Shown here: positions 1 through 64,000 of the stretch, piece by piece
How positions within the stretch are numbered: position 1 is the stretch's first letter
Layout of the letters: each line of letters opens with the position of its first letter
Translations under genes and position numbers: made by a program
The notes under the pieces: generated by a model
The model's database searches: none
Told to the model about the DNA's origin: nothing
What the model saw: only the letters and a program-made list of their open reading frames with translations
From: an uncultured Cytophagia bacterium
Lineage (GTDB): Bacteria; Zhuqueibacterota; Zhuqueibacteria; Residuimicrobiales; Residuimicrobiaceae
Direction of reading: 5' to 3'
NCBI GenBank assembly: GCA_964541895.1
Contig: CAZISM010000002.1
Location: 74,408 to 138,407 of the forward strand
Length of the DNA: 64,000 nt

Positions 1-661
1 GTTGTTTAGAATTACGCCAGTGGGATATCGGCACAAGGTGATGGCCGCGCTGGAAAAAGATATTCTCGAAACCCGTCACGGACATCTCAACACCGGTATG
101 CACGGCAACTATTATATGGCCAGATATCTTATCCAACAACGGCGAAATGATTTGCTGACCGTGATGATGAGCAAAGACACCTACCCCAGCTACGGCTATA
201 TGTTGAAAAACGGCGCCACCACCATATGGGAAGAGTGGGATGGCGACAACTCGCAAATCCACAACACCATGATCTCCATCGGCATGTGGTTCATCGCCGG
301 ACTGGCCGGCATTCAGGTGGATGAAAACCATCCTGGTTTCAAGCATTTCACGATCGCGCCGGGCTTTGAAAGTGGATTGGGCAGTGTATCTGCCAGCTGC
401 ATGTCCCACTATGGAAATATCTCCAGCGCCTGGAAGCGGGAGGGCAATACCATCATGCTTGATATCGAGGTGCCCCCCAACAGTTCGGCTACCGTTATAT
501 TGCCGGCGATGAGTCTGGACAAGGTGCGGGAAGGCGGCCGTTCGTTACCTGAGCGGCCTGGAATTGTCAACGAGACAGTTCAGAATGGACTTGTTCGCTT
601 TGAGGTGGCTTCCGGAACCTATCATTTTACAATGGAGATGTTGCCGCAGCGCGCAAGGTAG
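1..661 (+). CDS. alpha-L-rhamnosidase (GH78), C-terminal part; 5' end lies outside the window
   Basis: Frame is open from the window edge (ORF 2..661, stop TAG 659-661). The translation carries the GH78 C-terminal pattern: YPSYGYMLKNGATTIWEEWDG resembles the conserved YPSWGYMVENGATTIWERW block, and HNTMISIGMWFIAGLAGI also fits. Confidence 0.6.
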   Translation, partial: LFRITPVGYRHKVMAALEKDILETRHGHLNTGMHGNYYMARYLIQQRRNDLLTVMMSKDTYPSYGYMLKNGATTIWEEWDGDNSQIHNTMISIGMWFIAGLAGIQVDENHPGFKHFTIAPGFESGLGSVSASCMSHYGNISSAWKREGNTIMLDIEVPPNSSATVILPAMSLDKVREGGRSLPERPGIVNETVQNGLVRFEVASGTYHFTMEMLPQRAR

Positions 662-727
662 TCCCCTTTTAACCTTGCTGTTGCCCTTGTGAATGGCTAA
701 ATTGCTGTCACGCTGGAATGAAAAATG

Positions 728-756
728 TAGGACACCTCAAGAAGTGTCCTATATTT
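728..756 (+). terminator. putative intrinsic terminator after the GH78 gene
   Basis: Perfect 8-bp stem taggacac / gtgtccta (728-735 and 744-751) with an 8-nt loop, followed by tattt. It lies 67 nt past the GH78 stop. Confidence 0.35.
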
Positions 757-824
757 AGCTCCACGATATCGCGAACTGGTGGTGATGTACTATTGGGCCA
801 CTATACAACATCCGCAACACCATA

Positions 825-3470
825 TTGCAGCAACAATCTGGACAGCGGATAAATAAATGGACCGTAACGCTTGCTGCCATGCGAGTGCCTATGTCATATA
901 CTATTCGAAAAAGTATTTTGCTTCTTATCGTATTTGCGGAGTTTGGCGCATTGGTCTCGCACGCAGCCATGACGAGCAAATATTTTGCCCATCCCGGGGT
1001 TGAAGACGGCTTTGGCGTCATTGCGCCCTGGTATAACGGCCAGAACGGCCAGTGTGACTGGCGCGTGCGCATCGCGGCCGAGACACTCAAACGATATCCC
1101 TGGGCAGAAGAACCTGTAGCCGTCATGCCGGCTCCTCATTACGTTTTTAATGGCCACTGGGCCATAAAACCCGATGGTACCATTCAGGTAAATCCACAGC
1201 TGCCGGATTGGCACAACGGCGACGTCGGCCAGCGATCGGTAAGCCTGATATTGGGTTTGACTGCGTACTACCGCTATACGGCAGATGCTGGCGTCATCGG
1301 CCCCATCACACGCGTGGCTGATTATCTGCTGGATTATTGTCAAACTCCGGCCGATCATCTCTGGCCAGGGTTTCCCATCAGCGCGCCGACTAAAGGCAAG
1401 GCCTACGGTGTGGCTGATCCGCACGGATTCATCCAGCTTGATTTGAGCGCCCAACTCGGCTCTGCCATGGTTGCAGCCTATAAGCTGACAGGCGTTCCGC
1501 GCTATCGCGAGGCGGTATGCCACTGGGCGGATTTGCTGGCGCAGCATTGCGACCCGCAAGCCGGTCAATCGCCGTGGAATCGTTATGCAAATCCTGAGGA
1601 CTGCAAATGGGATACACGGCAAACCGGTGGTATTTCTCTCATTCTGCAGTTTCTTGATGATGTTATTCGTCTCGGTTATACAGGCAAGGACAACGCGATA
1701 ATTGTTGCCCGTGATGCTGGCGATCGATATCTCCGCGACGTGCTGCTGGACGATTGGAGCAGCGATCCGACCTTTGGCCATCACTTTTGGGACTGGCTGA
1801 ATCCGGTGGCCACCTGTGCCGTGCCGTGCTATACCGCGCAATATATTATGAATCGTCCGCACGCTTTTCCGCTGTGGAAGACCGATATTCGAAATATGCT
1901 GTCGCTGTTTTTCTGTCGCGCCAGCGTCAATCCCGCTTCAGCAGGTGACGTCTATTCAGGCGCCTGGATGTTTCCCGAAGCCAGCAACTGCTGTGGCAAG
2001 TCGCTGCAATACCCGGTCATGTCGGTCGCTGCGACGATGGCGCGCTATGGTGCGGTGGCCGATTGTGCCTGGGCGCGCGAAGTGGCACGCCGACAAACTA
2101 TACTCTGCACCTATGATGCTCATGAAACCGGTGTCGTTGAAGATGGTATAGACGGCGGCGCCATTGTGGCCGGCGACTGGTTTAACCTGGCACATCCCTG
2201 GCCGTTACGACAGGTCATGGAATTCCTGGCCTGGCAGCCGGAACTATTTGGTGCGCAACGGGAAAATCATATTATGCGCAGCAGTTCGGTGGTTAACCAG
2301 ATCAGGTATGCAAAAGGTCGGATCAGCTACTCGACCTTTGATGCCCTTGCCCCTTGCCAGGATGTGTTGCGATTGTCCTTTTCGCCCCGCACCATTACCG
2401 CTGACGGCACGCCGCTCAAAAGAATTTCCGAACCGCATCAAAACGGTTATACCCTGCAACGCTTACCGGATGGAGATTTTATCGTTACGGTGCGTCATGA
2501 TGACTGTCGTGATGTGGTGATAGAAGGTAATGATCCGCAACAAATCGTCGAGGATGCTGATCTGGAATATAAAGGCCCCTGGCAAATCGAAGCAAATGCA
2601 GAGGCTTCGGCAGCTGCATTGCACGTATCCGCGCAGGTGAACGCGCGCGTACAATTTACTTTTAATGGAAACCAGGTCCGTCTGCTTGGTCGATTCGCTC
2701 CGGACGGCGGCAGAGCCGAGGTTTATCTGGATGGTGTCAAACAACTGTGCGGGATTGACTTTTGGTGTCCGCAGGTCCGAGATCAGCAGGTGCTGTGCTA
2801 CAAAAACGGACTGCAGCAGGGAAAGCACACTCTCGAAATTGTAACGCTGGGCACAAAGAATCCGGTTGCCAACGGAACCAGAGTGTATATCGATGCCGTA
2901 CAATGGTCCGCTGCTAAAGCTGGAAAACGGACCAATCCGGTACCTGGTCCTACTGAAGCACAACGGGTGATCTTTGGCTACGTGAAGAGGCAGGATTATG
3001 TGGATTCGCAGGGTCAAACCTGGCGGCCTGCCACCGAGTTTATCTGTCGGATAAAAGCGAATGCTGATCTTGTACCAGCCGCCTTTTGGACTGTACCGCG
3101 TCTTGATGCTGTTGCAGGTACTCCGGATGCGGAATTATACCGCTATGGAGTTCATGGTCCGGATTTCACGGCTTACTTTACGGTGGCTCCGCAACAGAGC
3201 TATCATGTTACGCTAAAGTTCTGCCAGAGCGAACAGCCTGAAAAAGCCGGTGGCTATGCCACCAGTGTTGCTATTCAAGGCCGCCGTGTCGTGTCGGATA
3301 TGGATATCGCCGCTTCTGCAGGGGGGGTGGCTAAAGCCATGGCGATCACTTTTTCAGATATAACGCCGAATCATGGCGTCATAGCGATTCGTTTCACCAA
3401 CAGAGATTCGGCCGACGCCATGATCCAGGCTATTGAAATTGCGCCCGGAAAAGGAGCAGCGCAGAAGTAA
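825..3470 (+). CDS. secreted glycan-active protein of unknown family with C-terminal beta-sandwich and malectin/CBM57-like domains; signal peptide suggests the true start is near 891
   Basis: 881-aa ORF. The internal segment MSYTIRKSILLLIVFAEFGALVSHAAM looks like a signal peptide starting at 891. The C-terminal 150 aa (AIQGRRVVSDMDIAASAGGVAKAMAITFSD...VIAIRF) resembles malectin-like carbohydrate-binding modules. The N-terminal 500 aa are unassigned. The long antisense ORF 894..1862 was rejected. Confidence 0.4.
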   Translation: MQQQSGQRINKWTVTLAAMRVPMSYTIRKSILLLIVFAEFGALVSHAAMTSKYFAHPGVEDGFGVIAPWYNGQNGQCDWRVRIAAETLKRYPWAEEPVAVMPAPHYVFNGHWAIKPDGTIQVNPQLPDWHNGDVGQRSVSLILGLTAYYRYTADAGVIGPITRVADYLLDYCQTPADHLWPGFPISAPTKGKAYGVADPHGFIQLDLSAQLGSAMVAAYKLTGVPRYREAVCHWADLLAQHCDPQAGQSPWNRYANPEDCKWDTRQTGGISLILQFLDDVIRLGYTGKDNAIIVARDAGDRYLRDVLLDDWSSDPTFGHHFWDWLNPVATCAVPCYTAQYIMNRPHAFPLWKTDIRNMLSLFFCRASVNPASAGDVYSGAWMFPEASNCCGKSLQYPVMSVAATMARYGAVADCAWAREVARRQTILCTYDAHETGVVEDGIDGGAIVAGDWFNLAHPWPLRQVMEFLAWQPELFGAQRENHIMRSSSVVNQIRYAKGRISYSTFDALAPCQDVLRLSFSPRTITADGTPLKRISEPHQNGYTLQRLPDGDFIVTVRHDDCRDVVIEGNDPQQIVEDADLEYKGPWQIEANAEASAAALHVSAQVNARVQFTFNGNQVRLLGRFAPDGGRAEVYLDGVKQLCGIDFWCPQVRDQQVLCYKNGLQQGKHTLEIVTLGTKNPVANGTRVYIDAVQWSAAKAGKRTNPVPGPTEAQRVIFGYVKRQDYVDSQGQTWRPATEFICRIKANADLVPAAFWTVPRLDAVAGTPDAELYRYGVHGPDFTAYFTVAPQQSYHVTLKFCQSEQPEKAGGYATSVAIQGRRVVSDMDIAASAGGVAKAMAITFSDITPNHGVIAIRFTNRDSADAMIQAIEIAPGKGAAQK
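3321..3327 (+). repeat. G7 homopolymer inside a CDS
   Basis: ggggggg at 3321-3327 inside the 825..3470 CDS (codons A-G-G-V). Confidence 0.9.
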
Positions 3471-3604
3471 TGAGAGGCATTGCCATCACTCTTCCAGCCA
3501 GGTCCGGTTCCTTGTTGAGTGGTAGGGGGTGACCTGGCGATTAGAAATAAACATGTGGAAAAAAATATTGCAGCGCGGCTCAACGGCTGCAGCAAAGGTG
3601 TGTT

Positions 3605-5911
3605 ATGACACGTGTGTGTAACTATCATTTTCGAAATCCCGGGCGGTCGGCTGTTTTGATCATCTGGTTGTTTGTGATCGGGGGGGGGTGCTTTTTAATG
3701 GCGGCTGATCAAGAACTGAACCTTTCGTCTGCCCGGGGTCTGGTTGAACAGGGTAAATATGATCAGGCTGCCAAATGGCTGCGCAAAGCTGCTGACAAGC
3801 CGCCGGATCAGGTCGACAAATTGCTGCTGCTGGCCCGGTGTTATGTCGGTCAAAACGAATGGGGGGATTTAAAGTCGTGCATGAAAAAATTGGAGCTGCT
3901 CAAACCCGAGGATCTGCATATTCCCTACTACCTGGGCATGGCGTTTCGCGAAAGCGGCAAATTCAAAGCTTTTATTTTGCGCGACCTCGATTGGAACAAA
4001 TCGGACACGTATTTCACTCACACGATCGAAACGGATTCCAGTTTCAAGGACGTGCTGTACCAGTATGCATTGCTGCAGAAATACCGTGAAAAGTATTTCG
4101 ATGCTGTGGTATGGGCGGAAAAGCAGCGCCGTTTTCATCCGGATGATTACACCGCTATGGTCGGCTTGCACCGGTTCTATGATTATTTGCTTTTTCATGA
4201 ATCAGAGACGGTTGCCCAATGGCTTGCACAACGGACGGATCTGGCTTACGGCCGGCTCTACCTTGGTGATCATTATCGGCGTAAGGGCGATCTGCCGCAA
4301 GCCGAAAAAATTCTAACCGGCATTATCGAACACCCCGATTCCACCCTGTCGGTCATTCCTGCCATTCTCTCCCTGGCGAGGTTGCATTATGGAAATCAAA
4401 AAGGCGGCATCGGTGAAGAATATTTTCAGTATGCCTTGAACAAAATCGTCACGCCCCTGGATGCCGCGCTGGTGCTCGAAGACCTCAAGTATATCCTTTC
4501 AGATTCCGAATGGATCAATTACAAGGTTTTGTCGTCTCCAGCGCAGCAAAAACTATTTTTCCGTAACGTGTTGCTGTCGCGCAATCCTCTGCCTGCTCTT
4601 AACGCTAATCCGCGATTAACAGAACATTACCGCCGTCTTTTAATGGCTGAAAAGCATTATCGTTATGACGGCTTCCGTACCTGGTTCAACAGTCCAGACA
4701 AACTTGCTTATCTGAGCTTCCCCCTGGTGTACCGGCTGAATGAAAAGTTCAACGACAAAGGCCTGGTATTACTGCGTCAGGGCGAGCCGGATGACCGGGC
4801 GGTGAGTCTGGGTGCGGAAATCAAACAAAACGAATCCTGGCTCTATCACGCTGCAGAGACACGCGAGAAAATGATGTTCCACTTTGTAATCGATGACAAT
4901 GCCACGGGCAATAATTGGCGTTTGACGGCGCTGTTGGATAAAAATATGCTGGACTCGCGGCTGCATTGGGATCATGTGTTTTTCAAGATGAACAACGCTA
5001 GTCCCCTGGAAGCTTTGCAGTACACCTCCGAGATGGGTGAATTGAGTCGTCGTTCGGTGGAGGCGGGCCTTACGACCGACCGGCACCGATGGAGCATGCC
5101 CATTACACCCATAAATTTCCCGCACTCGGTCTCGACGTTCAGAGGCCAGGATCTGAAAACACGCTATGAGGTTACCTACGGCATAACCGCCAGCCAGATT
5201 TGGCCGCGGGCTCTTACCGAGGCGAATCAGGATTATATTACGGTGGGATGCTCTGCTTTTGATCGAAATTGGAACACGGTCTATCACGTCCAGCGGATGT
5301 GGAAAGCAGAGGATATTATCAGGTCCTCGAACACCATCGGCTACTGGGCTGATCTATTCGCCTTTGAAGCGCACGCCGAGCCGCTGCATATCAGTCTTTT
5401 TGTATGGAACATTGCCGGCAAAGCCCTTGGAGGTTATCGATTTGAGTATCAGGGTCGAGCCTATCTGAAACAGACGGCCGATATGAGCGATTTGATGCTG
5501 GCTTATGATGTCCGGCCAGACACCTCGCAAAGCATATTTAATAAACGCGGCCTGAGAATATATCCTCAGCCGTCATTCGTTTTCGGCAAAAGCCGATTGC
5601 TTTACACGTATTTTGAACTGTATGATCTGCCCCTCGGCAGCAGCGGCCGATTCAATTTTGAAGTGCAATACAAATTGAACTGGCTGGGCAAATCCGATAA
5701 GGAGGCCAAGAAAAACAAAGGCCGTTCCCGCAAAGTGAAAACAATCACGTCTTCAACCGTGCAGCGAGCGGTAACAACGACAGATCAGGCAGAGTATCTG
5801 GCTCTGGACATGCGCCAAAAGGAGCCGGGTTGGTATGAACTCGCCGTACAGGTGACTTCCGATATGCCTGTTTTGAAGTTAATCCGTACCATCGAGTTCG
5901 AATTACGCTGA
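3605..5911 (+). CDS. TPR-repeat protein with possible GWxTD-type domain, signal-peptide-like N-terminus
   Basis: 768-aa ORF. N-terminal hydrophobic stretch LIIWLFVIGGGCFLMAAD. TPR-like segments (AAKWLRKAAD...ARCYVGQNEW..., YYLGMAFRESGKF). A mid-protein block HYRRLL...GFRTWFNSPDK...GLVLLRQGEPDD...ESWLYH resembles the GWxTD domain consensus. It is TGA-ATG abutted to the downstream TonB-like gene. Confidence 0.4.
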   Translation: MTRVCNYHFRNPGRSAVLIIWLFVIGGGCFLMAADQELNLSSARGLVEQGKYDQAAKWLRKAADKPPDQVDKLLLLARCYVGQNEWGDLKSCMKKLELLKPEDLHIPYYLGMAFRESGKFKAFILRDLDWNKSDTYFTHTIETDSSFKDVLYQYALLQKYREKYFDAVVWAEKQRRFHPDDYTAMVGLHRFYDYLLFHESETVAQWLAQRTDLAYGRLYLGDHYRRKGDLPQAEKILTGIIEHPDSTLSVIPAILSLARLHYGNQKGGIGEEYFQYALNKIVTPLDAALVLEDLKYILSDSEWINYKVLSSPAQQKLFFRNVLLSRNPLPALNANPRLTEHYRRLLMAEKHYRYDGFRTWFNSPDKLAYLSFPLVYRLNEKFNDKGLVLLRQGEPDDRAVSLGAEIKQNESWLYHAAETREKMMFHFVIDDNATGNNWRLTALLDKNMLDSRLHWDHVFFKMNNASPLEALQYTSEMGELSRRSVEAGLTTDRHRWSMPITPINFPHSVSTFRGQDLKTRYEVTYGITASQIWPRALTEANQDYITVGCSAFDRNWNTVYHVQRMWKAEDIIRSSNTIGYWADLFAFEAHAEPLHISLFVWNIAGKALGGYRFEYQGRAYLKQTADMSDLMLAYDVRPDTSQSIFNKRGLRIYPQPSFVFGKSRLLYTYFELYDLPLGSSGRFNFEVQYKLNWLGKSDKEAKKNKGRSRKVKTITSSTVQRAVTTTDQAEYLALDMRQKEPGWYELAVQVTSDMPVLKLIRTIEFELR
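3680..3688 (+). repeat. G9 homopolymer tract in the 5' end (signal-peptide region) of the 3605..5911 CDS
   Basis: ggggggggg at 3680-3688, encoding I-G-G-G-C within the hydrophobic N-terminus. Confidence 0.9.
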
Positions 5912-6643
5912 ATGGGTATGAACGACACTCACGGACATGGTTACCTTCTTGCGGGTTATTACAAGCGGGTGCTGATCTCTTTTCTGGCCGCTGTGGCTGT
6001 GATCATGACCATTCTTTTCAGGCTGCCGCCATCCGACCAGTATGCGCCCGAGCACGGAATAAAAAATGTGGTCATCGATTTATACGCTCTGTCCCTGGAG
6101 GAGTCGTCTGCGCAGGGAGGCGGAGGCGGTGGTGGATCCCGCAGGCCGGATGATAAGGCCCCCCGCGCTGACCTGCAGCGCCATGCCATGCCTACACCGG
6201 TTCCGACCGCCGCCGCTGATAGCAGCGTGGCTCTTGCACAGACGGATGGTCCAGGCGAGGGGATCGGCGGCGGCGGCGGCCAGGGCGGTGGTTACGGCAG
6301 TGGTCGGGGCGACGGCATCGGTGATGGCGTCGGCCGCGGCAGGGGCTTTGCCGCGCCGGATACGCTGCCACCGCGCCCGCTGGTCCAGGTTATGCCGGAG
6401 CACCCTCGTTCAGGGCCTGACCGCAAGGCGGTTGGTAGTGTCAGGTTAAAAATTAGAGTCAATGATCGCGGAGAGGTTGACCAGGTAGAGGTAGTGCTCA
6501 ACACTACTGGCAGCACGGTGTGTGAACAAAAAGCTGTTGAGGCGGCGTTGCAGAGTCGATATCAGCCGGCCCGTGTGCAGCTCAAATCTGTGGCGGCGTG
6601 GACCATGATTGAATATGGATTCAATAATAATTCCAGACCTTGA
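5912..6643 (+). CDS. TonB-family energy transducer (N-terminal TM anchor, Gly/Pro-rich spacer, TonB C-terminal domain)
   Basis: 243 aa. TM helix VLISFLAAVAVIMTILF, then a low-complexity GGGGGGGS...PTPVPTAAAD...GIGGGGGQGGGYGSGRGDG linker, then a C-terminal block (VGSVRLKIRVNDRGEV...VEVVLNTTGSTVCEQKAVEAALQSRYQP) typical of TonB_C. Start ATG abuts the TGA of the upstream gene. Confidence 0.6.
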   Translation: MGMNDTHGHGYLLAGYYKRVLISFLAAVAVIMTILFRLPPSDQYAPEHGIKNVVIDLYALSLEESSAQGGGGGGGSRRPDDKAPRADLQRHAMPTPVPTAAADSSVALAQTDGPGEGIGGGGGQGGGYGSGRGDGIGDGVGRGRGFAAPDTLPPRPLVQVMPEHPRSGPDRKAVGSVRLKIRVNDRGEVDQVEVVLNTTGSTVCEQKAVEAALQSRYQPARVQLKSVAAWTMIEYGFNNNSRP

Positions 6644-6731
6644 GCGACCATGACTAAAGGGCCCGAACGGCATCATGACCTTCTCGGGAGGCCTGGTTTC
6701 AGCAATCGGACAACTATCAGGGAGTTGCTGT

Positions 6732-8534
6732 ATGGTTAAGCGACGAACGGCTAGGTTTGCAGTGTTGATGGTGATCGCCGGATTTACGGTACGGGCGGCA
6801 GAAGAGTGGTCCGGCCGCTATGTCGATGTGGCTGATATGGAGGCCATGGCCAGGCATGTCGAAGAACGGCTCGCGGGTGAGGCCGATGCCGCTTCTTTCC
6901 ATCAATTTCGTACCCTCTGCCTGGCGTTCAGAGCTCAAAAAAACTATGCCCGCCCGTTTGTTGACGTCGTGCTGGATGTTCTCATTACGGCCCCTGGCGG
7001 AACGATCTTTCGTGTGCCGGCGTTTTATGATGGCGGAGGTACGTGGAAGGTTCGCTACATGCCTGCACAGAAAGGGCGGTATCATTATAAAACGATCTGC
7101 AATGCTGTTGCGGATGCGGGTTTGCACGAAAAGAGCGGCTCTTTTACAGTGGCGGGTCCTGCAACGGGCAACGACCTTGCCAAACATGGCGGGCATCTGC
7201 AGGTGTCTGACAGCAAACGTTTTCTGACCTTTAGTGATGGTACGCCGTTTTTTTGGCTTTCCGACACCTATTGGTTTGTGCCCACCGGGAATATGCCGTA
7301 TGACTCTTCTTCCAATCCCCATTTCAAATCCATGTATCAGTTATGTGTCGCCTTGCGAAAGAAGCAGGGCTTTAATGCTTTGACCATCGGCTTTCTCGGC
7401 GACCGCCCGGAACTGCGCGCCGGTATGGATTCCGGTGCCAGATCCATTCATGGCAAGGAGGACCTCTGGGGCGTGGAGCAATGGACCGAGCAGGCGCTCG
7501 GCTTTTGGCAAAAAGCTGATCGCTATATTCTCTATGCCAACGAGGCCGGATGCGTGGTCACGATGAATCTGATCTGGGCCAACGATTTTTTATCCTTTGT
7601 ACAATCCGGCAGAACTCGGGAGCAAGTGATAGAGATGGTCAAACCCGTTCACCGCTATGTCATGGCCAGGCTGGGATCCTATGCTATCCTCTGGCACGTA
7701 ACCGCCGAATATAACCATGGCGACAACATCAAAGCGGGCTTAGAGGCAGCGCACCTGCAGGTGGGCCGCTATCTTCGTGAGATCGATCCCTATAAAGACC
7801 GACCCATGACCATCTTCTCCTGGCCTGGTCATATGGCCGGGGCTGAAGATGCCTTTGCTGAGGATTGGTACCAGCTGAGACTGGCCCAGGGCGGCCATTT
7901 TCGCGCACCCTGGCAGGCGGCGAGTTACCAGTGGTTGCTGGAGTGGTATAACCATAAACGGGTCATGCCGCTGCTGGTGGGCGAGCACAACTTTGAGCGC
8001 ATTTATGAAAAGAAAGATGATGCCGGCGATGTGCGGGCTGCCGCCTGGCGTGGGATGATGTGCGGTTCCTGCGGTTATACCTATGGCGCGACCGGATTAT
8101 GGTACCCGAACCGGGACGAAAATGACAAGGCGATGAAATCCTGGGGCAATGTGGCCTGGTGGCATGCTTTGGATTATCCCGGCGCCGCTCATATGACGGT
8201 GATGCGCCATTTCTTTGCGCAATATCGCTGGTGGGACCTGCAACCCTGCATGGATTTGCTTTCGGTCGTGCCCGCACCGTTATCTGACCATGCCATGCCT
8301 ACAGCCTGCCGCCTCGGCGATACACTTTTGCTCATCTACATACCCGGTGCTCTCGATCGCGATGCCGGCCTTTTCCTGCAGAGCCAAAAGGCCAGACGGC
8401 GTTGCTCGTTCTTTAATCCGCGGAATGGCGTCAGCACAGAATGTGTGACCCTCAGCAAGGCGCAGACCGCTGATGCACTGATCCGGCTGCCGCAGCGGCC
8501 TGATGAACTGGATTGGGTGATTGTGCTGGAGTAA
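6732..8534 (+). CDS. DUF5060/DUF4038 (GH140-like) putative glycoside hydrolase, secreted
   Basis: ORF 6675..8534. The internal ATG at 6732 is preceded by AGGAG and followed by the signal peptide MVKRRTARFAVLMVIAGFTVRAAE. An N-terminal beta-sandwich (GGTWKVRYMPAQKGRYHYKT) is followed by a TIM-barrel part with FFWLSDTYWFV, the layout of DUF4038/GH140 proteins. Confidence 0.5.
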   Translation: MVKRRTARFAVLMVIAGFTVRAAEEWSGRYVDVADMEAMARHVEERLAGEADAASFHQFRTLCLAFRAQKNYARPFVDVVLDVLITAPGGTIFRVPAFYDGGGTWKVRYMPAQKGRYHYKTICNAVADAGLHEKSGSFTVAGPATGNDLAKHGGHLQVSDSKRFLTFSDGTPFFWLSDTYWFVPTGNMPYDSSSNPHFKSMYQLCVALRKKQGFNALTIGFLGDRPELRAGMDSGARSIHGKEDLWGVEQWTEQALGFWQKADRYILYANEAGCVVTMNLIWANDFLSFVQSGRTREQVIEMVKPVHRYVMARLGSYAILWHVTAEYNHGDNIKAGLEAAHLQVGRYLREIDPYKDRPMTIFSWPGHMAGAEDAFAEDWYQLRLAQGGHFRAPWQAASYQWLLEWYNHKRVMPLLVGEHNFERIYEKKDDAGDVRAAAWRGMMCGSCGYTYGATGLWYPNRDENDKAMKSWGNVAWWHALDYPGAAHMTVMRHFFAQYRWWDLQPCMDLLSVVPAPLSDHAMPTACRLGDTLLLIYIPGALDRDAGLFLQSQKARRRCSFFNPRNGVSTECVTLSKAQTADALIRLPQRPDELDWVIVLE

Positions 8535-8746
8535 TCAGCAAGCAACCACATAATGAAGCATCGATGTCGTGATTTGAAATCGATTATCAGGAGAGACTAT
8601 GAAATTGATTTCTTTTTCTTTGCAATTCAGAGAGAGATTTATTAATTTCTCATATGCTCACGTTAGCGAAAACGTTAGTGTAAAAGGTGAGCAAACAAAA
8701 GAGATGGACATTTTAGGCCTGGCTGGGGCGCAGGAGCAAGGCCTTA

Positions 8747-9466
8747 TCAGTAACGCAGTGATGTCGCCTTTATCCCTTCATATAATTGCCGTCTGGCCAG
8801 GGGAACATGGGCACTGTCGCTATAGATTATCTCCTGTTGCCGGCTCTGCCATTGGTGGCTGTCCAGCACGGTCAACTCCTGGACCCATTTGGCCCATTTA
8901 TAGCCGTACAGGCCCAAAGCGGTCAACCGCAAAGGCAGGCCGTCATGGCCGGCTAATGGTTTGCCGTTCACCTGATAGGCCAGGAGCGAACGGTATTTGG
9001 TCAGATAGGAAATCGGCAGGCTTGTGGTATAGCCATCCAGGGAACGAAACAGAACATACCGGGCTTTTGTTCTCACCCGGGCTTTCTGCAGCAGATCGGC
9101 AACGGGGACGCCTTTCCAGACGCCCCAGACTTGCCAACCCTCGATGCAGTACATGAGGAGCGTGTCTGTTGCTGCAGCCGGCAGGTGCACGAGCTCGTCC
9201 CAGCTCAGGGCGAAGGACGAGTCGACCTCACCGGTGATGGTAAGCCTATAGGATACGACATCGAATTCAGGCTGGCCGAATTGACTTCGAACCGGCCCCC
9301 CTTCCGCTGCTTTATTAAAACCGCCGTTGGGAGTGGCGCCGGTCACAGCCTCCGTTCCGCCGGGCTGGACAGTCATGGCAGGTTTATGGTCTTCTGAGCA
9401 GCGTATGGCGGTCAGAAAGAAAGCTGCTGCGGTCAGTAACCGGTGCAAAGATTTTTCTAATGGCAT
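8747..9466 (-). CDS. molybdopterin-dependent oxidoreductase domain protein (sulfite-oxidase/YedY-like Mo-binding domain), exported
   Basis: 239 aa with an N-terminal signal-like stretch. The core FDVVSYRLTITGEVDSSFALSWDELVHLP...LLMYCIEGWQVWGVWKGVPVADLL...GKPLAGHDGLPLRLTALGLYGYKWAKWVQELTV matches the Oxidored_molyb fold (Mo-ligand Cys inside MYCIEGW). No heme partner gene is adjacent. Confidence 0.6.
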   Translation of the reverse strand: MPLEKSLHRLLTAAAFFLTAIRCSEDHKPAMTVQPGGTEAVTGATPNGGFNKAAEGGPVRSQFGQPEFDVVSYRLTITGEVDSSFALSWDELVHLPAAATDTLLMYCIEGWQVWGVWKGVPVADLLQKARVRTKARYVLFRSLDGYTTSLPISYLTKYRSLLAYQVNGKPLAGHDGLPLRLTALGLYGYKWAKWVQELTVLDSHQWQSRQQEIIYSDSAHVPLARRQLYEGIKATSLRY

Positions 9467-9595
9467 GGTCTGTTCCTGAAAGACTTTGAATCAATAATAA
9501 AAAGTTAGGAGAATTATCCAAAGCTGAAAATGAAAAATGCAGATCATAGATGTTCGGTAGCAACTTGCAGCGAACGACCGTTCAAGGAGGTTTCC

Positions 9596-10540
9596 ATGAA
9601 ATTGCAGAATTTCGAGTTGTTAAACGAAAAGATCAAAACCGCATTCAAAGAAATGAAAAAAAATCAGCCGGAAAGAATGAAAAAGCCTCTCAACCTTTCC
9701 TGGAGCAATTGGGGTTTTGGCCTGGAATCGTTGCAGGATTCCGCTCAGCGTTTGCAGAAAAACGGAATCCGCTTTATCGAGCTGCACGGCAATCATTATG
9801 GCCCCGATCTGGGATACCCGGCGGCGGAGACCTTGAAGATCCTGACGGATCACGGCATCCGGGTCGCCGGTGTGTGCGGCATGTTCTCTGCCGACAACGA
9901 TCTGTCCAGTAACCGGCCTATTCAACGCCAGGCGGCTATAGATTATTTGCGACGGGAACTTGATTTTTGTCAGGCTGTGGGCGCCGACTATTTGCTGGTA
10001 GCTCCCAGTGCGGTCGGTCGACCTGTCGCCTATGATGAAACGGAATTCGAGCGCAGTGTGGAGACCCTGCGGCTGGTGGCGGATCTGTTCGTGCAAAAAA
10101 ACATCAAAGCGGCCATTGAACCGATTCGTTCGGCCGAGGTGAGCATCATCCACACCATCGCTGATGCGAAAAAATATATCGCCGCGGTCGATCATCCGGG
10201 AATCCGTCACATCAATGGCGATGTCTACCACATGCAGGCCGAAGAATCCCATATCGGCCAGGCGATCCTGGAAGCGGGCGCCTTGCTTACCAACCTGCAC
10301 ATGGCCGACAGCAATCGCTGTGCTCTCGGCCTGGGTTCACTGGATCTGGACACCATCATCATGGCGCTCTATCTGGTCCACTATAACGAGGACGGCAAAT
10401 ATGTCACTCCGGAGCCGCTCGGTCCCGGCGGCGATCCCTACCCGGCGATGAACAACAAGCCTGACCAGCAGAGACTGGCCGACCTGGTGCGGCAAACGGC
10501 GCACTATTTCAACGAGCGCGAACAGGAATTGCTTGCCTGA
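9596..10540 (+). CDS. sugar phosphate isomerase/epimerase (xylose-isomerase-like TIM barrel family)
   Basis: ORF 9530..10540. The ATG at 9596 is preceded by AAGGAGG (9583-9590). The translation has the AP-endo-2/xylose-isomerase-like TIM-barrel pattern (IELHGNHY, LLVAPSAVG, AIEPIRSAE, LHMADSNR). Confidence 0.65.
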   Translation: MKLQNFELLNEKIKTAFKEMKKNQPERMKKPLNLSWSNWGFGLESLQDSAQRLQKNGIRFIELHGNHYGPDLGYPAAETLKILTDHGIRVAGVCGMFSADNDLSSNRPIQRQAAIDYLRRELDFCQAVGADYLLVAPSAVGRPVAYDETEFERSVETLRLVADLFVQKNIKAAIEPIRSAEVSIIHTIADAKKYIAAVDHPGIRHINGDVYHMQAEESHIGQAILEAGALLTNLHMADSNRCALGLGSLDLDTIIMALYLVHYNEDGKYVTPEPLGPGGDPYPAMNNKPDQQRLADLVRQTAHYFNEREQELLA

Positions 10541-10610
10541 TTAGCTATGATTTACTAATTTGCAGCACACAATGCCGCCTGGAGTGCACAACGACTGATG
10601 AGGTGATCAG

Positions 10611-11846
10611 ATGAATCTCAGAGAACGTTTTCATGAGGTGATGAACTTTAACCGGGATGTTCATTCCATCAAATGGGAATTCGGCTATTGGGGGGAAACC
10701 GTCAAGAACTGGTACCGGCAGGGTTTGCCTATGCAGGACTACCCGGTATTGGAAAAACAAATCACAACGCCCACCAGTTCATTGTACAGCCTGGCCTGGA
10801 ACTGCACCGGTTCGAAGGAGCTGCCCAACGGCATTGCCGTGACTGCCGGCGGACTCTACTGGCCCAGCCAGGGTTTTCCACTGGATCAGGATGTTCGCCG
10901 CCATTTTGCCATGGATTATACTCAGAGAGTCGTGGACGTCAATCTGCATTTTTGTCCCATGTTCGATCCGCAGGTGCTAGAGGAGGATGAAGAGCGATTT
11001 CTGCACATCGACCTCGACGGCGTCAAACGGGTGTTTATGAAAATCGAAGCTACCATACCCAGCGGTCTGGCGTGGCCGATCCGGGATAAAAAGTCCTGGG
11101 CGCAGCTCAAGGAAGAACGGCTGAACCTGAAAAACCTTTCGGATCGTTTTCCGAAAAATTGGCCCTCCTTGCTCAAGGAATACAAGTCCCGTGACTATCC
11201 CCTGGCTGTGGGCGGATACCCGCACGGTTTTTTCGGCACCCTGGCCCATTTGATCGGCTATGAAAATCTCTTTATCTGGTACGCCTCGGAAGCTGAATTT
11301 ATTCATGAGATCCTCGATACATTTACTGATATCTGGCTGGCCGTTTTTGAGCAGGTGATCTCACAGGTGGAAATCGACCACTGGCAGATATGGGAAGATA
11401 TATCCTTCGGCAAGGGTTGTATGATCTCGAACGATATGGTCAGGGAATACCTGTGTCCGTATATCAAACGCATTGCTGATTTCGTCAAAAGCAAAGGCGT
11501 GAACATCATCCTGCTGGATACCGATGGAGATTGCAACAGCATCATTCCTCTGTTCATTGAAGCCGGTGTGACCGGCATGTTTCCATTTGAAACCCATTGC
11601 GGCATGGATATTGTGCAAGTGCGTAAACAATATCCCAAACTGCAGATGTTGGGTGGAATCCCCAAGTCGGAAATTCAAAAGGGCCGGAAGCGTATCGATG
11701 AGATTCTGCAACCGGTCGAACAGGTGCTGCAGAGCGGCGGCTATGTGCCGTTCGGCGATCATCTGATTCCTCCGGATGTGGATTTTGACCATTTCAGCTA
11801 TTATCGGACTAAACTGAACGATATAATCGATCGCAGCGGCAAATAA
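10611..11846 (+). CDS. uroporphyrinogen-decarboxylase (URO-D) family protein, MtaA/MtvB-like methyltransferase type
   Basis: 411 aa. The C-terminal half (ILLDTDGDCNSIIPLFIEAGVTGMFPFE...GGIPKSEI...GGYVPFGDHLIPPDVD) follows the URO-D/MtaA-family TIM-barrel pattern. RBS GAGGTG upstream. Confidence 0.6.
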   Translation: MNLRERFHEVMNFNRDVHSIKWEFGYWGETVKNWYRQGLPMQDYPVLEKQITTPTSSLYSLAWNCTGSKELPNGIAVTAGGLYWPSQGFPLDQDVRRHFAMDYTQRVVDVNLHFCPMFDPQVLEEDEERFLHIDLDGVKRVFMKIEATIPSGLAWPIRDKKSWAQLKEERLNLKNLSDRFPKNWPSLLKEYKSRDYPLAVGGYPHGFFGTLAHLIGYENLFIWYASEAEFIHEILDTFTDIWLAVFEQVISQVEIDHWQIWEDISFGKGCMISNDMVREYLCPYIKRIADFVKSKGVNIILLDTDGDCNSIIPLFIEAGVTGMFPFETHCGMDIVQVRKQYPKLQMLGGIPKSEIQKGRKRIDEILQPVEQVLQSGGYVPFGDHLIPPDVDFDHFSYYRTKLNDIIDRSGK

Positions 11847-11943
11847 CCTCCGTCTGTTATCTTTTGCAAGTCCGTTGGCGCCGTCGTATTCCGGTACTGT
11901 ACTGCGACCAGCTCGGTTGACATGTTCCGATTATGGAGATAGT

Positions 11944-14085
11944 ATGTGGACCACCTTCCTTATCCTGCTCCTGCTGGCCCTGCCGGCCGCCGGTCAGGAT
12001 TCCTGTATTGTGATGGAGAATCAGGCCCTGCGCCTGCACATCGAAAAAGCGAACGGCGCCATAAGTTCCTTTTTCGTCAAAGCCAATCAATGTGAGCTGA
12101 TCGGTGAAAAGCGTCTGCAGGCCAACTTTCGTTTGCTGGTGCCGTTGCCCGACTACCAGGCCAACTATATCGATGGTATGCGGCAGAAACCTCCTCACGT
12201 GCAACAGGAGGGTCAAACCGTCACAGTCTGTTTTTCTTCTCTTTGCTCTGAAAAAGGCATCTTTCCCATCGATCTGAGCTATACCATCACCCTTGCTGAG
12301 GACCATGTCAGGTTCAAAGCCCGGCTTGTCAATCACGGCAGGGAGCCAGTGGCAGAATTCTGGTTTCCCCGCCTGGGCGGCTGGACATGGTTCGGCGACC
12401 GTGAGGCCAGGTTGGCCACGCCTCAATATTCCACCATGACCCGCCATTCCATATCCCTTTTTAAAAACTATCCCGGTCACAGAGGCCTGGGTGCTGAAGC
12501 GGCCGAATGGGCGCAAAACTACCCGGGCATGGTTATGCCCTGGTGGGAGTTGTACGATCAAAAATCCGACGTGGGTCTGTATCTGGGCTATCATGACCCG
12601 ATATTTCGAATCAGCAGCTGGCACACCTATCTCTGGCCGGATCATAGCGGCCGGCCGGATGGCTGGCTGGACAGGCGGGACAGTGGTGGCCTGCCGGTCG
12701 GTCTGGTCTTTTCTCATATCCGTTATCCGTTCATCCGGTCCGGGGAAGTGCTGGAATCGGGCGAATTCATCATTCGAGTGCACAGAGGCGACTGGCACCA
12801 AGGCTGCCAATATTACCGACAGTGGTTTTTACAGCATTTTCCGTTTGATCACTCCAGGAATTGGTTGCGCCACAAAAGCGCCTGGTTTACCTCCATCATT
12901 TATCAGCCGGAAGACAAGATCGTTGCCGATTACGCCACCTATGATCGCTGGTGCCATGAGGCCGCACGCTATGGCATAAGCTGCTACGAGCTGATCGGCT
13001 GGCAGAATGGAGGTCTGGAGCGAAATTATCCGGATTACCGGCCGGAAGAAAAACTGGGCGGACGGGAAGGCTTTCGCCGCCTGATGGCTTCTATCGAAGC
13101 CGGACAGGGCAAATGCCTGGCTTTTGTCAACTATAATATTCTCGACCAGAACACCGAGTGGTACAAAAGAGAGCTGCATCGCTACAAGCAACAGGACCAA
13201 TTCGGCCAGCAAAACATCTGGATGGGCTGGGGGGAAAGCACATTCCTGGCCCGCAGCGGTATGGACGTACGTTATCATGTGCGCAGCTCCGTCACGCCGG
13301 CATTTGAAAAATTGCTGGCGGATCAATTCCTTGAAATCATCAAAGAGGGCGCTCATGGGTTTCAAATCGATAAACTGTGCGTGGGGGCAGCCCTGGATTT
13401 TAACCCGATCAACACATTAAAACCGGATGTCGCATTGTGTGAAGGATTGGTGCAAGCCATTGCTCGACTGGAAAAACAGTGTAAAACCGTTGCAGCGGAT
13501 TTTTGCATGGCGTCCGAGTTCGCCTATGATCGATTGCTGCCGTTTTTTCCGGTCGGTTACCGAGGGTCATCCGGCCGTGACATATCCACGTTCCGCTACC
13601 TGTTTCCGGAATGGACCTCCTGCCAGCATGTGTCCAGGCCGCAGGATTTCAATCACATCAACCAGGCTGTGCGTACCGGCCAGGTGCTCTGTGTAGAACC
13701 TGAAACCTATCAGGGTTCGCTGCAACAGCCGCTGTACCGCGGACTGGCGAATTATATCAAAGAAGTTGAGCGCCTGCGAAACGAGTTGCACGATCTGATC
13801 TTTTATGCGCGTTACTTTGATGACCAGGGCGCTGAGGTGACGCTGCTAGGAGGTCGCGAAGGCGAGGTACTGCCGTTCGGTGTCCACGGTCATTTTAGTA
13901 AAGAGCAGCGGTCCATCGTGGTCCTTAATGATTCCCAGGAGACAAAGAACTATCGCTGGAAATTTACCCACACGCCGGTTCGTCAGGCCAGGCTGTATCA
14001 ACCCTTCACTCCATCCCGCCTGATCGATCCGGCCGACACTCTGGAGATTAAAGCGGAGGGATTGCATATTATCGTCGAACAATAA
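11944..14085 (+). CDS. hypothetical secreted protein (about 710 aa), family not recognised; probably glycan-active
   Basis: ORF 11875..14085. The internal ATG at 11944 starts a typical signal peptide MWTTFLILLLLALPAAGQ. Long, conserved-looking, Trp-rich sequence with no hallmark I can name. Confidence 0.4.
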   Translation: MWTTFLILLLLALPAAGQDSCIVMENQALRLHIEKANGAISSFFVKANQCELIGEKRLQANFRLLVPLPDYQANYIDGMRQKPPHVQQEGQTVTVCFSSLCSEKGIFPIDLSYTITLAEDHVRFKARLVNHGREPVAEFWFPRLGGWTWFGDREARLATPQYSTMTRHSISLFKNYPGHRGLGAEAAEWAQNYPGMVMPWWELYDQKSDVGLYLGYHDPIFRISSWHTYLWPDHSGRPDGWLDRRDSGGLPVGLVFSHIRYPFIRSGEVLESGEFIIRVHRGDWHQGCQYYRQWFLQHFPFDHSRNWLRHKSAWFTSIIYQPEDKIVADYATYDRWCHEAARYGISCYELIGWQNGGLERNYPDYRPEEKLGGREGFRRLMASIEAGQGKCLAFVNYNILDQNTEWYKRELHRYKQQDQFGQQNIWMGWGESTFLARSGMDVRYHVRSSVTPAFEKLLADQFLEIIKEGAHGFQIDKLCVGAALDFNPINTLKPDVALCEGLVQAIARLEKQCKTVAADFCMASEFAYDRLLPFFPVGYRGSSGRDISTFRYLFPEWTSCQHVSRPQDFNHINQAVRTGQVLCVEPETYQGSLQQPLYRGLANYIKEVERLRNELHDLIFYARYFDDQGAEVTLLGGREGEVLPFGVHGHFSKEQRSIVVLNDSQETKNYRWKFTHTPVRQARLYQPFTPSRLIDPADTLEIKAEGLHIIVEQ

Positions 14086-14101
14086 CTCGCATCCCTGATT
14101 C

Positions 14102-15472
14102 ATGATCCATAACCCACAGGACAGGTTGATGAAACTCTCTCTGATTCTTATTTGCTTTGTCGCCGCCATCGGCGGATTTCTTTTTGGGTTCGACACATCG
14201 GTCATTTCCGGTGCCATAGAGTTCATTGAAACGCCGCAAGTCTTTGATCTGGACGAAGTCGCCAAAGGGTGGGCGGTCAGCTGCATCATCATCGGCTGTA
14301 TGCTGGGTTGTGTGCTGGCCGGCAAGCCCAGCTATCTCTTTGGCAGAAAACGGATGCTGATGTTCACAGCCTTTATGTTTTTCGTGTCCACGCTTGGCTG
14401 CAGTCTGGCCAACAGCTATACCGCTTTTATCATCTACCGCATTCTCGCCGGAGTGGCTGTGGGCTCGGCTTCCATGCTGGCACCCATGTATATTTCGGAA
14501 ATTACGCCGCCGGAGTGGCGTGGACGCATGGTATCCTTCAATCAACTGGCCACGTTCACCGGTCAGGCGCTGGCGTTCGTCAGCAACAATTTTCTCTATC
14601 AGGTCGGCGGTGTCGATAACTGGCGTTACATGCTGGGCATCATGCTGCTTCCTTCGGGTTTGTTCTTTATTTTGCTGTTTTTTGTTCCCGAGAGCCCGCG
14701 TTGGCTGGTAATCAAAAAGCGCCGGCATGAGGCCTTGGGCATTCTGGTAAGAATGAACGGCCGTGCGCGCGCCGAAACTGAACTGCAGGATATTGTCAAC
14801 TCGGTCGAGCATGTGGTTCTGGGTCAATTCAGGGAATTGTTCAGGGGGAAAATGCGTAGAATACTATTCATCGGTATTCTCCTCGCCATATTTCAACAGG
14901 TCACCGGCATCAATGTGATCATGTATTATGCCCCGGCCATTTTTAAATCAACGGGCGTGGGCAATGAATCGGCTCTGTTTCAGACTATGATCATGGGCAC
15001 GGTCAATCTCACCTTTACGGTTATTTCCATACTTCTCATCGAACGGCTGGGTCGCAAACTTTTAATGCTCATCGGCTCTGTCGGCATGGGCCTGTTTCTC
15101 ATGGCCATCTCTGTTGCCTATTTTACCGGCCATTTTCAAGGTTATCTGGTGTTGGTGTGCATCATGGGTTATTTGGCTTTCTTTGCTCTTTCTTTGGGGC
15201 CAGTCGTCTGGGTGCTCATAGGCGAGATTTTTCCCAATCGACTGCGCAGCCATGCTGTGGCGGTCTCTGTCTTTTGCCTGTGGGCTGCAAATTTTGTCGT
15301 CTCGTTCTCTTTTCCGATCCTCCTGAAACGGTTGCAGGGTGGATTCACATTTCTCATTTACGCGGTCATGTGCATATTCTGCTTCTTGTTTGTCTACAAG
15401 TACCTCAAGGAGACCAAAGGTAAAAGCCTGGAGCAGATCGAAAGGGATCTTGTGGGGGAGGAAATCCTGTGA
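14102..15472 (+). CDS. MFS sugar porter (XylE/GalP/AraE-like sugar:H+ symporter)
   Basis: 456 aa, 12 predicted TM segments. Sugar-porter signatures GFDTSVISGA, GRKRMLMF, PMYISEITPPEWRG, PESPRWL and ETKGKSLEQIE at the C-terminus. An alternative start is at 14129. Confidence 0.8.
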   Translation: MIHNPQDRLMKLSLILICFVAAIGGFLFGFDTSVISGAIEFIETPQVFDLDEVAKGWAVSCIIIGCMLGCVLAGKPSYLFGRKRMLMFTAFMFFVSTLGCSLANSYTAFIIYRILAGVAVGSASMLAPMYISEITPPEWRGRMVSFNQLATFTGQALAFVSNNFLYQVGGVDNWRYMLGIMLLPSGLFFILLFFVPESPRWLVIKKRRHEALGILVRMNGRARAETELQDIVNSVEHVVLGQFRELFRGKMRRILFIGILLAIFQQVTGINVIMYYAPAIFKSTGVGNESALFQTMIMGTVNLTFTVISILLIERLGRKLLMLIGSVGMGLFLMAISVAYFTGHFQGYLVLVCIMGYLAFFALSLGPVVWVLIGEIFPNRLRSHAVAVSVFCLWAANFVVSFSFPILLKRLQGGFTFLIYAVMCIFCFLFVYKYLKETKGKSLEQIERDLVGEEIL

Positions 15473-16206
15473 AAGCGTTAAGCCGCTTCAAGAGGGTGCT
15501 GTTGTTCGGCCTGCTGGTCAGTGCGCTGTCGGCCCCGGCGTCCATGGGGCAAACCGGCGTCCAGCGGTACATGTACCGCAGTGTAGTGAAAAAGAGCAAA
15601 ACGGATCTGCAGTCTGTTTTGGATCAGCAAAAGACAAATCTGGAGCACAAGAAGGCGGATGGACATTTGTTGACCTGTGCTCTCTTTGCACATGAAGGAA
15701 ATCTGTTTTTATATTATGAAACGGTGGACCGGGAGATGCGGCCGTCCGAAGTATTGCCCAATCTGAACAGATATTTGCAGCAGTGGCCCGGAGAGGAAAA
15801 TGAAAAGCATTGGACGCCGATGGTCGATATTTTTCACGGCAGCGTCCCTGTCGATGTGACGCACTGGCGTCGTACCGGGTCTGTCGGGAAACGGGTCGGT
15901 CGCCTGGGCAGGCCCTGGCCGGACCAGGTGGCCAGTTATATTTACTATCATTATCAGCTGCAGGAAGAACGACCGGCCAATATGCGCACCGGAAAATATA
16001 CGCTGATCGGTTTTGATCAACCATTTATATTTTATTATGGTGAGGAAGGATCCTCTGCTGATACGCTCCTGGTCCCGCGCAAGTTAACGACACACAACAC
16101 CCCGGCCAATTGGGATCTCTGGCAGGCCATTATGCGTCCGCATTTCAAGCCCTGGCCGGAACCGTTTGATTTTTTACGGCCGATGTCCTGTGTGCTGGAA
16201 TTGTGA
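15469..16206 (+). CDS. hypothetical exported protein; GTG start overlaps the MFS stop (gtGA)
   Basis: 245 aa with signal peptide MKALSRFKRVLLFGLLVSALSAPASMG. Weak resemblance of NLFLYYETVD...WDLWQAIMRP to RhaM-type mutarotase folds. Not confidently assigned. Confidence 0.35.
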   Translation: MKALSRFKRVLLFGLLVSALSAPASMGQTGVQRYMYRSVVKKSKTDLQSVLDQQKTNLEHKKADGHLLTCALFAHEGNLFLYYETVDREMRPSEVLPNLNRYLQQWPGEENEKHWTPMVDIFHGSVPVDVTHWRRTGSVGKRVGRLGRPWPDQVASYIYYHYQLQEERPANMRTGKYTLIGFDQPFIFYYGEEGSSADTLLVPRKLTTHNTPANWDLWQAIMRPHFKPWPEPFDFLRPMSCVLEL

Positions 16207-16360
16207 GACTTGGATTCAGCCATGCGGCCGGCGACCGATCCCGGCTGTTGGTGTCATAAGACGGTGCCAGGGCATGCGGCTCCTCACACCTCCAGTTCAG
16301 TTGGAGTGGGCCGAATGAGTTAGACCGGGTGGAAATGTTAGCCAGTTCGCTGTATCAGGA

Positions 16361-17287
16361 TTGAACGGAGCAAAGATGAAAAAGTACTCGATCTATGCCG
16401 CTTTTATCTTCCTGGTTTTCATACTTTGGTTTATCTCGCCGGCTTTTCTGACCCCGGCCAATTTGCTCAACGTGTTGCGGCAGATTTCCATTAACGGTAT
16501 TCTTGCCGTAGGCATGACCTTTGTCATCATAAGCGGCGGCATCGATCTCTCCGTGGGCTCGATTCTGGCTCTGGCGTCAGTGATCTCTTGCAGCCTGGCT
16601 CGTGTGGATTCTCCGCCCCTGCTGGTAGCCCTTGCGGCCGGCGTGCTGACCGGGCTGGCCTGCGGAATGGTCAATGGCTGGATCATCTCCCGCTGGAAGG
16701 TGGCGCCTTTCATCGTCACCCTGGCTATGATGACGGCCGCGCGGGGATTGACGCTGGTCTACAGCAGCGGGCGGCCGATTGTCGGCCTGAACGAAGCGTT
16801 TAAAAAAATTGGTGGTGGCTATCTGCTGGGGATTCCCACGCCCATCTACATCCTGTTGTTCACCGTAATCGCCGGCTTTTTTTTATTGCATTATACCGCC
16901 TTTGGCCGCCATGTGTACGCTGTCGGCGGTAATGAGGAAGCGGCGCGTCTGTCCGGTCTGCAAATCCGCCGGATCAAATTGGCCGTATACGCATTATCTG
17001 GAGCGGCCGCCAGCCTGGCCGGCATGGTGCTCTCCTCGCGGATCATGGCCGGCTCGCCCTCGGTAGGCCAGGGCTATGAGCTCGATGCCATCGCCGCCGT
17101 GGTTATCGGCGGCACCAGTTTGTCGGGCGGTACCGGAACCCTGTTCGGGACAGTGGCCGGAGCCCTGATCATCGGCGTAATGAACAATGGTCTGGATTTG
17201 CTGAATGTTTCTTCTTATTATCAGCAAATCATAAAAGGTGTAATCATTGTCGCGGCGGTGCTGCTGGAACGGAAGGGAAGAGCATGA
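16361..17287 (+). CDS. ABC sugar transporter permease (RbsC/XylH-type, branched-chain permease fold)
   Basis: 308 aa, multi-TM. Conserved GGIDLSVGSILALASV and TLVYSSGRPI-type motifs of ribose/xylose ABC permeases. Probable true start at MKKYS (16376). Confidence 0.8.
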   Translation: MNGAKMKKYSIYAAFIFLVFILWFISPAFLTPANLLNVLRQISINGILAVGMTFVIISGGIDLSVGSILALASVISCSLARVDSPPLLVALAAGVLTGLACGMVNGWIISRWKVAPFIVTLAMMTAARGLTLVYSSGRPIVGLNEAFKKIGGGYLLGIPTPIYILLFTVIAGFFLLHYTAFGRHVYAVGGNEEAARLSGLQIRRIKLAVYALSGAAASLAGMVLSSRIMAGSPSVGQGYELDAIAAVVIGGTSLSGGTGTLFGTVAGALIIGVMNNGLDLLNVSSYYQQIIKGVIIVAAVLLERKGRA

Positions 17288-18207
17288 ACATGCGGCCTTT
17301 GTTGCTGTGGCTGATTGTGACCGCCGGGTTGCATCTCTCCTGTAAAGGGAAATCGTTTCGCTATACGTTTGGCGTATCGTATCAAAACGTGCAGAACGAA
17401 TTCATCATCAATATTCAGGACGCCCTGCGTGCAAAAGCCGAAGAGCTGAACATTCGCATTATCGAAGCCGACGGTCAGGGCCGCGCTGAGCAGCAGATCA
17501 GTCAGGTAGAAAATTTTATCGTACAGCGCGTGGATGCGATCATTCTCAATCCTTTTGACCGCTATAGCTGTGTGCCGATCGTCGACCAGGCCGCTGCCGC
17601 CGGCGTGCCTATCGTGGTGGTTAACGCCCAGGTCGATAATCTGCAGAAAGCCTCTGCCTATGTGGGGTCCGATGACCGCGAAGCCGGCCGTATCGAAATG
17701 CAATATATCGCCGACCTGCTGCAGGGCAAGGGACAAATCGTGATCATTCACGGACCTAACGGCCATTCTGCTGAAATCAACAGGACGCAGGGCAATTATG
17801 ATATTCTCGCCAAATACCCGGGCATGAACGTGGTAGCGGAACAGACCGCCAACTGGGACCGCGCCCAGGCCATGACGTTGATGGAAAACTGGCTGCAGGG
17901 CGGAAAAAAAATTGATGCGGTGGTGGCGCAAAATGATGAAATGGCTCTGGGCGCCTGCAAAGCCATAGAAGCGGCCGGCAAGCAAAAAGAGATACTATGC
18001 ATCGGTATCGATGCTATCGCCGATGCGCTGCAGGCTGTTAAAGACGGCAAGCTGGCAGCAACCGTGTTTCAGGATGCCAAGGGTCAGGGGGCCGGCGCCG
18101 TGCAGGTGGCTCTGGACATAGTGCAGGGGAAGGCCGTTCCGCATATGAATTACATACCTTTTCAGCTGATCACAAAAGAGCATCTGCAGCCAGGAGCCGG
18201 CCGATGA
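17284..18207 (+). CDS. sugar ABC transporter periplasmic substrate-binding lipoprotein (PBP type I, RbsB-like)
   Basis: 307 aa. Lipoprotein-type signal (LHLSCKG). The pattern [13 protein letters not shown]...[11 protein letters not shown]...[11 protein letters not shown] is typical of ribose/galactose-binding proteins. 4-nt overlap with the permease. Confidence 0.75.
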
Positions 18208-19781
18208 ACAGAAGAACATTCCTCCGACGGGCAGGCCAAGGTTTGGCAGGGCTGACGATGACGACCTCGTTGACACACTGCAGCAAAAACAATGTACGTC
18301 CCAATATTCTGATTTGCCTCGCTGATGATCAGTCGTTTCCCCATGCCGGCGCTTATGGCTGCCGATGGGTGCACACGCCTGGCTTTGATCGTGTGGCTCG
18401 CGAAGGCGTGTTGTTCAGCAAAGCGTACACACCCAATGCCAAATGCGCACCCTCCCGCGCCTGCCTGCTCACCGGCCGCAATTCCTGGCAACTGGAAGCG
18501 GCTGCGAACCATGTGTGCTTTTTCCCTGACCAGTTTACCACCTTTTGTGAAGCTTTGGCGGGTAACGGCTATTTCGTCGGCCATACCATGAAAGGATGGG
18601 CTCCAGGTGTTGTCGGCGACAGAAACGGACATACGCGTCAACTGACCGGGGCGCCCTTTAACCGGAAGAAAACCAGCCCGCCGGCGCGGCATATGGCAGA
18701 CAATGATTATGCCGGCAATTTGGCTGATTTTTTGCAGGCCCGTCCGAACAGGCAACCGTTCTGTTTCTGGTTCGGCAGCGTTGAACCGCACCGTCCCTAT
18801 GAATACAAGGCTGGAATAACAAAAACCGGAAAAACCACGGCCATGATCGACGATGTACCGGGCTTTTGGCCGGACCATGAAACGGTTCGCAGCGATATGC
18901 TGGATTATGCATTTGAAATCGAATATTTCGATCAGCATGTACAAAAGATGCTGCAGATCCTGCAGGATCAGGGGGAACTGGATAATACCCTGGTGGTGGT
19001 GACCTCTGACCATGGCATGCCGTTCCCCAGGGCCAAAGGTCAGGAGTATGAATATTCCAATCACGTGCCCCTCGCCATGATGTGGAAAAATGGCATTAAA
19101 CATCCTGGCCGGCAGGTCGATGATTTTGTCAGTTTCATCGATCTGGCTCCGACGTTTTTGGAATTGGCTAAAATAGACAAAGCGGCCAGCGGTATGCAGC
19201 CCATACAAGGTACCAGTCTGTGCGATCTGCTCTACCACAGCAAGACCGCAACGTCCCGCGACCATGTGCTCATCGGCAAAGAACGTCATGATGTGGGCCG
19301 GCCGCACGATCAGGGTTATCCCATTCGCGGGATTTTTAAGGGCGATTATCTGTATCTCCACAATTTCGAGATCGACCGCTGGCCGGCCGGCGACCCGGAA
19401 ACCGGATACCTTAACTGCGACGGCAGTCCGACGAAAACTGCTGTCATTCAAGCCAGAAAAAATCCGCAGCTGCACCAATACTGGCAGCTCGCTTTTGGCA
19501 AACGACCCCGCGAAGAGCTTTATGACCTAAAGAACGATCGCGACTGTATCCATAATCTGGTTGGTTCGGCAGAGCTGCGGTCGTTGCACCAGCAGCTGCG
19601 GCAGCAGCTCTTTGCTGAATTAACAGCGCAAAAAGATCCACGTATGTTCGGACAGGGTCACCTGTTTGATGATTATCCCTATGCAGATCCGGCCGTCCGC
19701 GGTTTTTATGAACGATATCACCAGGGTGAAAAAATGAATGCGGCCTGGATCCAGCCGTCTGATTATGATCCGCTGGATTGA
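18204..19781 (+). CDS. sulfatase (Cys-type, formylglycine-dependent) with twin-arginine signal
   Basis: 525 aa. Tat motif [12 protein letters not shown]-terminal sulfatase signature [13 protein letters not shown]...[12 protein letters not shown] (C-x-P-x-R). GLD/HGMPF metal-site motifs ([10 protein letters not shown]). ATGA overlap with the upstream gene. Confidence 0.85.
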
Positions 19782-19853
19782 AGAGTTGGCGTTGACGGTG
19801 TACGGCCAGAGCGTAAACCTGAAAAACCCACCACAAAATGAAGGCAAGCGAGT

Positions 19854-20948
19854 ATGATGATCCGATACCTGTGTGCTGTTTTTGCCGGCCTGTATCTGGC
19901 TGTCCCATGCCGGGGTGGCGGCCACGTTAAAGCGGCTGAACAGCAGAACCAGGCCTTTGAACGATGTGACCTCGCCCGCATCCGGGCCGGGGCGTTGGCC
20001 TATAGCCAGGCGTTATCTCTGCCCGCTCACGGGTACGGCGCCTATCGTTCACCACAGACGGCGGAGCCGAACATGTACGCGTCTTGCGATGTGGCCATTA
20101 TGCGCACGGTCATGGGTGAAGATTTGCACAGCATTCTTGCACCTGAACAGCGTGAACAGTGGATTAACCACATCAACTCTTATGCCGGGCCGGATGGCAC
20201 TTATCAACGCTATACCCATCACTCGCTCGAGCATGCCAACGGCATGGTTATCGGCGCTTTGGGCGTGCTGGGCGGGCGACAGAAATACAGCGTTCGTCTC
20301 TACGACGCTTTTGATACGCCGGAGAAGGTTGCCGCCTGGCTGGAAAAAATCAATTGGCGCGAACAATGGAGCGGTTCGCATCTGTTCTGGGGCGGTATGC
20401 ACGTCTTCAGCATGAGCCGTCGCTGTACTGAACAGTGGCGTAAAACGGTTTTTGACTGGTTGGATGCCAATCTCGACCCGGAAACCGGCTGGTGGCGTAA
20501 GGGAGTGCGGCACAGCCGTTCTTTTGACGCGTTGGGCGGCGGCGCTCATATCTGGCCGATCTATCAGCATCATGGCCGGCGATTTCCTTTTCCGGAAAGA
20601 GTCATCGACAGCATCCTGGCCATGCAACAATCGGACGGCAGTTGGCTCCAGTATGGCAGCTACATGGAACTGGATGCCCTGTATGGGCTTGCCTATATGA
20701 GTTCATTGGCCCCAACTTATCGCAGACAAGAGATCCTAAAAGCGGTAGCCAAGCACGGTCGCGGTCTGAACAAGGCCTGGCCGGCTTTTCTCAGCCGCAA
20801 GCCGGATCTGCACGTGCTGCTTGGTGCCGTAGGCGCCTTTGGGTTGCTGCAGCAGTGGCTTCCCGACATCTATTATGACAACGTGAACTGGACCGACATC
20901 TTTAGCGATAAACGGTTTTATCAAACCGGAGCGGTCGAGAGGTTATAG
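19854..20948 (+). CDS. hypothetical secreted protein with a terpenoid-cyclase/prenyltransferase-type QW-like motif (alpha/alpha toroid?)
   Basis: 364 aa. Signal-like N-terminus. AMQQSDGSWLQYGS resembles the Q-x-x-D-G-[GS]-W repeat of alpha/alpha-toroid proteins. Otherwise unassigned. Confidence 0.35.
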   Translation: MMIRYLCAVFAGLYLAVPCRGGGHVKAAEQQNQAFERCDLARIRAGALAYSQALSLPAHGYGAYRSPQTAEPNMYASCDVAIMRTVMGEDLHSILAPEQREQWINHINSYAGPDGTYQRYTHHSLEHANGMVIGALGVLGGRQKYSVRLYDAFDTPEKVAAWLEKINWREQWSGSHLFWGGMHVFSMSRRCTEQWRKTVFDWLDANLDPETGWWRKGVRHSRSFDALGGGAHIWPIYQHHGRRFPFPERVIDSILAMQQSDGSWLQYGSYMELDALYGLAYMSSLAPTYRRQEILKAVAKHGRGLNKAWPAFLSRKPDLHVLLGAVGAFGLLQQWLPDIYYDNVNWTDIFSDKRFYQTGAVERL

Positions 20949-21045
20949 AGATGAAAGTCCGAGTTAAATTCCCGGCTTTGCGAAATTCCGAAATTATTAT
21001 ATTGTGCGGCAAATAGCTTCTCTGTCGAACTGTTCAGGAGGTCCT

Positions 21046-23046
21046 ATGCGCACCATTCTTTTCGTGCTCTTGTGCCTATTCATTCCAGTGCAACGGCTGA
21101 GCGCTCAACCCGTGATCGTGCCGTCTCCAGATGGCCAGAGCACGGTAACAGCCGGCATTGACAACAGCGGCCAACTTTTCTACTCTGTGAAATACCACGA
21201 TAAATCGGTTCTTCTTGATTCTCCGTTTGACCTGCAGTTTGAAAACATGCCGGCATTGAAAAATAATCTTTCTATTAAAAACGTCACTCAACAGACAATT
21301 AAAGAACGTTGGCAAAGGGTCTGGGGCAAGCGTAAAAACGTTTTCAATCAGTGCAATGAAACGATTATACACCTTGAAGAAAAGCAAGCTCCGTTTCGGC
21401 GTCTGGATTTTATTGTGCGTGCGTATAACGACGCCGTTGCTTTGCGTTATTTTCTGCCGGCGCAAAAATCGCTGACCGATTTCACGTTGACCGCTGAACG
21501 TCTGCTGTTTCGTTTCAGCGGCAATCATACCTGCTGGGCTGCTAATTATAAAGGCTATGCCACACACCAGGAGTCGGAATTCGACCAAACCAGAATTGCC
21601 GACCTGATACCCGCCACGCCCTATGGCTGTCCGTTGCTTGTCAAAGTCGACGAGTCTGTTTGGGTAGCGCTCACCGAAGCCAATTTAACCGACTGGGCCG
21701 GCATGTATCTCAGTGCGGCAGGCCATCAGCCCAATACGCTGGTGACCGCCCTTGCCCCTTGGTACGATAATCCTTCTGTTCTGGTCAAATCGGCCACACC
21801 ACGCCATTCGCCGTGGCGCGTCATCATGATCGCCGATCGTCCGGGTGCCTTCCTGGAATCGGATATCATCCAGAATCTCAACGAACCCTGCGAGATCAAG
21901 GACACGTCCTGGATAACGCCCGGCAAGTCGGCCTGGGATCGCTGGTGGTGTGGAGATTACCTGCCGGACGCCACGTTTAAGATTGGCATGAATAACGAGA
22001 CCATGAAATACTTTATCGACTTTGCCGCTGAAATGGGCTGGCCGTATCAACTGGTGGACTGGCAGTGGTACGGCGAACCCTTTGATCCGGTGCTGGGTAG
22101 CCGATATATGAATTCCAAGGCTGATCTTACCAGATCCATTCCGGAAGTGGATGTGCCGGCCCTGGTGAAATACGCAGCAGCCAAAGGCGTCAAGCTTCTT
22201 CTTTGGCTGGAATGGAATGCGGTGGACCGGCAAATGGATCGGGCTTTTCCGCTGTATGAAAAATGGGGCGTGGCTGGCGTGAAAATCGATTTTATGGCGC
22301 GCGACGATCAGTATATGGTCAATTTTTATCAACGTTGTGTGAAAAAAGCGGCAGAACATCATCTGGTGGTTGACTTTCACGGCGCCTACAAACCCACCGG
22401 CTGGAGTCGCACCTACCCCAATGTAATCGCCCGCGAAGGCATCCTGGGCAATGAATATAATAAATGGAGCGATCGCGTTACGCCCGACCACTGCCTGACC
22501 GTGCCGTTCACCAGAGGTATGCTGGGTGAGATGGATTTTACGCCAGGCGGATTCCGGCAAAAAAGCAAAGAGACGTTTCGCATAGTGGGGGGAGACGCAC
22601 CCGGACCTTTTGTCATGGGTACACGTTGTTTCCAACTGGCCATGATGGTTGTCTATGAAAGCGCATTGCAGGTGTTGTGTGATTCTCCGTATAATTATCG
22701 ATCCAGTCCGGCTGGATTGGATTTTCTCAAAATTGTGCCCACAACCTGGGATGACACAAAAGTTATTCACGGACAAGTAGGAGATTTCATTACCGTGGCG
22801 CGTCGCAGCGGCGATACCTGGTATCTCGGCAGTATGACAGACTGGAGTGCGCGACATCTTGATATCCCCCTCACCTTTCTCGGTCCGGGGCGCTACAAGG
22901 CGGAAATCTGGATGGATGGCTGGGAAGCGGCGGACTATCCGGACCGGCTGATAAAGGCGGAGAAAACTGTGACCGCCGCGGATGTCCTTACTGCAGAAAT
23001 GGCTTCCGCAGGCGGTCAGGTGGTGATCATTAGGCCCGTGCGATGA
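21046..23046 (+). CDS. glycoside hydrolase family 97 (alpha-glucosidase/alpha-galactosidase, SusB-like), secreted
   Basis: ORF 21004..23046. ATG 21046 is preceded by GGAGG and followed by the signal peptide MRTILFVLLCLFIPVQRLSA. SPDGQSTVTAG...LFYSVKYHDKSVLLDSPFDLQF matches the GH97 N-terminal domain. WGVAGVKIDFMARDDQ matches the catalytic-barrel block. Confidence 0.8.
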   Translation: MRTILFVLLCLFIPVQRLSAQPVIVPSPDGQSTVTAGIDNSGQLFYSVKYHDKSVLLDSPFDLQFENMPALKNNLSIKNVTQQTIKERWQRVWGKRKNVFNQCNETIIHLEEKQAPFRRLDFIVRAYNDAVALRYFLPAQKSLTDFTLTAERLLFRFSGNHTCWAANYKGYATHQESEFDQTRIADLIPATPYGCPLLVKVDESVWVALTEANLTDWAGMYLSAAGHQPNTLVTALAPWYDNPSVLVKSATPRHSPWRVIMIADRPGAFLESDIIQNLNEPCEIKDTSWITPGKSAWDRWWCGDYLPDATFKIGMNNETMKYFIDFAAEMGWPYQLVDWQWYGEPFDPVLGSRYMNSKADLTRSIPEVDVPALVKYAAAKGVKLLLWLEWNAVDRQMDRAFPLYEKWGVAGVKIDFMARDDQYMVNFYQRCVKKAAEHHLVVDFHGAYKPTGWSRTYPNVIAREGILGNEYNKWSDRVTPDHCLTVPFTRGMLGEMDFTPGGFRQKSKETFRIVGGDAPGPFVMGTRCFQLAMMVVYESALQVLCDSPYNYRSSPAGLDFLKIVPTTWDDTKVIHGQVGDFITVARRSGDTWYLGSMTDWSARHLDIPLTFLGPGRYKAEIWMDGWEAADYPDRLIKAEKTVTAADVLTAEMASAGGQVVIIRPVR

Positions 23047-23077
23047 TTCCTGCTGGCCAATTTAGTAATGGAGTGGT

Positions 23078-24451
23078 GTGAAGAATCCAGGTACATGTAT
23101 CATCAAGGTTGTTGTCGCAGCAACTATCCTGCAGTCGGTACACGAGGCCCAGGCCGGCCAGACCGCAACAGATCTGCAATTGGCAGCCGAGTTCGGTGAG
23201 GGGATGGTCCTGCAGCGCCAATCGGATTGCCCGATCTGGGGTATGGCTTCCCCATCCGAGCGTCTCAAGCTGTCCTTCAGAGGCCGTGATTACAGGGCAG
23301 TGGCCAATACCGCGGGACGATGGCTGATAAAAGTCAAAGCAGGCGACCCCGGAGGTCCCTTTTCGTTGTTCATAGAGGGTCATCAACGGATACATATAAA
23401 TAGGGTATGGGTAGGGGACGTCTGGCTCGTGTCAGGGCAGTCAAACGCCGCCCAGGCGGCCGAGTTTTCGCCGGCAATAAATGCGCAAGCTGTGCATTTC
23501 TTTATCGCAACGGATTCGACGCCCCAGGACGGAGGCCAGCGCTGGAGCACGAGCGGCAAAATTTCCATGCTCGCCTGGCATTTGGGCTACGAACTCTATT
23601 CACGCTTACATGTGCCGATAGGCATCATCGTCTGTGCTGTTGGTGGCACCAGTGTCGAACAATGGAAACCAGGACCTGACCCTGATGCGCACAATGCCGG
23701 CCCGGGGGGTGGGCTGGGCGAAGCCGGGGGCCTTTATGAGCGCTGGATCAAACCGCTGCAGCCGTATCGCATCAAGGGTGTTGCCTGGTGGCAGGGCGAA
23801 TCCAATTCTAATAATTGCGCAACCTATTGCGAAAAATTCTGTTCATTGGTTAAAATATGGCGCCAAGATTGGGCAGACTCGGACCTGCCTTTTATCTGGG
23901 TACAATTGCAGCGGATTAATCGGCAGGGACCGGAGTATTGGATCACGATTGGCGATGCCCGGGCTGCCATCGCGGATGCTCAGCGCCGCGCCTTGTCTTT
24001 GCCGCACACCGCCATGGCGGTTACCTATGATGTCAGCGAAGGTGATTTGCATCCATCTCTGGCAGAGAAAAAGATCATCGCTGACCGTGTCGCAATGGCC
24101 GCGGCGGCTCTTGCCTATGGATCCGCGGCGGAAGGATCCGGTCCACTCCCGATCAAGGCGTTTCGCCGTGGCAGGAACATTGTTATCCGCTTCCGGCATG
24201 GCAAAGGGTTGCATGCTCGGGAGAATGTAACCACACCGTCGCAGGTATTGTGCGGTTTCCAAGTGCGGGCCGCCGAAGGGCTGTTTATACCTGCTGCTGC
24301 ACAATTGTCAGGGGAAAATGTGCTCATACCGATTGCCAATAAAAAAGGTCCCTTTTGGGTGCGCTTTGCCTGGGGACCGATGCCGGTCGCGAATCTGTAC
24401 AACAGCGCCGGTTTGCCGGCAGCGACGTTTGAGATGATGGTGGAGGAGTGA
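23078..24451 (+). CDS. SGNH/SASA-family carbohydrate esterase (sialate O-acetylesterase-like)
   Basis: 457 aa. Signal peptide. VWVGDVWLVSGQSNA (the GQSN catalytic-Ser block of SASA/DUF303) and the later WWQGESNS block fit sialate-O-acetylesterase-type esterases. Confidence 0.65.
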   Translation: MKNPGTCIIKVVVAATILQSVHEAQAGQTATDLQLAAEFGEGMVLQRQSDCPIWGMASPSERLKLSFRGRDYRAVANTAGRWLIKVKAGDPGGPFSLFIEGHQRIHINRVWVGDVWLVSGQSNAAQAAEFSPAINAQAVHFFIATDSTPQDGGQRWSTSGKISMLAWHLGYELYSRLHVPIGIIVCAVGGTSVEQWKPGPDPDAHNAGPGGGLGEAGGLYERWIKPLQPYRIKGVAWWQGESNSNNCATYCEKFCSLVKIWRQDWADSDLPFIWVQLQRINRQGPEYWITIGDARAAIADAQRRALSLPHTAMAVTYDVSEGDLHPSLAEKKIIADRVAMAAAALAYGSAAEGSGPLPIKAFRRGRNIVIRFRHGKGLHARENVTTPSQVLCGFQVRAAEGLFIPAAAQLSGENVLIPIANKKGPFWVRFAWGPMPVANLYNSAGLPAATFEMMVEE

Positions 24452-24728
24452 CTGACGAAATACAATTTTCATAAGCAAGATGTGAACATGTCCGCCGAAA
24501 CCGGACGGGATTCAATGCATAACCCGGATAAACCGGAACCTATAAGCTAACACCACAATTTCCGCGCGCAGGGCGCAGAGCGATCATTTTTTAGTAGCTA
24601 CCACGACAAAAATGCATAAGCCTTATTACCTTATTCCCAATTGAGTGATAGCAATGGTCGAACCGTCTCGCTTCGGCACCATATAAACAAAGATCGCTCA
24701 GTTCCGCACAAATCATTTGGAGGCAACG

Positions 24729-25760
24729 ATGGCTGGAGAGTTCAGATTTTCATTCGGGCCGTGGAATATCCATGAAGGCGCCGATCCTTTTGGCCCCGCA
24801 GTCCGCAAGCCTGTCGAGTTTACCGCGAAACTCGCCATGTACAAGGAACTAGGCTTTGATGCCGTTCAGTTTCATGATGATGATGCGGTGCCGAATCTTG
24901 ATTCTTTGACCGGCCTACAAACAGTCAAAGCGGCGGCGGATCTGAAAAAGCTCCTTGACGATAACGGCCTTGCAGCCGAATTTGTGGCCCCGCGCCTTTG
25001 GCAAGATCCAAGAACGGTCGATGGCGCCTATACGTCCAACGACCCGGCCTGCCGGAAGTATGCGATGGAAAGAAGCATAAAGTCCATCGACATCGCCAAA
25101 GCGCTTGGCACCGACCTGTTGGTGCTCTGGCTGGCCAGAGAAGGAACCTATATCCGTGAAGCCAAGGATAGCAAGGTGGCGGTAGACCGGCTTGTTGAAG
25201 CGATAAACACCATGCTGGAATACGATCCGAAGGTCAGAATCTGCATCGAACCGAAACCCAACGAGCCGATGGATCATGCGTACATACCCACCGCCGGTCA
25301 TGCCATCGCGCTCGGACTGCTGACAAAAGACCATAGCCGCGTCGGAGTCAATATCGAGAGCGCCCATGCCATCCTGGCCGGTCTTGATCCTTCGGATGAA
25401 ATGGGTTTCGCGCTTGCGCATGGAAAACTCTGGACGGTTCATCTCAACGACCAGAACGGACTCAAATTCGATGAGGACAAGGCTTTTGGTGCGGTGGACC
25501 TTAGAAGAGCTTTTAATCAGGTGCGCATTCTCGATAAGCATAATTTCGGCAAAAAGGGAGAATGGGTAGGCCTTGATGTAAAAGCCATGCGCACACAACA
25601 CGACGAGACGGCCAGCAAACACCTGTCCAACAGCCGGACCATATTTCTCCGCTTGCTGGAAATTTCGCGGAATATCGATGATGCCGGGATAGAAGAATAT
25701 GTAACTAACCGCGATTACGAAGCGCTCGAAATGTATATAATCAGACATCTTATCGGCTAA
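24729..25760 (+). CDS. xylA: xylose isomerase, class I (short actinobacterial/Thermus type)
   Basis: ORF 24717 (TTG)..25760. The ATG at 24729 has GGAGG 6 nt upstream. Near-collinear similarity to class-I XylA: FSFGPWNIHEGADPFG, VQFHDDDAVP (His/Asp of FHDDD), ICIEPKPNEP, IESAHAILAG, WTVHLNDQNGLKFDEDKAFGAVDLRRAF (metal-binding DxD). Confidence 0.8.
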   Translation: MAGEFRFSFGPWNIHEGADPFGPAVRKPVEFTAKLAMYKELGFDAVQFHDDDAVPNLDSLTGLQTVKAAADLKKLLDDNGLAAEFVAPRLWQDPRTVDGAYTSNDPACRKYAMERSIKSIDIAKALGTDLLVLWLAREGTYIREAKDSKVAVDRLVEAINTMLEYDPKVRICIEPKPNEPMDHAYIPTAGHAIALGLLTKDHSRVGVNIESAHAILAGLDPSDEMGFALAHGKLWTVHLNDQNGLKFDEDKAFGAVDLRRAFNQVRILDKHNFGKKGEWVGLDVKAMRTQHDETASKHLSNSRTIFLRLLEISRNIDDAGIEEYVTNRDYEALEMYIIRHLIG

Positions 25761-25777
25761 ACACATTTCCTGTTACG

Positions 25778-27598
25778 ATGGAGTGGCTCAATATGAAAAT
25801 CGATTCCAGCTCCCCTGAAATAGAGAATGCAACGCGGCGTAATTTTCTCAAGCAGGTAAGCCTGGGCACGACGGCTGCCGTGGTCGGTTTGAATACCGAC
25901 GAAGGGCTGGCCCAATCGCCGGCGGAACAAGAGACCGGCAAAGCGAACCAGGGTCGCAAACAAGCTTCTGCCCGGCGTGCAAAGCAAAGCAACCGTCCCA
26001 ATATCATTTTTATCATGGCCGATCAGCTGGGTGCCCGCTTTGTCGGCTGCTATGGCAGCGGCGTCGATTCCACGCCCACCCTCGACCGCCTGGCACGCGA
26101 AGGGCTGCGTTTCGACCGATTTTATGCATCGGCGCCGGTGTGCGCTCCCAACCGGGCCAGTATCCTGACCGGACGTTCGCCGGAGATCCACGGCATCGTC
26201 ACCAATAACCTGGCCCTGCAGAGTGATAATCCCACCTTTGCCCATCTGCTCCGGGAGGAAGGGTATCGCACCGCCATGTTCGGCAAGATTCATCAGACGC
26301 CGATGCAATGGGAACCGGCCATGGATCTCGATCATCTTGGATTCGACGAACATCAGGTCTGTGAAGATCCCCGCTGGGGACCCTACATCGACTGGGTGAA
26401 AAAAAACCATCCCCGATATTATGACATCGCTCTGGCCACTACCAATGCTCACTCGGGGACGGTGGTCGCCACCAATCCGTTTGAAACCCAACAGGGGGCC
26501 TCTGCCGAACAGGTGCGCATCAAGAAGGAGGCCTTTGCAAAATACATGCAGCCGCGCCTGGACGCCTCAGAGTGGGAGCGCATGTATGTCTCGCCTCTGC
26601 CGGTGGAAATACACGACACCACCTATATAACCGAATGCAGCCTCGATTTTCTCAAGCGGGCTTCTGCCGACCAGCCATTTCTTTGTCACATCTCTTATGT
26701 CGATCCGCATGATCCTTACGAACCGTCTGAACCGTATGCGTCTATGTATGACCCTGAAAAGATGCCTGACGCGTTGCCGGCTGAATGGGTCGATAAAGGC
26801 CCTAAAACACTGGAACAGGTGCGTGACGGATATTTGCATTTTCGCAAGATCTGCGATAAGCCGGCGGCGGTGCGCAAGCTGCGGGCCCTGTATCACGGAT
26901 CGATCCGCCAGATCGATGATCAGATCGGCCGTCTGGTGGCGTATCTGAAAGAGACCGGCCTGTGGGAAAACACCATTATTGTTTTCACCACCGATCACGG
27001 TGAAATGATGGGCGATCATGGCCTGATCGCCAAAGGGTTACCCCATTATGACACCGGCATCCGCTGCCCGCTGATTGTCGCCGGCGGACCGGTGCGGAAC
27101 AGAGGGGCGATGGCGCAGTTGTCATGCTCGCTGGATCTGTTCCCGACCTTGTGTGATTGGGCCGGCGTCGAGAATCAACCGCCGCACGAAGGCCGCTCCT
27201 TTGCCGCACTCACTGCAACCGACGGCAAAACGCCGGGCTGGCCGGAAATCGCGGTCTCCATCGGCAACGTCGATTCCGTGATCACGGAGGACGGCTGGCG
27301 GTTAACGCGCTACTCCGGCTCCAATGAAGGCCAGATGTTCTGCCTCAAACAGGATCCAGACGAGCGCCATGACCTCTACCATGATCCGAAATATGTGGAT
27401 AAGAAAGTGGAGCTGCTGGAACGCCTGGTCAAGGTGCGCACGCAACCGCGTATCCTGGAACAATACCGCAACCTGCCGGTCCGGGACGGACGCAAGTGGG
27501 ATCCCAACGCCCATGAAACAACCTGGCCGTTGATTCCGCTCACGCCCTCGCCCTGGCTCGAGAAGGCGGCTAAACCCGCCTGGCATGGCACTGATTAA
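25778..27598 (+). CDS. sulfatase (Cys-type) with twin-arginine signal
   Basis: 606 aa. Tat motif TRRNFLKQVSLGTTAAVVG. PNIIFIMADQLG...CAPNRASILTGR (C-x-P-x-R). IVFTTDHGEMMGDHG. Confidence 0.85.
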   Translation: MEWLNMKIDSSSPEIENATRRNFLKQVSLGTTAAVVGLNTDEGLAQSPAEQETGKANQGRKQASARRAKQSNRPNIIFIMADQLGARFVGCYGSGVDSTPTLDRLAREGLRFDRFYASAPVCAPNRASILTGRSPEIHGIVTNNLALQSDNPTFAHLLREEGYRTAMFGKIHQTPMQWEPAMDLDHLGFDEHQVCEDPRWGPYIDWVKKNHPRYYDIALATTNAHSGTVVATNPFETQQGASAEQVRIKKEAFAKYMQPRLDASEWERMYVSPLPVEIHDTTYITECSLDFLKRASADQPFLCHISYVDPHDPYEPSEPYASMYDPEKMPDALPAEWVDKGPKTLEQVRDGYLHFRKICDKPAAVRKLRALYHGSIRQIDDQIGRLVAYLKETGLWENTIIVFTTDHGEMMGDHGLIAKGLPHYDTGIRCPLIVAGGPVRNRGAMAQLSCSLDLFPTLCDWAGVENQPPHEGRSFAALTATDGKTPGWPEIAVSIGNVDSVITEDGWRLTRYSGSNEGQMFCLKQDPDERHDLYHDPKYVDKKVELLERLVKVRTQPRILEQYRNLPVRDGRKWDPNAHETTWPLIPLTPSPWLEKAAKPAWHGTD

Positions 27599-27653
27599 AG
27601 TGTTCGCAGCCGGATGCATTTGACCAAAACATTTTCGCCAGGAGGAGAACGGT

Positions 27654-29849
27654 ATGTTCAGAGACTGCTTGATTTCTTTGCTGTTTATTTTGTTAGGCCT
27701 CCCTATTTTCAGTGTTTTGCAAGCCATGGAAAACAAGCCATTCTCCGTTGATAAAGAAGGCTTGAGCATTCGCTTCGAGTTTTTCAAGGACCATCTGCGG
27801 CAGCGCACCCTGTTGCCTGCTGGCATGAATTTGCCGGATACCCTGGCGCCCATGCAGGACATTACCGACATAGAAGTGGCCTTGCATGTCACCGGGCTGG
27901 ATCGCCTCGGCCGCAAACGAATCGGCGGACAACCCGGGACGCGCTTGATCTTTAACGGCATGTCGGAGCAACGAACCGACAAAGGCACGCAGGTGACTCT
28001 GACACAATTCGACCCGGAAACCAAGCTGAAAGTGGAATCTCTATACCTGTTTTTTCATGATACGCCTGTTATTCGTCGCTGTACGCGAGTGACCAACGAA
28101 GGTAAAAACGAACAGGGCCTCGAGTATGTCAGTTCGGTCATGCTGAACAATTATGGTGATCTGGGATCGGGCTCTGTCGAAGAAAAGCTGGTGGTCCATT
28201 GGGCCCACAACAGCTGGTTTGCCGAAGGTCAATGGCATGCTTCAGCGCCTTCCGAATTGGGATGGGCTGAGAACCGGTTTCATCAACTTTCCGGAATATC
28301 CCTGCAGAATCTCGGCTCCTGGTCGACCGTGCGATATTTGCCCATGGCGATGATCGAAAATCGCAGTATCGGCGTCACCTGGTTCTGGCAAATCGAGCAT
28401 AACGGCTCCTGGTTTTGGGAAATGTCCGATTCCAAATCAGCGTATGACATGAAAAGCAACCATATCACCATGGCCAATGCAGGAACCTACCTGTATGTCG
28501 GCGGTCCGGATGAGGAAACCGGCCAAGCCTGGAAAAGGTTAAAGCCGGGGGAATCGTATGTCACGGTGCCTGTGGCTATCGGTTGTGTCAGAGGCGGTTT
28601 TGGTGAAGGCGTGGCGGCGCTCACGGCATACCGGCGCATGGCCTGTTTGCAGCCGCATCCGGACAACAGGGATTGCCCCGTGGTCTTTAATGATTATATG
28701 AATTGTCTCATGGCCGATCCGACTACTGAAAAACTGATTCCGGTGATCGATGCCGCTGCCAGAGCGGGCGCTCATTATTTTATGATCGATGCCGGCTGGT
28801 ACGGCGAGCTCAACGAAAACTGGTGGGTCTCGCGCGGCCTGTATTTGCCCTCTAAAACCCGTTTCAAAGACGGACTGCAAGCCGTTCTGGACTATATTCG
28901 AGCGCGCGGGATGGTCCCTGGCCTGTGGCTGGAGATTGAAAATCCGGGTATGAATTCTCCGCTCAAAACAAAGCCGGATGACTGGTTTTTCATTCGTCAC
29001 GGAAAACGGGTAACCGAAAGCGGCAGCAATATCCTGGATTTTCGTAATCCCGAGGTGCGCCGCTATGCCGACGAAATTGTCGATCGACTGGTGCAGCAGT
29101 ACAAGGTCGGTTATATAAAGATCGATTACAATGTCAATGCGCTCATGGGTACAGAATACAAAGCCGACAGCCCGGGCCAGGGATTGCTGGAACACAACCG
29201 GGCCTTTTTGAATTGGCTTGATCATGTGTACAAGCGTTTCCCGAACCTGACCATCGAGAATTGCGGCAGCGGCGGCTGCCGTATGGACTATGCCATGCTG
29301 TCGCGCAATCAGGTGCAATCCTCCAGCGATCAGATGGACTATCGCAAATATCCTTCGATTATCACCGGTTGTTTTGCCGCGGTTCTGCCGGAGCAACTGG
29401 CCGCCTGGTCCTATCCGCTGGCAGAAGCCGATGCAGATCAGGCCTCTTTCAACATGATCGGTGCCATGATGGGACGTATGCACCTGAGCGGCCGCATCGA
29501 CCGTCTGGCGGAACAGAGTTTTAGCGTGGTGCAAAACGGCGTGTCGGTTTATAAAAAGGAGATTCAACCGATTGTTCCGTCTGCTGTGCCCTTTTTCCCC
29601 TTGGGCATGTCGGCTTTGGCTGATGACGTTGCACCCGTTGCCCTGGGCTTGAACCATGCGAGCAAGAACATCATCGCGGTGTGGCGGCTCAACGGCAAAC
29701 CGGTGATCCGCATTCCCAACGTTTATGATGGTGAGGCGAAATTACTTTATCCTGTTGAGCTGGATATTCGCATTGACCAAAGCGGTCGTGATCTGCTGGT
29801 CATGTTTCCACGACCCTATATGGGCGCCATTATTGAAATTCGACACTAA
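27654..29849 (+). CDS. glycoside hydrolase family 36 alpha-galactosidase-like, secreted
   Basis: 731 aa. Signal peptide. Catalytic-barrel blocks HYFMIDAGWYGEL (cf. the GH36 VLDDGWF block), GLWLEIE and GYIKIDYNVN (cf. GH36 nucleophile block YLKWDMN), CGSGGCRMD. Confidence 0.7.
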   Translation: MFRDCLISLLFILLGLPIFSVLQAMENKPFSVDKEGLSIRFEFFKDHLRQRTLLPAGMNLPDTLAPMQDITDIEVALHVTGLDRLGRKRIGGQPGTRLIFNGMSEQRTDKGTQVTLTQFDPETKLKVESLYLFFHDTPVIRRCTRVTNEGKNEQGLEYVSSVMLNNYGDLGSGSVEEKLVVHWAHNSWFAEGQWHASAPSELGWAENRFHQLSGISLQNLGSWSTVRYLPMAMIENRSIGVTWFWQIEHNGSWFWEMSDSKSAYDMKSNHITMANAGTYLYVGGPDEETGQAWKRLKPGESYVTVPVAIGCVRGGFGEGVAALTAYRRMACLQPHPDNRDCPVVFNDYMNCLMADPTTEKLIPVIDAAARAGAHYFMIDAGWYGELNENWWVSRGLYLPSKTRFKDGLQAVLDYIRARGMVPGLWLEIENPGMNSPLKTKPDDWFFIRHGKRVTESGSNILDFRNPEVRRYADEIVDRLVQQYKVGYIKIDYNVNALMGTEYKADSPGQGLLEHNRAFLNWLDHVYKRFPNLTIENCGSGGCRMDYAMLSRNQVQSSSDQMDYRKYPSIITGCFAAVLPEQLAAWSYPLAEADADQASFNMIGAMMGRMHLSGRIDRLAEQSFSVVQNGVSVYKKEIQPIVPSAVPFFPLGMSALADDVAPVALGLNHASKNIIAVWRLNGKPVIRIPNVYDGEAKLLYPVELDIRIDQSGRDLLVMFPRPYMGAIIEIRH

Positions 29850-29876
29850 ACCTATTGCAGTAAAGGAGAAGATCGT

Positions 29877-31373
29877 ATGAAGGCATTGCAGCAGTATAAA
29901 GTCTGGTTTGTTACCGGCAGTCAGGATTTATACGGCCCGGAAACGTTGCAAAAAGTGGCAGAACATTCTCGAGAAATCGCTGCGGCGCTGAATCACAGTG
30001 AGCTGATTCCTGTGCAGGTGGTGTACAAACCTGTACTGACCAATTCCGACGCCATTTATGGGCTCTGTCAGGACGCCAATCAGACTGAAAACTGCATCGG
30101 TTTGATCACCTGGATGCACACCTTCTCGCCTGCCAAGATGTGGATTGCCGGACTCAAGGCCCTGCAAAGACCGTTTGTGCATTTGCATACCCAGTTCAAC
30201 CGGGATCTGCCCTGGTCGGACATTGATATGAATTTCATGAATCTCAACCAGTCCGCCCACGGCGACCGCGAATTCGGCTTTATCTGCTCGCGCCTGCGAC
30301 TGAACCGTAAAGTGATCGTCGGTTTCTGGCAGGATCCTTCTGTGCAGGAAAAGCTGGCTACCTGGACGCGGGCGGCGTGCGCCTGGAACGATAGCCAGAG
30401 TGCGAAAATTGCCCGCTTTGGTGATAATATGCGCGAAGTAGCTGTAACCGAAGGCGATAAAGTGGAAGCACAGATTCGTTTCGGTTATTCGGTGCGCGGC
30501 TATGGCATCGGCGACCTGGTGGACAGCATCAACAAAATCCATGAAGCGGATGTAGCGCAACTGGTTAAAGTATACGAAGACACTTATGCGCTGACGCCGG
30601 AATTGCGTGCCAACGGTAACAAGCGATCGGCGCTGCAGTATGCCGCCAAAGTAGAGTTGGGATTGCGTGCGTTTCTGGAACGGGAAAATTTCAAGGGCTT
30701 TACCACCTGCTTTGAGGATCTGCACGGCATGGATCAACTGCCCGGATTGTCGGTGCAGCGTCTCATGGCCGACGGTTACGGCTTTGGCGCCGAAGGCGAC
30801 TGGAAAACCGCCGCTCTGGTACGCGCCATGAAAGTAATGGGCTCCGGCCTGAAAGGCGGATGTTCTTTTATGGAAGATTACACCTACCATCTTGATCCGG
30901 CCGGCATGCAGGTGCTGGGGGCTCATATGCTGGAGTTGTGCTCTTCCATCGCCGGACAGAAACCGGTCCTGCAGATTCATCCGCTCTCCATCGGCGGCAA
31001 AAACGATCCCTTGCGTTTGGTATTCAATGTGGCGCTTGGGCCGGCCCTGAACGCCTCCATCATCGATATGGGTGACAGATTCCGCATGGTCGTTAATACC
31101 GTAGAGGTCGTTGAGGCCAAAGAGATGCCCCACTTGCCGGTGGCGCGCGCCATGTGGATCCCGGAACCAAATCTGGAGGTGGCGGCGGCGGCCTGGATAC
31201 TGGCCGGCGCGGCACATCATGCCGGTTTCAGTCAGGCGGTGTCTGTGGACTGCCTGGAAGATTTTGCCGAGATGGCGGACGTGGAATTCCTGCTCATCAA
31301 CAAGGATACCCACTTGTCCGATTTTAAAAAAGAACTGAGATGGAACAGCGTCTATTACAGAGAACGAAAGTGA
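29877..31373 (+). CDS. araA: L-arabinose isomerase
   Basis: 498 aa, collinear with E. coli AraA over the whole length. Conserved blocks include [94 protein letters not shown] and [20 protein letters not shown] upstream. Confidence 0.9.
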
Positions 31374-31449
31374 ATGATGGTTGTAGCCGAAGCGTCCTGC
31401 GGCGGCGGCCTGTTGAATACGAATCGGTCCACCAGGGAGATAGGTTGAC

Positions 31450-32517
31450 ATGAAAAAAACAGGATATCTTGTTGGGGTCGTGTTGGTGTTGTTTTTGCAC
31501 TGCAGCGAGAAAAAGGAAACAATCTCATTCGGCGCCATTCGCTGGGATTATTGGAGCAAAGCGGTGCAGGAAAAGCGGGACGCCTCCGGTCAACCCGGAG
31601 CACCTCACACTAACCTGCAGGACGTCAAGTGGAAAAATCGCTTGCCGTTTTTTGCGCGCGTGCTTGCAGAACATCCTCGTCAGGTGGAGATCTTGCACGA
31701 TAGCCAGGCGGTCATGGACCGGGAAATCGAATATGCCAGGCAGAGCGGATTGGCGTACTGGGCATTTCTCTATTATCCCAGCGGTCCGGAAATGAGTGTC
31801 AGCCGCGAACTGTATCTGAAAAGCCGGTACAAAAACGATGTCGCGTTCTGTCTGATCCTCTCTCGTTGGAACGACGACAAGACCACCTGGGAGGACAATG
31901 TCGATTATCTGGCCCGGCAGGTGCAGGAACCTTCCTATTTTAAAGTGGCTGGTGACCGGCCGCTGATTTTTCTTTTTTTCTGGGATGAAAAACGGATGCC
32001 GGAAAAGATTTGGGGATCCCTGGATGGCGCCAGGGCCGCCATAACGTCGCTGCGGGAAGCGATTAAACGTTCCGGACAGCAGGATCCCTATCTTGTCGCC
32101 ATGCGCATCAACCAGACGGAATGCATTCAATACTGCAAATCCCTGCAGCTGGATGCCATTTCCACCTATACGACATTTGGCGGTACCGATTATGCGGGTC
32201 TGGCCCAGAGCAATATCGATTGGTGGCAAGAGGCGAAACAGGCCAACATTCCTGCCGTGCTGCCGCTATCCTGTGGCTGGGGTGGGCCGCGTCCAAGCGG
32301 TCTGCATGATCAGCAACCGACGCTCCTGCAATTTGAAAATCACCTGCAAACGGCCCGGTTGTGGATGCTGGCTAATCCGCATATCGCACAAGCCAGGACC
32401 AGCCTCATGTATGCGTGGAACGAATTCGATGAAGGCGGCTTTCTCTGTCCCACGCAGGGCGAACAGGAAGGTTCGCGCAAGATCGATGCTTTGGCCAGAG
32501 TAGTCAACGGCCGCTAG
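31450..32517 (+). CDS. hypothetical lipoprotein, possibly a glycan-active TIM-barrel protein
   Basis: 355 aa. Lipobox LVLFLHCS. RBS GGGAGA upstream. No hallmark recognised. Confidence 0.35.
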   Translation: MKKTGYLVGVVLVLFLHCSEKKETISFGAIRWDYWSKAVQEKRDASGQPGAPHTNLQDVKWKNRLPFFARVLAEHPRQVEILHDSQAVMDREIEYARQSGLAYWAFLYYPSGPEMSVSRELYLKSRYKNDVAFCLILSRWNDDKTTWEDNVDYLARQVQEPSYFKVAGDRPLIFLFFWDEKRMPEKIWGSLDGARAAITSLREAIKRSGQQDPYLVAMRINQTECIQYCKSLQLDAISTYTTFGGTDYAGLAQSNIDWWQEAKQANIPAVLPLSCGWGGPRPSGLHDQQPTLLQFENHLQTARLWMLANPHIAQARTSLMYAWNEFDEGGFLCPTQGEQEGSRKIDALARVVNGR

Positions 32518-32590
32518 CCTGCGCGTCTGCCTGCACGGGCTATTCATGTTTCTGCGTGTTGAACAGGATAAACTTCCGGAAGAGGTCACT

Positions 32591-34183
32591 ATGAAGCGAA
32601 GAGATTTTTTAAAAACAGGATTGGTATCGACGGCCGCCGGTCTGATGGCCGGTTGTGGGAAACGGCAACCGCCCAACATCCTCTGGCTGATGACAGACGA
32701 ACAGCGCACCGATTCGCTGCGGTTTTATGGCAGCCCCTGGGCGGTCAGTCCGAATCTGGATCGTTATGCCGCGGAGGGTGTCGTGTTCATGAATGCCTAT
32801 ACACAGGCGCCGGTCTGCACGCCGGCGCGGGTGTCCATACTGACGGGCCAGTACTGCAGTCAGACTGGAGTCTGGCGAAACATCGGCAACCACGAACTGT
32901 CATTCGATCTGCTGACCGACGTGTTCCGTCAGGCCGGCTATCACTCCGCAACTTTTGGCAAACAGCATTATGGCGGGCCGAAAAGGGCCTTTGACCTGGA
33001 AAAAAGCCTGGTCACCAGCGTCTATGTCGATCCCTATGGCTATGCGCCTCAATATGACGAATCGAAATATGATGTGGTCAAGTATCCCGGCAAATGGGTC
33101 TTGGGCGGCCGTTTTCCGGAAGCGGCTGAAAAATCGCGCGAGGCAGAATGCGTAGATGGCGCGATAGCATGGCTAAAGGAACAGCCCGGAGACAAACCAT
33201 TTCTATTACGCCTCTCGTTCAGCGCTCCGCATACGCCCGTTGTGCCGCCGGTCCCCTTCGATACCCTCATAAAAGAAGAGGAGATCAAACTGGCTCCTGC
33301 GGGCGATGCTCTGCCGAAGGATTGTCCGCTATGGATGAAACGGCATTACCAGGGCGCCGGTTCCTGGCCGTTCACGCCGGAGCAGATCCGCAAAATGCGT
33401 CGCTACTATTATGGCTATGCCGCTTTTGTCGATGACCAATTCGGCCGCTTGCTGCGCTGGATGGAAGGACAAGGCTTGCTGGAGAACACCATTATCGCTT
33501 TCGTCGCGGATCATGGCACGCATGTGTGCGATAACGGTCTGGTGCAGAAAGGCACGTTTTATGATGCGTCCGCCAGAGTACCCTATTTTTTCTGGTATCC
33601 GAAAAAAATCGCTCAAGGCAGGACTTTGCAGACCCCGGTGGAGACCCGCACTCTGCTGCCGACGCTTTTAGAATTAGCCGGATTGCCTGTGCCGGATCGT
33701 TGTGCCGGGATCAGTCTGGCTGAAACCTTGCGCAAAGGAAAAGAGCCTGCTGCCCTTCCGGTATTTTCAGAGATGAGTTTCGGCTTTGATCCGCGGCATC
33801 CGGACAACCGGGTTGTTATGGTCCGTGACGGACAATGGAAACTGTGTGTCTGTGTGGATGATGAAACGGAAAAAGGCGAATTGATCGATCTGGGCAACGA
33901 TCCGCTTGAACAGCACAATGTCTATGGAGAGGAAAAGTATGCCGCCATACGGCAGAAATTACTGCAGGCTGTCAAAGCGCACATCGCCGGTACGGAAAAA
34001 CCCTTTGCCAATGCTGCCCGTCTGCAGGCACTGGAGAAATCGCCGGTCGGGCAGGTGCTCTGCGCCACCTGCAAACGCACCACCGTGGCCCGCGTAGACA
34101 CGGCCACACTGGCTCCGGACTGGTCCGATGCGTTACAGGAAGCGTATCAGTGCTATCATTGCGGCGCCCGGTTTGGAATCTAA
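32591..34183 (+). CDS. sulfatase (Cys-type) with twin-arginine signal and a C-terminal CxxC...CxxC zinc-ribbon-like tail
   Basis: ORF 32546..34183; ATG 32591 begins the Tat motif MKRRDFLKTGLVSTAAGLMAG. PNILWLMTDEQRTD...CTPARVSILTGQ (C-x-P-x-R). The last 40 aa are VLCATCKRTTVARVDTATLAPDWSDALQEAYQCYHCGARFGI. Confidence 0.85.
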   Translation: MKRRDFLKTGLVSTAAGLMAGCGKRQPPNILWLMTDEQRTDSLRFYGSPWAVSPNLDRYAAEGVVFMNAYTQAPVCTPARVSILTGQYCSQTGVWRNIGNHELSFDLLTDVFRQAGYHSATFGKQHYGGPKRAFDLEKSLVTSVYVDPYGYAPQYDESKYDVVKYPGKWVLGGRFPEAAEKSREAECVDGAIAWLKEQPGDKPFLLRLSFSAPHTPVVPPVPFDTLIKEEEIKLAPAGDALPKDCPLWMKRHYQGAGSWPFTPEQIRKMRRYYYGYAAFVDDQFGRLLRWMEGQGLLENTIIAFVADHGTHVCDNGLVQKGTFYDASARVPYFFWYPKKIAQGRTLQTPVETRTLLPTLLELAGLPVPDRCAGISLAETLRKGKEPAALPVFSEMSFGFDPRHPDNRVVMVRDGQWKLCVCVDDETEKGELIDLGNDPLEQHNVYGEEKYAAIRQKLLQAVKAHIAGTEKPFANAARLQALEKSPVGQVLCATCKRTTVARVDTATLAPDWSDALQEAYQCYHCGARFGI

Positions 34184-34290
34184 CTCTTTCCGTTTACGAG
34201 TCTGATGAATATGGCGGGTTCCTGGATGTTGCCGAGTCTTTTGCGGCGACTCCGGGGGTCTTTCGAATATTCAATCGGTTAGAAAGTATA

Positions 34291-34316
34291 CGAGGTCGCA
34301 AAAACGCGACCCTCGG
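34291..34316 (+). other. GC-rich stem-loop between the sulfatase and the IlvC-like gene (possible terminator or regulatory hairpin, no U-tract)
   Basis: cgaggtcgc-aaaaac-gcgac(c)ctcg: about 10-bp stem with one bulge, 6-nt loop. Confidence 0.25.
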
Positions 34317-34381
34317 AGGTTCAATCGACGGCTGTGTCTTGGATCCATTCTGAAACAGGTCCAACTATTCGGGAGTACCTT

Positions 34382-35542
34382 ATGGCTAAAATCTATTTTG
34401 ATGCTGATGCGGATTTATCCGGATTGAATGGCAGGAAAATCGCTATTATTGGTTACGGCAATCAGGGACGGGCGCAGGCGCTCAACATGCGCGATTCCGG
34501 CATTGGTCCCATTTGCGTTGGCAGCATAAAAGATTCGGCCCACCATACGGCAATACAGGATGGTTTCCAGGTACGATCCATCGATCAGGCCTGCAAACAG
34601 GCCGACATCATCTTTATGCTGGTTCCGGACGAGGTTATGCCCGACATCTATAAAAATCAAGTGGAGCCGTTTCTGAACAAGGGCGACGTTCTCAACTTTG
34701 CTTCCGGCTATAACATTACCTTTAACCTTATCGTGCCGCCCAGTTATGTCGATGTTATTATGGTGGCGCCGCGCATGATCGGCGATGGCGTGCGTAATCT
34801 GTTCTTAACCAGGGAAGGCTATCAGGCTTTTATCGCCGTTCACCAGGATGCCTCCGGCACGGCACGGCCAACCGCCCTGGCCCTGGCCAAAGCGATCGGG
34901 GCCACCATCAAAGGCGCTTTGGAAGTCACTTTCCGCGATGAGACTATGCTCGATTTACTGGCGGAACAAGCTATCTGGCCGCTGATCCTCTCCATCCTGA
35001 CCGAAGCGTTTGCGTTTGAGGTGGAAAAGGGCCATCCGGCCGAGGCGTCTGTGATCGAACTCTATCTTTGCAAAGAGCCGGCGTATATGTTTGAAAAAAT
35101 GGCCGAGCTGGGATTATACGGCCAACTTCCCTTTCACTCCCATACCAGCCAGTATGGACAACTGTCCCGTTTTGAAAAACTGGATAAAACGTTCATCCGC
35201 AACACTCTTCGACAGGCGTATGACTATATCGATAGCGGCAAGTTTGCCCGGGAATGGAAAGAGGAACAGGCCAACGGTTTACCCACTTTTCAGAGATTGA
35301 AGGATATGGCGATCAACTCGGAATTGTGTAAAATCGAAAAAACCCTGTTGACCGGCAACGAATCGCGGGACGCCGCTCCTGTCTGGAGGTTACAGCAGAG
35401 AGTGTTGAGCGAACAGCTTGTCCTGCAGGCCTATCACAAAGGCATCAAAGTGATTGAATTGCCCGCGAACGGCATGGCCACCGCCCTGGCCAAAGAAGCG
35501 GCGCAGGCACGCCAGATCGTCATCAGGCGCAAATCCGAATAG
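34382..35542 (+). CDS. ketol-acid reductoisomerase (IlvC) family NAD(P)H-dependent oxidoreductase, catabolic context
   Basis: ORF 34334..35542; ATG 34382 (MAKIYFDADADLSGLNGRKIAIIGYGNQGRAQALNMRDSGI) matches the KARI N-terminal Rossmann block (cf. IlvC [25 protein letters not shown]). Followed by a KARI-like helical domain. About 387 aa. Confidence 0.6.
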   Translation: MAKIYFDADADLSGLNGRKIAIIGYGNQGRAQALNMRDSGIGPICVGSIKDSAHHTAIQDGFQVRSIDQACKQADIIFMLVPDEVMPDIYKNQVEPFLNKGDVLNFASGYNITFNLIVPPSYVDVIMVAPRMIGDGVRNLFLTREGYQAFIAVHQDASGTARPTALALAKAIGATIKGALEVTFRDETMLDLLAEQAIWPLILSILTEAFAFEVEKGHPAEASVIELYLCKEPAYMFEKMAELGLYGQLPFHSHTSQYGQLSRFEKLDKTFIRNTLRQAYDYIDSGKFAREWKEEQANGLPTFQRLKDMAINSELCKIEKTLLTGNESRDAAPVWRLQQRVLSEQLVLQAYHKGIKVIELPANGMATALAKEAAQARQIVIRRKSE

Positions 35543-35574
35543 AGCCGGGTCATTACTTCCTTCTGGAGAGTGCC

Positions 35575-36927
35575 ATGATATCCGCCGTTCTGTTGTTGCT
35601 GCATCTCGTTATTGCCATTGCCTTCATATTGATCCTGATCCTGGTATTGAAATGGAGCCCGGTGATCGCGCTCATCATCGGCAGCCTTTATATAGGCTCT
35701 GTTGCCAACCTGGGCATGCCGGAAACCATGGCCGCCATCACGAGCGGATTCGGCGATCTTTTGGCCGGTATCGGCTTGCCTGTAGGTTTCGGCATCATAC
35801 TGGGACAGTTGCTGTCCGATTCCGGCGGGGCGCGTTCCATCGCCGTCAGTATTGTGCGCAAATTTTCCAAAGCACGTGCCATATACGGTATGGGCATGGC
35901 TTCTTTTATTCTGTCCATTCCCGTTTTTTATGACGTCACCTTTGTCATCCTCGTTCCCATCGGAGTAGCTCTAACCCAAGAGACCAAAAAGCCGCTGCCG
36001 TATGTCATAGCTGCTCTGGTAATCGGAGCCGCCGCGGCACATACGTTTGTGCCGCCCACACCCAATCCTTTGGCAGCGCCCTCCATTCTTGGTTTTGATC
36101 TGGGCCTCATGCTCATCATGGGATTGATCGTAGGTTTTATCGCCTCGGTTCTGGCCATGAAACTGCTTTTTACCATGCTGGATGCAGGACTGTGGTGCAG
36201 GGAGAAGGATGAGATGGGCGGTTTGGTTGTCACAGCATCACCCGTGCCGGAAAACGCGCCGGCCGCCATGGTTGCCATGATTCCGATTCTGGTGCCGGTC
36301 TGTTTGATTTTGCTGGGCACCACGTTCGCCGCGTTTACCCAGGACGTTCCGGCCTGGATCACGTTTGTCAGCAACAAGGTCACTGCCCTGTTGTGCGGCA
36401 CCATAGCCGCATACCTGATCGTGTTCAGGCACATCAAGGGCAAGGCCCTCGAGCAATCGGTGGCCCAGGCCATGTCGTCTGCCGGTATCGTCTTGCTGGT
36501 CACCGGCGCCGGCGGATCCTTCGGTGCGGTGATCAAAGCCACCGGCATCGGCAACACCCTGGTGGCCGGCATTGCCCATTCCGCCTATTCGGCCGTTTGG
36601 GCCGTGCTCATTACCTATTTCCTGGCCATGATTTTTCGTGTGTCACAGGGCTCCGGTACGGTCGCTTCCATCACCACCATGACCATCGTGGCCGGCGCCG
36701 ATATGGCAGCGTCTACGGGATTGCATCCGGTCTGGCTGGCGTTGGCTGCTCTGTCCGGCGGCATCAGCATCGGCCATATCAACGACAGCGGCTTCTGGGT
36801 GACGGCCAATCTCGGCGGCTTGACCGTCACCGGCGGACTAAAGACGTATACGCTGGGTGAGTTTCTGGTTTCCATTATTGTATTACTCATCGTTGTGGCC
36901 GCGGTGCTTTTTATTCCGGCATTTTAA
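35575..36927 (+). CDS. GntP-family permease (gluconate/sugar-acid:H+ symporter family)
   Basis: 450 aa, highly hydrophobic. N-terminal pattern ...ALIIGSLYIGSVANLGMPETMAAITSGFGDLLAGIGLPVGFGIILGQLL... is typical of GntP-family transporters. RBS GGAGAG upstream. Confidence 0.75.
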   Translation: MISAVLLLLHLVIAIAFILILILVLKWSPVIALIIGSLYIGSVANLGMPETMAAITSGFGDLLAGIGLPVGFGIILGQLLSDSGGARSIAVSIVRKFSKARAIYGMGMASFILSIPVFYDVTFVILVPIGVALTQETKKPLPYVIAALVIGAAAAHTFVPPTPNPLAAPSILGFDLGLMLIMGLIVGFIASVLAMKLLFTMLDAGLWCREKDEMGGLVVTASPVPENAPAAMVAMIPILVPVCLILLGTTFAAFTQDVPAWITFVSNKVTALLCGTIAAYLIVFRHIKGKALEQSVAQAMSSAGIVLLVTGAGGSFGAVIKATGIGNTLVAGIAHSAYSAVWAVLITYFLAMIFRVSQGSGTVASITTMTIVAGADMAASTGLHPVWLALAALSGGISIGHINDSGFWVTANLGGLTVTGGLKTYTLGEFLVSIIVLLIVVAAVLFIPAF

Positions 36928-36942
36928 CCGAAAGGAGATGAT

Positions 36943-38055
36943 ATGAATTCCAAAGAACGCGTACGACTGGCTTTGACGAGAAAGGCCGTTCCGGATCGCA
37001 TTCCCATCCAGTTTGATCTATGTCGCTCGCTGACGGAACATTTTTCCCAAACCCTGGGACTGGATCCGGGCTATACCTGGTCCTATTATGAGGATCTGAC
37101 CTATCGGATTTCTGCCAATGAAATACGGACCCGACTGGGCAGTGATGTGGTGGTGGTAGGCGGCGCCCTGGCGGCCGCTTTCAAGCCCATTCCGGTACAG
37201 GGTGATATAACTCTGAATGAATTCGGCATGAAGATGAAACCCACGCCGCTCTATGTCGAAGTGATCGAGTGTCCTTTGCAGCAAGTCTCCTCGGTGGAAC
37301 AGGTGCAGGCCTATGCTTTTCCCGATCCCCGCGCCCAAGGACGTTTTGACAATGCCCGCAAAGAGATCCAGCGATTCGGCGCGGACTATTTTATCATAGG
37401 CGATTGTGAACTGAGCATATTTGAACTGGCCTGGCATCTGACCGGCATGGAAAAATATATGATGGCTCTGGCCATGGAGGAGGAGTGGCTGGAGCTGTTG
37501 AACGACAAAGTCGAATATTGGACCACGCAACTGGCGCTGCAGCTGATCGAGCTGGGCGTGGATGCGATCTGGTTCGGTGAGGATCTGGGCACGCAGACCT
37601 CCACCTTGATTTCGCCGGGGATGTGGCGCAATCGCTTCAAGCCGCGCTATCAACGCATGTTCGATGCGTTGCGAAAGGTGAATCCGGACATCATTCTTAT
37701 CATGCATTCTGATGGTGCGGTGGCGCCGTTGCTGGATGATTTTATCGAAATGGGCGTGCAGGTATATAATCCGGTTCAGCCCAACGTCCCGGGTTCGGAT
37801 CCCGAAGAGTTGAAAAACACATACGGCCATTCCATCTCCTTTTTCGGCGGCATCGATCAGCAGCAGCTGTTGCCGCAGGGCAGGGTTGAGGATATCCGCA
37901 AAGAGATCAAATACCGCTGTCAGGTATTGGGTCGGGATGGCGGCTATCTCTTGGCGCCGGCGCACATCATTCAGGCGGATGTAAAGCCGGAAACGGTTTT
38001 GCTCATGATCGAAGCGGCGCAGGAATTCGGTTCGTATGATCGGATGTTATTCTGA
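36943..38055 (+). CDS. URO-D family protein (MtaA/MtvB-like methyltransferase-type), second paralog
   Basis: 370 aa. RBS AAAGGAGA upstream. The pattern ...DAIWFGEDLGTQTSTLISPGMWRNRFKPRYQRMFDALRKVNPDIILIMHSDGAV...GVQVYNPVQP...GGYLLAPAHIIQADV is typical of URO-D/MtaA-family TIM barrels. Confidence 0.65.
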   Translation: MNSKERVRLALTRKAVPDRIPIQFDLCRSLTEHFSQTLGLDPGYTWSYYEDLTYRISANEIRTRLGSDVVVVGGALAAAFKPIPVQGDITLNEFGMKMKPTPLYVEVIECPLQQVSSVEQVQAYAFPDPRAQGRFDNARKEIQRFGADYFIIGDCELSIFELAWHLTGMEKYMMALAMEEEWLELLNDKVEYWTTQLALQLIELGVDAIWFGEDLGTQTSTLISPGMWRNRFKPRYQRMFDALRKVNPDIILIMHSDGAVAPLLDDFIEMGVQVYNPVQPNVPGSDPEELKNTYGHSISFFGGIDQQQLLPQGRVEDIRKEIKYRCQVLGRDGGYLLAPAHIIQADVKPETVLLMIEAAQEFGSYDRMLF

Positions 38056-38220
38056 TCAGGCCTCCATGGCATCATCACCAGCGACCACACTGGATGCGGA
38101 TCCGGGGTGGCGCGAAGAGATCTCTGGCGACTGCAATTTCATGAGTCAAAACATTCGGTGCTATTATCTGCTATTAATGGCGGATGGTATACAGGTACAT
38201 CAAACCACTTTGGAGGTCCT

Positions 38221-38535
38221 ATGAAACGAAATGCATTTAAAATGGTGCTCAAACCTGGTTTTGAACAAGAGTATAAGAAACGTCATGATGAAATCTGGCC
38301 GGAACTGGTGCGCGAGTTGGAAAACAGCGGCATATCGGACTATTCCATCTATCTGGACAAGGAGACCTTGACTCTGTTTGCCTTTCAAAAATTGACCGAC
38401 CATCACACCTCAGACGATCTGCCGCAGAATCCGGTGGTAAAAAAGTGGTGGGCGTTTATGAGTGACATCATGGAATACAATGCCAATGGCACACCGGTGG
38501 CGATTCCATTGCAGGAAGTGTTTCATATGGATTAG
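38221..38535 (+). CDS. rhaM: L-rhamnose mutarotase
   Basis: ORF 38107..38535; ATG 38221 has GGAGG 5 nt upstream. The 104-aa product is collinear with E. coli RhaM ([33 protein letters not shown]...YAIYLDK...LFA...RWWKYMTDVM...LQEVF versus MKRNAFKMVLKPGFEQEYKKRHDEIWPELVREL...YSIYLDK...LFA...KWWAFMSDIM...LQEVF). Confidence 0.85.
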   Translation: MKRNAFKMVLKPGFEQEYKKRHDEIWPELVRELENSGISDYSIYLDKETLTLFAFQKLTDHHTSDDLPQNPVVKKWWAFMSDIMEYNANGTPVAIPLQEVFHMD

Positions 38536-38572
38536 GACGGCCCAAGGGCTTTGAAACGTCAGGACCCCGGAT

Positions 38573-38595
38573 GTTGCCGCGCTGTTTGCGGCAAC
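38573..38595 (+). other. perfect 8-bp stem-loop (gttgccgc-gctgttt-gcggcaac) downstream of rhaM, no U-tract
   Basis: Read directly from the sequence. It sits where the local base composition changes. Confidence 0.3.
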
Positions 38596-38666
38596 TCTGC
38601 GAGGCTTCCAGACCATCATTCACCTCCTAGCCCAACTTTGCTTACATTATCATGGAGGATTTTGAA

Positions 38667-40919
38667 ATGAGGTATGGGTTTCGTGTTCTTGTGTTGAGCA
38701 GTAGATTGCTCGCCATTGCAGCATTGCTAGGCAGCCGTATTATTTTATGTGCAAATGCCGACCATACGGAAATGCATATTCCCGACAGAATAGTTGTTTT
38801 CCCTGCCAAAACGTATCTGGTATGCGAAACATCAGATTCGTTGACGTCGATATTTTGGAGCAAAGTTTCTGGTCCGGGCGAGGTGGAAATTGAGAATGAC
38901 CGTGCAAAAAGCACATCGGCCGTATTTTCGACATGCGGGCAATACGTTCTGCACTGTGCTGCAAACGATTCAAAACGTAACTATTCCAAAGCGTTTAAGG
39001 TTGATGTTGTTATGCCCGCATCCAAAACGCATCTCCATCCTATTCCAATTTCAACCTGCAAAATCAACAGCCCGTTTTGGAATGAACGGATAAAAATGCA
39101 AATTGTCAATTGGATTCCACATTGTATCAAGCAACTCGAAGACACCTCGCTGAAAGCAGGTATTCAGAATTTTGTCGAGGCCGGCAATAAGCTGGCCGGC
39201 CGTCCTTATCAGTACCTTACACATGATCACCCATGGACTGATTCTTATGTTCTCAAGCTGATTGAAGCCATGTGTCTTTCACTGATGATAGACAATCAAA
39301 GTGATGCTGCTGTTGCAAAAGCACAGAACGAAATTCGCAACAAACTCGAGGAATGGATTCCAATACTGCTGTCGGCCCAGGAACCCGATGGTTATTTGCA
39401 AACTCGGTTTACACTCGGTTACGAGTCAGAAAAAGGGAATCCTCCGCCACGATGGACGCGTCAAGCGGACCATGAAGGCTACATCGCCGGCTATTTCATG
39501 GAAGCGGCCATCGCTCATTATTATATGTCCAAAGGAACGGACAGGAGATTGTATGATTCAGCCAAAAAGATGGCTGATTGCTGGGAGCGGCATCTAGGAG
39601 CGGCGCCCAAAACAGCATGGTATTCGGGCCATCAAGAACTGGAACTGGCGCTTGTTCGATTTGCTCGTTTAGTAAACGAAGTAGAGGGAAACTCAAGCGG
39701 CGAGAAATACATTCGTCTTGCCAAATTTTTTCTCGATATTCGAGGGGTTGCGAGCGTAGGAAAAGCCAACGGACGGATAACGGCCGATCACGAACAGAAT
39801 CATATTCCACTGCTTCAACAATACGAAGCGGTTGGGCATGCCGTACGCGCTGTGTATTGTTATACCGCCATGACAGATCTATTCATGGAAACAGGTGACG
39901 CGGAATATGAAAGTTCCGTAAAATCGATTTGGGATAATCTTGTCAATAAAAAATATTATATTACCGGAGGAATCGGAACCGGTGAAGATCCCGAATCATT
40001 CGGGAAAAATTATTCACTTAGAAACAATTCGTATTGCGAAACGTGTTCCAGTTGCGGCCAGATATTTTTTCAAAACCGGATGAATCTGGCTTTTCATCAT
40101 TCCCGCTATGCCGATCTTTTGGAAGAAACCCTCTACAATGCCCTGCTTGGAGCCGTTGATCTTTCTGCAAATAATTTTACCTATACCAATCCGCTCGATC
40201 AATCGCATATTCGATATAAATGGCACGCATGTCCCTGTTGCGTGGCCAATATACCGCGAACAGTGTTAGAGTTACCAACTTGGATGTATTCGAAAAACGA
40301 CCAGAATCTATACATAAATCTTTATATTGGCAGCACTGTGCAAATTGGAGCCATGGCCGGTTGCAACCTGCAAGTGGAACAACGGACCGATTATCCATGG
40401 AATGGAAAGGTCGATATTATTCTGAATCCGTCTTTAACGAAGGCCTTCACTTTGCATCTGCGTATTCCCGACAGAACGACAAGTGCATTGTATCAGGCGG
40501 AGCCTGATGTAAATGGAATAAGCTCCATTTACATCAACGGGAAACCTGAACGCCATGAACGTATTGACGGATATGCAGTTATCACCCGCGAATGGAAAGC
40601 ATCGGATAAAATCAGTTTCGTATTGCCGCTACAGATACAGCGTATACGCGCCGACCAACGAATAGAAGCAACTAAAAATAAAGTCGCTTTGCGATATGGA
40701 CCATTGATATATAATATTGAAAGTGTCGATCAAAATCTCGATGCGATGCTCCATTCGGATGCAAAACTAACGGCTCAATGGGAGCCGAGCCTTCTTGGGG
40801 GAGTGATTGCAATTCGGGGAACATATACGGACGGAACGCCCTTATGTGCGATACCGAATTACGCCAGAATGAATCGTGAAGGACGCTCGATAGTTTGGAT
40901 TAATGAAGTTAACAAATGA
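38667..40919 (+). CDS. glycoside hydrolase family 127 (beta-L-arabinofuranosidase, HypBA1/DUF1680-like), secreted
   Basis: ORF 38652..40919. ATG 38667 is preceded by GGAGGA and followed by the signal peptide MRYGFRVLVLSSRLLAIAALLG. DUF1680 layout with Zn-binding Cys blocks CETCSSCGQ and HACPCCVANIPR (cf. the HypBA1 Cys ligands). Confidence 0.8.
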   Translation: MRYGFRVLVLSSRLLAIAALLGSRIILCANADHTEMHIPDRIVVFPAKTYLVCETSDSLTSIFWSKVSGPGEVEIENDRAKSTSAVFSTCGQYVLHCAANDSKRNYSKAFKVDVVMPASKTHLHPIPISTCKINSPFWNERIKMQIVNWIPHCIKQLEDTSLKAGIQNFVEAGNKLAGRPYQYLTHDHPWTDSYVLKLIEAMCLSLMIDNQSDAAVAKAQNEIRNKLEEWIPILLSAQEPDGYLQTRFTLGYESEKGNPPPRWTRQADHEGYIAGYFMEAAIAHYYMSKGTDRRLYDSAKKMADCWERHLGAAPKTAWYSGHQELELALVRFARLVNEVEGNSSGEKYIRLAKFFLDIRGVASVGKANGRITADHEQNHIPLLQQYEAVGHAVRAVYCYTAMTDLFMETGDAEYESSVKSIWDNLVNKKYYITGGIGTGEDPESFGKNYSLRNNSYCETCSSCGQIFFQNRMNLAFHHSRYADLLEETLYNALLGAVDLSANNFTYTNPLDQSHIRYKWHACPCCVANIPRTVLELPTWMYSKNDQNLYINLYIGSTVQIGAMAGCNLQVEQRTDYPWNGKVDIILNPSLTKAFTLHLRIPDRTTSALYQAEPDVNGISSIYINGKPERHERIDGYAVITREWKASDKISFVLPLQIQRIRADQRIEATKNKVALRYGPLIYNIESVDQNLDAMLHSDAKLTAQWEPSLLGGVIAIRGTYTDGTPLCAIPNYARMNREGRSIVWINEVNK

Positions 40920-41354
40920 AACCAATTGTTCATCCGCAGTCACTGTATAACCATCGGCTGCAGCACACGCAGGGCGGCGTGCCTGGCTGAAGCGCGGCTC
41001 GGTGTTCACGTTGAAATACCTATTACGGTCCCTGCCGCGCTCATCCTGTGACGGTGGGCTGGGATCGAATAGTTGCACCTATTCCTGGAGAGCCATATGA
41101 AAAAGTTACTATTTGATTCCATAGATCCTGCAAAAATCGAAAATTACGGACCCGCCACTTGCGGAATGCAGGTTCTAGCTCCTGTTTGGGACACTCTTTT
41201 GATCTTGTAATATAGATAAAATATTGCTTCATTTGGTTCGACCCCTCAATAGTTATCCCGTTCGATTAAAACAAGAGGGATACAAAAGAGCAGCTGATGC
41301 AACGGGCGAAAAGTCGCAGCAAGGGTTTTGACGCACTCGGAAATCAGGAAACCG

Positions 41355-43910
41355 TTATTTAAAGGCAATGGTCTTTATATCCCCTTCGCTCATTTTAAAA
41401 TGGTCAAGTCTTTTGGCTTTTTTCCCTTTCTGGGCAAGCTCCTTTAACTCCAACGTGCCAGATAGCAGTTCAATCTTTACTTCATTCGATGTGACTTGGC
41501 AAATTCCCCAGGCATATCCATTACTCCAAAAATAGCGACCAGGATTTGAAGTAATACTCATCGATTTTGATACTCCAGAATACTGAAAATCACTCAACGC
41601 GATTACAGCCGCCCAGCTGGCCATTGCCCGGGCATAATGGCCTCCGCATTCCACCTCGTTGAACGGATTGCGCTTTTCTCCGTCAAACCTGTCTCTGATC
41701 GATTTTATAATACGCAGTCCGTCCTTCTGCAGATCCTCATAAATCATTTCCGTGGCCGCTGCATATTCAAAACCTGTCATCACTTCATTAAAGTATGCAA
41801 ATGGTACTTTAAGCCTGCCGCCGTGCGGCCATGATCCAATCAGCAAACCGGACTCTTTCCCCATCACAAACGATCTCATCTGATTAAATTGGTGAGTAAA
41901 GTCCGTTTGATAATTATATTTTATGATAGATCTCAGAGCTGTTTGAATGTGTTCTTTTTTGGCAAGGTGGCCCAGACCGCATATATGGGCCATAACCTGT
42001 CCGACCAGCTGGTCGACGATGCAGCATGTGCCTAACTGATAATCGGGAATCTTGACCTTCGGATCGTTCATATCCAGAAATTGAAAGCTCTGTGGATCGG
42101 TAATCTTTTGCTCATAGTATTCACCGTTGAACAGATGGGCATCCATCCAGCTGCTTCCGCGGCGAAACAAATCATCGCATGTATCAGCAAACTCTTTGTC
42201 GTTCATATACAGCGCCATCCGGCTTCCGGCCTTTAAAGCCGCCAAATACCAAAACCCTGTCTGGGGGTTAGGTCCATAGTAATCTTCATCAAAGGTGTTG
42301 TGCTGTGCGCCTTCCATCACCCCGTCCTGATTGCCGTCCCATCCACCTTCGGTCCAGGCATAGGACAGGACTTTTTTTATTTGTTTCCAATTGGTTTTCA
42401 AAAATGCATCGTCTCCAGAGAGTTGCCAGTCGCGGTAGAATTTTACGATGCAGCCCATCTGACCGTCGGCGGCTCCTTTCCCTTTTCCTTTTGCCGCTTC
42501 ACTTAAAGGCAGCTTTGCGCGAAAATACATCATGCCATCATCCCTGGTCGCATAATTAAACTCCACATCCCGCATCGTACGCGCCAGATGGCCGAAAAGA
42601 AAAGGAGTAGCCAATTCGTAATTCCACACATGGGTGCAAGAACCCCAGCATGAACCGGTCCTGTTCATAATCCCTTCCCAACCCATTAAATGTCCGCTGG
42701 GTATTCGAAAGGTCGTTTGAGATCGTAAGTTTGCCAGATTAAACAAAGCCGCTTCCTTAACCGCCTGTGGATACGTACTGCCGATAAAGGCTCCAACGAA
42801 TTTTATCGTTTTCGATTCCAATTCAGGGATCTGAGGCACAATTTTCTTTGCGGCATCCCAGGCATCATCATACTGTATGGAATAATAGTTGCCCACGACC
42901 GTCGGCGACCATGCCATGCGATTGGGAAAATTCCATGTGATAAAAAACGTAAAGGTTTCTCTGCCTTTGGCGGGCACCGTTTTTTTTACCGCAAGGGACC
43001 CCATAGGATCATCGTCGACCGATTGGTGCGCATCCACCAGTTGGCCGTCGTCACTGAAATCATCCCAAAAATCCAGCAGCGCAAGCCCCCACATATTGCT
43101 GCGCGAGGACGTTCGATACGTAACGCCGCCGTTTGCCGCTGTGCTGAGAGCAATGGTGCCCCATGCCGGATCATTTTTTGCAACACCGTCTGAATACATA
43201 TACAGGCCTTTGAGCGTCCCGTCGGCATGATACACATTCACATTCCTTTTTGCTCCTGTGGGAATGTAGTCGTTTCTAAAATCTGAAGTATATTTGCTGC
43301 CATCCTTACCTACAAAATTGCGCATTGAACCGCACACGGCCACCTCGATGGCATTGTTTGCAGGATTGGATACTTCATAGCTTAGCACCGCGACAGGCAG
43401 ACCGCTCGCCTCTTCGTTGGCCGGCAGCAAAGGATTGAATCCTTTTATTTTTACTGACACCGGAATATGTTCATCCCACAAGCTTACCTCTCCGAATGGA
43501 TACGCCGCGCTGAATTTGGCGTTGGAAAATCTTGGCAGCCCATAATGATTTGTAGATCTTCCCTCCATGTGCATATATTCTGAAGGCAAGACGGGACCAA
43601 GGAGCGCAGCGGCAATCGCTTTTTTGCCCTTTTCCTTCATAAAGATGGCGAAAAAAGGCGCATCATTTCCGACCGGAACTGTGGAGTAACCTTTTCCCGG
43701 GATGTTCATTATTTCCCAATCTTTGAGTTCACCACGACCACCCAGCGAAACCGTGCCGGTACCAATGCCACCCAAGGGCAGAGCTACTTCCTTCAAGGCA
43801 TGACCTTGATAGGTGCGAAGCAGCGGCCACAGTGAAGGTTTCCATTCTTGAGAATAACAGATCAGGCCAGGAATGAGGGCCAGGCAAGTACATAATTGGC
43901 GAATGAACAT
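41355..43910 (-). CDS. glycoside hydrolase family 116 (GBA2/bile-acid beta-glucosidase-type beta-glucosidase/xylosidase), secreted
   Basis: 851 aa. Signal peptide. The N-terminal PLGGIGTGTVSLGGRGELKDWEIMN matches the GH116 N-domain hallmark. The C-terminal half shows the DUF608 catalytic six-hairpin pattern. Confidence 0.75.
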   Translation of the reverse strand: MFIRQLCTCLALIPGLICYSQEWKPSLWPLLRTYQGHALKEVALPLGGIGTGTVSLGGRGELKDWEIMNIPGKGYSTVPVGNDAPFFAIFMKEKGKKAIAAALLGPVLPSEYMHMEGRSTNHYGLPRFSNAKFSAAYPFGEVSLWDEHIPVSVKIKGFNPLLPANEEASGLPVAVLSYEVSNPANNAIEVAVCGSMRNFVGKDGSKYTSDFRNDYIPTGAKRNVNVYHADGTLKGLYMYSDGVAKNDPAWGTIALSTAANGGVTYRTSSRSNMWGLALLDFWDDFSDDGQLVDAHQSVDDDPMGSLAVKKTVPAKGRETFTFFITWNFPNRMAWSPTVVGNYYSIQYDDAWDAAKKIVPQIPELESKTIKFVGAFIGSTYPQAVKEAALFNLANLRSQTTFRIPSGHLMGWEGIMNRTGSCWGSCTHVWNYELATPFLFGHLARTMRDVEFNYATRDDGMMYFRAKLPLSEAAKGKGKGAADGQMGCIVKFYRDWQLSGDDAFLKTNWKQIKKVLSYAWTEGGWDGNQDGVMEGAQHNTFDEDYYGPNPQTGFWYLAALKAGSRMALYMNDKEFADTCDDLFRRGSSWMDAHLFNGEYYEQKITDPQSFQFLDMNDPKVKIPDYQLGTCCIVDQLVGQVMAHICGLGHLAKKEHIQTALRSIIKYNYQTDFTHQFNQMRSFVMGKESGLLIGSWPHGGRLKVPFAYFNEVMTGFEYAAATEMIYEDLQKDGLRIIKSIRDRFDGEKRNPFNEVECGGHYARAMASWAAVIALSDFQYSGVSKSMSITSNPGRYFWSNGYAWGICQVTSNEVKIELLSGTLELKELAQKGKKAKRLDHFKMSEGDIKTIAFK

Positions 43911-44183
43911 GATGATCTCTTTCCAATTAATATTTTTATCGGGATAAGAGGCGGTCCAGCCTCTGCAGCAGCCATAGATACAGCCACGCGGGACGGCCGC
44001 GGCGTGGCTCTGCCGTTTTTGTCGAACGCTATCAGGTCGAGACAGCTGCCGGACTAGCCGCGCCCGCTCGTGAACCAGTGGATGCTCCCCTCCACTCCGG
44101 GTTGACCGTTGGTTCTGGTACTGCGGCCGCCCGGTGATTTTGATCCTCCTCTGCCGGCTTCGATCGTGTGGCGGAATGGCGGC

Positions 44184-46073
44184 CTATTCCTTCTCTTCTC
44201 CTGAATTGAAATCCAGAGTCAAACGTTTATCGCCCTTGGCGATATGAACAACTCCGCTATCCCAATCGGACTGTAGATAAGGACAATCATACGTTTTGTA
44301 ATTCAGATTCACCGGTTGCCCATTATATTCCCGCAACCCCCGGGTGTTCATAGCCAGGGTTCCGTATCGTCTTGACCGACAGGTCAGGTGCATCGCTTTG
44401 GCATCAAAGCTGATCTTGTCCTGCAAAATTTCTCGCATAAAATTTTCCAGAGAACCGTATTCAGCAAGCATGCCCACCTGACACACGGCTCCGTTCCGTG
44501 GTCCCTGGCTGATGATTTCCTTGTCCCGCCATACTCCGGTAAACGTCCAGCCTAAAGTCCCTGTCATGGCCGATTTGAAATCCAACTGATCCGTTTTAAT
44601 TTCCCATACATAGCCGTTCAGCATCTTTAGCGAGGCAACACCATGGCCTTCCTGCAGGAAAATGTAGCCTTCTCGTTCCACGACTCTTTCGAATGAAGAT
44701 TTCGGAACATAAGCGTGAATCCATTGATACGGCTGATCAGGAGGTATATCGTACAGAGCCAACAAAACACCCTGGTGTTGAAAAAAATGGCTGCAACCGC
44801 AACGGAGGTCGCCGGTCCAGTAGCCGTGTTCGTTGCCGCTGGTACCCGGATGATGGGTAAATAGGCGCGCCGTGAGCCGGGTTGGAAACGAGAGATCCCA
44901 CTCGTGCTGTTCATGATGGGCATACCATTTACCGTCACACTCCGGCGGATAGGCCTCCTGCCGTTGCACGCAGCCCATCATATAAAAAGGAGTGTAATAG
45001 GTATATTTGCTGATGCTGCCGGCCAGAGGATGCTGCGGCATAACATCATCGACGTTATGCAAATGCTTCCGTTCTCGGTTCTCATAGATCTGTTCCCGAT
45101 CGAGCGCGATATCAATCACAATTTCTGGCGGACGATAGGATGAGAGCAGGGGATCCACCAAAGTACTTTTCTCTTGCACGGTCGCCGGATCGACATTGCC
45201 GAAATAGAGGTACTGCAGCGGATAGGTGGCTTCATGGCCATGATCCAGCGCGTGCGGTGCGTAGATTCTGCCATGAGCGCCACCAAACATGCCATGCCGT
45301 GAATCTACAGCCATATCGACCAGTAAAAGAGTGAGCATTTTGCCGGCGAGCTGTTGTATCGTCTTGTCCAGGCTATGATCATGCAAGGTGGTGAGGCATT
45401 CCCATTCCGGTTGAAAATAGCAAGGAGAATCGAATTCGCCCCATCCCCGGCAGGCGCGAAAACGGATGAAGCGGGCCAGCCAGTCACGATCCTGCCCGAC
45501 CAATTCTGATCCCTTTTTGCCATAGGCCTGAAAAAGCGAATCCGGGAACGCCAGGCCCATCAAAAAACGGCTGGTGTGAAACAGCAGGTGATGGTTTTCA
45601 GATGGATGGACACTTTTGAATTCGCAAGTAAAGAAAAAACGTCGAATCCGCTGCACGGTGGCCGGCTCCAGTTTCCCGGTATCCTTGAACAGGTAATAGG
45701 CCTGACAGAGCTTCATGGCGGCAAAGTCATTTTCGCCGTAATGATCGCGTCCGTTGGGATGTGGGTGATCGAACCATTCTGCGGTCCGTCGAATGCGCTG
45801 GTTAGCCTCTTTGACAAAACGATTTAAAGCCAAGTTAGCGATTGCGCGATTTGCATAGATGTCCAGCTTCGCATCGGCAATCATCGAACCGGCGATGTTG
45901 TGCTCTGCCGTATTTTCCAGCAATAGCCGGCGCCGGGATTCAAAGGATGCGATCGACTCCTGGACCGTCAGGTCCGAAACATGAAGCACACGCTCGGCTT
46001 GAGAGCGCAGGTTTTGATTCAGACCGGACAGAACCATAAAAAGGAATAAAGAAACATGCGTGAATCGCTTCAT
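44184..46073 (-). CDS. polysaccharide-lyase-like protein (heparinase II/III-type alpha/alpha-toroid plus beta-sandwich), secreted
   Basis: 629 aa. Signal peptide MKRFTHVSLFLFMVLSGLNQNLRSQA. Architecture and His/Tyr-rich central segment resemble heparinase II/III-like lyases. Assignment is by general resemblance only. Confidence 0.4.
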   Translation of the reverse strand: MKRFTHVSLFLFMVLSGLNQNLRSQAERVLHVSDLTVQESIASFESRRRLLLENTAEHNIAGSMIADAKLDIYANRAIANLALNRFVKEANQRIRRTAEWFDHPHPNGRDHYGENDFAAMKLCQAYYLFKDTGKLEPATVQRIRRFFFTCEFKSVHPSENHHLLFHTSRFLMGLAFPDSLFQAYGKKGSELVGQDRDWLARFIRFRACRGWGEFDSPCYFQPEWECLTTLHDHSLDKTIQQLAGKMLTLLLVDMAVDSRHGMFGGAHGRIYAPHALDHGHEATYPLQYLYFGNVDPATVQEKSTLVDPLLSSYRPPEIVIDIALDREQIYENRERKHLHNVDDVMPQHPLAGSISKYTYYTPFYMMGCVQRQEAYPPECDGKWYAHHEQHEWDLSFPTRLTARLFTHHPGTSGNEHGYWTGDLRCGCSHFFQHQGVLLALYDIPPDQPYQWIHAYVPKSSFERVVEREGYIFLQEGHGVASLKMLNGYVWEIKTDQLDFKSAMTGTLGWTFTGVWRDKEIISQGPRNGAVCQVGMLAEYGSLENFMREILQDKISFDAKAMHLTCRSRRYGTLAMNTRGLREYNGQPVNLNYKTYDCPYLQSDWDSGVVHIAKGDKRLTLDFNSGEEKE

Positions 46074-46654
46074 CAGAGCCCTCTATCCTGATTCTTATGT
46101 TTGTGCGAATCTCGAAAACAGGAGCATATGGATATCGCAGACGTGGCCGGGTTGTTGAAATAGAATTGTCGAACACCTGGCATTTCGTTCCGATCGGAAT
46201 TGTTACACGAGGCGAGCAACGTGATTCTTGCTGCATATCATGGCTCGAAGGCCAAGTTCGAACCAAATGCAACGGCGCCAAGACACACAGCTACCGGTGC
46301 GCGTACAAGGTTCTTGAACCCGAATCGGCTAAATGCTACATTTGCGTGAACGGTAAAGTATGAATCGTGACTCATGATAAACGTTAAAGCAATCCAAAAT
46401 TGTCTCTCGTTCATGATATATATCACCAAAAAACGATGGAACAGTTATTGGCATCAGCTGGATGAAGTCATAAAACTTTTGCCGGACATTTTGGGGAAGT
46501 AGGCCAGGCCGGGTTTTCCCTGCGAAAAGTGGTCGAACGGCTGGAACAGCACGGTGTGGAATGTATTCGCACCTACCGCGTATTTGAAAATCCCTATCAC
46601 CGCTTTTTTATCCTCAAGATTCGCCGCGCCAACGCCGGACAGCCCGGTCTGTCC

Positions 46655-48028
46655 TCAATCGCCGCTCGATGTCGTAGAGGATGATGAGCGCTGGAGAAAG
46701 GAAAGCCGGGCCAATTCCTGCTCGGTGATGTATCGGTTCCAACTGAGCAGTTTCACCTTTTTATCATCGATGCGCTCGATATAGCTCCATAGGGCAGAGT
46801 CAAAATCTCCCCGTATGTTCCTCGCGCCGTTACTGTCTTCAATATAAATGTTGCCATTATCCAGAATCCTGGTCGCTCCCTGGGTTCTCGTCCTTAGCGA
46901 TATCGATGCCAAGAGCTGGGCATATGGCGTGGTAATGCTCCCATTCGAGAAATCGTAGACGTACTGTTGGTTGTGACCGTCAACAAATATTCCGTTGGCA
47001 TTCTTAAAGCGGGCTTCTATCACATTATTGCCGAAAACCGAAATCCGAGTGGAATCGAGAATATCGACATCATGTTGACGCAGCCAGGGGCCGTTCTGCC
47101 GCCATAAAATCTTATTGGTGGAAGGACGGTACAGCAAAACCAGATTTTGATTGCGCAAGCTTAGAAACAGATCGCCTTTTTTCCAGAAGCGAGCGTCCTG
47201 CAACACCGGCTGGATATCGTTCATGTGGCTGTAATCCAGATACGTTTCATTCATCGTTTCCGACGGATTGATAAAGAATACTCCGCGATCATATCCGTTC
47301 TCGATCAACAGCTCGAAAACGGACTTTTGGTATAGAATCCGGCCGTCCACAGGCGAGAGTTTGGTTATGACATCGTCGGTGATCTGATACTTGTCCGAGT
47401 TTTTTGTGGAAGCGTTGAACGCGCATACCCATATGTTGCCGTCGGCGTCCGGTTCGATCGTATGATGGCACATGGCCGTATTCGCCCAGACCAGTCGGGC
47501 GTGTCTGTCGATTTTGAATATGCCTGATGCCCGAAAAATCAGCGAGCCATCGTCCAGCAGCAGCGGAGCATAGCATTTGAAATCGGTGCGTGTGAAACGA
47601 TTCTGCGCGCCCTGGAACACATTGCTGATAATGGTCGTGTTGGCGATTTTAATTAATTGGTCAACGTCCGGCACCCAGCGATACACGGTGTTGCCGTCCC
47701 GGATGCGAATCAGTTTGACAATCGATTGATTCAGCGAATCGTCCCATGAGGGCAGCAGCAAATAATCTTTGCATACGGCGCTTGTATCGAAATAGACAAA
47801 TCCGTTTTGCCCTGAAAAAGTGTTGGGTTGTTCCAGTGGCTTTAGCGAGTCAGGATCTAAAAGGTTGGCCATGTGCATGGGCAGTTCCATTAAAAACAGA
47901 ACCACTTCCCTTGCCTGTCCCGTAATTCTGCTGCCGCCCTCCAGCACATGCCGTGCCACTCCCATCGAGAGGATCATGACAGCAAAAAGGAGCCAAAATC
48001 CGACTAATAGTATTCGTGCTTTGGTCAT
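46655..48028 (-). CDS. arylsulfotransferase (ASST)-like beta-propeller protein, membrane-anchored
   Basis: 457 aa. N-terminal TM helix. His-rich blocks MCHHTIEPDADGNIW and LRQHDVDILDSTRISVFGNN resemble the HHD/HxD active-site blocks of aryl-sulfate sulfotransferases. Confidence 0.5.
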   Translation of the reverse strand: MTKARILLVGFWLLFAVMILSMGVARHVLEGGSRITGQAREVVLFLMELPMHMANLLDPDSLKPLEQPNTFSGQNGFVYFDTSAVCKDYLLLPSWDDSLNQSIVKLIRIRDGNTVYRWVPDVDQLIKIANTTIISNVFQGAQNRFTRTDFKCYAPLLLDDGSLIFRASGIFKIDRHARLVWANTAMCHHTIEPDADGNIWVCAFNASTKNSDKYQITDDVITKLSPVDGRILYQKSVFELLIENGYDRGVFFINPSETMNETYLDYSHMNDIQPVLQDARFWKKGDLFLSLRNQNLVLLYRPSTNKILWRQNGPWLRQHDVDILDSTRISVFGNNVIEARFKNANGIFVDGHNQQYVYDFSNGSITTPYAQLLASISLRTRTQGATRILDNGNIYIEDSNGARNIRGDFDSALWSYIERIDDKKVKLLSWNRYITEQELARLSFLQRSSSSTTSSGD

Positions 48029-48075
48029 TTGTCAACCTTTGTCGACTCTCCGGTCCGCTATGCACAACGATAATG

Positions 48076-48423
48076 TTACTTGCTATCCAGCACACTGCTG
48101 TATTCGTTTTGAAATGTTTCGGCACGAACGTGCAGAACATCCTGCCAATCCCATATGGGCGCATCGGCCAGAAGAAACGGCTCCCTCCAGATTTGTGCGT
48201 TGGCCGTCTTGCGCATGCCCGAAATGCGCACGTCATCGGCCCGGCCCTCGCCGGAACCGTGATACCAGGCGAGCAACAGGTCGCCATTCGCCGGCTCGAC
48301 GCGCGAGGAAAGGTGATTATGCCACGGCTCGGTGGGAAAGAGCGGGGTCTTTTCAAACCGTTGCCCAATGGCTGTTGCCGCGAGCAGATTAATCAGCAGT
48401 CGAATCATCCGGAAAACTCCCAT
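48076..48423 (-). pseudogene. truncated N-terminal remnant (115 aa) of a BNR/sialidase-like (exo-alpha-sialidase fold) gene
   Basis: Signal peptide plus PLFPTEPWHNHLSSRVEPANGDLLLAWYHGSGEGRADDVRI...IWREP. This matches the conserved N-terminal block of BNR-repeat sialidase-like proteins (cf. [24 protein letters not shown]...DV.IW). Full-length homologues are 350-400 aa. The ORF stops 48 nt before the ASST-like gene, with no continuation in any frame. Confidence 0.45.
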
Positions 48424-48560
48424 GCCTTTGCTGTCACAAAATAATTCTTTACTTTTTCAATCACAAGACATTTCACGATTTCGGAAATATTCGACATCAA
48501 TCTGAGTGTTTTAATACTAAAGTCATGCTGTATGTATGATCAACGGGAGGTTAGGAAAAG

Positions 48561-49259
48561 ATGAAAACGAAATGTGTGGTGCTGCTGATGGGTGCAGTGC
48601 TGTTTTCCGGGCAAACGCTCTATAGCCAGGTACAAGCCGTTGAAAAGGCCAGGGATAAAAAAGCCATCGTCTCTGACAAAGCTTCGCTTCGGGATGATCG
48701 TCACGATCTGAACCGGCTTTCCGATCTGGTCATGAAATGGGACGGGCTGCGCACGTCAGCCCCCAATTCCGAGGCGCTCAAAACGGTGGAACAGGAAATC
48801 TATGCTGAATTGCGGCGCGATGTCCGGGAGGCCAAAGCAGAAGTGAAGCAGGCGCAACGGGAGGTGAAACAATCGACGCGGGAGGTCGGCGCCTCGCACG
48901 CTGAAAAGGCCCGGGAACGGCTTGACCGCGACGGCGACCGCCGCGCGCTGCGGGATGATAAAAAGGATCTGCGCGATGACCGCCGCGACCGGCGGGATGA
49001 TGTGCGCGATGAAAAAAAGGCGGAAGAGTTGCTGGCGAAAAAACGGGAACTTGCCAGTCGGCTGATCGATTTGCAGAAAAAGATCGATGCGGCAGGTCCG
49101 CGCGTGGACAAGCTGATGCGGGAGAAACAGTCGGATGTGCTGGAAGAGTATCTGCTGATATCCCGGGAAGAGGTCAAGCTGGGCCTGCGCGAGATCAAAG
49201 AGGACAAACGGGAATTGCGCGAAGACAGGCGGGAGACCAGAGAAGATCGCAGAAAGTAA
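48561..49259 (+). CDS. exported, highly charged (R/D/E/K-rich) coiled-coil repeat protein of unknown function
   Basis: 232 aa. Strong RBS GGGAGG. Signal peptide MKTKCVVLLMGAVLFSGQTLYSQ. Then degenerate charged repeats (LRDDRHDL, LRDDKKDLRDDRRDRRDDVRDEKK, KEDKRELREDRRETREDRRK). Confidence 0.5.
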   Translation: MKTKCVVLLMGAVLFSGQTLYSQVQAVEKARDKKAIVSDKASLRDDRHDLNRLSDLVMKWDGLRTSAPNSEALKTVEQEIYAELRRDVREAKAEVKQAQREVKQSTREVGASHAEKARERLDRDGDRRALRDDKKDLRDDRRDRRDDVRDEKKAEELLAKKRELASRLIDLQKKIDAAGPRVDKLMREKQSDVLEEYLLISREEVKLGLREIKEDKRELREDRRETREDRRK

Positions 49260-49630
49260 GCCTGCGGCAGATTAGCCGGCACGGCGAAAAATCGCTGCGC
49301 CCGCATCGTTTGCTGTGTACTCATGATCGATAAGGTAATAAGGTTTGCAACTTTTCTTGGTGGCTGCTATTAAGGTCTAAACATTGCTCAGCCGCGGTAA
49401 TTTTCGATGCCGGCGATAGATCGGTCTTTACAAAACAAACAGATGTTTTTTACCTTGGTAGCAGCAACGACCAACAGGAAAGACCTTATTGCCTTATTTT
49501 TTGCGAAACCGCTATCGGACGTGGTATACCGGGCAGCAGGACAGGTCTGAACTCCAAGGGTGAGAGAGTTGTACGGCACTGACAAAAATGATAAACCGCG
49601 ATTCTATCTGTGTACTCTGCGCTGTCTGCG

Positions 49631-49660
49631 GATAAAAAAACGGACGCTGGCAAGCGTCCG
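49631..49660 (-). terminator. intrinsic terminator closing the minus-strand cooS...rhodanese gene string
   Basis: Minus-strand reading: ggacgct-tgcc-agcgtcc (7-bp GC-rich stem, 4-nt loop) followed directly by TTTTTTTAT. It lies 10-40 nt downstream of the rhodanese-like stop (49670). Confidence 0.65.
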
Positions 49661-49669
49661 ATCCTGATC

Positions 49670-50335
49670 TCAACACCCTTCTTTTTTCTTCTTTCCCGTC
49701 GGCTTGCCGCCAGCCGACGAGCCGCCGCCGGGCAGCGCCAATTTGGGCATGGCCACTTGCGCTTGTTGTACCGCCTCGCCAGGACCACTCTGGGGCGAGC
49801 CGCCAAAATATTTGCTTACCTGTTTGCTTTTTTCGAATGCCTTTTGTTGTTCGGCTGAAGCGTTTTCGGCTATCCTGGGGAACAGAATTTTATCCTTCCA
49901 TTCCTCCAAACCCCCAAACAGGATATACACCGACTTGTAATCCTTGGCTTTGAGCAGGAACCAGGCCTGGGCGGCATGAATACCGCCTTCGGAGTAGATG
50001 ACGATTTTTTCGTTTCTCTGCAAGCCGGCGTTCAGCAGATTGGAAAGCACAATGTTTTCCGCCGTGGGGATATTGTACTCAGTGTATTCTTTTTCCGTGC
50101 GCAAATCGATCAGACGATAATCCGCTTTGTTCTGGATGATCCAGTCGGCCAGCTCTTCCACGGTCACATGATCGACTTTGCTGTCGACGATCATGGCCAG
50201 CTCCTGGGCGTCGATGGAGGTTCTGGCGCTGGAATAGGGATTGCCGGAGAACAGGGCCAGGACCGCCAGGATTAACAGAACGGCTGCGAGCTTTTGATTC
50301 AGGCTCAGATTCTTGATGCTATCCGTCAGCTTCAT
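49670..50335 (-). CDS. rhodanese-homology-domain protein, exported/membrane-anchored, catalytic Cys replaced by Ser, C-terminal -EGC
   Basis: 221 aa. N-terminal hydrophobic anchor LAAVLLILAVLALF. Rhodanese fold (YRLIDLRTEKEY...IPTAENIV...EKIVIYSEGGIHAAQAW...GGLEEWKD), but the active-site position (normally ...YC[RK]xGxR) reads YSEGGIH. Gly/Lys-rich tail ending KKKKEGC. Confidence 0.65.
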   Translation of the reverse strand: MKLTDSIKNLSLNQKLAAVLLILAVLALFSGNPYSSARTSIDAQELAMIVDSKVDHVTVEELADWIIQNKADYRLIDLRTEKEYTEYNIPTAENIVLSNLLNAGLQRNEKIVIYSEGGIHAAQAWFLLKAKDYKSVYILFGGLEEWKDKILFPRIAENASAEQQKAFEKSKQVSKYFGGSPQSGPGEAVQQAQVAMPKLALPGGGSSAGGKPTGKKKKEGC

Positions 50336-50943
50336 TGTTCCTCCGCCGATTTTTTCTCCGCCATTTTCTTTTCACCCCATTCGGCAGCGGCAAACGCCGC
50401 CAGGGCCATGATCGATACCAGAAAGACGATGAAACCGTAGGGCAGATTCAGCAATTGCGGCAATGTCACTTTGCCCAGCGAGGAAGATTCATAGAACGCT
50501 TCCACCAGGGGAAAGACTTCGCCGAAGGCAAGGATGCCGGCGACGATGCCGAGGAGGTAGACCCAGCCGTCATAGCGTCCGGTCGCCGCCGAAACGCAGG
50601 AGGTGCCCGGACAATAGCCGCCGATGACAAATCCCACGCCCAGCAACAGCCCGCCGACGATCTGGGGCCACAGGTAGGTCGGATTGATATAAACCAGCGA
50701 CAAATCGACAAAGCCGATGACGGAGAGATAATAGAGGCCGACCATGGCGGTGACGATGGCGGTGAACATTACTTTCAGCACGGCCATGTCGGTGAAATAA
50801 AACTGCGCCGCCAGTTTCCGGGCGCTGCCGAATCCGGCCCGTTCCAGAAAAAAACCGAAACCGATGCCGATCAGCACGGCGACGATGAGACTGACTTCAT
50901 CGTTAAAATAGCCGAATTTAAAATAGGGTGCGTTCATTGCCAT
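50332..50943 (-). CDS. YeeE/YedE family sulfur-compound transporter component (second half of a split pair)
   Basis: 203 aa, multi-TM. Hallmark GGYCPGTS motif. 4-nt overlap with the rhodanese-like gene, 10-nt overlap with the partner gene. Confidence 0.8.
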   Translation of the reverse strand: MAMNAPYFKFGYFNDEVSLIVAVLIGIGFGFFLERAGFGSARKLAAQFYFTDMAVLKVMFTAIVTAMVGLYYLSVIGFVDLSLVYINPTYLWPQIVGGLLLGVGFVIGGYCPGTSCVSAATGRYDGWVYLLGIVAGILAFGEVFPLVEAFYESSSLGKVTLPQLLNLPYGFIVFLVSIMALAAFAAAEWGEKKMAEKKSAEEQ

Positions 50944-51482
50944 TGTCTCCTTACCAGATATGCAAACGCATAACCGCCCGCAAACACGGACATCATAAAA
51001 GCCCAGCTGCCGAAATTAAGCAGCGCGCCGCCGGTGAGCGCCTGGCCGCTGGTGCAGCCCCGCGCCAGCTTGGCACCCACCGCCATGATCATGCCGCCGA
51101 GGAAGGCAAACATCAGCCGTTTGCCGCTGCTGATGCGCGGCCCTTTTTCGATCATTCCTTTGCTGCGATGCGCCAGTTTGCCGGAAATAAATCCGCCGAT
51201 GAACACGCCGAGCACTTCAAAAACCAGCCAATCCTTGAGCGGGTTGGTGGTGCCGTCACCGAGATATTCAGCGTAAAAGCTGTTCGAGTGGGCGTGTTCG
51301 GGGTTGGCCTTCTGCACACTATAAGCGACCATGGACGAGAAGGCCCCGGACGCTCCCAAACCTCTGCCCATGATGACAAAGGCGAGCAGGAGCACCAGCC
51401 CCAGCCCGATGCCGGCCAGATACGGATTCCAGTATGGTTGCGGAGCTTTGCCGGCCTCCGCAACATGTTGAGGTGAACTCAT
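50934..51482 (-). CDS. YeeE/YedE family sulfur-compound transporter component (first half of a split pair)
   Basis: 182 aa, multi-TM. Hallmark LARGCTSGQ motif. Confidence 0.8.
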   Translation of the reverse strand: MSSPQHVAEAGKAPQPYWNPYLAGIGLGLVLLLAFVIMGRGLGASGAFSSMVAYSVQKANPEHAHSNSFYAEYLGDGTTNPLKDWLVFEVLGVFIGGFISGKLAHRSKGMIEKGPRISSGKRLMFAFLGGMIMAVGAKLARGCTSGQALTGGALLNFGSWAFMMSVFAGGYAFAYLVRRQWQ

Positions 51483-51505
51483 AGTAATTCTCCCTTGGCA
51501 GGTTT

Positions 51506-52456
51506 CTATTTAACAAAGTGAGCGTTCACATAGTGACTGTATTGCCCGGCGCCAACGATGACAAAGCGCAGGATCAAGCCGCCGAGGATCACCAGCAGCG
51601 GCGCCACCGGCGTGTGTTTGACCAGGTGCCGGACGGACAGGGATTGGATGAGCAGGGGCACCAGAATGCCCATGAGGACGACAAAGACCCAGAACACGGC
51701 CGCATACGGCCCGTTCAACAAAAGTTTGGCGGATTGTATCTGCACTTCGGTGGAGCTGAGCAGGCCGATAAAAAACAGGGCAATGATCACCAGCTCGATG
51801 GAGAGAAACAGGTTGTCCGCTCTCGCCAGCATCTCGCTCTCCTTCCGGTCGCTGGCGATCATGTGCACCAGCGCAGAGGCGGTGGACAGTCCGGACACCA
51901 GAAAGAGAAGGCCCAGAATGGCGCTGTTCCATAAGGGGCGGGCGCCCAGAGCGCTGAGCAGAATGCCGGTGTAAATGCCGAGCATGATGCCGAGCACAAT
52001 GTTGGTCCAGCCGATGAGCGGTCGGATACCTCGCAGCGTGGAGAATTTTTCCGACCAGCTTTTCAGGACCGGCAACGGCGTTGCCAGCCATACCGGCACG
52101 TGCAGCATGAAATTGGCGGCAAGGGCAGGATACACCAGCAGCAGGATCCAGGCCCCCCAGGACATGGGCGATTTGATTTCGAACGTCGTGTACAATCGCC
52201 AGACGTAGAGCTTGTGTTCCAGATCCAGGAACAGGGCCAGCATGCCGAGGCTGAGAAGCACCAGGCCGATCAGGGGAATGCGATAGCAGATGCATTGGTA
52301 ATCCGCATCGCGTCCCTTGAGGAAAAAATATCCGGATACGATCATCATGCCGGCCACCAGGCCGCCCAGAAAAAGATAGAGCGGGATCTCCCAGCCCCAG
52401 ACATGGACGACCGGATCGATCATCTCGTTATGACGGGTTGACGTGAGTTCTGTCAT
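51506..52456 (-). CDS. NrfD/PsrC-family integral membrane subunit of a molybdopterin oxidoreductase (polysulfide-reductase type)
   Basis: 316 aa, about 8 TM helices. Conserved N-terminal WGWEIPLYLFLGGLVAG block of the NrfD/PsrC family. Confidence 0.8.
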   Translation of the reverse strand: MTELTSTRHNEMIDPVVHVWGWEIPLYLFLGGLVAGMMIVSGYFFLKGRDADYQCICYRIPLIGLVLLSLGMLALFLDLEHKLYVWRLYTTFEIKSPMSWGAWILLLVYPALAANFMLHVPVWLATPLPVLKSWSEKFSTLRGIRPLIGWTNIVLGIMLGIYTGILLSALGARPLWNSAILGLLFLVSGLSTASALVHMIASDRKESEMLARADNLFLSIELVIIALFFIGLLSSTEVQIQSAKLLLNGPYAAVFWVFVVLMGILVPLLIQSLSVRHLVKHTPVAPLLVILGGLILRFVIVGAGQYSHYVNAHFVK

Positions 52457-52468
52457 CTTGGCCTCGTA

Positions 52469-53026
52469 TTAGATCAGGTAGAATATGTGCGGTTGCGTTC
52501 CGGCCTCGCCGATGAGCGCGTGATGGTTGCGTTCGGCGAGCAGCTTGCTCACGGTGCTGTTGGCGTCCTCCACATCGCCGAAATACATACAATGGGTGGG
52601 ACACACAGAGACGCAGGCCGGGTCCAATCCCTGTTCGACGCGGTGGATGCAAAAGGTGCACTTGTCGGCGTAGCCGCCCGGATGGATAAAACGGGCGTCG
52701 TAGGGACAGGAAGCCAGACAGGCCTTGCAGCCGATGCAAAGCTCATGATGCACCAGCACCACACCACCGCGCTCATGAATGTGACTGGCGCCGGTGGGAC
52801 AGCAGTAGACGCAGGGCGGGTTGTCGCACTGGTTACACCGTTCAGAGCGGATCTCCATGTGCACCTTGGGGAATTTGCCCTTTGCTTCCGTGGTGATCCA
52901 GTCGCGATTAAACCCTTCCGGCACGCGATTTTCGGTCTTGCAGGCGACGACGCAGTCCATGCAGCCGACGCATTTCAACGTATCTATTACCATTGCGTAT
53001 CGCGCCATATCACGCCTCCAGCTCAA
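52469..53026 (-). CDS. 4Fe-4S ferredoxin-type electron-transfer subunit (PsrB/PhsB/NrfC-like)
   Basis: 185 aa with four Cys clusters (CVGCMDCVVAC, CNQCDNPPCVYCCP, CIGCKACLASCP, CTFCIHR...CVSVCP). Confidence 0.85.
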   Translation of the reverse strand: MSWRRDMARYAMVIDTLKCVGCMDCVVACKTENRVPEGFNRDWITTEAKGKFPKVHMEIRSERCNQCDNPPCVYCCPTGASHIHERGGVVLVHHELCIGCKACLASCPYDARFIHPGGYADKCTFCIHRVEQGLDPACVSVCPTHCMYFGDVEDANSTVSKLLAERNHHALIGEAGTQPHIFYLI

Positions 53027-55205
53027 TCGTCACAAAATTGACATTCATCGCCGTGCCTCCCATAAGCGGATCGACCGTATAGTCCGTGATGAGCTGCGCG
53101 TCGCTCGCGCCCTTGTTGTAGGCGAACTTTAACATTTTCGCATTGTGACCAAAGCCGTGGATCATATACACACAATCGGTGCGAATGCGCTCGGTGGCCT
53201 TGACCTTTACTCTGTTGCTGACAACGCCGTCCTGGTTTTTCAGGCGGATGTGATCGCCGCTTTTCAGGCCGTAGCGGTTGGCGATGTCCTGATTGATCCA
53301 CACTTCGTTTTCGTCGACCATATCCATCAAGATCCGGTTCGATTGGGTGCGGCTGAAGGAATGGACCGGCGTCCGGCCGTACAACAGGCGAAAATATCCA
53401 GGTGGCGGCTGCGGCGGTTGCTTGTATTTGGGCACAGGATCGAATCCCGCTTCTGCCAGCTGCAGCGAGTAGAACTCGATCTTTCCGGAGGGCGTGGGAA
53501 AGAGGTCGGCGACGCCTTCGCTGAAATAGATCGGCTGTTTCTCGCCGAGGATGATGCCCTCCTGTTTCAATTGCTCATAGCTCAAGCCGGCGGCATCCAG
53601 CCGCTGCTTGAAATAGTCTTCGATCGTCTCCCAGGGAAAATAGTGACCGAGGCCGAGTTTGTCGGCCAGATTTTTGGCGATCCACCAGTTGGGCTTTTGA
53701 TCGTGAGGCGGTTTCACCGCCGGCTGTCGCAGGGCGACAAACGGCTCGCGGAACCATTCCACATTCAGATCGTCGTGTCGTTCCAGGTACACGGACTCGG
53801 GCAGGATCACGTCCGCCCAGCCGGCTATCTCTGCAGGTATGACATCAATCACCACCAGCAGATCGAGATTTTTGATGGCTTGAAGGGTCTCTTCTTCATT
53901 GGGCAGGGCGTGAATCAGATTGGTGGCATACACCATCCACCCTTTGATGGGATAGGGCTTGCCGGTGATCGTAGCCTCCCGGATACCGGTCGTGATGGTC
54001 TCGTGGGCAAAAGGATATTTTTTGTTTGGATTATCGACCTTGCCCCTGTTCGAATGCGGGTACTCGGGATAAGGATAGGCGGGGACATCCATGCTCACGG
54101 GATAGTAAAAGCCGCCTTTGACGCCCCAGTTGCCCATGAGCGCATTGAGCAGGGCGATGGCCCGCGATCTTTGGGTGTCGTCGCCGTACCAGGTGACGTG
54201 TCGACCGGGATGGATGAGCGTGGCCGGTTTGTACCTGGCCATTTCTCTGGCCGTGGCGCGGATCAATTCCGGCTCGATGCCGGTTTCCGGATAGGCCCAT
54301 TCCGGGGTGTAGGGGAGGATTTCGTTTCTGAAATTTTCAAAGCCAAAGCCGTACTTGTCGACGTATTCCCTGTTGTAGAGGTTTTCCGTGACCAGGACAT
54401 TCATCCACGCCAGCAGCAGGGCCAAATCGGCACCGGGTTTGATGGGCAGATAGTATTTGGCTTTGCCGGCGGCTACCGACAGGCGCGGATCCACGACGAT
54501 AAGGCTGGCTTTATTTTCAAGCGCATGACTGAACTCCTGCACCTGCGTGTTGTGCATGTTCTCCCCGAGGTGCGAGCCGATCAGCACCAGACATTGGGCG
54601 TTCCGGATGTCGGTTCGTTCCGGAGAGCTCACATCCTCGCCAAAGGTCAGCTTGAAACCCACGTCCCGCGGACCCCGGCATTGGGCGAAGGAGGGCGCTG
54701 AAATATTGGCAGAGCCATAGGCTTTGAAGGTGTGTTTAAGAAAGTTGCCGCCGATGCCGTGGCTAAAGAGCGCCATGGCTTCCGGGCCATGCTCAGCCTT
54801 GATTTTTATCATTTTATCGGCGATAAAAGTGAGGGCTTCTTCCCAGGAGACTGCGGTCCACTGCTCTTCGCCGCGCACAGATTTGCGCAGCAGCGGTGTT
54901 TTCAGGCGATCGGGATCGAAATGGGCGCCGACGCCGCCGGTACCGCGCGGACAGAGCCGGCCGCGGCTGAGCGGGTCGAGCGGATTGCCCTCCACTTTCC
55001 ACAAGGTGCCGTCCTGAACGTAGGCGATGGCGCCGCATTTCCAGAAGCAGATGTCACAAAACGTCGGAATTTTTTGCAGCCCTTTGGCCGGCTTTTCCGT
55101 GGTCGACGTCTCAGCCGCTGTTCCCAGAGATCCGCTTGCCGCGGCGGCTGCCGCCACCGAAACGCCACCAATTTTTAAGAACTTGCGCCTTGAAATGGTA
55201 TCCAT
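53010..55205 (-). CDS. molybdopterin (bis-MGD) oxidoreductase catalytic subunit with Tat signal, PsrA/PhsA (polysulfide/thiosulfate reductase)-type
   Basis: ORF 53010..55259. The internal ATG at 55203-55205 is preceded by GGTGGAG and starts MDTISRRKFLKIGGVSVAAAAAASG (twin-arginine). N-terminal FeS motif C-x2-C-x3-C...C (FCDICFWKCGAIAY...RGRLCPRGTG) as in PsrA/PhsA. Large MopB domains. 17-nt overlap with the FeS subunit gene. Confidence 0.8.
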   Translation of the reverse strand: MDTISRRKFLKIGGVSVAAAAAASGSLGTAAETSTTEKPAKGLQKIPTFCDICFWKCGAIAYVQDGTLWKVEGNPLDPLSRGRLCPRGTGGVGAHFDPDRLKTPLLRKSVRGEEQWTAVSWEEALTFIADKMIKIKAEHGPEAMALFSHGIGGNFLKHTFKAYGSANISAPSFAQCRGPRDVGFKLTFGEDVSSPERTDIRNAQCLVLIGSHLGENMHNTQVQEFSHALENKASLIVVDPRLSVAAGKAKYYLPIKPGADLALLLAWMNVLVTENLYNREYVDKYGFGFENFRNEILPYTPEWAYPETGIEPELIRATAREMARYKPATLIHPGRHVTWYGDDTQRSRAIALLNALMGNWGVKGGFYYPVSMDVPAYPYPEYPHSNRGKVDNPNKKYPFAHETITTGIREATITGKPYPIKGWMVYATNLIHALPNEEETLQAIKNLDLLVVIDVIPAEIAGWADVILPESVYLERHDDLNVEWFREPFVALRQPAVKPPHDQKPNWWIAKNLADKLGLGHYFPWETIEDYFKQRLDAAGLSYEQLKQEGIILGEKQPIYFSEGVADLFPTPSGKIEFYSLQLAEAGFDPVPKYKQPPQPPPGYFRLLYGRTPVHSFSRTQSNRILMDMVDENEVWINQDIANRYGLKSGDHIRLKNQDGVVSNRVKVKATERIRTDCVYMIHGFGHNAKMLKFAYNKGASDAQLITDYTVDPLMGGTAMNVNFVTIELEA

Positions 55206-55284
55206 GAATGCTCCACCATTGTGATACATCGCGAAAAGTCCATGTTTCCAAAAAGACACTAAAATTAATTATACCTGCACCCAT

Positions 55285-55998
55285 TCACAAGCGCAAAGTG
55301 CAAAAACCGTCGAGGCCTTCATCACATTGCTGGCCCAGTTTCTTATAGTCATCAGGACTGTTCATGTTAAAAAACAGTTCATCTTTATAGAACGGCAGAA
55401 GATGAGCTTCGAAAATCTCTGTTTCGACAGCTGCAAACAGGTTGCGGAAAGAGCGAAAGCCGTGTTGCGGCGGAGCGGCGAGAATCTTATCGATGGCGGG
55501 CAAGGCCCCTTTGTGATAACGCCCGGGCAACGGCTGCAAAAAACCGGCTGCGCGGCAGATGACGATGGATCTTTCGGAAGGCAAAGCGGCGATATGTGCC
55601 AGCATCTCCCTGCTCATGCGCGGCAGGTCGCAGGAGATGACCAGATTGGCATCGGTCCTGGAATGCAAGAGAGCGGCATGGAGGCCCGCCAGCGGACCTG
55701 CATCCTGGTACACGTCTGCCACCTTGGGCAGCTGCAGAAAAGCCATTTCCTCTACAGAGTTGGTGCTGAGAATGACTTTAGAGAATAGGGATGACATCAA
55801 ATCGACAATGATCTCGATGACCGTCTTGTCGCCGATTTTAAGAAGGGATTTGTTGGTGCCCATGCGGCTGTTTTTGCCGCCGCTGAGAACGATGCCAGTG
55901 ATGTCAGAGTGCACAGTTGATGACGGTGTGAATTGGGCTGGTGACCAGAGTCGGTTTCGATTCCACGCTGCCGAATCCTTTTTTATGGTTAGATGCAT
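55285..55998 (-). CDS. mobA: molybdenum cofactor guanylyltransferase
   Basis: The core aligns with E. coli MobA: ITGIVLSGGKNSRMG (cf. ITGVVLAGGKARRMG), AGPLAGL (cf. PGPLAGM), ISCDLPRMS (cf. CPCDTPYIP). The ORF has a 30-aa N-terminal extension, so the true start may be internal. Confidence 0.75.
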   Translation of the reverse strand: MHLTIKKDSAAWNRNRLWSPAQFTPSSTVHSDITGIVLSGGKNSRMGTNKSLLKIGDKTVIEIIVDLMSSLFSKVILSTNSVEEMAFLQLPKVADVYQDAGPLAGLHAALLHSRTDANLVISCDLPRMSREMLAHIAALPSERSIVICRAAGFLQPLPGRYHKGALPAIDKILAAPPQHGFRSFRNLFAAVETEIFEAHLLPFYKDELFFNMNSPDDYKKLGQQCDEGLDGFCTLRL

Positions 55999-56109
55999 GA
56001 CCGATCAAAAGGATGCAGAGGAGTGATCATGTATGGCCATGCTCTGAGCGGCGCCCGTTCAGAGTTCACGTTTAGCGGGCCGGGGCGGGGACGTATCCTG
56101 AAACGGGCT

Positions 56110-56337
56110 TTATTTTTTCACAATCCTGCCCACACACGTGTTCGCCGATTTGCACCAATCGGTACAGGACAAATTCAGACGCGGATTCAACACCTCTTTT
56201 TTGCACTGCGGACATGTACGCATGGGCTCGTCTTTCCAGAATTCGATTTCAGTCTGGCACCCAGGACAGGCGATGTCGTAAATATCTTCGGGCTTCCAAC
56301 TGCGCATATCCTGACCGGGACAACGGGGCTCGTTCAT
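56110..56337 (-). CDS. small Cys-rich zinc-ribbon protein (75 aa), unknown function
   Basis: MNEPRCPGQD...ACPGCQTEIEF...CPQCKKEV...CTDWCKSANTC. Three CxxC-type pairs. 4-nt gap to RACo upstream. Confidence 0.45.
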   Translation of the reverse strand: MNEPRCPGQDMRSWKPEDIYDIACPGCQTEIEFWKDEPMRTCPQCKKEVLNPRLNLSCTDWCKSANTCVGRIVKK

Positions 56338-56341
56338 CGGT

Positions 56342-58258
56342 TCATCCTCTACGATCAGCGGTTGTTCTCTGTGCGCTCGGAAACAGGTTGCTGTTGGTAT
56401 GCGGCAAAAAGAGCGCCCCTGTGTACTGATTCATATAGCCGGGTTTGACCGAGAGATCTATATAAGTCATCTTTCTGGCCAACTGCAACTGCTTTTCTCT
56501 GTATTCCTGTGAGACCAGTACCATAAACGCGCCGCTCAGCGATGAATTGCCGATGTAGGCGAACCTGGCCCTGTCCAGGTCCGGCAGCAGGCCGATACAG
56601 ATGGCTTTTTCAATATCAAGAAAGCGACCAAAGCCGCCGGCAATATAGACCTGCTGCAGGTCACTGAAATTCAGGCCGGTCTGCTCCAGCATGACCGCAA
56701 TGGCGGAAAAAATAGCCGCCTTGGCGCGCAGAATGTTTTCGATATCCGCTTCGCTGATGGTGATGGCCTGGCCGATGCCGCTCTGCTCTTCCGCTGCGAT
56801 GACATAGACTGCCTGACGGCCCTGAATCCGGATCGCCGGCGAAGGTTTGCTGCGATTCAGTTTGCCGGCGGCGTCGATCCAGCCGGACATGAACAGTTCA
56901 GCCAGCAGGGAGATCATGCCGGAGCCGCAAATGCCCCTGGGCAATACATGCCCGATGGTCTGATAGGCGGCCACGCCGGTTTCCCTGTCCACTTCCACTT
57001 TTTCTATGGCGCCCAGCGAGGCGCGCATGCCGAATTCGATGCCGCCGCCTTCAAAGGCCGGTCCGGCCGAACAAGCGCAGGTCATGAGAAAATCGCTGTT
57101 GCCGATCACCATTTCGCCGTTGGTGCCGATATCGATGAACAGATTGATGCCTTCCGCATCAGCGGCCATATCGGTGCAAAGCAGGCCGGAGGTGATGTCA
57201 CCGCCCACATAGCTGCCGACGGCCGGTGCCATGTATACCCATGAATTTGGATTTATTTCCAGGCCAATTTCCCTGGAGGTGAAATAATGCGCCTCCAACA
57301 GCGTCGGTGTGTACGGATCCAGGCGGAGATATTCCGGATTCAAGCCCAGCAACAGGTGGATCATGGTGGTGTTGCCGGCTACCACGGCGTTGCTGATCTC
57401 TTTGGGATCCACACCGTGTGCCCGGCACACCTGCTCCACCAGCGCATTGATGGTTTTCAGCACCCGCCGCTGCAGCTCCTGCAACCGTGCCGGTGTGCGC
57501 GCATAATTGATGCGACTGATAACGTCCAGCCCGCACGCCACCTGATCGTTATAGGCCGTGCGCGTGGCGATGATGCGCGCCAACGGCAGAAACACCAGCT
57601 GCACGGCGACGGTGGTGGTGCCGACGTCAATGGCGATGCCATAGTGCCGCGTCGTCTGATTGCCGGGCTCTACGTCGACGATATAATAGCGCTGCGATGA
57701 ACGTACCAGCGTAATGGTAACCTGGCCATCCTGTTGTCGTAACACTTGGGCGATTTTTTGGATCACCGGCAGGGCATAGTGAAACTCCACCTTGCCCCAC
57801 TCTTTTTGCACCGTGCGCGTCAATCGCTCCAGATCGGAGAGGCCGTCTTCCAATTGCGGAGGCGGCACCTGTACCAGCCATTTCAGCGTCAGCGGATCGT
57901 ACTGCCACTCTTTGGGAAAGAGCTCCTTTCGAATCAGCAGCTGCGAATCGGTTTCGTCGATAAACTGGCCGCCGTCCCGACTCGCCTGCGCCGGAATCTC
58001 GATAACAACGGGTTTTTCAAGCACACGGGTCTTGCAGGCCAGCACATGGCCGTCGCTCAACGCCGAGCCGGACAATATGCCCTGGCTGTTGGAATCCACC
58101 TCCCCGCTTTTGACATGCACAATGCAGTTGCCGCAGGTGCCTTTGCCGCCGCAGGAGAGATCCACCTCGATGTCGGCCAGACGCATGGCATCGAGAAGCT
58201 CTGTGCCGTCTGTTACGCTGATAGTTTTGCCTAAAGGCAGAAACGTGATCACCGGCAT
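56342..58258 (-). CDS. reductive activator of the corrinoid iron-sulfur protein (RACo/AcsV-type: N-terminal plant-type 2Fe-2S ferredoxin plus ASKHA ATPase domain)
   Basis: 638 aa. N-terminus PVITFLPLGKTISVTDGTELLDAMRLADIEVDLSCGGKGTCGNCIV (2Fe-2S ferredoxin CGG.G.CG.C), then a long ASKHA/DUF4445-type body. 1-nt gap to acsC. Confidence 0.8.
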   Translation of the reverse strand: MPVITFLPLGKTISVTDGTELLDAMRLADIEVDLSCGGKGTCGNCIVHVKSGEVDSNSQGILSGSALSDGHVLACKTRVLEKPVVIEIPAQASRDGGQFIDETDSQLLIRKELFPKEWQYDPLTLKWLVQVPPPQLEDGLSDLERLTRTVQKEWGKVEFHYALPVIQKIAQVLRQQDGQVTITLVRSSQRYYIVDVEPGNQTTRHYGIAIDVGTTTVAVQLVFLPLARIIATRTAYNDQVACGLDVISRINYARTPARLQELQRRVLKTINALVEQVCRAHGVDPKEISNAVVAGNTTMIHLLLGLNPEYLRLDPYTPTLLEAHYFTSREIGLEINPNSWVYMAPAVGSYVGGDITSGLLCTDMAADAEGINLFIDIGTNGEMVIGNSDFLMTCACSAGPAFEGGGIEFGMRASLGAIEKVEVDRETGVAAYQTIGHVLPRGICGSGMISLLAELFMSGWIDAAGKLNRSKPSPAIRIQGRQAVYVIAAEEQSGIGQAITISEADIENILRAKAAIFSAIAVMLEQTGLNFSDLQQVYIAGGFGRFLDIEKAICIGLLPDLDRARFAYIGNSSLSGAFMVLVSQEYREKQLQLARKMTYIDLSVKPGYMNQYTGALFLPHTNSNLFPSAQRTTADRRG

Positions 58259-58259
58259 G

Positions 58260-59597
58260 CTAATTCAATCCTGCACGAATATAGCTTTCCAGGTCCGCCA
58301 CCTCTTGTGGTCCCACCAGCACTTTCCATCCCGGCAGGTTCTCTTCCAACTCGCCGCTGATCTGCGCCACATAACCGGGGATGATGATTTTTCTCGAGGT
58401 GACCTGTTCATTCAGACCTATCTCTTTGGCGAATTTGCCGATCACGGCGCCGGAGAATTTGCCCGCGGCCCAGGCGGTCAATACACTCATGCCTTCGCAC
58501 TCGGGCACCAGCAGCCAGGCATTGACCCCGCAGTTTTCAATCTCGCCGGAGACGATGAAATAGGTCAGAGAGAAATTGGTGGTGACAAAGACCGGCGAAT
58601 CCGGTTTGGGCTCGCCGATGGCGTACAGCTTGGGCTCTACCTGAATAGGCTTTTGTGGATCGGTGAACAGATTGAGCCGAAGGGTCAGCAGCGTCGCCAG
58701 CTGAGCCGTATCGAAATGGGACAGTACGCAGATGCCGCCGTATTTGCAGATTTCGTTCAGGGCTGATACGGTGTTTTCCAGCAGATCGCCGGCCGGAACG
58801 AAATGGATGCCGGGATATCCCAACGGTTTAAAGGCATCTTTGATGGCGGCACGGCGGGCGATGGAATTGATCTGGAACCGTTCTGCCAACGACATGGTCG
58901 GTAATTGCAGAATCAGACGATCAAAACCCGACTCTTTGAGGCGACTGGTCAGAGCGACCAGACCGTTCAGATCCGGCGCCGTGACCACCAAGGCGTGTTC
59001 CTGCTCTTTGGCCGCTTGCACCAGTTTATCCGCGCTGGCTTCATCTGCCTGGTAGAGCACGCTGCGCGAGTCCGGCACGGCGCAGCCGGCCGCGATCAGC
59101 GCTTCTGCATCCGGGCTGCGCAGTATCATCGGCTTTTGTACGGTCGCCCAGCATTTTTTGACCAGGTCGATATAGCGCTGCGCATCGCCGCTTGTTTGCG
59201 TGACCGCCACCATGTCGATGCGAAGGGTTTCGCCGACGCGCTCCAGAACATAATTCTTGACGTTGTCCAGCACGGTATCGATGGTCTGCGCCGGATCCGT
59301 GTCGTTGATGTTGACGGCGATGGCCGTTTTGTTGACAAATGTTTTTTCGTGCCGATACAGCACCGATTCGTCGCCCAGCTTGACGGATTTGTCCCTGCCC
59401 AGTTCGATGATTTTAACCGGCGGTTCCGCCGCTGCGCCCAGGACCTGCTTCGCTTCTTCGGAAGCGTAGGGACAGGCCGAAAGCTCGGCGCGTTTGGCAG
59501 CCAGCTTCATGGCAAAAGCGAGACAGGTGTTGGAGCCGCACTCTTTACAATTGGTTTTCGGCAACAGTTTTTGTATTTGCAGGCCGGTAAGTGCCAT
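58260..59597 (-). CDS. acsC: corrinoid iron-sulfur protein large subunit
   Basis: 445 aa, collinear with Moorella AcsC: MALTGLQIQKLLPKTNCKECGSNTCLAFAMKLAA...SACPY (cf. MPLTGLEIYKQLPKKNCGECGTPTCLAFAMNLAS...DSCPY), TNFSLTY, IIPGYVA...GWKVLVGPQEVADL. Confidence 0.85.
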   Translation of the reverse strand: MALTGLQIQKLLPKTNCKECGSNTCLAFAMKLAAKRAELSACPYASEEAKQVLGAAAEPPVKIIELGRDKSVKLGDESVLYRHEKTFVNKTAIAVNINDTDPAQTIDTVLDNVKNYVLERVGETLRIDMVAVTQTSGDAQRYIDLVKKCWATVQKPMILRSPDAEALIAAGCAVPDSRSVLYQADEASADKLVQAAKEQEHALVVTAPDLNGLVALTSRLKESGFDRLILQLPTMSLAERFQINSIARRAAIKDAFKPLGYPGIHFVPAGDLLENTVSALNEICKYGGICVLSHFDTAQLATLLTLRLNLFTDPQKPIQVEPKLYAIGEPKPDSPVFVTTNFSLTYFIVSGEIENCGVNAWLLVPECEGMSVLTAWAAGKFSGAVIGKFAKEIGLNEQVTSRKIIIPGYVAQISGELEENLPGWKVLVGPQEVADLESYIRAGLN

Positions 59598-59656
59598 AGA
59601 CTTCTTCCTCCATCCGGGTCCGGTGTTCCGGGTTATATACCGCTCTCAGATTCGGC

Positions 59657-62600
59657 TTAGGCCGATTTGGTTTGATCCATCAAATCGGCAATGGTTTTCT
59701 TTATGGCTGCTACGGCGCGCGGATTGTACATGATCAGAATATCGGCGCCGGCGTACAGAAACGAAACCGATGTGGTCAGTTCCCACAACGCGGCGCGATC
59801 CGCCAATTCGCCCCAGGCCGGAAACTCGGCGGCCGTTGCTTTGGTCTCTTTAATCTTGGCGCATTCCGGTCCGGGCGAAACAATCATCGGGCCGGCCAGC
59901 ATGCGGTCGCCGTTGAGCGCAGTGAGGCGGATACGTTCCATGACCGAATAGGTGTACTCGATGCCATAGCCGGTGGCGCCGGTCATGGGATCCATGATGA
60001 TCTGCTCCGGCTTGACGTCCATGTTGGTGAGCAGGATGTTCATCTGCTTGGCGATATTGACGTCGATGGGGCTCTGCGAAATCAGGACGTGGCCGTACGC
60101 CAGCGCCGCACCGGCGATGGTGCGGTAATTGTCCTGTTCCACCCAGTTCAACAGCAGCCGTTCGCCGCGGCAGGCCTGGGCGACGGCTTTAAGTACTTGA
60201 TTGTTTTTATCGAAATGGCTGTGGCCGGTGATGATCAGCGGCACCGGCACCGCGGCCAGCACCTGTTTGACCAGGTCCACGGCCTGCTCCGCGGTGCGGT
60301 CGCCCTTTTCCGGATGGGTGCCGTCCAGACGAACGCTGATCAGATCGGCGCCGTATTTTTCCACGCACACCCTGGCCATCTCGGCCGGCTGATGCAACAG
60401 GTCTCCATACACTTCGCGCAAGACCTGCGGATATTTTTCGCTCACCACGTCAAAGACCTCCATGGCCACCAGAGGTCGATACGGCATCTCGCCTTCCCAG
60501 AGATGGAACGGCATGCAGGTTTCGCCGCCCACGATGCAGGTTTTGCCGCGCGTGCCGCCCTCTGCGGTGGTGGCGCCCAGTTGGACTTGCCACACCGGCA
60601 CTTCACATTTCTCTTTTCTGATTTCAAAAGCCTGCACGCGACGGAGCCGTTCTGCAGCGCTGGGTGCCGGCGGCTTTGCCACGATCACCGGGGCAGCAGC
60701 GGCCATCACCGGCTCGGCCGCCGGTTCCGATTTTATGCCCAGAAACCTGGCATTGAGGGTGCCGACGATTTCGCCGACTATCTCCCGGGTAATCGATTCT
60801 TTTAATTCGCGCGCCAGTTCCTGTTTCAAGTGTTCCAGTTGTTCGCGTGTCACTTGTCGTTCCTCCGCAGCAGGTGTGCTTGTGGCCGGTTGTTCCGGAA
60901 CGTGCGCCGCTTTCGTCGGTTCTTCTGTGGCCGCGGCCGGTTGCGGCACGCCGGCCGATTTGCTGTAATTGCTCATGTCCTCCATGGCCAAAGCCGGATG
61001 GCCGTTTTTCTCAAGCTCCTGGCGGACCTGGATCGCATCAATGGCGATCGTTTCGTCGATGATTTTGTCCAGCAGATCCGGCGCATTCTGTTCGTTGAAT
61101 CGTTTCTGCAAATCGTCGGCCAGCAGCGTCTTTAACTCTTTGGTCATCCACACCAGCCGCTTGTGTCCGCCCTCGGCAAAGAGAAATTTTTTCGAAGTCA
61201 AAAAGACTTTGCCGCAGCCCATGAACCCCGGCGTTTGCAAGCCACCACCGACGTTTCCGGCCAGGGAGGAAAAGGTCATGCCCACCGGCGTTTCGCCCTG
61301 GTATTCGCGGTTGACCACCATGACGCCGTTGCATTCCGGCAGATAGGCGCAGATCACTTCAAAGCAGCCGCAACTGGTCATGGGATTGTTCATGATCGAA
61401 TAAGCGGAAAAGCTCTGGATGGTTTTGTGACTGTTGATATAGACGTAATCGTCCACGCCCTGCCAGACGCCGCGTACCGGATCCATGCATTCGCTTTTCT
61501 TGATGGGCTGGTTAGGCCCGGTTTCGTCGATTTCGAACGCCGCCTTGCCGTCCAGCCAGTTATAGGCGCCGCACAGACCCAGACGCTCCGGGGTGATGAC
61601 GCAGACGTGGTTGGGGGCAAAGGATTGGCAGAGCAGACAGGAGTAAAACGTGTCCACTGCATCGTCGGTCATGGATTCCAGACGTCGGTTGCGTTCGTCG
61701 TAAACTTTGCGGGCGATCGCCAGCCGCTCCCGCACCAGCGCTTCATCGGTAATCATGGTGACTTGCACTTTGTCGACGATAGCGGGATAGTCGGACAGAA
61801 ATTTGGCATGAATGATTTCGCCATAGTGACGCAGACGCAGGCCGCGGCTAAAGCCCTGTTTGGAGACGCGCGTCCAGACGATGTCGCGCTGTCCCATATG
61901 CCAGATGCCTTCGGCGCCGTTGATGAGGTGATGGATCTGTCGCTCCAGGATAGGCTCGAAATCCGGCTGCATCTTGCGGCCGGCCACTTCCACCCAGATA
62001 GCCAGTGGCAGCACATCGCCTTCCTGGATGGCGTCTATGTCCGGGCCGATGATGTTGATCTCGCCGTCGTTGATCTCGTCCAGCTCTTTCGAGGTCACAA
62101 ACTCAAAGGCCATGGTTTTGTTGCCGCCGAATTCGACGTGGGCGTCGGTGCGGCGGATTCGTTCGCCTTCAAAGGCCGGGCCGTATGAAACCGGAATCGG
62201 CACGTGGGTGATTTTTATTTTACAGCCGCGCACCTCCAGCGCCTTGTCCACCATGACCTCGTGCGCCACGTTGGCCACCACGTGTTCGTAGGTGCAGACG
62301 CCGGTGGGCAGGATTTCCGGAATATCCGTATCGGCGATGACCGGGAAACCGTAATTGATGGCGCCGGCGGCGGCCGCATATTTTTCCGCCGACACTTGGC
62401 CCAACGCGAGCACAAAGGCAAAAATGCGATTCTTGTTGTATTTCAGGTTTTTGGCAAAATCACCAGGCTTGACCCCGCCAAAGGAGAGGGCCGCACGATT
62501 GGCAAAACCCAGGGCATACACCAGAGCGGAGACGTCCTTGCCGAACGGAACCAATCGGGTTTCCCAACCCAATTGCACGCCTTCTTCGGCCAACTGTTCG

Positions 62601-63148
62601 GCAAACTGTTTGCCGTTCAGGCTGCCGCCCATGAACACATAAAGATTTTTCTCCTGCAGTTCGCGCGCTATCTTGACGGCAATGGCGTTGGTCGGCGCGG
62701 CGCCGGTGATGGCGGCGAATCCGGGTGCGGTGCCGTCCACGAATTCAATGCCGCGCTCGCGCATGATGAGATCGCTGGCAGCACCCAACCAGATCCCGTC
62801 CACCGGATGCGGACCGATCACGTATTTGCACGCTTCAATAATTTCGCAGGCAAACAGCGCGGCCACACCGGCGTCGAGCGTGTTGCCCAGGTAAGGCAGC
62901 CAAACGTTTTCCGACGGCCGTTCCGGCAAATAGGATTTGGCTGTTTTCAGAATAGCGGCGAGGTCCCTGAGGGTTTCAGCTTTTTCGCCGGTAAAGGAAT
63001 AGATGATGGGAAGGTAATAGGCGGTATCCGGAAATCCAACTTTGCAGGATTCACCTTTGGCCTGAATGGCGGCGTGCAGTTTCTCTTCCGCTCTGGCCAC
63101 CCACTCGACCGCGCCGTCGATGGCGCTGCTGCAGATGATCTTAGACAT
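59657..63148 (-). CDS. acsB: acetyl-CoA synthase (AcsB) fused in-frame to the CoFeSP small subunit (AcsD) via an Ala/Pro/Glu-rich linker
   Basis: Single uninterrupted 1163-aa ORF. Residues 1-730 align with Moorella AcsB (VGFPDTAYYLPIIYSF, A-cluster motif SCGCFE, GKVFLTSKKFLFAEGG). About 110 aa of linker (...PAAEPVMAAAAPVIVAKPPAPSAAER...). The last 320 aa align with Moorella AcsD (GGTRGKTCIVGGETCMPFHLWEGE, EKYGADLISVRLDG, IDVNIAKQMNILL, GYGIEYTYSVMERIRLTAL). Start ATG overlaps the cooS stop (ATGTCTAA). Confidence 0.85.
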   Translation of the reverse strand: MSKIICSSAIDGAVEWVARAEEKLHAAIQAKGESCKVGFPDTAYYLPIIYSFTGEKAETLRDLAAILKTAKSYLPERPSENVWLPYLGNTLDAGVAALFACEIIEACKYVIGPHPVDGIWLGAASDLIMRERGIEFVDGTAPGFAAITGAAPTNAIAVKIARELQEKNLYVFMGGSLNGKQFAEQLAEEGVQLGWETRLVPFGKDVSALVYALGFANRAALSFGGVKPGDFAKNLKYNKNRIFAFVLALGQVSAEKYAAAAGAINYGFPVIADTDIPEILPTGVCTYEHVVANVAHEVMVDKALEVRGCKIKITHVPIPVSYGPAFEGERIRRTDAHVEFGGNKTMAFEFVTSKELDEINDGEINIIGPDIDAIQEGDVLPLAIWVEVAGRKMQPDFEPILERQIHHLINGAEGIWHMGQRDIVWTRVSKQGFSRGLRLRHYGEIIHAKFLSDYPAIVDKVQVTMITDEALVRERLAIARKVYDERNRRLESMTDDAVDTFYSCLLCQSFAPNHVCVITPERLGLCGAYNWLDGKAAFEIDETGPNQPIKKSECMDPVRGVWQGVDDYVYINSHKTIQSFSAYSIMNNPMTSCGCFEVICAYLPECNGVMVVNREYQGETPVGMTFSSLAGNVGGGLQTPGFMGCGKVFLTSKKFLFAEGGHKRLVWMTKELKTLLADDLQKRFNEQNAPDLLDKIIDETIAIDAIQVRQELEKNGHPALAMEDMSNYSKSAGVPQPAAATEEPTKAAHVPEQPATSTPAAEERQVTREQLEHLKQELARELKESITREIVGEIVGTLNARFLGIKSEPAAEPVMAAAAPVIVAKPPAPSAAERLRRVQAFEIRKEKCEVPVWQVQLGATTAEGGTRGKTCIVGGETCMPFHLWEGEMPYRPLVAMEVFDVVSEKYPQVLREVYGDLLHQPAEMARVCVEKYGADLISVRLDGTHPEKGDRTAEQAVDLVKQVLAAVPVPLIITGHSHFDKNNQVLKAVAQACRGERLLLNWVEQDNYRTIAGAALAYGHVLISQSPIDVNIAKQMNILLTNMDVKPEQIIMDPMTGATGYGIEYTYSVMERIRLTALNGDRMLAGPMIVSPGPECAKIKETKATAAEFPAWGELADRAALWELTTSVSFLYAGADILIMYNPRAVAAIKKTIADLMDQTKSA

Positions 63149-64000
63149 CCAGTTCTCTCCTGTCTTTCATATCGTACAATTTCCGCTCCGTCTTTTTGTT
63201 GATACCTAATTTTTCTCTGGATCGATCCAGCAATTCCATGATTTTGTCGAACGCTTCATGTGGATCCTGGCAAACGTGGAAGGAGCCGCCAAACAAGTTG
63301 GTGGCCTCTTCATTAAGAAACCGGGTCACGTTGTCAGAGCCGGAAATATGGAAGGGATGGCCGAGGATGACATCCACGCCGGAGGCGACGAAATAGCAGC
63401 CGATGGCTATGGCTTTTTCACTCATCCACTCCGGTGCCACGCCCACGGCGGGAATCTGCGACAGGTCGTCGCCCAGTCCGCCTTCCAGCACCACCTCGGT
63501 AGCAGCTTCGAGAATACGCGCATTGTCAACGCAGCTGCCCATGTGCAGAATGGGCGGGATGCCCACCGCTTCACACACCTCGCGCAACCCCTGCCCGGCC
63601 TGCTCGAGGGCGGTTTCAGGCAGCAGCATGCCTTCCTTGGCCGAAGCGATGGCGGCGCAGCCGGTTTTTAATACCAGGACATTGTTTTCGATCAGTTTTT
63701 TAGTAAGCGTGTTGACATAGTATTCCAGCTGTTCCTTGGGATTGCTGCAGCCGACAATGCCCACCAACCCTTTGATGCGGCCCTGGATGATGGCGTCATT
63801 CAACGGCCGGAAGGAGGCCCGAAAGCGGCCGCCCAGCATATACTTGATGGCATCGACGCTAAAGCCGGCCACCAGGGGCTTTACGCCGGCGGGAATGGCT
63901 ACTTTTTTCGGATCACGATTTTTAAAATTATCTACAGCCCGTTTGACAATGGCTTTGGCGGAGAGCAGCGCGTCATCTTCGTCGAACAGATGCTGTACCG
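63141..64000 (-). CDS. cooS: anaerobic carbon-monoxide dehydrogenase catalytic subunit, C-terminal part (5' end outside the window)
   Basis: Manual minus-strand translation from the window edge gives ...VQHLFDEDDALLSAKAIVKRAVDNFKNRDPKKVAIPAGVKPLVAGFSVDAIKYMLGGRF... with no stop codon. It continues into the listed ORF (GIVGCSNPKEQ, GMLLPETALEQAG, IPPILHMGSCVDNARI, IAIGCYFVASGVDVILG), the conserved C-terminal region of Ni-CODH CooS/AcsA. Confidence 0.8.
   Translation of the reverse strand, partial: VQHLFDEDDALLSAKAIVKRAVDNFKNRDPKKVAIPAGVKPLVAGFSVDAIKYMLGGRFRASFRPLNDAIIQGRIKGLVGIVGCSNPKEQLEYYVNTLTKKLIENNVLVLKTGCAAIASAKEGMLLPETALEQAGQGLREVCEAVGIPPILHMGSCVDNARILEAATEVVLEGGLGDDLSQIPAVGVAPEWMSEKAIAIGCYFVASGVDVILGHPFHISGSDNVTRFLNEEATNLFGGSFHVCQDPHEAFDKIMELLDRSREKLGINKKTERKLYDMKDRRELDV

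Follow-up and report, generated by a model that had tools for sequence, protein, structure and literature searches.

Does a co-directional run of genes in which the 3'-terminal part of a CODH/ACS operon precedes a molybdoenzyme gene cluster form one transcription unit, or does it consist of two modules that adjoin? The question is raised by positions 49631 to 64000 of a 64,000-nucleotide stretch of DNA (the window). A preliminary description had proposed a single transcription unit that would tie thiosulfate or polysulfide respiration directly to CO/acetyl-CoA metabolism, with two units split at the gap before mobA as a hedged option.

Results

Genes and junctions of the string. Pfam and NCBIfam searches confirmed all 12 genes of the minus-strand string (Table 1), bearing out the gene identities, order, and strand described earlier. 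In keeping with the claim that opposite-strand genes are absent, long plus-strand open reading frames in the region gave zero Pfam matches. The overlaps between cooS and acsB (8 nt, ATGTCTAA), between the two YeeE halves (10 nt), and between YeeE and the rhodanese-like gene (4 nt) are as reported, as is the terminator after the last gene. Other junctions required revision. A 17-nt overlap of psrA and psrB needs a TTG start, whereas ATG 53008, which is preceded by GGAGG and coincides with the onset of homologue conservation, gives a 1-nt spacer instead. The remaining junctions had been put at 1 to 25 nt, with a single larger gap of 111 nt before mobA. Homology-supported starts leave three larger gaps, of 59 nt (acsB::acsD-acsC), 195 nt (Zn-ribbon-mobA), and 79 nt (mobA-psrA). 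The last, formerly 25 nt, follows from the psrA start at ATG 55205, which yields the Tat motif SRRKFLK and agrees with the 731-aa database protein P0001. The mobA reading frame is open upstream to ATG 55998, but in L169 and L170, which are sister contigs, this extension is not conserved as coding, the gene call on the JGI contig begins at the GTG equivalent to GTG 55914, and most MobA homologues have 197 to 213 aa. For these reasons GTG 55914 is most likely the start, which would make the preceding spacer about 195 nt rather than 111 nt. NCBIfam MobA models match the product with scores below their cut-offs.

Table 1. Features of the string in transcription order, with window coordinates
Feature	Position	Strand	Basis or detail
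cooS/acsA, CODH catalytic subunit, partial	63141..64000	-	Pfam Prismane, E=1e-60
acsB::acsD fusion, 1163 aa	59657..63148	-	Pfam CODH_A_N, CdhC, ACS_CODH_B_C, CdhD
acsC, large corrinoid Fe-S protein subunit	58260..59597	-	NCBIfam NF003195, 501 bits (cut-off 306); Pfam FeS, CdhD
RACo/AcsV, reductive activator of corrinoid protein	56342..58258	-	Pfam Fer2, RACo_linker, Raco_middle, RACo_C_ter
75-aa Cys-rich Zn-ribbon protein, closes acs module	56110..56337	-	Weak Pfam Zn_ribbon_8 match
Non-coding spacer between modules	55915..56109	-	GC-rich hairpin without U tract; promoter-like element
mobA, molybdenum cofactor guanylyltransferase	55285..55914	-	Pfam NTP_transf_3, E=8e-29
Promoter-like bipartite motif CTTGT-N19-TAATTTT, upstream of psrA	55261..55291	-	Overlaps mobA stop codon
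psrA/phsA-type Mo-bisPGD catalytic subunit, Tat-exported, 731 aa	53010..55205	-	Pfam Molybdop_Fe4S4, Molybdopterin, Molydop_binding
psrB, four-cluster ferredoxin subunit, 4x[4Fe-4S]	52469..53008	-	Pfam Fer4_11 and related models
psrC, NrfD-type quinol-oxidizing membrane anchor	51506..52456	-	Pfam NrfD, E=1e-40
PmpA-like half-YeeE (C-terminal half of YeeE/TsuA)	50934..51482	-	Pfam Sulf_transp, profile positions 176-309
PmpB-like half-YeeE (N-terminal half of YeeE/TsuA)	50332..50943	-	Pfam Sulf_transp, profile positions 1-162
Membrane-anchored rhodanese-homology protein	49670..50335	-	Pfam Rhodanese, 58.6 bits
Intrinsic terminator, end of string	49634..49660	-	8-bp stem (49660-49641), 6 G-C pairs, 4-nt loop, T7

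The acs module. Only the C-terminal 285 aa of CooS lie in the window, the gene continuing past its end; this part is 88 to 92% identical to the full-length 647-aa cooS products of L167 and L168. The acsB::acsD gene, in which acetyl-CoA synthase is fused to the small corrinoid Fe-S protein subunit, scores 1032 bits on NCBIfam NF040764 (cut-off 800) and 380 bits on NF003376 (cut-off 280), and the fusion has near full-length matches in most of 80 metagenome contigs. The nearest database homologue of RACo is P0122 (95%). Homologues of the Zn-ribbon gene lie immediately 3' of RACo in L167 and L168 (70 to 72% identity by tblastn; of these two, the gene caller annotated the L168 copy only) and also follow RACo in L143, L161, L162, and L165, while an 81-kb JGI contig carries a 75-aa gene at the same place. 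The order in relatives is MeTr, cooC, cooC, cooS, acsB::acsD, acsC, RACo, Zn-ribbon gene. The module serves acetyl-CoA synthesis or cleavage.

Conservation of the two modules. Gene order was compared in 85 loci anchored on PsrA and 80 metagenome loci anchored on AcsB::D. The order psrA-psrB-psrC-yeeE-yeeE-rhd is kept in 65 of the 85, spread over at least six phyla, and nearly all of the others are interrupted by contig ends. None of the 85, 68 of which extend 3 kb or more upstream, carries cooS, acsB, acsC, or RACo within 10 kb. The order cooS-acsB::D-acsC-RACo, for its part, is conserved in the AcsB::D-anchored set, and mobA, psrA, psrC, yeeE, and rhd were found in 0 of these 80 loci, 31 of which reach at least 2.5 kb past RACo. 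In the nearest acs clusters outside the junction lineage (three long contigs, RACo 79 to 80% identical), unrelated genes follow RACo or the Zn-ribbon gene; a 73- or 75-aa gene is called directly 3' of RACo in two of the three, the L167 homologue being detected by tblastn only.

The junction itself recurs only in very close relatives, namely L169 and L170 (RACo 92%, PsrA 89%, and nucleotide identity 80 to 86% relative to the window) and one 11.3-kb JGI contig (RACo 95%, PsrA 89%). The neighborhood of acsB with NrfD and YeeE genes, which the preliminary description had suggested seeking in related genomes, is thus missing from all but the very closest of them. Even among junction carriers, the Zn-ribbon-mobA spacer measures 195 nt (the window), 257 nt, or at least 394 nt. 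In 24 other loci psrA is immediately preceded by a gene for a MerR-like, Cys-rich regulator, which is missing in the clade of the window.

Promoter-like elements. The Zn-ribbon-mobA spacer contains a promoter-like TTGATC-N17-TAAAAA (56008-55980), and alignment with L169 and L170 reveals conservation, though not as coding, of a block that precedes mobA and spans about 110 nt. A 51-nt element of the spacer is duplicated in L170. We looked for a canonical hairpin-plus-U terminator in the spacer, and it is absent; the fold is not significant (z = -1.4), and an Rfam search returned no Moco riboswitch and only a chance-level snoRNA match (E=0.52). The motif upstream of psrA recurs 76 to 84 nt 5' of the psrA ATG in L001 to L009 and is also present in L166, L169, and L170, such that CTTGW-N19-TAHTTTT stands at a fixed distance in the window and 12 related loci. 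Both patterns were derived post hoc, after inspection of the data, and their counts should be read in that light: the conserved TTGAYM-N17-WAAAAW upstream of mobA has two matches in the window against 0.17 expected, and the window motif upstream of psrA is the sole match in 64 kb against 0.08 expected. Most likely, mobA and the psr cassette have their own promoter(s), upstream of mobA and of psrA, although the two putative promoters could instead be operator sites.

The psr cassette. PsrA aligns over its full length with Thermus thermophilus PsrA (PDB 2VPW) at E=1e-217 and 47% identity, and it retains the Mo-ligand Cys173, His145, and an Arg-His pair. Its NCBIfam PhsA score, 496 bits, falls short of the 694-bit cut-off, and the ArrA and TtrA models give 154 and 67 bits. 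The catalytic subunit, for which a non-sulfur clade would have spoken against the earlier interpretation, falls in the Psr/Phs (sulfur) group. PsrB itself lacks a signal sequence, and each of its 18 Cys is at least 95% conserved among 80 aligned sequences. PsrC had no detectable sequence match among PDB chains. Each YeeE half has one Cys, in ARGCTSGQ in the PmpA-like protein (at least 95% conserved among 69 aligned sequences) and in GGYCPGTS in the PmpB-like protein (at least 95% among 68). The PmpB-like and rhodanese-like genes are fused in frame in six loci.

The rhodanese-like protein has no catalytic Cys, and its C-terminal tail, KKKKEGC, is almost invariant. Its active-site position is occupied by Ser, and among 64 homologues by Ser in 49, Gly in 9, Ala in 5, and Cys in 1; 63 of the 64 end in [KR]3+-EGC. 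The window protein thus combines an active-site Ser with a membrane anchor and a C-terminal Cys.

Discussion

The string is probably two independent, well-known modules, head to tail in one narrow lineage, which probably represents an uncultured, Ignavibacteria-like member of the FCB group. The gene identities, the occurrence of each module without the other in relatives, and the conserved motifs are observed; promoter function is inferred. Since they are separately conserved and adjacent only in this lineage, we regard the junction as a local quirk of gene order and not as evidence of a new coupled pathway. The psr-pmpAB-sulfurtransferase cluster is already described (PMC9324843).

A single transcription unit or regulon spanning the string, by which CODH/ACS-dependent acetyl-CoA oxidation or synthesis would be coupled in this lineage to respiration of thiosulfate or polysulfide, strikes us as quite unlikely, even though all genes are co-directional, the sole strong terminator stands after the last of them, and the Wood-Ljungdahl pathway and Psr are known to occur in the same organism (PMC12142623). 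Read-through from the acs promoter, and hence co-transcription of both modules, is possible, as the 195-nt spacer lacks a canonical terminator. At least three related lineages have kept the junction through their divergence, which either selection or simple inheritance could explain, and the cassette of this clade has no adjacent regulator gene of its own. We count the terminator-free spacer, the retained junction, and the missing MerR-like regulator against the two-module reading. Against a single unit, however, the linkage is missing in 165 loci anchored on either side and in the nearest acs clusters outside the junction lineage, the spacer is of variable length and has changed through insertion and deletion, promoter-like motifs are conserved before both mobA and psrA, and the cassette works in many lineages with no acs genes in the psr neighborhood. 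The comparative evidence thus shifts the balance from the single unit proposed earlier to its hedged alternative of two units split at the mobA gap. The boundary might also be drawn one gene further downstream, with mobA as the last gene of the acs operon, supplying bis-MGD to a formate dehydrogenase, and psrABC-pmpAB-rhd alone as the separate unit. The motif upstream of psrA does lie after mobA, and MobA is far more diverged in the sister contigs (74% and 64% identity) than the cassette proteins (86 to 95% in L169 and L170; PsrA 89% in the 11-kb JGI contig). Yet mobA directly precedes psrA in L001 to L009, L051, and L166 with no acs genes nearby, is near the cassette in many other PsrA-anchored loci, occurs in 0 of 80 acs-anchored loci, and is parted from the Zn-ribbon gene by a 195- to 257-nt spacer with a conserved promoter-like block, all of which makes this assignment highly improbable.

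Together, mobA and the cassette probably encode a periplasmic, quinol-dependent reductase of the Psr/Phs type and MobA as the source of bis-MGD. We infer its substrate, topology, and sulfur relay as follows. Tat would export PsrA, presumably carrying PsrB along as in other Psr/Phs enzymes. Menaquinol would be oxidized by PsrC, the electrons passing through the Fe-S clusters of PsrB and PsrA to the Cys-ligated Mo, where the S-S bond of thiosulfate or polysulfide may be cleaved reductively. The YeeE halves, with one conserved Cys each, would form a heterodimeric channel of the PmpAB type for a sulfur species, and the rhodanese-like protein, whose rhodanese domain is predicted to be periplasmic, probably relays sulfur among substrate, PsrA, and channel via its C-terminal Cys.

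The cassette could conceivably reduce mainly another oxyanion, such as arsenate, tetrathionate, or selenite, in which case a sulfur-based reading of the whole string would be wrong. Melioribacter loci carry the cassette (PsrA identity 71 to 72%), and MROS_1774 of Melioribacter roseus is strongly induced by arsenate and has been proposed to be a respiratory arsenate reductase (PMC5492636); the 24 loci with a MerR-like, Cys-rich regulator before psrA share with it the MerR-like gene upstream. Furthermore, the Psr of Shewanella ANA-3 has a part in tetrathionate respiration (PMC12949373), the selenite reductase Srr operon has Psr-like subunits and rhodanese-domain proteins (PMC12481199), and the PhsA score of PsrA lies below the cut-off. 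We nevertheless consider another oxyanion rather unlikely. The best solved relative is Thermus PsrA, with conserved active-site residues, scores on the ArrA and TtrA models are far lower, and the obligatory partners belong to the sulfur-trafficking YeeE/PmpAB and rhodanese-fold families. In Caldithrix abyssi, which has a homologous cluster, thiosulfate stimulates growth and sulfide is produced (PMC9324843).

Comparison with known systems

The acs module resembles the acetogen operons of the Moorella thermoacetica/Carboxydothermus type (acsA/cooS, acsB-E, cooC, and RACo), with the same components clustered as judged by curated models. It differs in having acsB and acsD as one gene, a common variant in metagenomes, and a small Zn-ribbon gene after RACo. 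In the solved Thermus PsrABC complex, too, PsrB has four clusters and the anchor is of the NrfD family, whereas YeeE halves and a rhodanese-like protein are not part of it. Wolinella succinogenes PsrABC and Sud, a periplasmic polysulfide-sulfur transferase, offer a parallel in that a periplasmic rhodanese-fold protein is encoded or acts with Psr. Sud works through an active-site Cys, unlike the window protein, and the two match weakly in sequence (PDB 1QXN, E=0.002).

The half-size Sulf_transp proteins, with one conserved Cys each, fit PmpAB, in which PmpA is the C-terminal half of TsuA/YeeE with the Cys293 equivalent and PmpB the N-terminal half with the Cys91 equivalent (PMC11582611). At 182 and 203 aa, however, they are longer than PmpAB (about 130 aa), they score far under the NCBIfam TsuA and YedE cut-offs, and they are paired with a rhodanese-like protein instead of TsuB/YeeD.

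Melioribacter roseus MROS_1774 is a Psr/Phs-clade enzyme encoded after a MerR-like gene (Gavrilov et al. 2017, PMC5492636). The Melioribacter loci L042 and L067, probably orthologous to it, have the same six-gene cassette as the window, the clade of which has mobA in the upstream place of MerR. Identical in gene content and order, as judged from its description, is the phsABC-pmpA/B-sulfurtransferase cluster of Ca. Electryonea clarkiae, Caldithrix abyssi, and Ca. Lernaella stagnicola (Williams et al. 2022, PMC9324843), with a Tat-exported Psr/Phs subunit, Fe-S and NrfD subunits, two half-YeeEs, and a sulfurtransferase; the PmpA/B-sulfurtransferase fusion of Ca. Lernaella likewise has counterparts in the six fused loci found here. 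That description does not mention a missing catalytic Cys or a KKKKEGC tail, and the window differs from the cluster in having mobA directly upstream and the cassette behind an acs operon.

Composition and spacing of the gene string

The string of twelve minus-strand genes that runs from cooS to a rhodanese-like gene was confirmed, in identities and in order, by an ORF map and by Pfam and NCBIfam scans (see the table), as were the 8-nt overlap of cooS with acsB and the terminator that closes the string, a stem (49660-49641) with T7 behind it. Long antisense ORFs within the string had no family match in Pfam. The spacing, however, had to be redrawn. Instead of the single larger gap of 111 nt before mobA given in the preliminary description, we find three sizeable gaps, of 59 nt between acsB::D and acsC, ~195 nt between the Zn-ribbon gene and mobA, and 79 nt between mobA and psrA. 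The second value follows from a mobA start that is most likely GTG 55914 and not ATG 55998, because a 1-nt indel and a stop codon interrupt the 28-codon extension to the latter in L169 and L170, two sister contigs, the JGI gene call for mobA begins at the equivalent GTG, and MobA homologues are mostly 197-213 aa long. The third follows from the psrA start at ATG 55205, which leads into the Tat motif SRRKFLK and gives a product identical to the 731-aa database protein P0001; a cluster look-up yielded no names for P0001 or for the database proteins P0006 and P0012. Likewise, the proposed 17-nt overlap of psrA and psrB gives way to a 1-nt spacer, the psrB start being most likely ATG 53008 behind GGAGG.

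Features of the window and of related loci, with the identity of the string's products to those of the sister contigs L169 and L170
Feature	Position	Strand	Basis	Identity to L169/L170
cooS (partial)	63141-64000	-	Prismane domain, E=1e-60; cut by window end	
acsB::acsD fusion, 1163 aa	59657-63148	-	CODH_A_N, CdhC, ACS_CODH_B_C, CdhD; AcsB NF040764 1032 bits (cut-off 800); AcsD part NF003376 380 bits (cut-off 280)	
acsC	58260-59597	-	NF003195 501 bits (cut-off 306)	90.5%
RACo	56342-58258	-	all four Pfam domains; NCBIfam AcsV exception model 677 bits (below cut-off 800)	92%
Zn-ribbon gene, 75 aa	56110-56337	-	weak Zn_ribbon_8 match	83-84%
mobA	55285-55914	-	NTP_transf_3	74%
psrA-like catalytic subunit	53010-55205	-	Tat motif, three Mo-bisPGD domains	88-89%
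psrB, four-cluster ferredoxin	52469-53008	-	Fer4_11	92%
psrC, NrfD-type anchor	51506-52456	-	NrfD, E=1e-40	90%
Sulf_transp half-gene (C-terminal half of YeeE)	50934-51482	-	profile positions 176-309	90% and 95% (pair)
Sulf_transp half-gene (N-terminal half of YeeE)	50332-50943	-	profile positions 1-162	see row above
rhodanese-like gene	49670-50335	-	Pfam Rhodanese 58.6 bits (cut-off 22.2)	86%
Sulfatases, two	18204-19781 and 25778-27598			
Arylsulfotransferase	46655-48028			
YeeE-rhodanese fusions in PsrA-anchored loci L062, L066, L072, L081, L085; L073	~14300-15500; ~9675-10830 (L073)		labelled Opitutales and Acidobacteriota	

Convergent with the end of the string lies a plus-strand ORF of 232 aa (48561-49259) without a Pfam match. 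It is probably a real gene, because 80% nucleotide identity is kept in its counterpart in L169 (6892-7590, minus strand); the minus-strand ORF that competes with it (48800-49324) is unlikely to be genuine.

Positions 1-48028 form a glycan-utilization region with polysaccharide and sulfated-glycan genes, among them the sulfatases and the arylsulfotransferase of the table, GH97, GH36, GH127, GH116 and apiosidase-like enzymes, an L-arabinose isomerase and sugar transporters. This content suggests a host that degrades sulfated polysaccharides and also carries CODH/ACS. The homologues that carry names indicate an Ignavibacteria-like bacterium of the FCB group. Genes of the URO-D family occur at 10611-11846 and 36943-38055, both on the plus strand, and a further one is found close to the acs genes of the long contig L167 (~21714-21923). 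The family also includes MtaA-type methyltransferases, and these genes might supply the corrinoid pathway with methyl groups or have nothing to do with it. Across the whole window, no Rfam family was found at gathering thresholds, and no tRNAs were found.

The acs module

The features of a bacterial CODH/ACS operon are present: AcsB, AcsC, AcsD and RACo are encoded, and CooS/AcsA lies directly upstream of acsB. AcsB has its CODH-interaction, CdhC and C-terminal A-cluster domains, and the scores of AcsB, AcsC and the AcsD part of the fusion all exceed the model cut-offs. Such an operon would make or cleave acetyl-CoA. AcsB and AcsD are joined by a low-complexity linker rich in Pro, Ala and Glu (~aa 730-860). 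A metagenome scan returned 80 contigs with 59 to 75% identity to AcsB::D, most of which align over nearly the whole fusion, and cooS-acsB::D-acsC-RACo is the usual gene order in them. The fusion is not peculiar to the source genome, as it occurs in at least 80 metagenome contigs and in three long contigs, one of which comes from an NCBI MAG labelled Ignavibacteriae bacterium. Our literature search found no paper describing it, and nothing on Ignavibacteria with the Wood-Ljungdahl pathway that bears on this lineage.

In the three long contigs (L167, L168 and an 81-kb JGI contig), whose RACo is 79 to 80% identical, the order is MeTr, a gene of 356-358 aa, cooC, cooC, cooS, acsB::D, acsC and RACo. 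A gene of 73 or 75 aa was called directly 3' of RACo in two of the three, and tblastn placed a Zn-ribbon homologue with 71% identity directly after RACo in L167. The genes that follow are unrelated (a KaiC-like ATPase, a TonB-type receptor with a fucosidase, or opposite-strand ORFs), and we therefore place the end of the acs module at the Zn-ribbon gene. This Cys-rich protein of 73-75 aa, for which there is no curated family, directly follows RACo and closes the acs clusters of the window, of L167 and L168, and of four contigs collected through AcsB::D (L143, L161, L162 and L165); homologues also occur elsewhere near acs in other contigs.

The psr cassette

The window PsrA has N-terminal Fe4S4 and Mo-bisPGD domains and three Pfam domains in all. 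It is 47% identical over the full length to Thermus thermophilus PsrA (PDB 2VPW; E=1e-217) and keeps the Mo-ligand Cys173, His145 and the Arg-His pair of that enzyme. On the NCBIfam equivalog model of Salmonella PhsA (NF012032), it scores 496 bits, under the cut-off of 694, and its scores on the ArrA (154 bits) and TtrA (67 bits) models are much lower still. It is a member of the Psr/Phs group without being a PhsA equivalog. Beside psrA are encoded PsrB, in which none of the 18 Cys falls below 95% conservation over 80 aligned sequences, and the membrane anchor PsrC. Each half-YeeE protein has one Cys, in ARGCTSGQ and GGYCPGTS, respectively, that 95% or more of the 68-69 sequences in the alignments share. 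The pair fits the published description of PmpA/PmpB (PMC11582611) and did not reach the NCBIfam equivalog cut-offs for TsuA and YedE. The psrC product and a half-YeeE protein had no sequence matches in the PDB. Close homologues of PsrA number in the thousands in a protein search, and the cassette is very widespread and highly conserved, its PsrA being 68 to 89% identical across at least six phyla.

The last protein of the cassette has a rhodanese fold, with PDB family matches that include 6MXV (E=2e-9). At the catalytic position, a column placed by comparison with the GlpE sequence rather than by an alignment tool, the window protein has Ser, and the 64 homologues have Ser (49), Gly (9), Ala (5) or Cys (1). 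Given the missing active-site Cys, we speak of a rhodanese-homology domain and not of a canonical rhodanese. The C-terminal KKKKEGC, on the other side, is nearly invariant: 63 of the 64 homologues end in [KR]3+-EGC, and its Cys is usually the sole Cys of the protein. This pattern suggests that a C-terminal swinging-arm Cys may have replaced the usual rhodanese active site. The N terminus has a hydrophobic segment, and from the distribution of charges the rhodanese domain is predicted to be periplasmic. Six loci encode the second half-YeeE and the rhodanese-like protein as one in-frame fusion of 420-427 aa, an arrangement that speaks for the two acting together in a physical complex. A single homologue, in the PsrA-anchored locus L075, has an active-site Cys, and the same one lacks the EGC tail.

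Occurrence of the acs-psr linkage

On the PsrA side, a scan of species-representative genomes gave 80 loci with 68 to 85% identity, labelled Ignavibacteriota, Bacteroidota, Chlorobiaceae, Acidobacteriota, Gemmatimonadota, Opitutales, KSB1 and others, and five further contigs brought the set to 85 loci, against which all twelve window proteins were run by tblastn. In 65 of them psrA-psrB-psrC-yeeE-yeeE-rhd is unchanged in order and strand; the others are nearly all broken by contig ends, with L019 and possibly L037 as exceptions. None of the 85, of which 68 have at least 3 kb of upstream DNA, carries cooS, acsB::D, acsC or RACo within 10 kb, and in the annotated neighborhoods of relatives with 84 to 85% PsrA identity the upstream genes are unrelated. 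Likewise, mobA, psrA, psrC, yeeE and rhd were found in none of the 80 AcsB::D-anchored contigs (31 reach at least 2.5 kb beyond RACo), and the three close acs clusters in the long contigs are without the junction. The neighborhood that had been read as one transcription unit, or as two split at the mobA gap, is not conserved across the relatives of either module, apart from three contigs.

mobA lies directly upstream of psrA just in the closest relatives (the nine closest loci L001-L009, L051 and also L166); in other PsrA loci it is downstream or a few kilobases off. In L001 (6336-9256) and L166 (306-1941), with 85% PsrA identity, co-directional genes precede mobA, including NTPase_1/DUF2478 and genes without a Pfam match, of 396 aa (L001 only), then ~205 and ~186 aa. 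They are missing from the annotated acs-psr string of the window and may encode further Mo-cofactor or maturation factors.

The junction is present only in L169 and L170, two JGI contigs reached via a MobA search, and in one JGI contig of 11,282 bp, which comes from a different sample. The latter contig holds the closest RACo (95%) and PsrA (89%) and carries a partial acsB::D, acsC, RACo, a 74-aa gene, a gap of 394 nt, mobA, psrA, psrB and psrC. L170 runs from acsC through RACo, the Zn-ribbon gene, a 257-nt gap and mobA to psrA, and L169 from the Zn-ribbon gene through a 257-nt gap and mobA to the full cassette and the opposite-strand 232-aa gene, as in the window. The main blocks that align between the window and L169 and L170 are 80 to 86% identical in nucleotides; inside the spacer the alignment is interrupted. 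We therefore regard the adjacency as inherited inside one narrow clade, roughly at the genus level; at the next level of relatedness it is missing.

Spacers and candidate signals

The spacer between the Zn-ribbon gene and mobA has no canonical terminator but a GC-rich stem after the stop codon without a U tract, and its folding relative to shuffled sequence was not significant (z = -1.4 in the window and +0.5 in L170). A scan of 30000-49700 of the window found few gene ends with canonical terminators, so the absence of one after the Zn-ribbon gene says little in favor of read-through. The same spacer holds a 51-nt GC-rich element with the palindrome GCGCGTTAAAACGCGC inside it. L169 and L170 carry the element as a tandem duplicate (3576-3626 and 3656-3706 in L170), the window as a single degenerate copy (~56050-56100).

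Directly upstream of mobA, ~110 nt of noncoding DNA are kept between the window and L169 and L170, and within this block lies TTGATC-N17-TAAAAA (56008-55980), the sister form of which is TTGACA-N17-AAAAAT. A second motif, CTTGW-N19-TAHTTTT, is located in the mobA-psrA spacer (55291-55261) and is the sole match in the 64-kb window versus 0.08 expected. Each of the nine loci L001-L009 has it 76-84 nt before the psrA ATG, and these sites make up 9 of the 12 plus-strand matches in 1.44 Mb of locus DNA; L166, L169 and L170 have the motif as well. Both motifs, which were defined post hoc from the data, are putative promoters or operators. A Bacteroidetes-type promoter class was considered for them and rejected, as TTG-N17-23-TAnnTTTG is not enriched in the window (1 match versus 2.7 expected). 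A permissive Rfam search of 55100-56400 detected no Moco riboswitch, only a chance-level snoRNA match.

Discussion

Although the gene string is genuine, we favor reading it as two neighboring modules of known kinds. The grounds are that the linkage is missing from 165 loci anchored on one side or the other, that the acs module of close relatives stops at the Zn-ribbon gene, that the spacer varies, and that promoter-like motifs are conserved upstream of mobA and of psrA. Read-through from acs into psr would be compatible with the missing clear terminator, and we consider such co-expression unlikely. It could be imagined that in this Ignavibacteria-like lineage the cassette lost its MerR-type regulator and was captured directly behind the acs operon, where transcription running on from the acs promoter would lead to joint expression of acetyl-CoA cleavage or synthesis and of the reduction of sulfur compounds in the periplasm, in an FCB-group bacterium oxidizing acetate or CO via CODH/ACS on thiosulfate or polysulfide; this scenario, too, strikes us as improbable. 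If there were one operon, this would suggest that regulation of the Wood-Ljungdahl enzyme complex is tied directly to that of sulfur respiration, in a lineage known for neither. Read as two modules, the string has a negative practical value, in that co-directionality and short gaps alone overstated the linkage of ordinary neighboring operons.

The regulator in question is a MerR-like protein of ~148 aa with a Cys-rich C-terminal half, encoded directly upstream of and co-directional with psrA in 24 loci (among them L012, L016, L021 and L023), at a distance that, where listed, is at most ~30 nt in most and 210 nt in L013. These genes match MROS_1773 of Melioribacter roseus, whereas the window clade has mobA at this place instead. 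In M. roseus, the Psr/Phs gene MROS_1774, behind the MerR-like MROS_1773, is strongly arsenate induced (PMC5492636). Given the upstream MerR gene in 24 loci and the Melioribacter loci with the cassette (L042 and L067), the cassette and MROS_1774 probably belong to the same orthologue group. The probable substrate of the cassette is thiosulfate or polysulfide, with arsenate as the other candidate. Indirect hints at the former are the sulfur-trafficking partner genes beside psrABC, and in Caldithrix abyssi thiosulfate stimulates growth and sulfide production (PMC9324843).

In the corresponding mechanism, MobA would provide bis-MGD for PsrA, which would be exported by Tat, presumably with PsrB. 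PsrC would pass menaquinol electrons to the Mo center, where the S-S bond in thiosulfate or polysulfide would be cleaved, and the PmpAB-type pair would let a sulfur species pass through the membrane. The rhodanese-homology protein, with its membrane anchor, would probably carry sulfane sulfur on its C-terminal Cys, by means of the Lys-rich flexible tail, between substrate, PsrA and channel. For specialists in sulfur metabolism, the cassette is of interest for its candidate substrates, thiosulfate/polysulfide versus arsenate, and for a rhodanese-like protein without the catalytic Cys but with a nearly invariant KKKKEGC tail, sometimes fused to a half-YeeE, that suggests a testable C-terminal swinging-arm sulfur relay.

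The string is a further case of two known modules, and we found no published description of their adjacency. The cassette itself has known counterparts. A phsABC-pmpA/B-sulfurtransferase cluster, the function of which was left open, is known from "Ca. Electryonea clarkiae," Caldithrix abyssi and "Ca. Lernaella stagnicola," and that of "Ca. Lernaella" includes a PmpA/B-sulfurtransferase fusion (PMC9324843). Rhodanese-type sulfurtransferases are also familiar members of other Psr operons (PMC12142623; Srr operon, PMC12481199).

Follow-up and report, generated by a model that had tools for sequence, protein, structure and literature searches.

In characterised bacterial gene clusters acsB and acsD are separate genes, and AcsD forms the CoFeSP heterodimer with AcsC. 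According to an earlier note made from the letters alone, the 64 kb stretch of DNA analysed here (the window) carries both in one in-frame ORF. This raises the question of whether acsB::acsD is a genuine, functional gene fusion and, if so, what joining acetyl-CoA synthase (ACS) to a CoFeSP subunit would do for the enzyme system.

An uninterrupted gene with two complete halves

The ORF listing confirmed a single frame that starts with ATG, has zero internal stops and encodes 1163 aa (Table 1). Four Pfam domains were found in it, all far above their gathering scores: CODH_A_N at residues 21-110, CdhC at 318-471, ACS_CODH_B_C at 483-725 and CdhD at 855-1140. The polypeptide has a predicted mass of 127-kDa.

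Table 1. Features of the fused locus and its neighbours, with positions in the window
Feature	Coordinates	Strand	Basis
acsA (Ni-CODH), C-terminal 286 codons	63141..64000	minus	PF03063, TIGR01702; runs off the window end
acsB::acsD fusion gene, 1163 aa + stop	59657..63148	minus	ORF listing; Pfam and NCBIfam domains; single-frame full-length matches in related loci
AcsB half, residues 1-725	60974..63148	minus	NF040764 equivalog; PF18537, PF03598, PF19436 match
A-cluster [4Fe-4S] cysteine ligands (presumed) C504, C507, C516, C526	61571..61639	minus	Translation; invariant in alignments A1, A2
Ni-binding A-cluster motif C593-G594-C595-F596	61361..61372	minus	Translation; invariant in alignments A1, A2
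Linker part 1, residues 726-765	60854..60973	minus	Variable, indel-rich, Ala/Pro/Glu/Thr-rich, disordered
Linker part 2, residues 766-804, conserved 39-residue amphipathic helix (predicted)	60737..60853	minus	Conservation; AlphaFold helix
Linker part 3, residues 805-828	60665..60736	minus	Ala/Pro-rich, variable, indels; pLDDT below 50
AcsD half, residues 829-1163 + stop	59657..60664	minus	TIM-barrel CoFeSP small subunit; NF003376, PF03599, solved AcsD chains
acsC, CoFeSP large subunit	58260..59597	minus	NF003195 equivalog, 501 bits (cut-off 306); PF04060, PF03599
RACo, ATP-dependent reductive activator of CoFeSP	56342..58258	minus	Fer2, RACo_linker, Raco_middle, RACo_C_ter match

Both halves exceed the cut-offs of curated families. 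The AcsB equivalog NF040764 matched residues 10-725 over model positions 1-704 of 705 (1032 bits, cut-off 800), and PF18537, the A1 domain at the N-terminus with which ACS docks on CODH, lies at residues 21-110, with acsA immediately upstream of the gene. The Cys-Gly-Cys-Phe motif of the A-cluster, which the earlier note had pointed out, is C593-G594-C595-F596. This motif is invariant among the relatives in our 26- and 30-sequence alignments, as are C504, C507, C516 and C526, which from established knowledge of Moorella ACS we take to be the [4Fe-4S] ligands.

The AcsD half opens with a conserved N-terminal strand segment (residues 829-845). NF003376, the model of the CdhD/AcsD subfamily, matched residues 841-1157 over positions 3-312 of 313 (380 bits, cut-off 280), and PF03599 scored 143 bits against a cut-off of 24.8. 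The collinearity with AcsD proposed in the earlier note extends from end to end of the solved CoFeSP small subunits 4DJD_D (residues 2-318 of 323, E = 4.9e-93) and 2H9A_B (residues 4-305 of 310, E = 1.2e-71). The Moorella-type WLP_AcsD model NF040759 gave 253 bits, short of its cut-off of 430; judging by these scores, the AcsD half is a member of an AcsD subfamily other than the Moorella type. In one polypeptide, a complete acetyl-CoA synthase with three domains and the full set of A-cluster ligands precedes a CoFeSP small subunit that is also complete.

Neighbourhood and spread of the fused gene

A single-HSP, single-frame match running through AcsB, linker and AcsD was obtained in 80/80 related loci from independent assemblies of different studies and phyla; 75 matched at full length and 5 were truncated where the contig stopped. 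All of the best 120 relatives in the database are fused at full length, measure 1148-1211 aa and have the same four domains, and on two independent contigs we found a fused gene of 97% identity whose neighbours are the same. These results, together with a conserved helix inside the linker, argue against an assembly artefact, a frameshift or sequencing error that joined two adjacent genes, or a pseudogene, and we regard such an origin as exceedingly improbable.

The fusion is present in Bacteroidota, KSB1, Lentisphaerota, Planctomycetota, Verrucomicrobiota and Spirochaetota, and also in Bacillota, Syntrophales, Synergistota, Acidobacteriota and others. Many of its carriers are uncultured anaerobes. 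In a large family across many phyla this is the standard form, neither a one-off nor unusual. Databases already record AcsB and AcsD in one protein with all four Pfam domains. The note had left room for the fused form being common and already described in this lineage: common it is, but we found no description of an AcsB::AcsD fusion in the literature. Database entries and NCBI naming rules give only the name of the ACS beta (or alpha/beta) subunit and leave the AcsD half unnamed. Across phyla, fused proteins share 66-84% identity with the one studied here, against 30-57% for representatives of unfused AcsB, which suggests horizontal spread of the whole module. In rough trees, three divergent fused lineages sit apart, among unfused proteins.

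The genes around the fusion are those of the same enzyme system. The acsA frame stays open up to the edge of the window, and relatives carry a full-length acsA at the same position. The acsA stop overlaps the start of the fusion by 8 nt (ATGTCTAA), suggesting coupled translation. Downstream, acsC is the next gene in every related locus that is long enough (tblastn with six query proteins), and its product is the expected partner of the AcsD half. The AcsC sequence comprises an Fe-S domain, a TIM barrel and a corrinoid domain. The order conserved in relatives from many phyla is cooC-cooC-acsA-acsB::acsD-acsC-RACo. As the earlier note had stated, acsD is missing as a separate gene: tblastn of the whole 64 kb and Pfam scans of the other large ORFs revealed no second acsD, and no free acsD lies within 10 kb of the fusion in relatives.

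In Moorella thermoacetica and Carboxydothermus hydrogenoformans, AcsA, AcsB, AcsC and AcsD are separate proteins, whereas here AcsB and AcsD form one polypeptide with a linker of ~100 residues that includes a conserved helix. The three-domain AcsB with its A-cluster ligands, the TIM-barrel AcsD, AcsC, RACo and the adjoining CODH are shared and all collinear. Unlike those systems, the fusion module has no AcsE-type gene (PF00809): none lies in the window, and none within 10 kb of the fusion in the two relatives whose genes carried individual Pfam labels. In relatives the module is accompanied by a MesB-like gene and a PF02574 gene. For a conserved 358-aa neighbour, a profile search against solved structures yielded spurious repeat matches only; this neighbour was resolved through JGI names and the published spacing of the MesB Zn ligands.

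Other fusions were found within the same enzyme system, indicating that the fusing of interacting partners recurs there. P0133 (1375 aa), known here as a database sequence only, is an AcsA::AcsB single-polypeptide CODH-ACS; it too is made of two subunits that interact physically within one complex, but its fused pair is CODH and ACS, not ACS and a CoFeSP subunit. In Desulfurivibrio alkaliphilus a methylene-H4folate reductase/AcsD fusion has been annotated (PMC5016858), which makes AcsD a recurrent fusion partner of Wood-Ljungdahl enzymes. The ~525-aa proteins P0232, P0245, P0247 and P0254, each an AcsD plus an extension, may correspond to it; they differ from our family in partner and orientation, with AcsD N-terminal and a C-terminal extension that has no Pfam match. 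Four further candidates were rejected: P0145 and P0231 are not stand-alone 'long AcsD' proteins but fragments starting inside the AcsB C-terminus, and P0126 and P0138 are not fusions but intein-interrupted AcsB proteins.

The linker and its amphipathic helix

Between the two halves, the ~100-residue linker consists of a disordered stretch, a conserved amphipathic helix and a second disordered stretch. The earlier note had described an Ala/Pro/Glu-rich linker, and this composition is correct (22 Ala, 18 Glu and 13 Pro among the 130 residues from 726 to 855, which include the first residues of AcsD), but the conserved helix means that the linker is not a plain spacer. We built a full-length AlphaFold2 model on the 30-sequence alignment and used its secondary structure alone, as a mean pLDDT of 53.8 (pTM 0.36) is too poor for the relative placement of the two halves or for a fold search. 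In linker part 1, column conservation is 0.2-0.4 with gaps of 0.16-0.33, pLDDT is below 50 and the sole secondary structure is a four-residue helix at 727-730. Conservation is strong in the catalytic halves, where column identity is about 0.7-0.95.

The helix ends in the motif ..EIV..II.TLs.kFLG. Over 71 proteins, 12 of its 13 hydrophobic positions are strongly hydrophobic in 89-100% and the first (766) in 86%, and G804 at its end is 90% conserved. AlphaFold predicts a helix at 768-802 with low confidence. Scanned against Pfam by itself, the linker had no meaningful match. The putative helix is new here and had gone unnoticed in the earlier note. It is absent in five relatives, mostly Syntrophales, in which a 67-81-residue Pro-rich stretch lies between the conserved AcsB and AcsD anchors. 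As these relatives keep a shorter Pro-rich tether, the tether is the universal feature. Between lineages, linker length ranges from roughly 50 to about 170 residues. No segment of AcsA, AcsC, RACo, CooC or the MesB-like protein is lost together with the helix in the five genomes, and the fusion itself shows just two lineage-specific substitutions there. Likewise, no segment that co-varies with the helix was detected in AcsA, AcsC, RACo, CooC or the fusion itself.

Long disordered linkers are accessible to proteases, and the fused gene could in principle encode a polyprotein or have a dual output, with post-translational cleavage of the linker or an internal start releasing free AcsD, so that the working subunits are separate as in Moorella. 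However, residues 805-845 contain no conserved internal Met or start, no conserved cleavage-like motif lies beside the helix and the disordered parts are hypervariable. Moreover, an in-frame junction kept across many phyla and purifying selection on the linker helix are hard to explain if the linker is discarded. We consider this reading very unlikely.

A similar layout has been reported for the archaeal ACDS complex (CdhABCDE), in which the parts are tethered through disordered ends of CdhC and CdhD and CoFeSP oligomerises via an N-terminal coiled coil of CdhD (preprint 10.64898/2026.07.07.736967). In both systems ACS and CoFeSP are held together via disordered regions, and the disordered stretch that directly precedes the CdhD/AcsD barrel contains a helix; in the fused family the equivalent region is found inside a fusion. 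The differences are that the connection is covalent here and that the ACS is a bacterial three-domain AcsB on a bacterial-type CODH. The linker helix might be the bacterial counterpart of the CdhD coiled coil, oligomerising the fused enzyme into an ACDS-like supercomplex. Congruently with this proposal, the order is the archaeal one (disordered 726-765, helix 766-804, disordered and Ala/Pro-rich 805-828, then the TIM barrel), long archaeal-type CdhD profiles start to align at residue ~800, and the lack of a co-varying docking site in the cluster partners is compatible with self-association. Nevertheless, hhalign of the linker profile against the published CdhD segment of M. acetivorans (residues 43-88) gave a probability of 0.2% and one aligned column, with a single-sequence template of low sensitivity. 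The hydrophobic periodicity of the linker helix has a power of 2.25 at 4.0 and of only 0.03-0.14 at 3.5-3.67, whereas the archaeal helix, with its heptad (Leu-zipper) pattern, has 0.9-1.2 at 3.5-3.67 and 0.15 at 4.0. Homology is supported by neither comparison, the helix is dispensable in five relatives, and a bacterial counterpart of the CdhD coiled coil appears unlikely.

A putative tether for the corrinoid protein

Considering these results, acsB::acsD is a genuine and probably functional gene fusion in a Wood-Ljungdahl carbonyl-branch module (acsA, acsB::acsD, acsC, RACo). Most likely, it keeps the corrinoid protein tethered to acetyl-CoA synthase at a fixed 1:1 stoichiometry; with a real fusion, complete halves, acsC directly after it and no separate acsD, a physical tether is the natural reading. 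AcsC would bind the AcsD moiety to give CoFeSP as usual, and a covalent leash would link the corrinoid protein to A3, the C-terminal domain of ACS, which itself sits on the CODH dimer. Such a leash would set ACS:CoFeSP at 1:1 and, by a rough estimate, hold the methyl donor within about 100-150 Å, where its effective concentration would be a few tenths of a millimolar, while still permitting visits of the corrinoid domain to the methyl-loading enzyme and to RACo. The earlier note had suggested both tethering of the A-cluster enzyme to its corrinoid donor and channelling. The former agrees with our results, and the latter is not supported by them: a linker that is largely disordered and variable in length would raise the local concentration without forming a channel, and we infer that the leash is a tether. 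Well-studied acetogens work with separate AcsB and AcsD subunits, indicating that a tether is not required for function, and the chemistry should be the same as that of the CODH/ACS and CoFeSP of Moorella and Carboxydothermus.

A near-neutral 'Rosetta-stone' fusion, which would ensure joint inheritance and expression of two obligate partners in a module that moves horizontally, with no kinetic benefit, is possible but rather unlikely. It would agree with the high identity of the fused proteins across phyla compared with unfused AcsB, with the separate positions of the three fused lineages, with the wide range of linker lengths and with the further fusions in this enzyme system. On the other hand, the conserved amphipathic helix implies selection beyond mere connection. 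This reading also shares stoichiometry and co-assembly with the tether, and the two are compatible.

Under the tether model, the conserved helix may be an extra interaction element for self-association or partner docking, dispensable in the five relatives. An improbable extension of this idea is that it assembles (AcsA)2(AcsB::AcsD)2(AcsC)2 into a bacterial ACDS-like supercomplex, as a solution independent of the archaeal CdhD coiled coil. If true, uncultured fermenters and syntrophs would possess, in the fused family, a distinct type of acetyl-CoA synthase machine that spreads horizontally. The linker helix is a parallel to, and not a copy of, the tethering through disordered regions that was recently reported for the archaeal complex.

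Since the AcsD half is hidden by its name, pathway reconstructions from genomes that rely on a separate acsD or cdhD may miscall the carbonyl branch of the Wood-Ljungdahl pathway as incomplete. The groups at risk are uncultured KSB1, Lentisphaerota, Aminicenantes, Planctomycetota, termite-gut spirochaetes and others, which is where the presence of this branch matters for carbon-cycle inference. A natural covalent ACS-CoFeSP pair could be a handy construct for structural trapping of the methyl-transfer state or for engineering. It is also evidence from an independent side that ACS and CoFeSP act together persistently, as a unit. The high identity across phyla suggests that a compact acetyl-CoA synthase module moves horizontally.

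A single polypeptide for acetyl-CoA synthase and the CoFeSP small subunit

We found that the acsB::acsD gene runs uninterrupted from ATG to stop and that all four of its Pfam domains score far above their gathering scores: CODH_A_N (residues 21-110), CdhC (318-471) and ACS_CODH_B_C (483-725), followed by CdhD (855-1140). With NCBIfam models, residues 10-725 were assigned to the AcsB equivalog NF040764 (1032 bits, cut-off 800) and residues 841-1157 to the CdhD/AcsD subfamily NF003376 (380 bits, cut-off 280). Alignments showed that the A-cluster ligands C504, C507, C516, C526 and C593-G-C595-F are all there and invariant among relatives, and the AcsD half aligned end to end with the solved CoFeSP small subunits 4DJD_D (E = 5e-93) and 2H9A_B (E = 1e-71). 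These results show that one polypeptide comprises an entire ACS together with an entire CoFeSP small subunit; its gene adjoins acsC, the gene for the corrinoid protein's reductive activator (RACo) and that for CODH (Table).

To assess an assembly artefact or a frameshift as the source of the fusion, we searched one genome per species, where at least 584 stretches encode relatives, and used the best 80. In all 80 loci the fusion was matched by one HSP in one frame spanning AcsB, linker and AcsD; the match extended from residue 1 to ~1158 in 75 of them and was interrupted by a contig end in five. Moreover, two independent metagenome contigs carry the fused gene at 97% identity, with downstream neighbours identical in kind. 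Together, the single-frame loci and the paired contigs rule out an artefact. The earlier note, which from the sequence alone had described one 1163-aa frame without a stop, an AcsB part with a Cys-Gly-Cys-Phe motif, an AcsD part and an Ala/Pro/Glu-rich joining segment, was right on each count, and the fusion is real. The absence of acsD as a separate gene was likewise confirmed: neither tblastn nor Pfam scans of the remaining large ORFs revealed a second acsD in the 64-kb window, and across the 80 loci the 10 kb around the fusion contained no free acsD. No PF00809 (AcsE-type) gene was detected by Pfam scans in the window, nor within 10 kb of the fusion in L083 and L084, two contigs of relatives with gene-level labels.

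Coordinates of the fused gene and of other features in the window
Feature	Position	Strand	Details
acsA (Ni-CODH)			upstream of fusion, continues past window edge; stop overlaps fusion start by 8 nt, ATGTCTAA
acsB::acsD fusion	59657-63148	minus	ORF listing: 1163 aa, ATG start, no internal stop
acsC	58260-59597		downstream of fusion; NF003195, 501 bits (cut-off 306)
RACo	56342-58258		downstream of acsC
Redox and sulfur gene set	49670-55998	minus	directly downstream of RACo
Sulfatases	18204-19781, 25778-27598, 32546-34183		within 1-48000
Arylsulfotransferase-like protein	46655-48028		
URO-D family proteins (two)	10611-11846, 36943-38055	plus	amid sugar-utilisation genes

Conserved module and distribution of the fusion

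Gene order is nearly uniform in the 80 loci: two cooC-type ATPase genes, acsA, the fusion, acsC and RACo. Upstream of this module (L001:4349-6366 and equivalent sites in ~60 of the 80 loci) there is usually a ~355-aa protein without a Pfam family, and often also a stand-alone PF02574 homocysteine-methyltransferase domain; both genes sit past the right-hand edge of the window and are known from relatives alone. The ~355-aa protein bears the JGI label COG0620 'methionine synthase II', and its invariant H232-x-C234, D253 and C328 have the same spacing as the Zn ligands of Dehalococcoides MesB (214, 216, 235 and 311; PMC7857596), a 'core' methionine synthase with CoFeSP as predicted methyl source that clusters with Wood-Ljungdahl genes (PMC7857596). 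The label and the spacing together fit a MesB-like protein, so this neighbour would belong to a described family. After RACo, the two long contigs encode a DUF3786 protein (L083:16878-17477, L084:16756-17379); the window has only the MobA-like gene at this position, which in the 97%-identical contig L081 is preceded by a ~74-aa ORF.

The earlier note had left it to a database search whether the fusion architecture was already catalogued. Of 8000 database relatives, the best 120 each measure 1148-1211 aa and share the same four precomputed Pfam domains, so the fusion is common rather than rare. It is not, as far as the full-text literature searched goes, an already-described form, since no description of an AcsB::AcsD fusion was found there; a prior mention in Adam et al. 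2018 is possible. Curated resources held no model for the whole fused architecture, and NCBI names for the fused proteins refer to the AcsB half only. As a variant of a known enzyme system the fusion is widespread; it is present in databases and apparently undescribed in the literature searched.

By label, its carriers belong to Bacteroidota, KSB1, Zhuqueibacterota, Lentisphaerota/Victivallales, Kiritimatiellia, Verrucomicrobiota, Planctomycetota, Spirochaetota (including termite-gut Treponema MAGs), Bacillota, Syntrophales, Desulfomonilia, Acidobacteriota, Synergistota, Omnitrophota and Ignavibacteriae. In MAGs with labels from different phyla, the fused proteins of the 80 loci share 66-84% identity with the window protein, whereas unfused AcsB representatives share 30-57%; when clustered at 50%, the fused family as a whole reduces essentially to one representative (P0121). 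This high cross-phylum identity suggests that the whole module spread horizontally, although MAG labels or binning errors could contribute. Two further, divergent fused lineages were found, one represented by P0122 (49% identity, linker of ~170 aa) and the other by P0130 (linker no longer than roughly 50 aa). In rough neighbour-joining trees of each half, built without support values, the three fused lineages lie apart among unfused proteins, a tentative sign that fusion or fission happened more than once.

Other fusion architectures of this enzyme system occur in the database proteins P0133 (CODH and ACS in a single 1375-aa chain), P0136, P0129, P0232 and P0266. Database proteins include a pyridine-nucleotide-disulfide oxidoreductase domain joined to AcsB, as well as AcsD with a C-terminal extension of 200-340 aa that has no Pfam match. 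The AcsD of Desulfurivibrio alkaliphilus is annotated as fused with methylene-H4folate reductase (PMC5016858). Two AcsB homologues (P0126 and P0138) contain a large insertion that resembles an intein, has homing-endonuclease features and is placed exactly within the conserved A-cluster motif FYSC(T/S)LC | QSFAP(N/D)H.

A conserved helix in the linker

Column conservation is 0.7-0.95 throughout both catalytic halves and 0.2-0.4 at residues 724-840, where indels are many and a local peak stands at 781-800. Realignment of the linker resolved three parts: a hypervariable segment (726-765), a conserved amphipathic helix (766-804) and a hypervariable Ala/Pro stretch (805-828), after which the conserved AcsD N-terminal segment starts (P829, A831, R834, F841). 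Among 71 proteins, helix positions 771, 774, 778, 782, 786, 790, 791, 794, 795, 798, 802 and 803 are strongly hydrophobic in 89-100% and position 766 in 86%, and K775, L798 and G804 are conserved in 86%, 99% and 90%, respectively. The AlphaFold model, a poor one (mean pLDDT 53.8), places one long helix at 768-802 between unstructured chain. This helix is previously unremarked and is the new contribution of our analysis.

The helix is missing altogether from five relatives (L036, L039, L042, L048 and L050; four Syntrophales/Syntrophaceae MAGs and one MAG labelled only 'delta proteobacterium'), and at none of their loci does a PF02574 gene lie within 10 kb. In these proteins a Pro-rich stretch of 67-81 residues still links the conserved anchors of AcsB and AcsD, so the tether is universal and the helix an add-on. 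We used these genomes as a natural deletion experiment to seek a partner of the helix. No segment was lost together with it in AcsA, AcsC, RACo, CooC or the MesB-like protein, and the fusion itself showed only two lineage-specific substitutions. The helix may act by self-association or bind a partner encoded elsewhere.

According to a 2026 preprint, archaeal CdhD has an N-terminal disordered region whose Leu-zipper helix brings about CoFeSP oligomerisation and acts as a scaffold for the ACDS supercomplex; bacterial AcsD is stated there not to conserve this region (10.64898/2026.07.07.736967). The linker region of the fused family has an analogous layout, and CdhD profiles of the long archaeal type begin aligning near fusion residue 800. 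However, hhalign gave a probability of 0.2% between the linker profile and the published archaeal segment, and the hydrophobic periodicity of the fused family is 4.0 residues (family average), with almost no power at 3.5-3.67, where the archaeal helix peaks. Both results oppose a simple equivalence of the two helices.

Genomic setting and proposed tethering

The gene set directly downstream of RACo encodes a MobA-like transferase, a TAT-signal molybdopterin oxidoreductase (749 aa), a 4Fe-4S protein, an NrfD-type membrane subunit, two half-size YeeE/YedE-type sulfur-transport proteins and a rhodanese; together, these genes look like a polysulfide/thiosulfate/tetrathionate-reductase-type operon adjoining the acetyl-CoA synthase cluster. 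Positions 1-48000 hold a dense set of sulfatases and glycoside hydrolases (GH97, GH36, GH127, GH116 and apiosidase-like), with L-arabinose isomerase and sugar transporters, a predicted profile of a sulfated-polysaccharide degrader. Since genes of these kinds make up the rest of the window, its source would seem to be an anaerobe that degrades polysaccharides. The URO-D family also takes in corrinoid-dependent methyltransferases, and the two URO-D genes may merit attention because their host has a corrinoid-protein pathway.

Finally, we considered what the fusion would do. AcsC would bind the AcsD moiety, which would put CoFeSP on a leash attached to the ACS C-terminal domain. Given ~64 disordered residues and a 58-Å helix, this leash would reach ~100-150 Å by a rough estimate, and the effective concentration would be a few tenths of a millimolar (order of magnitude only). 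Such a leash would set a 1:1 stoichiometry and favour co-assembly, and the corrinoid domain would still be free to reach the methyl-loading enzyme and RACo. The tethering that the earlier note had proposed is therefore plausible, while the channelling adaptation it had added is unproven; the linker is a tether rather than a channel, and any kinetic advantage it may confer is putative.
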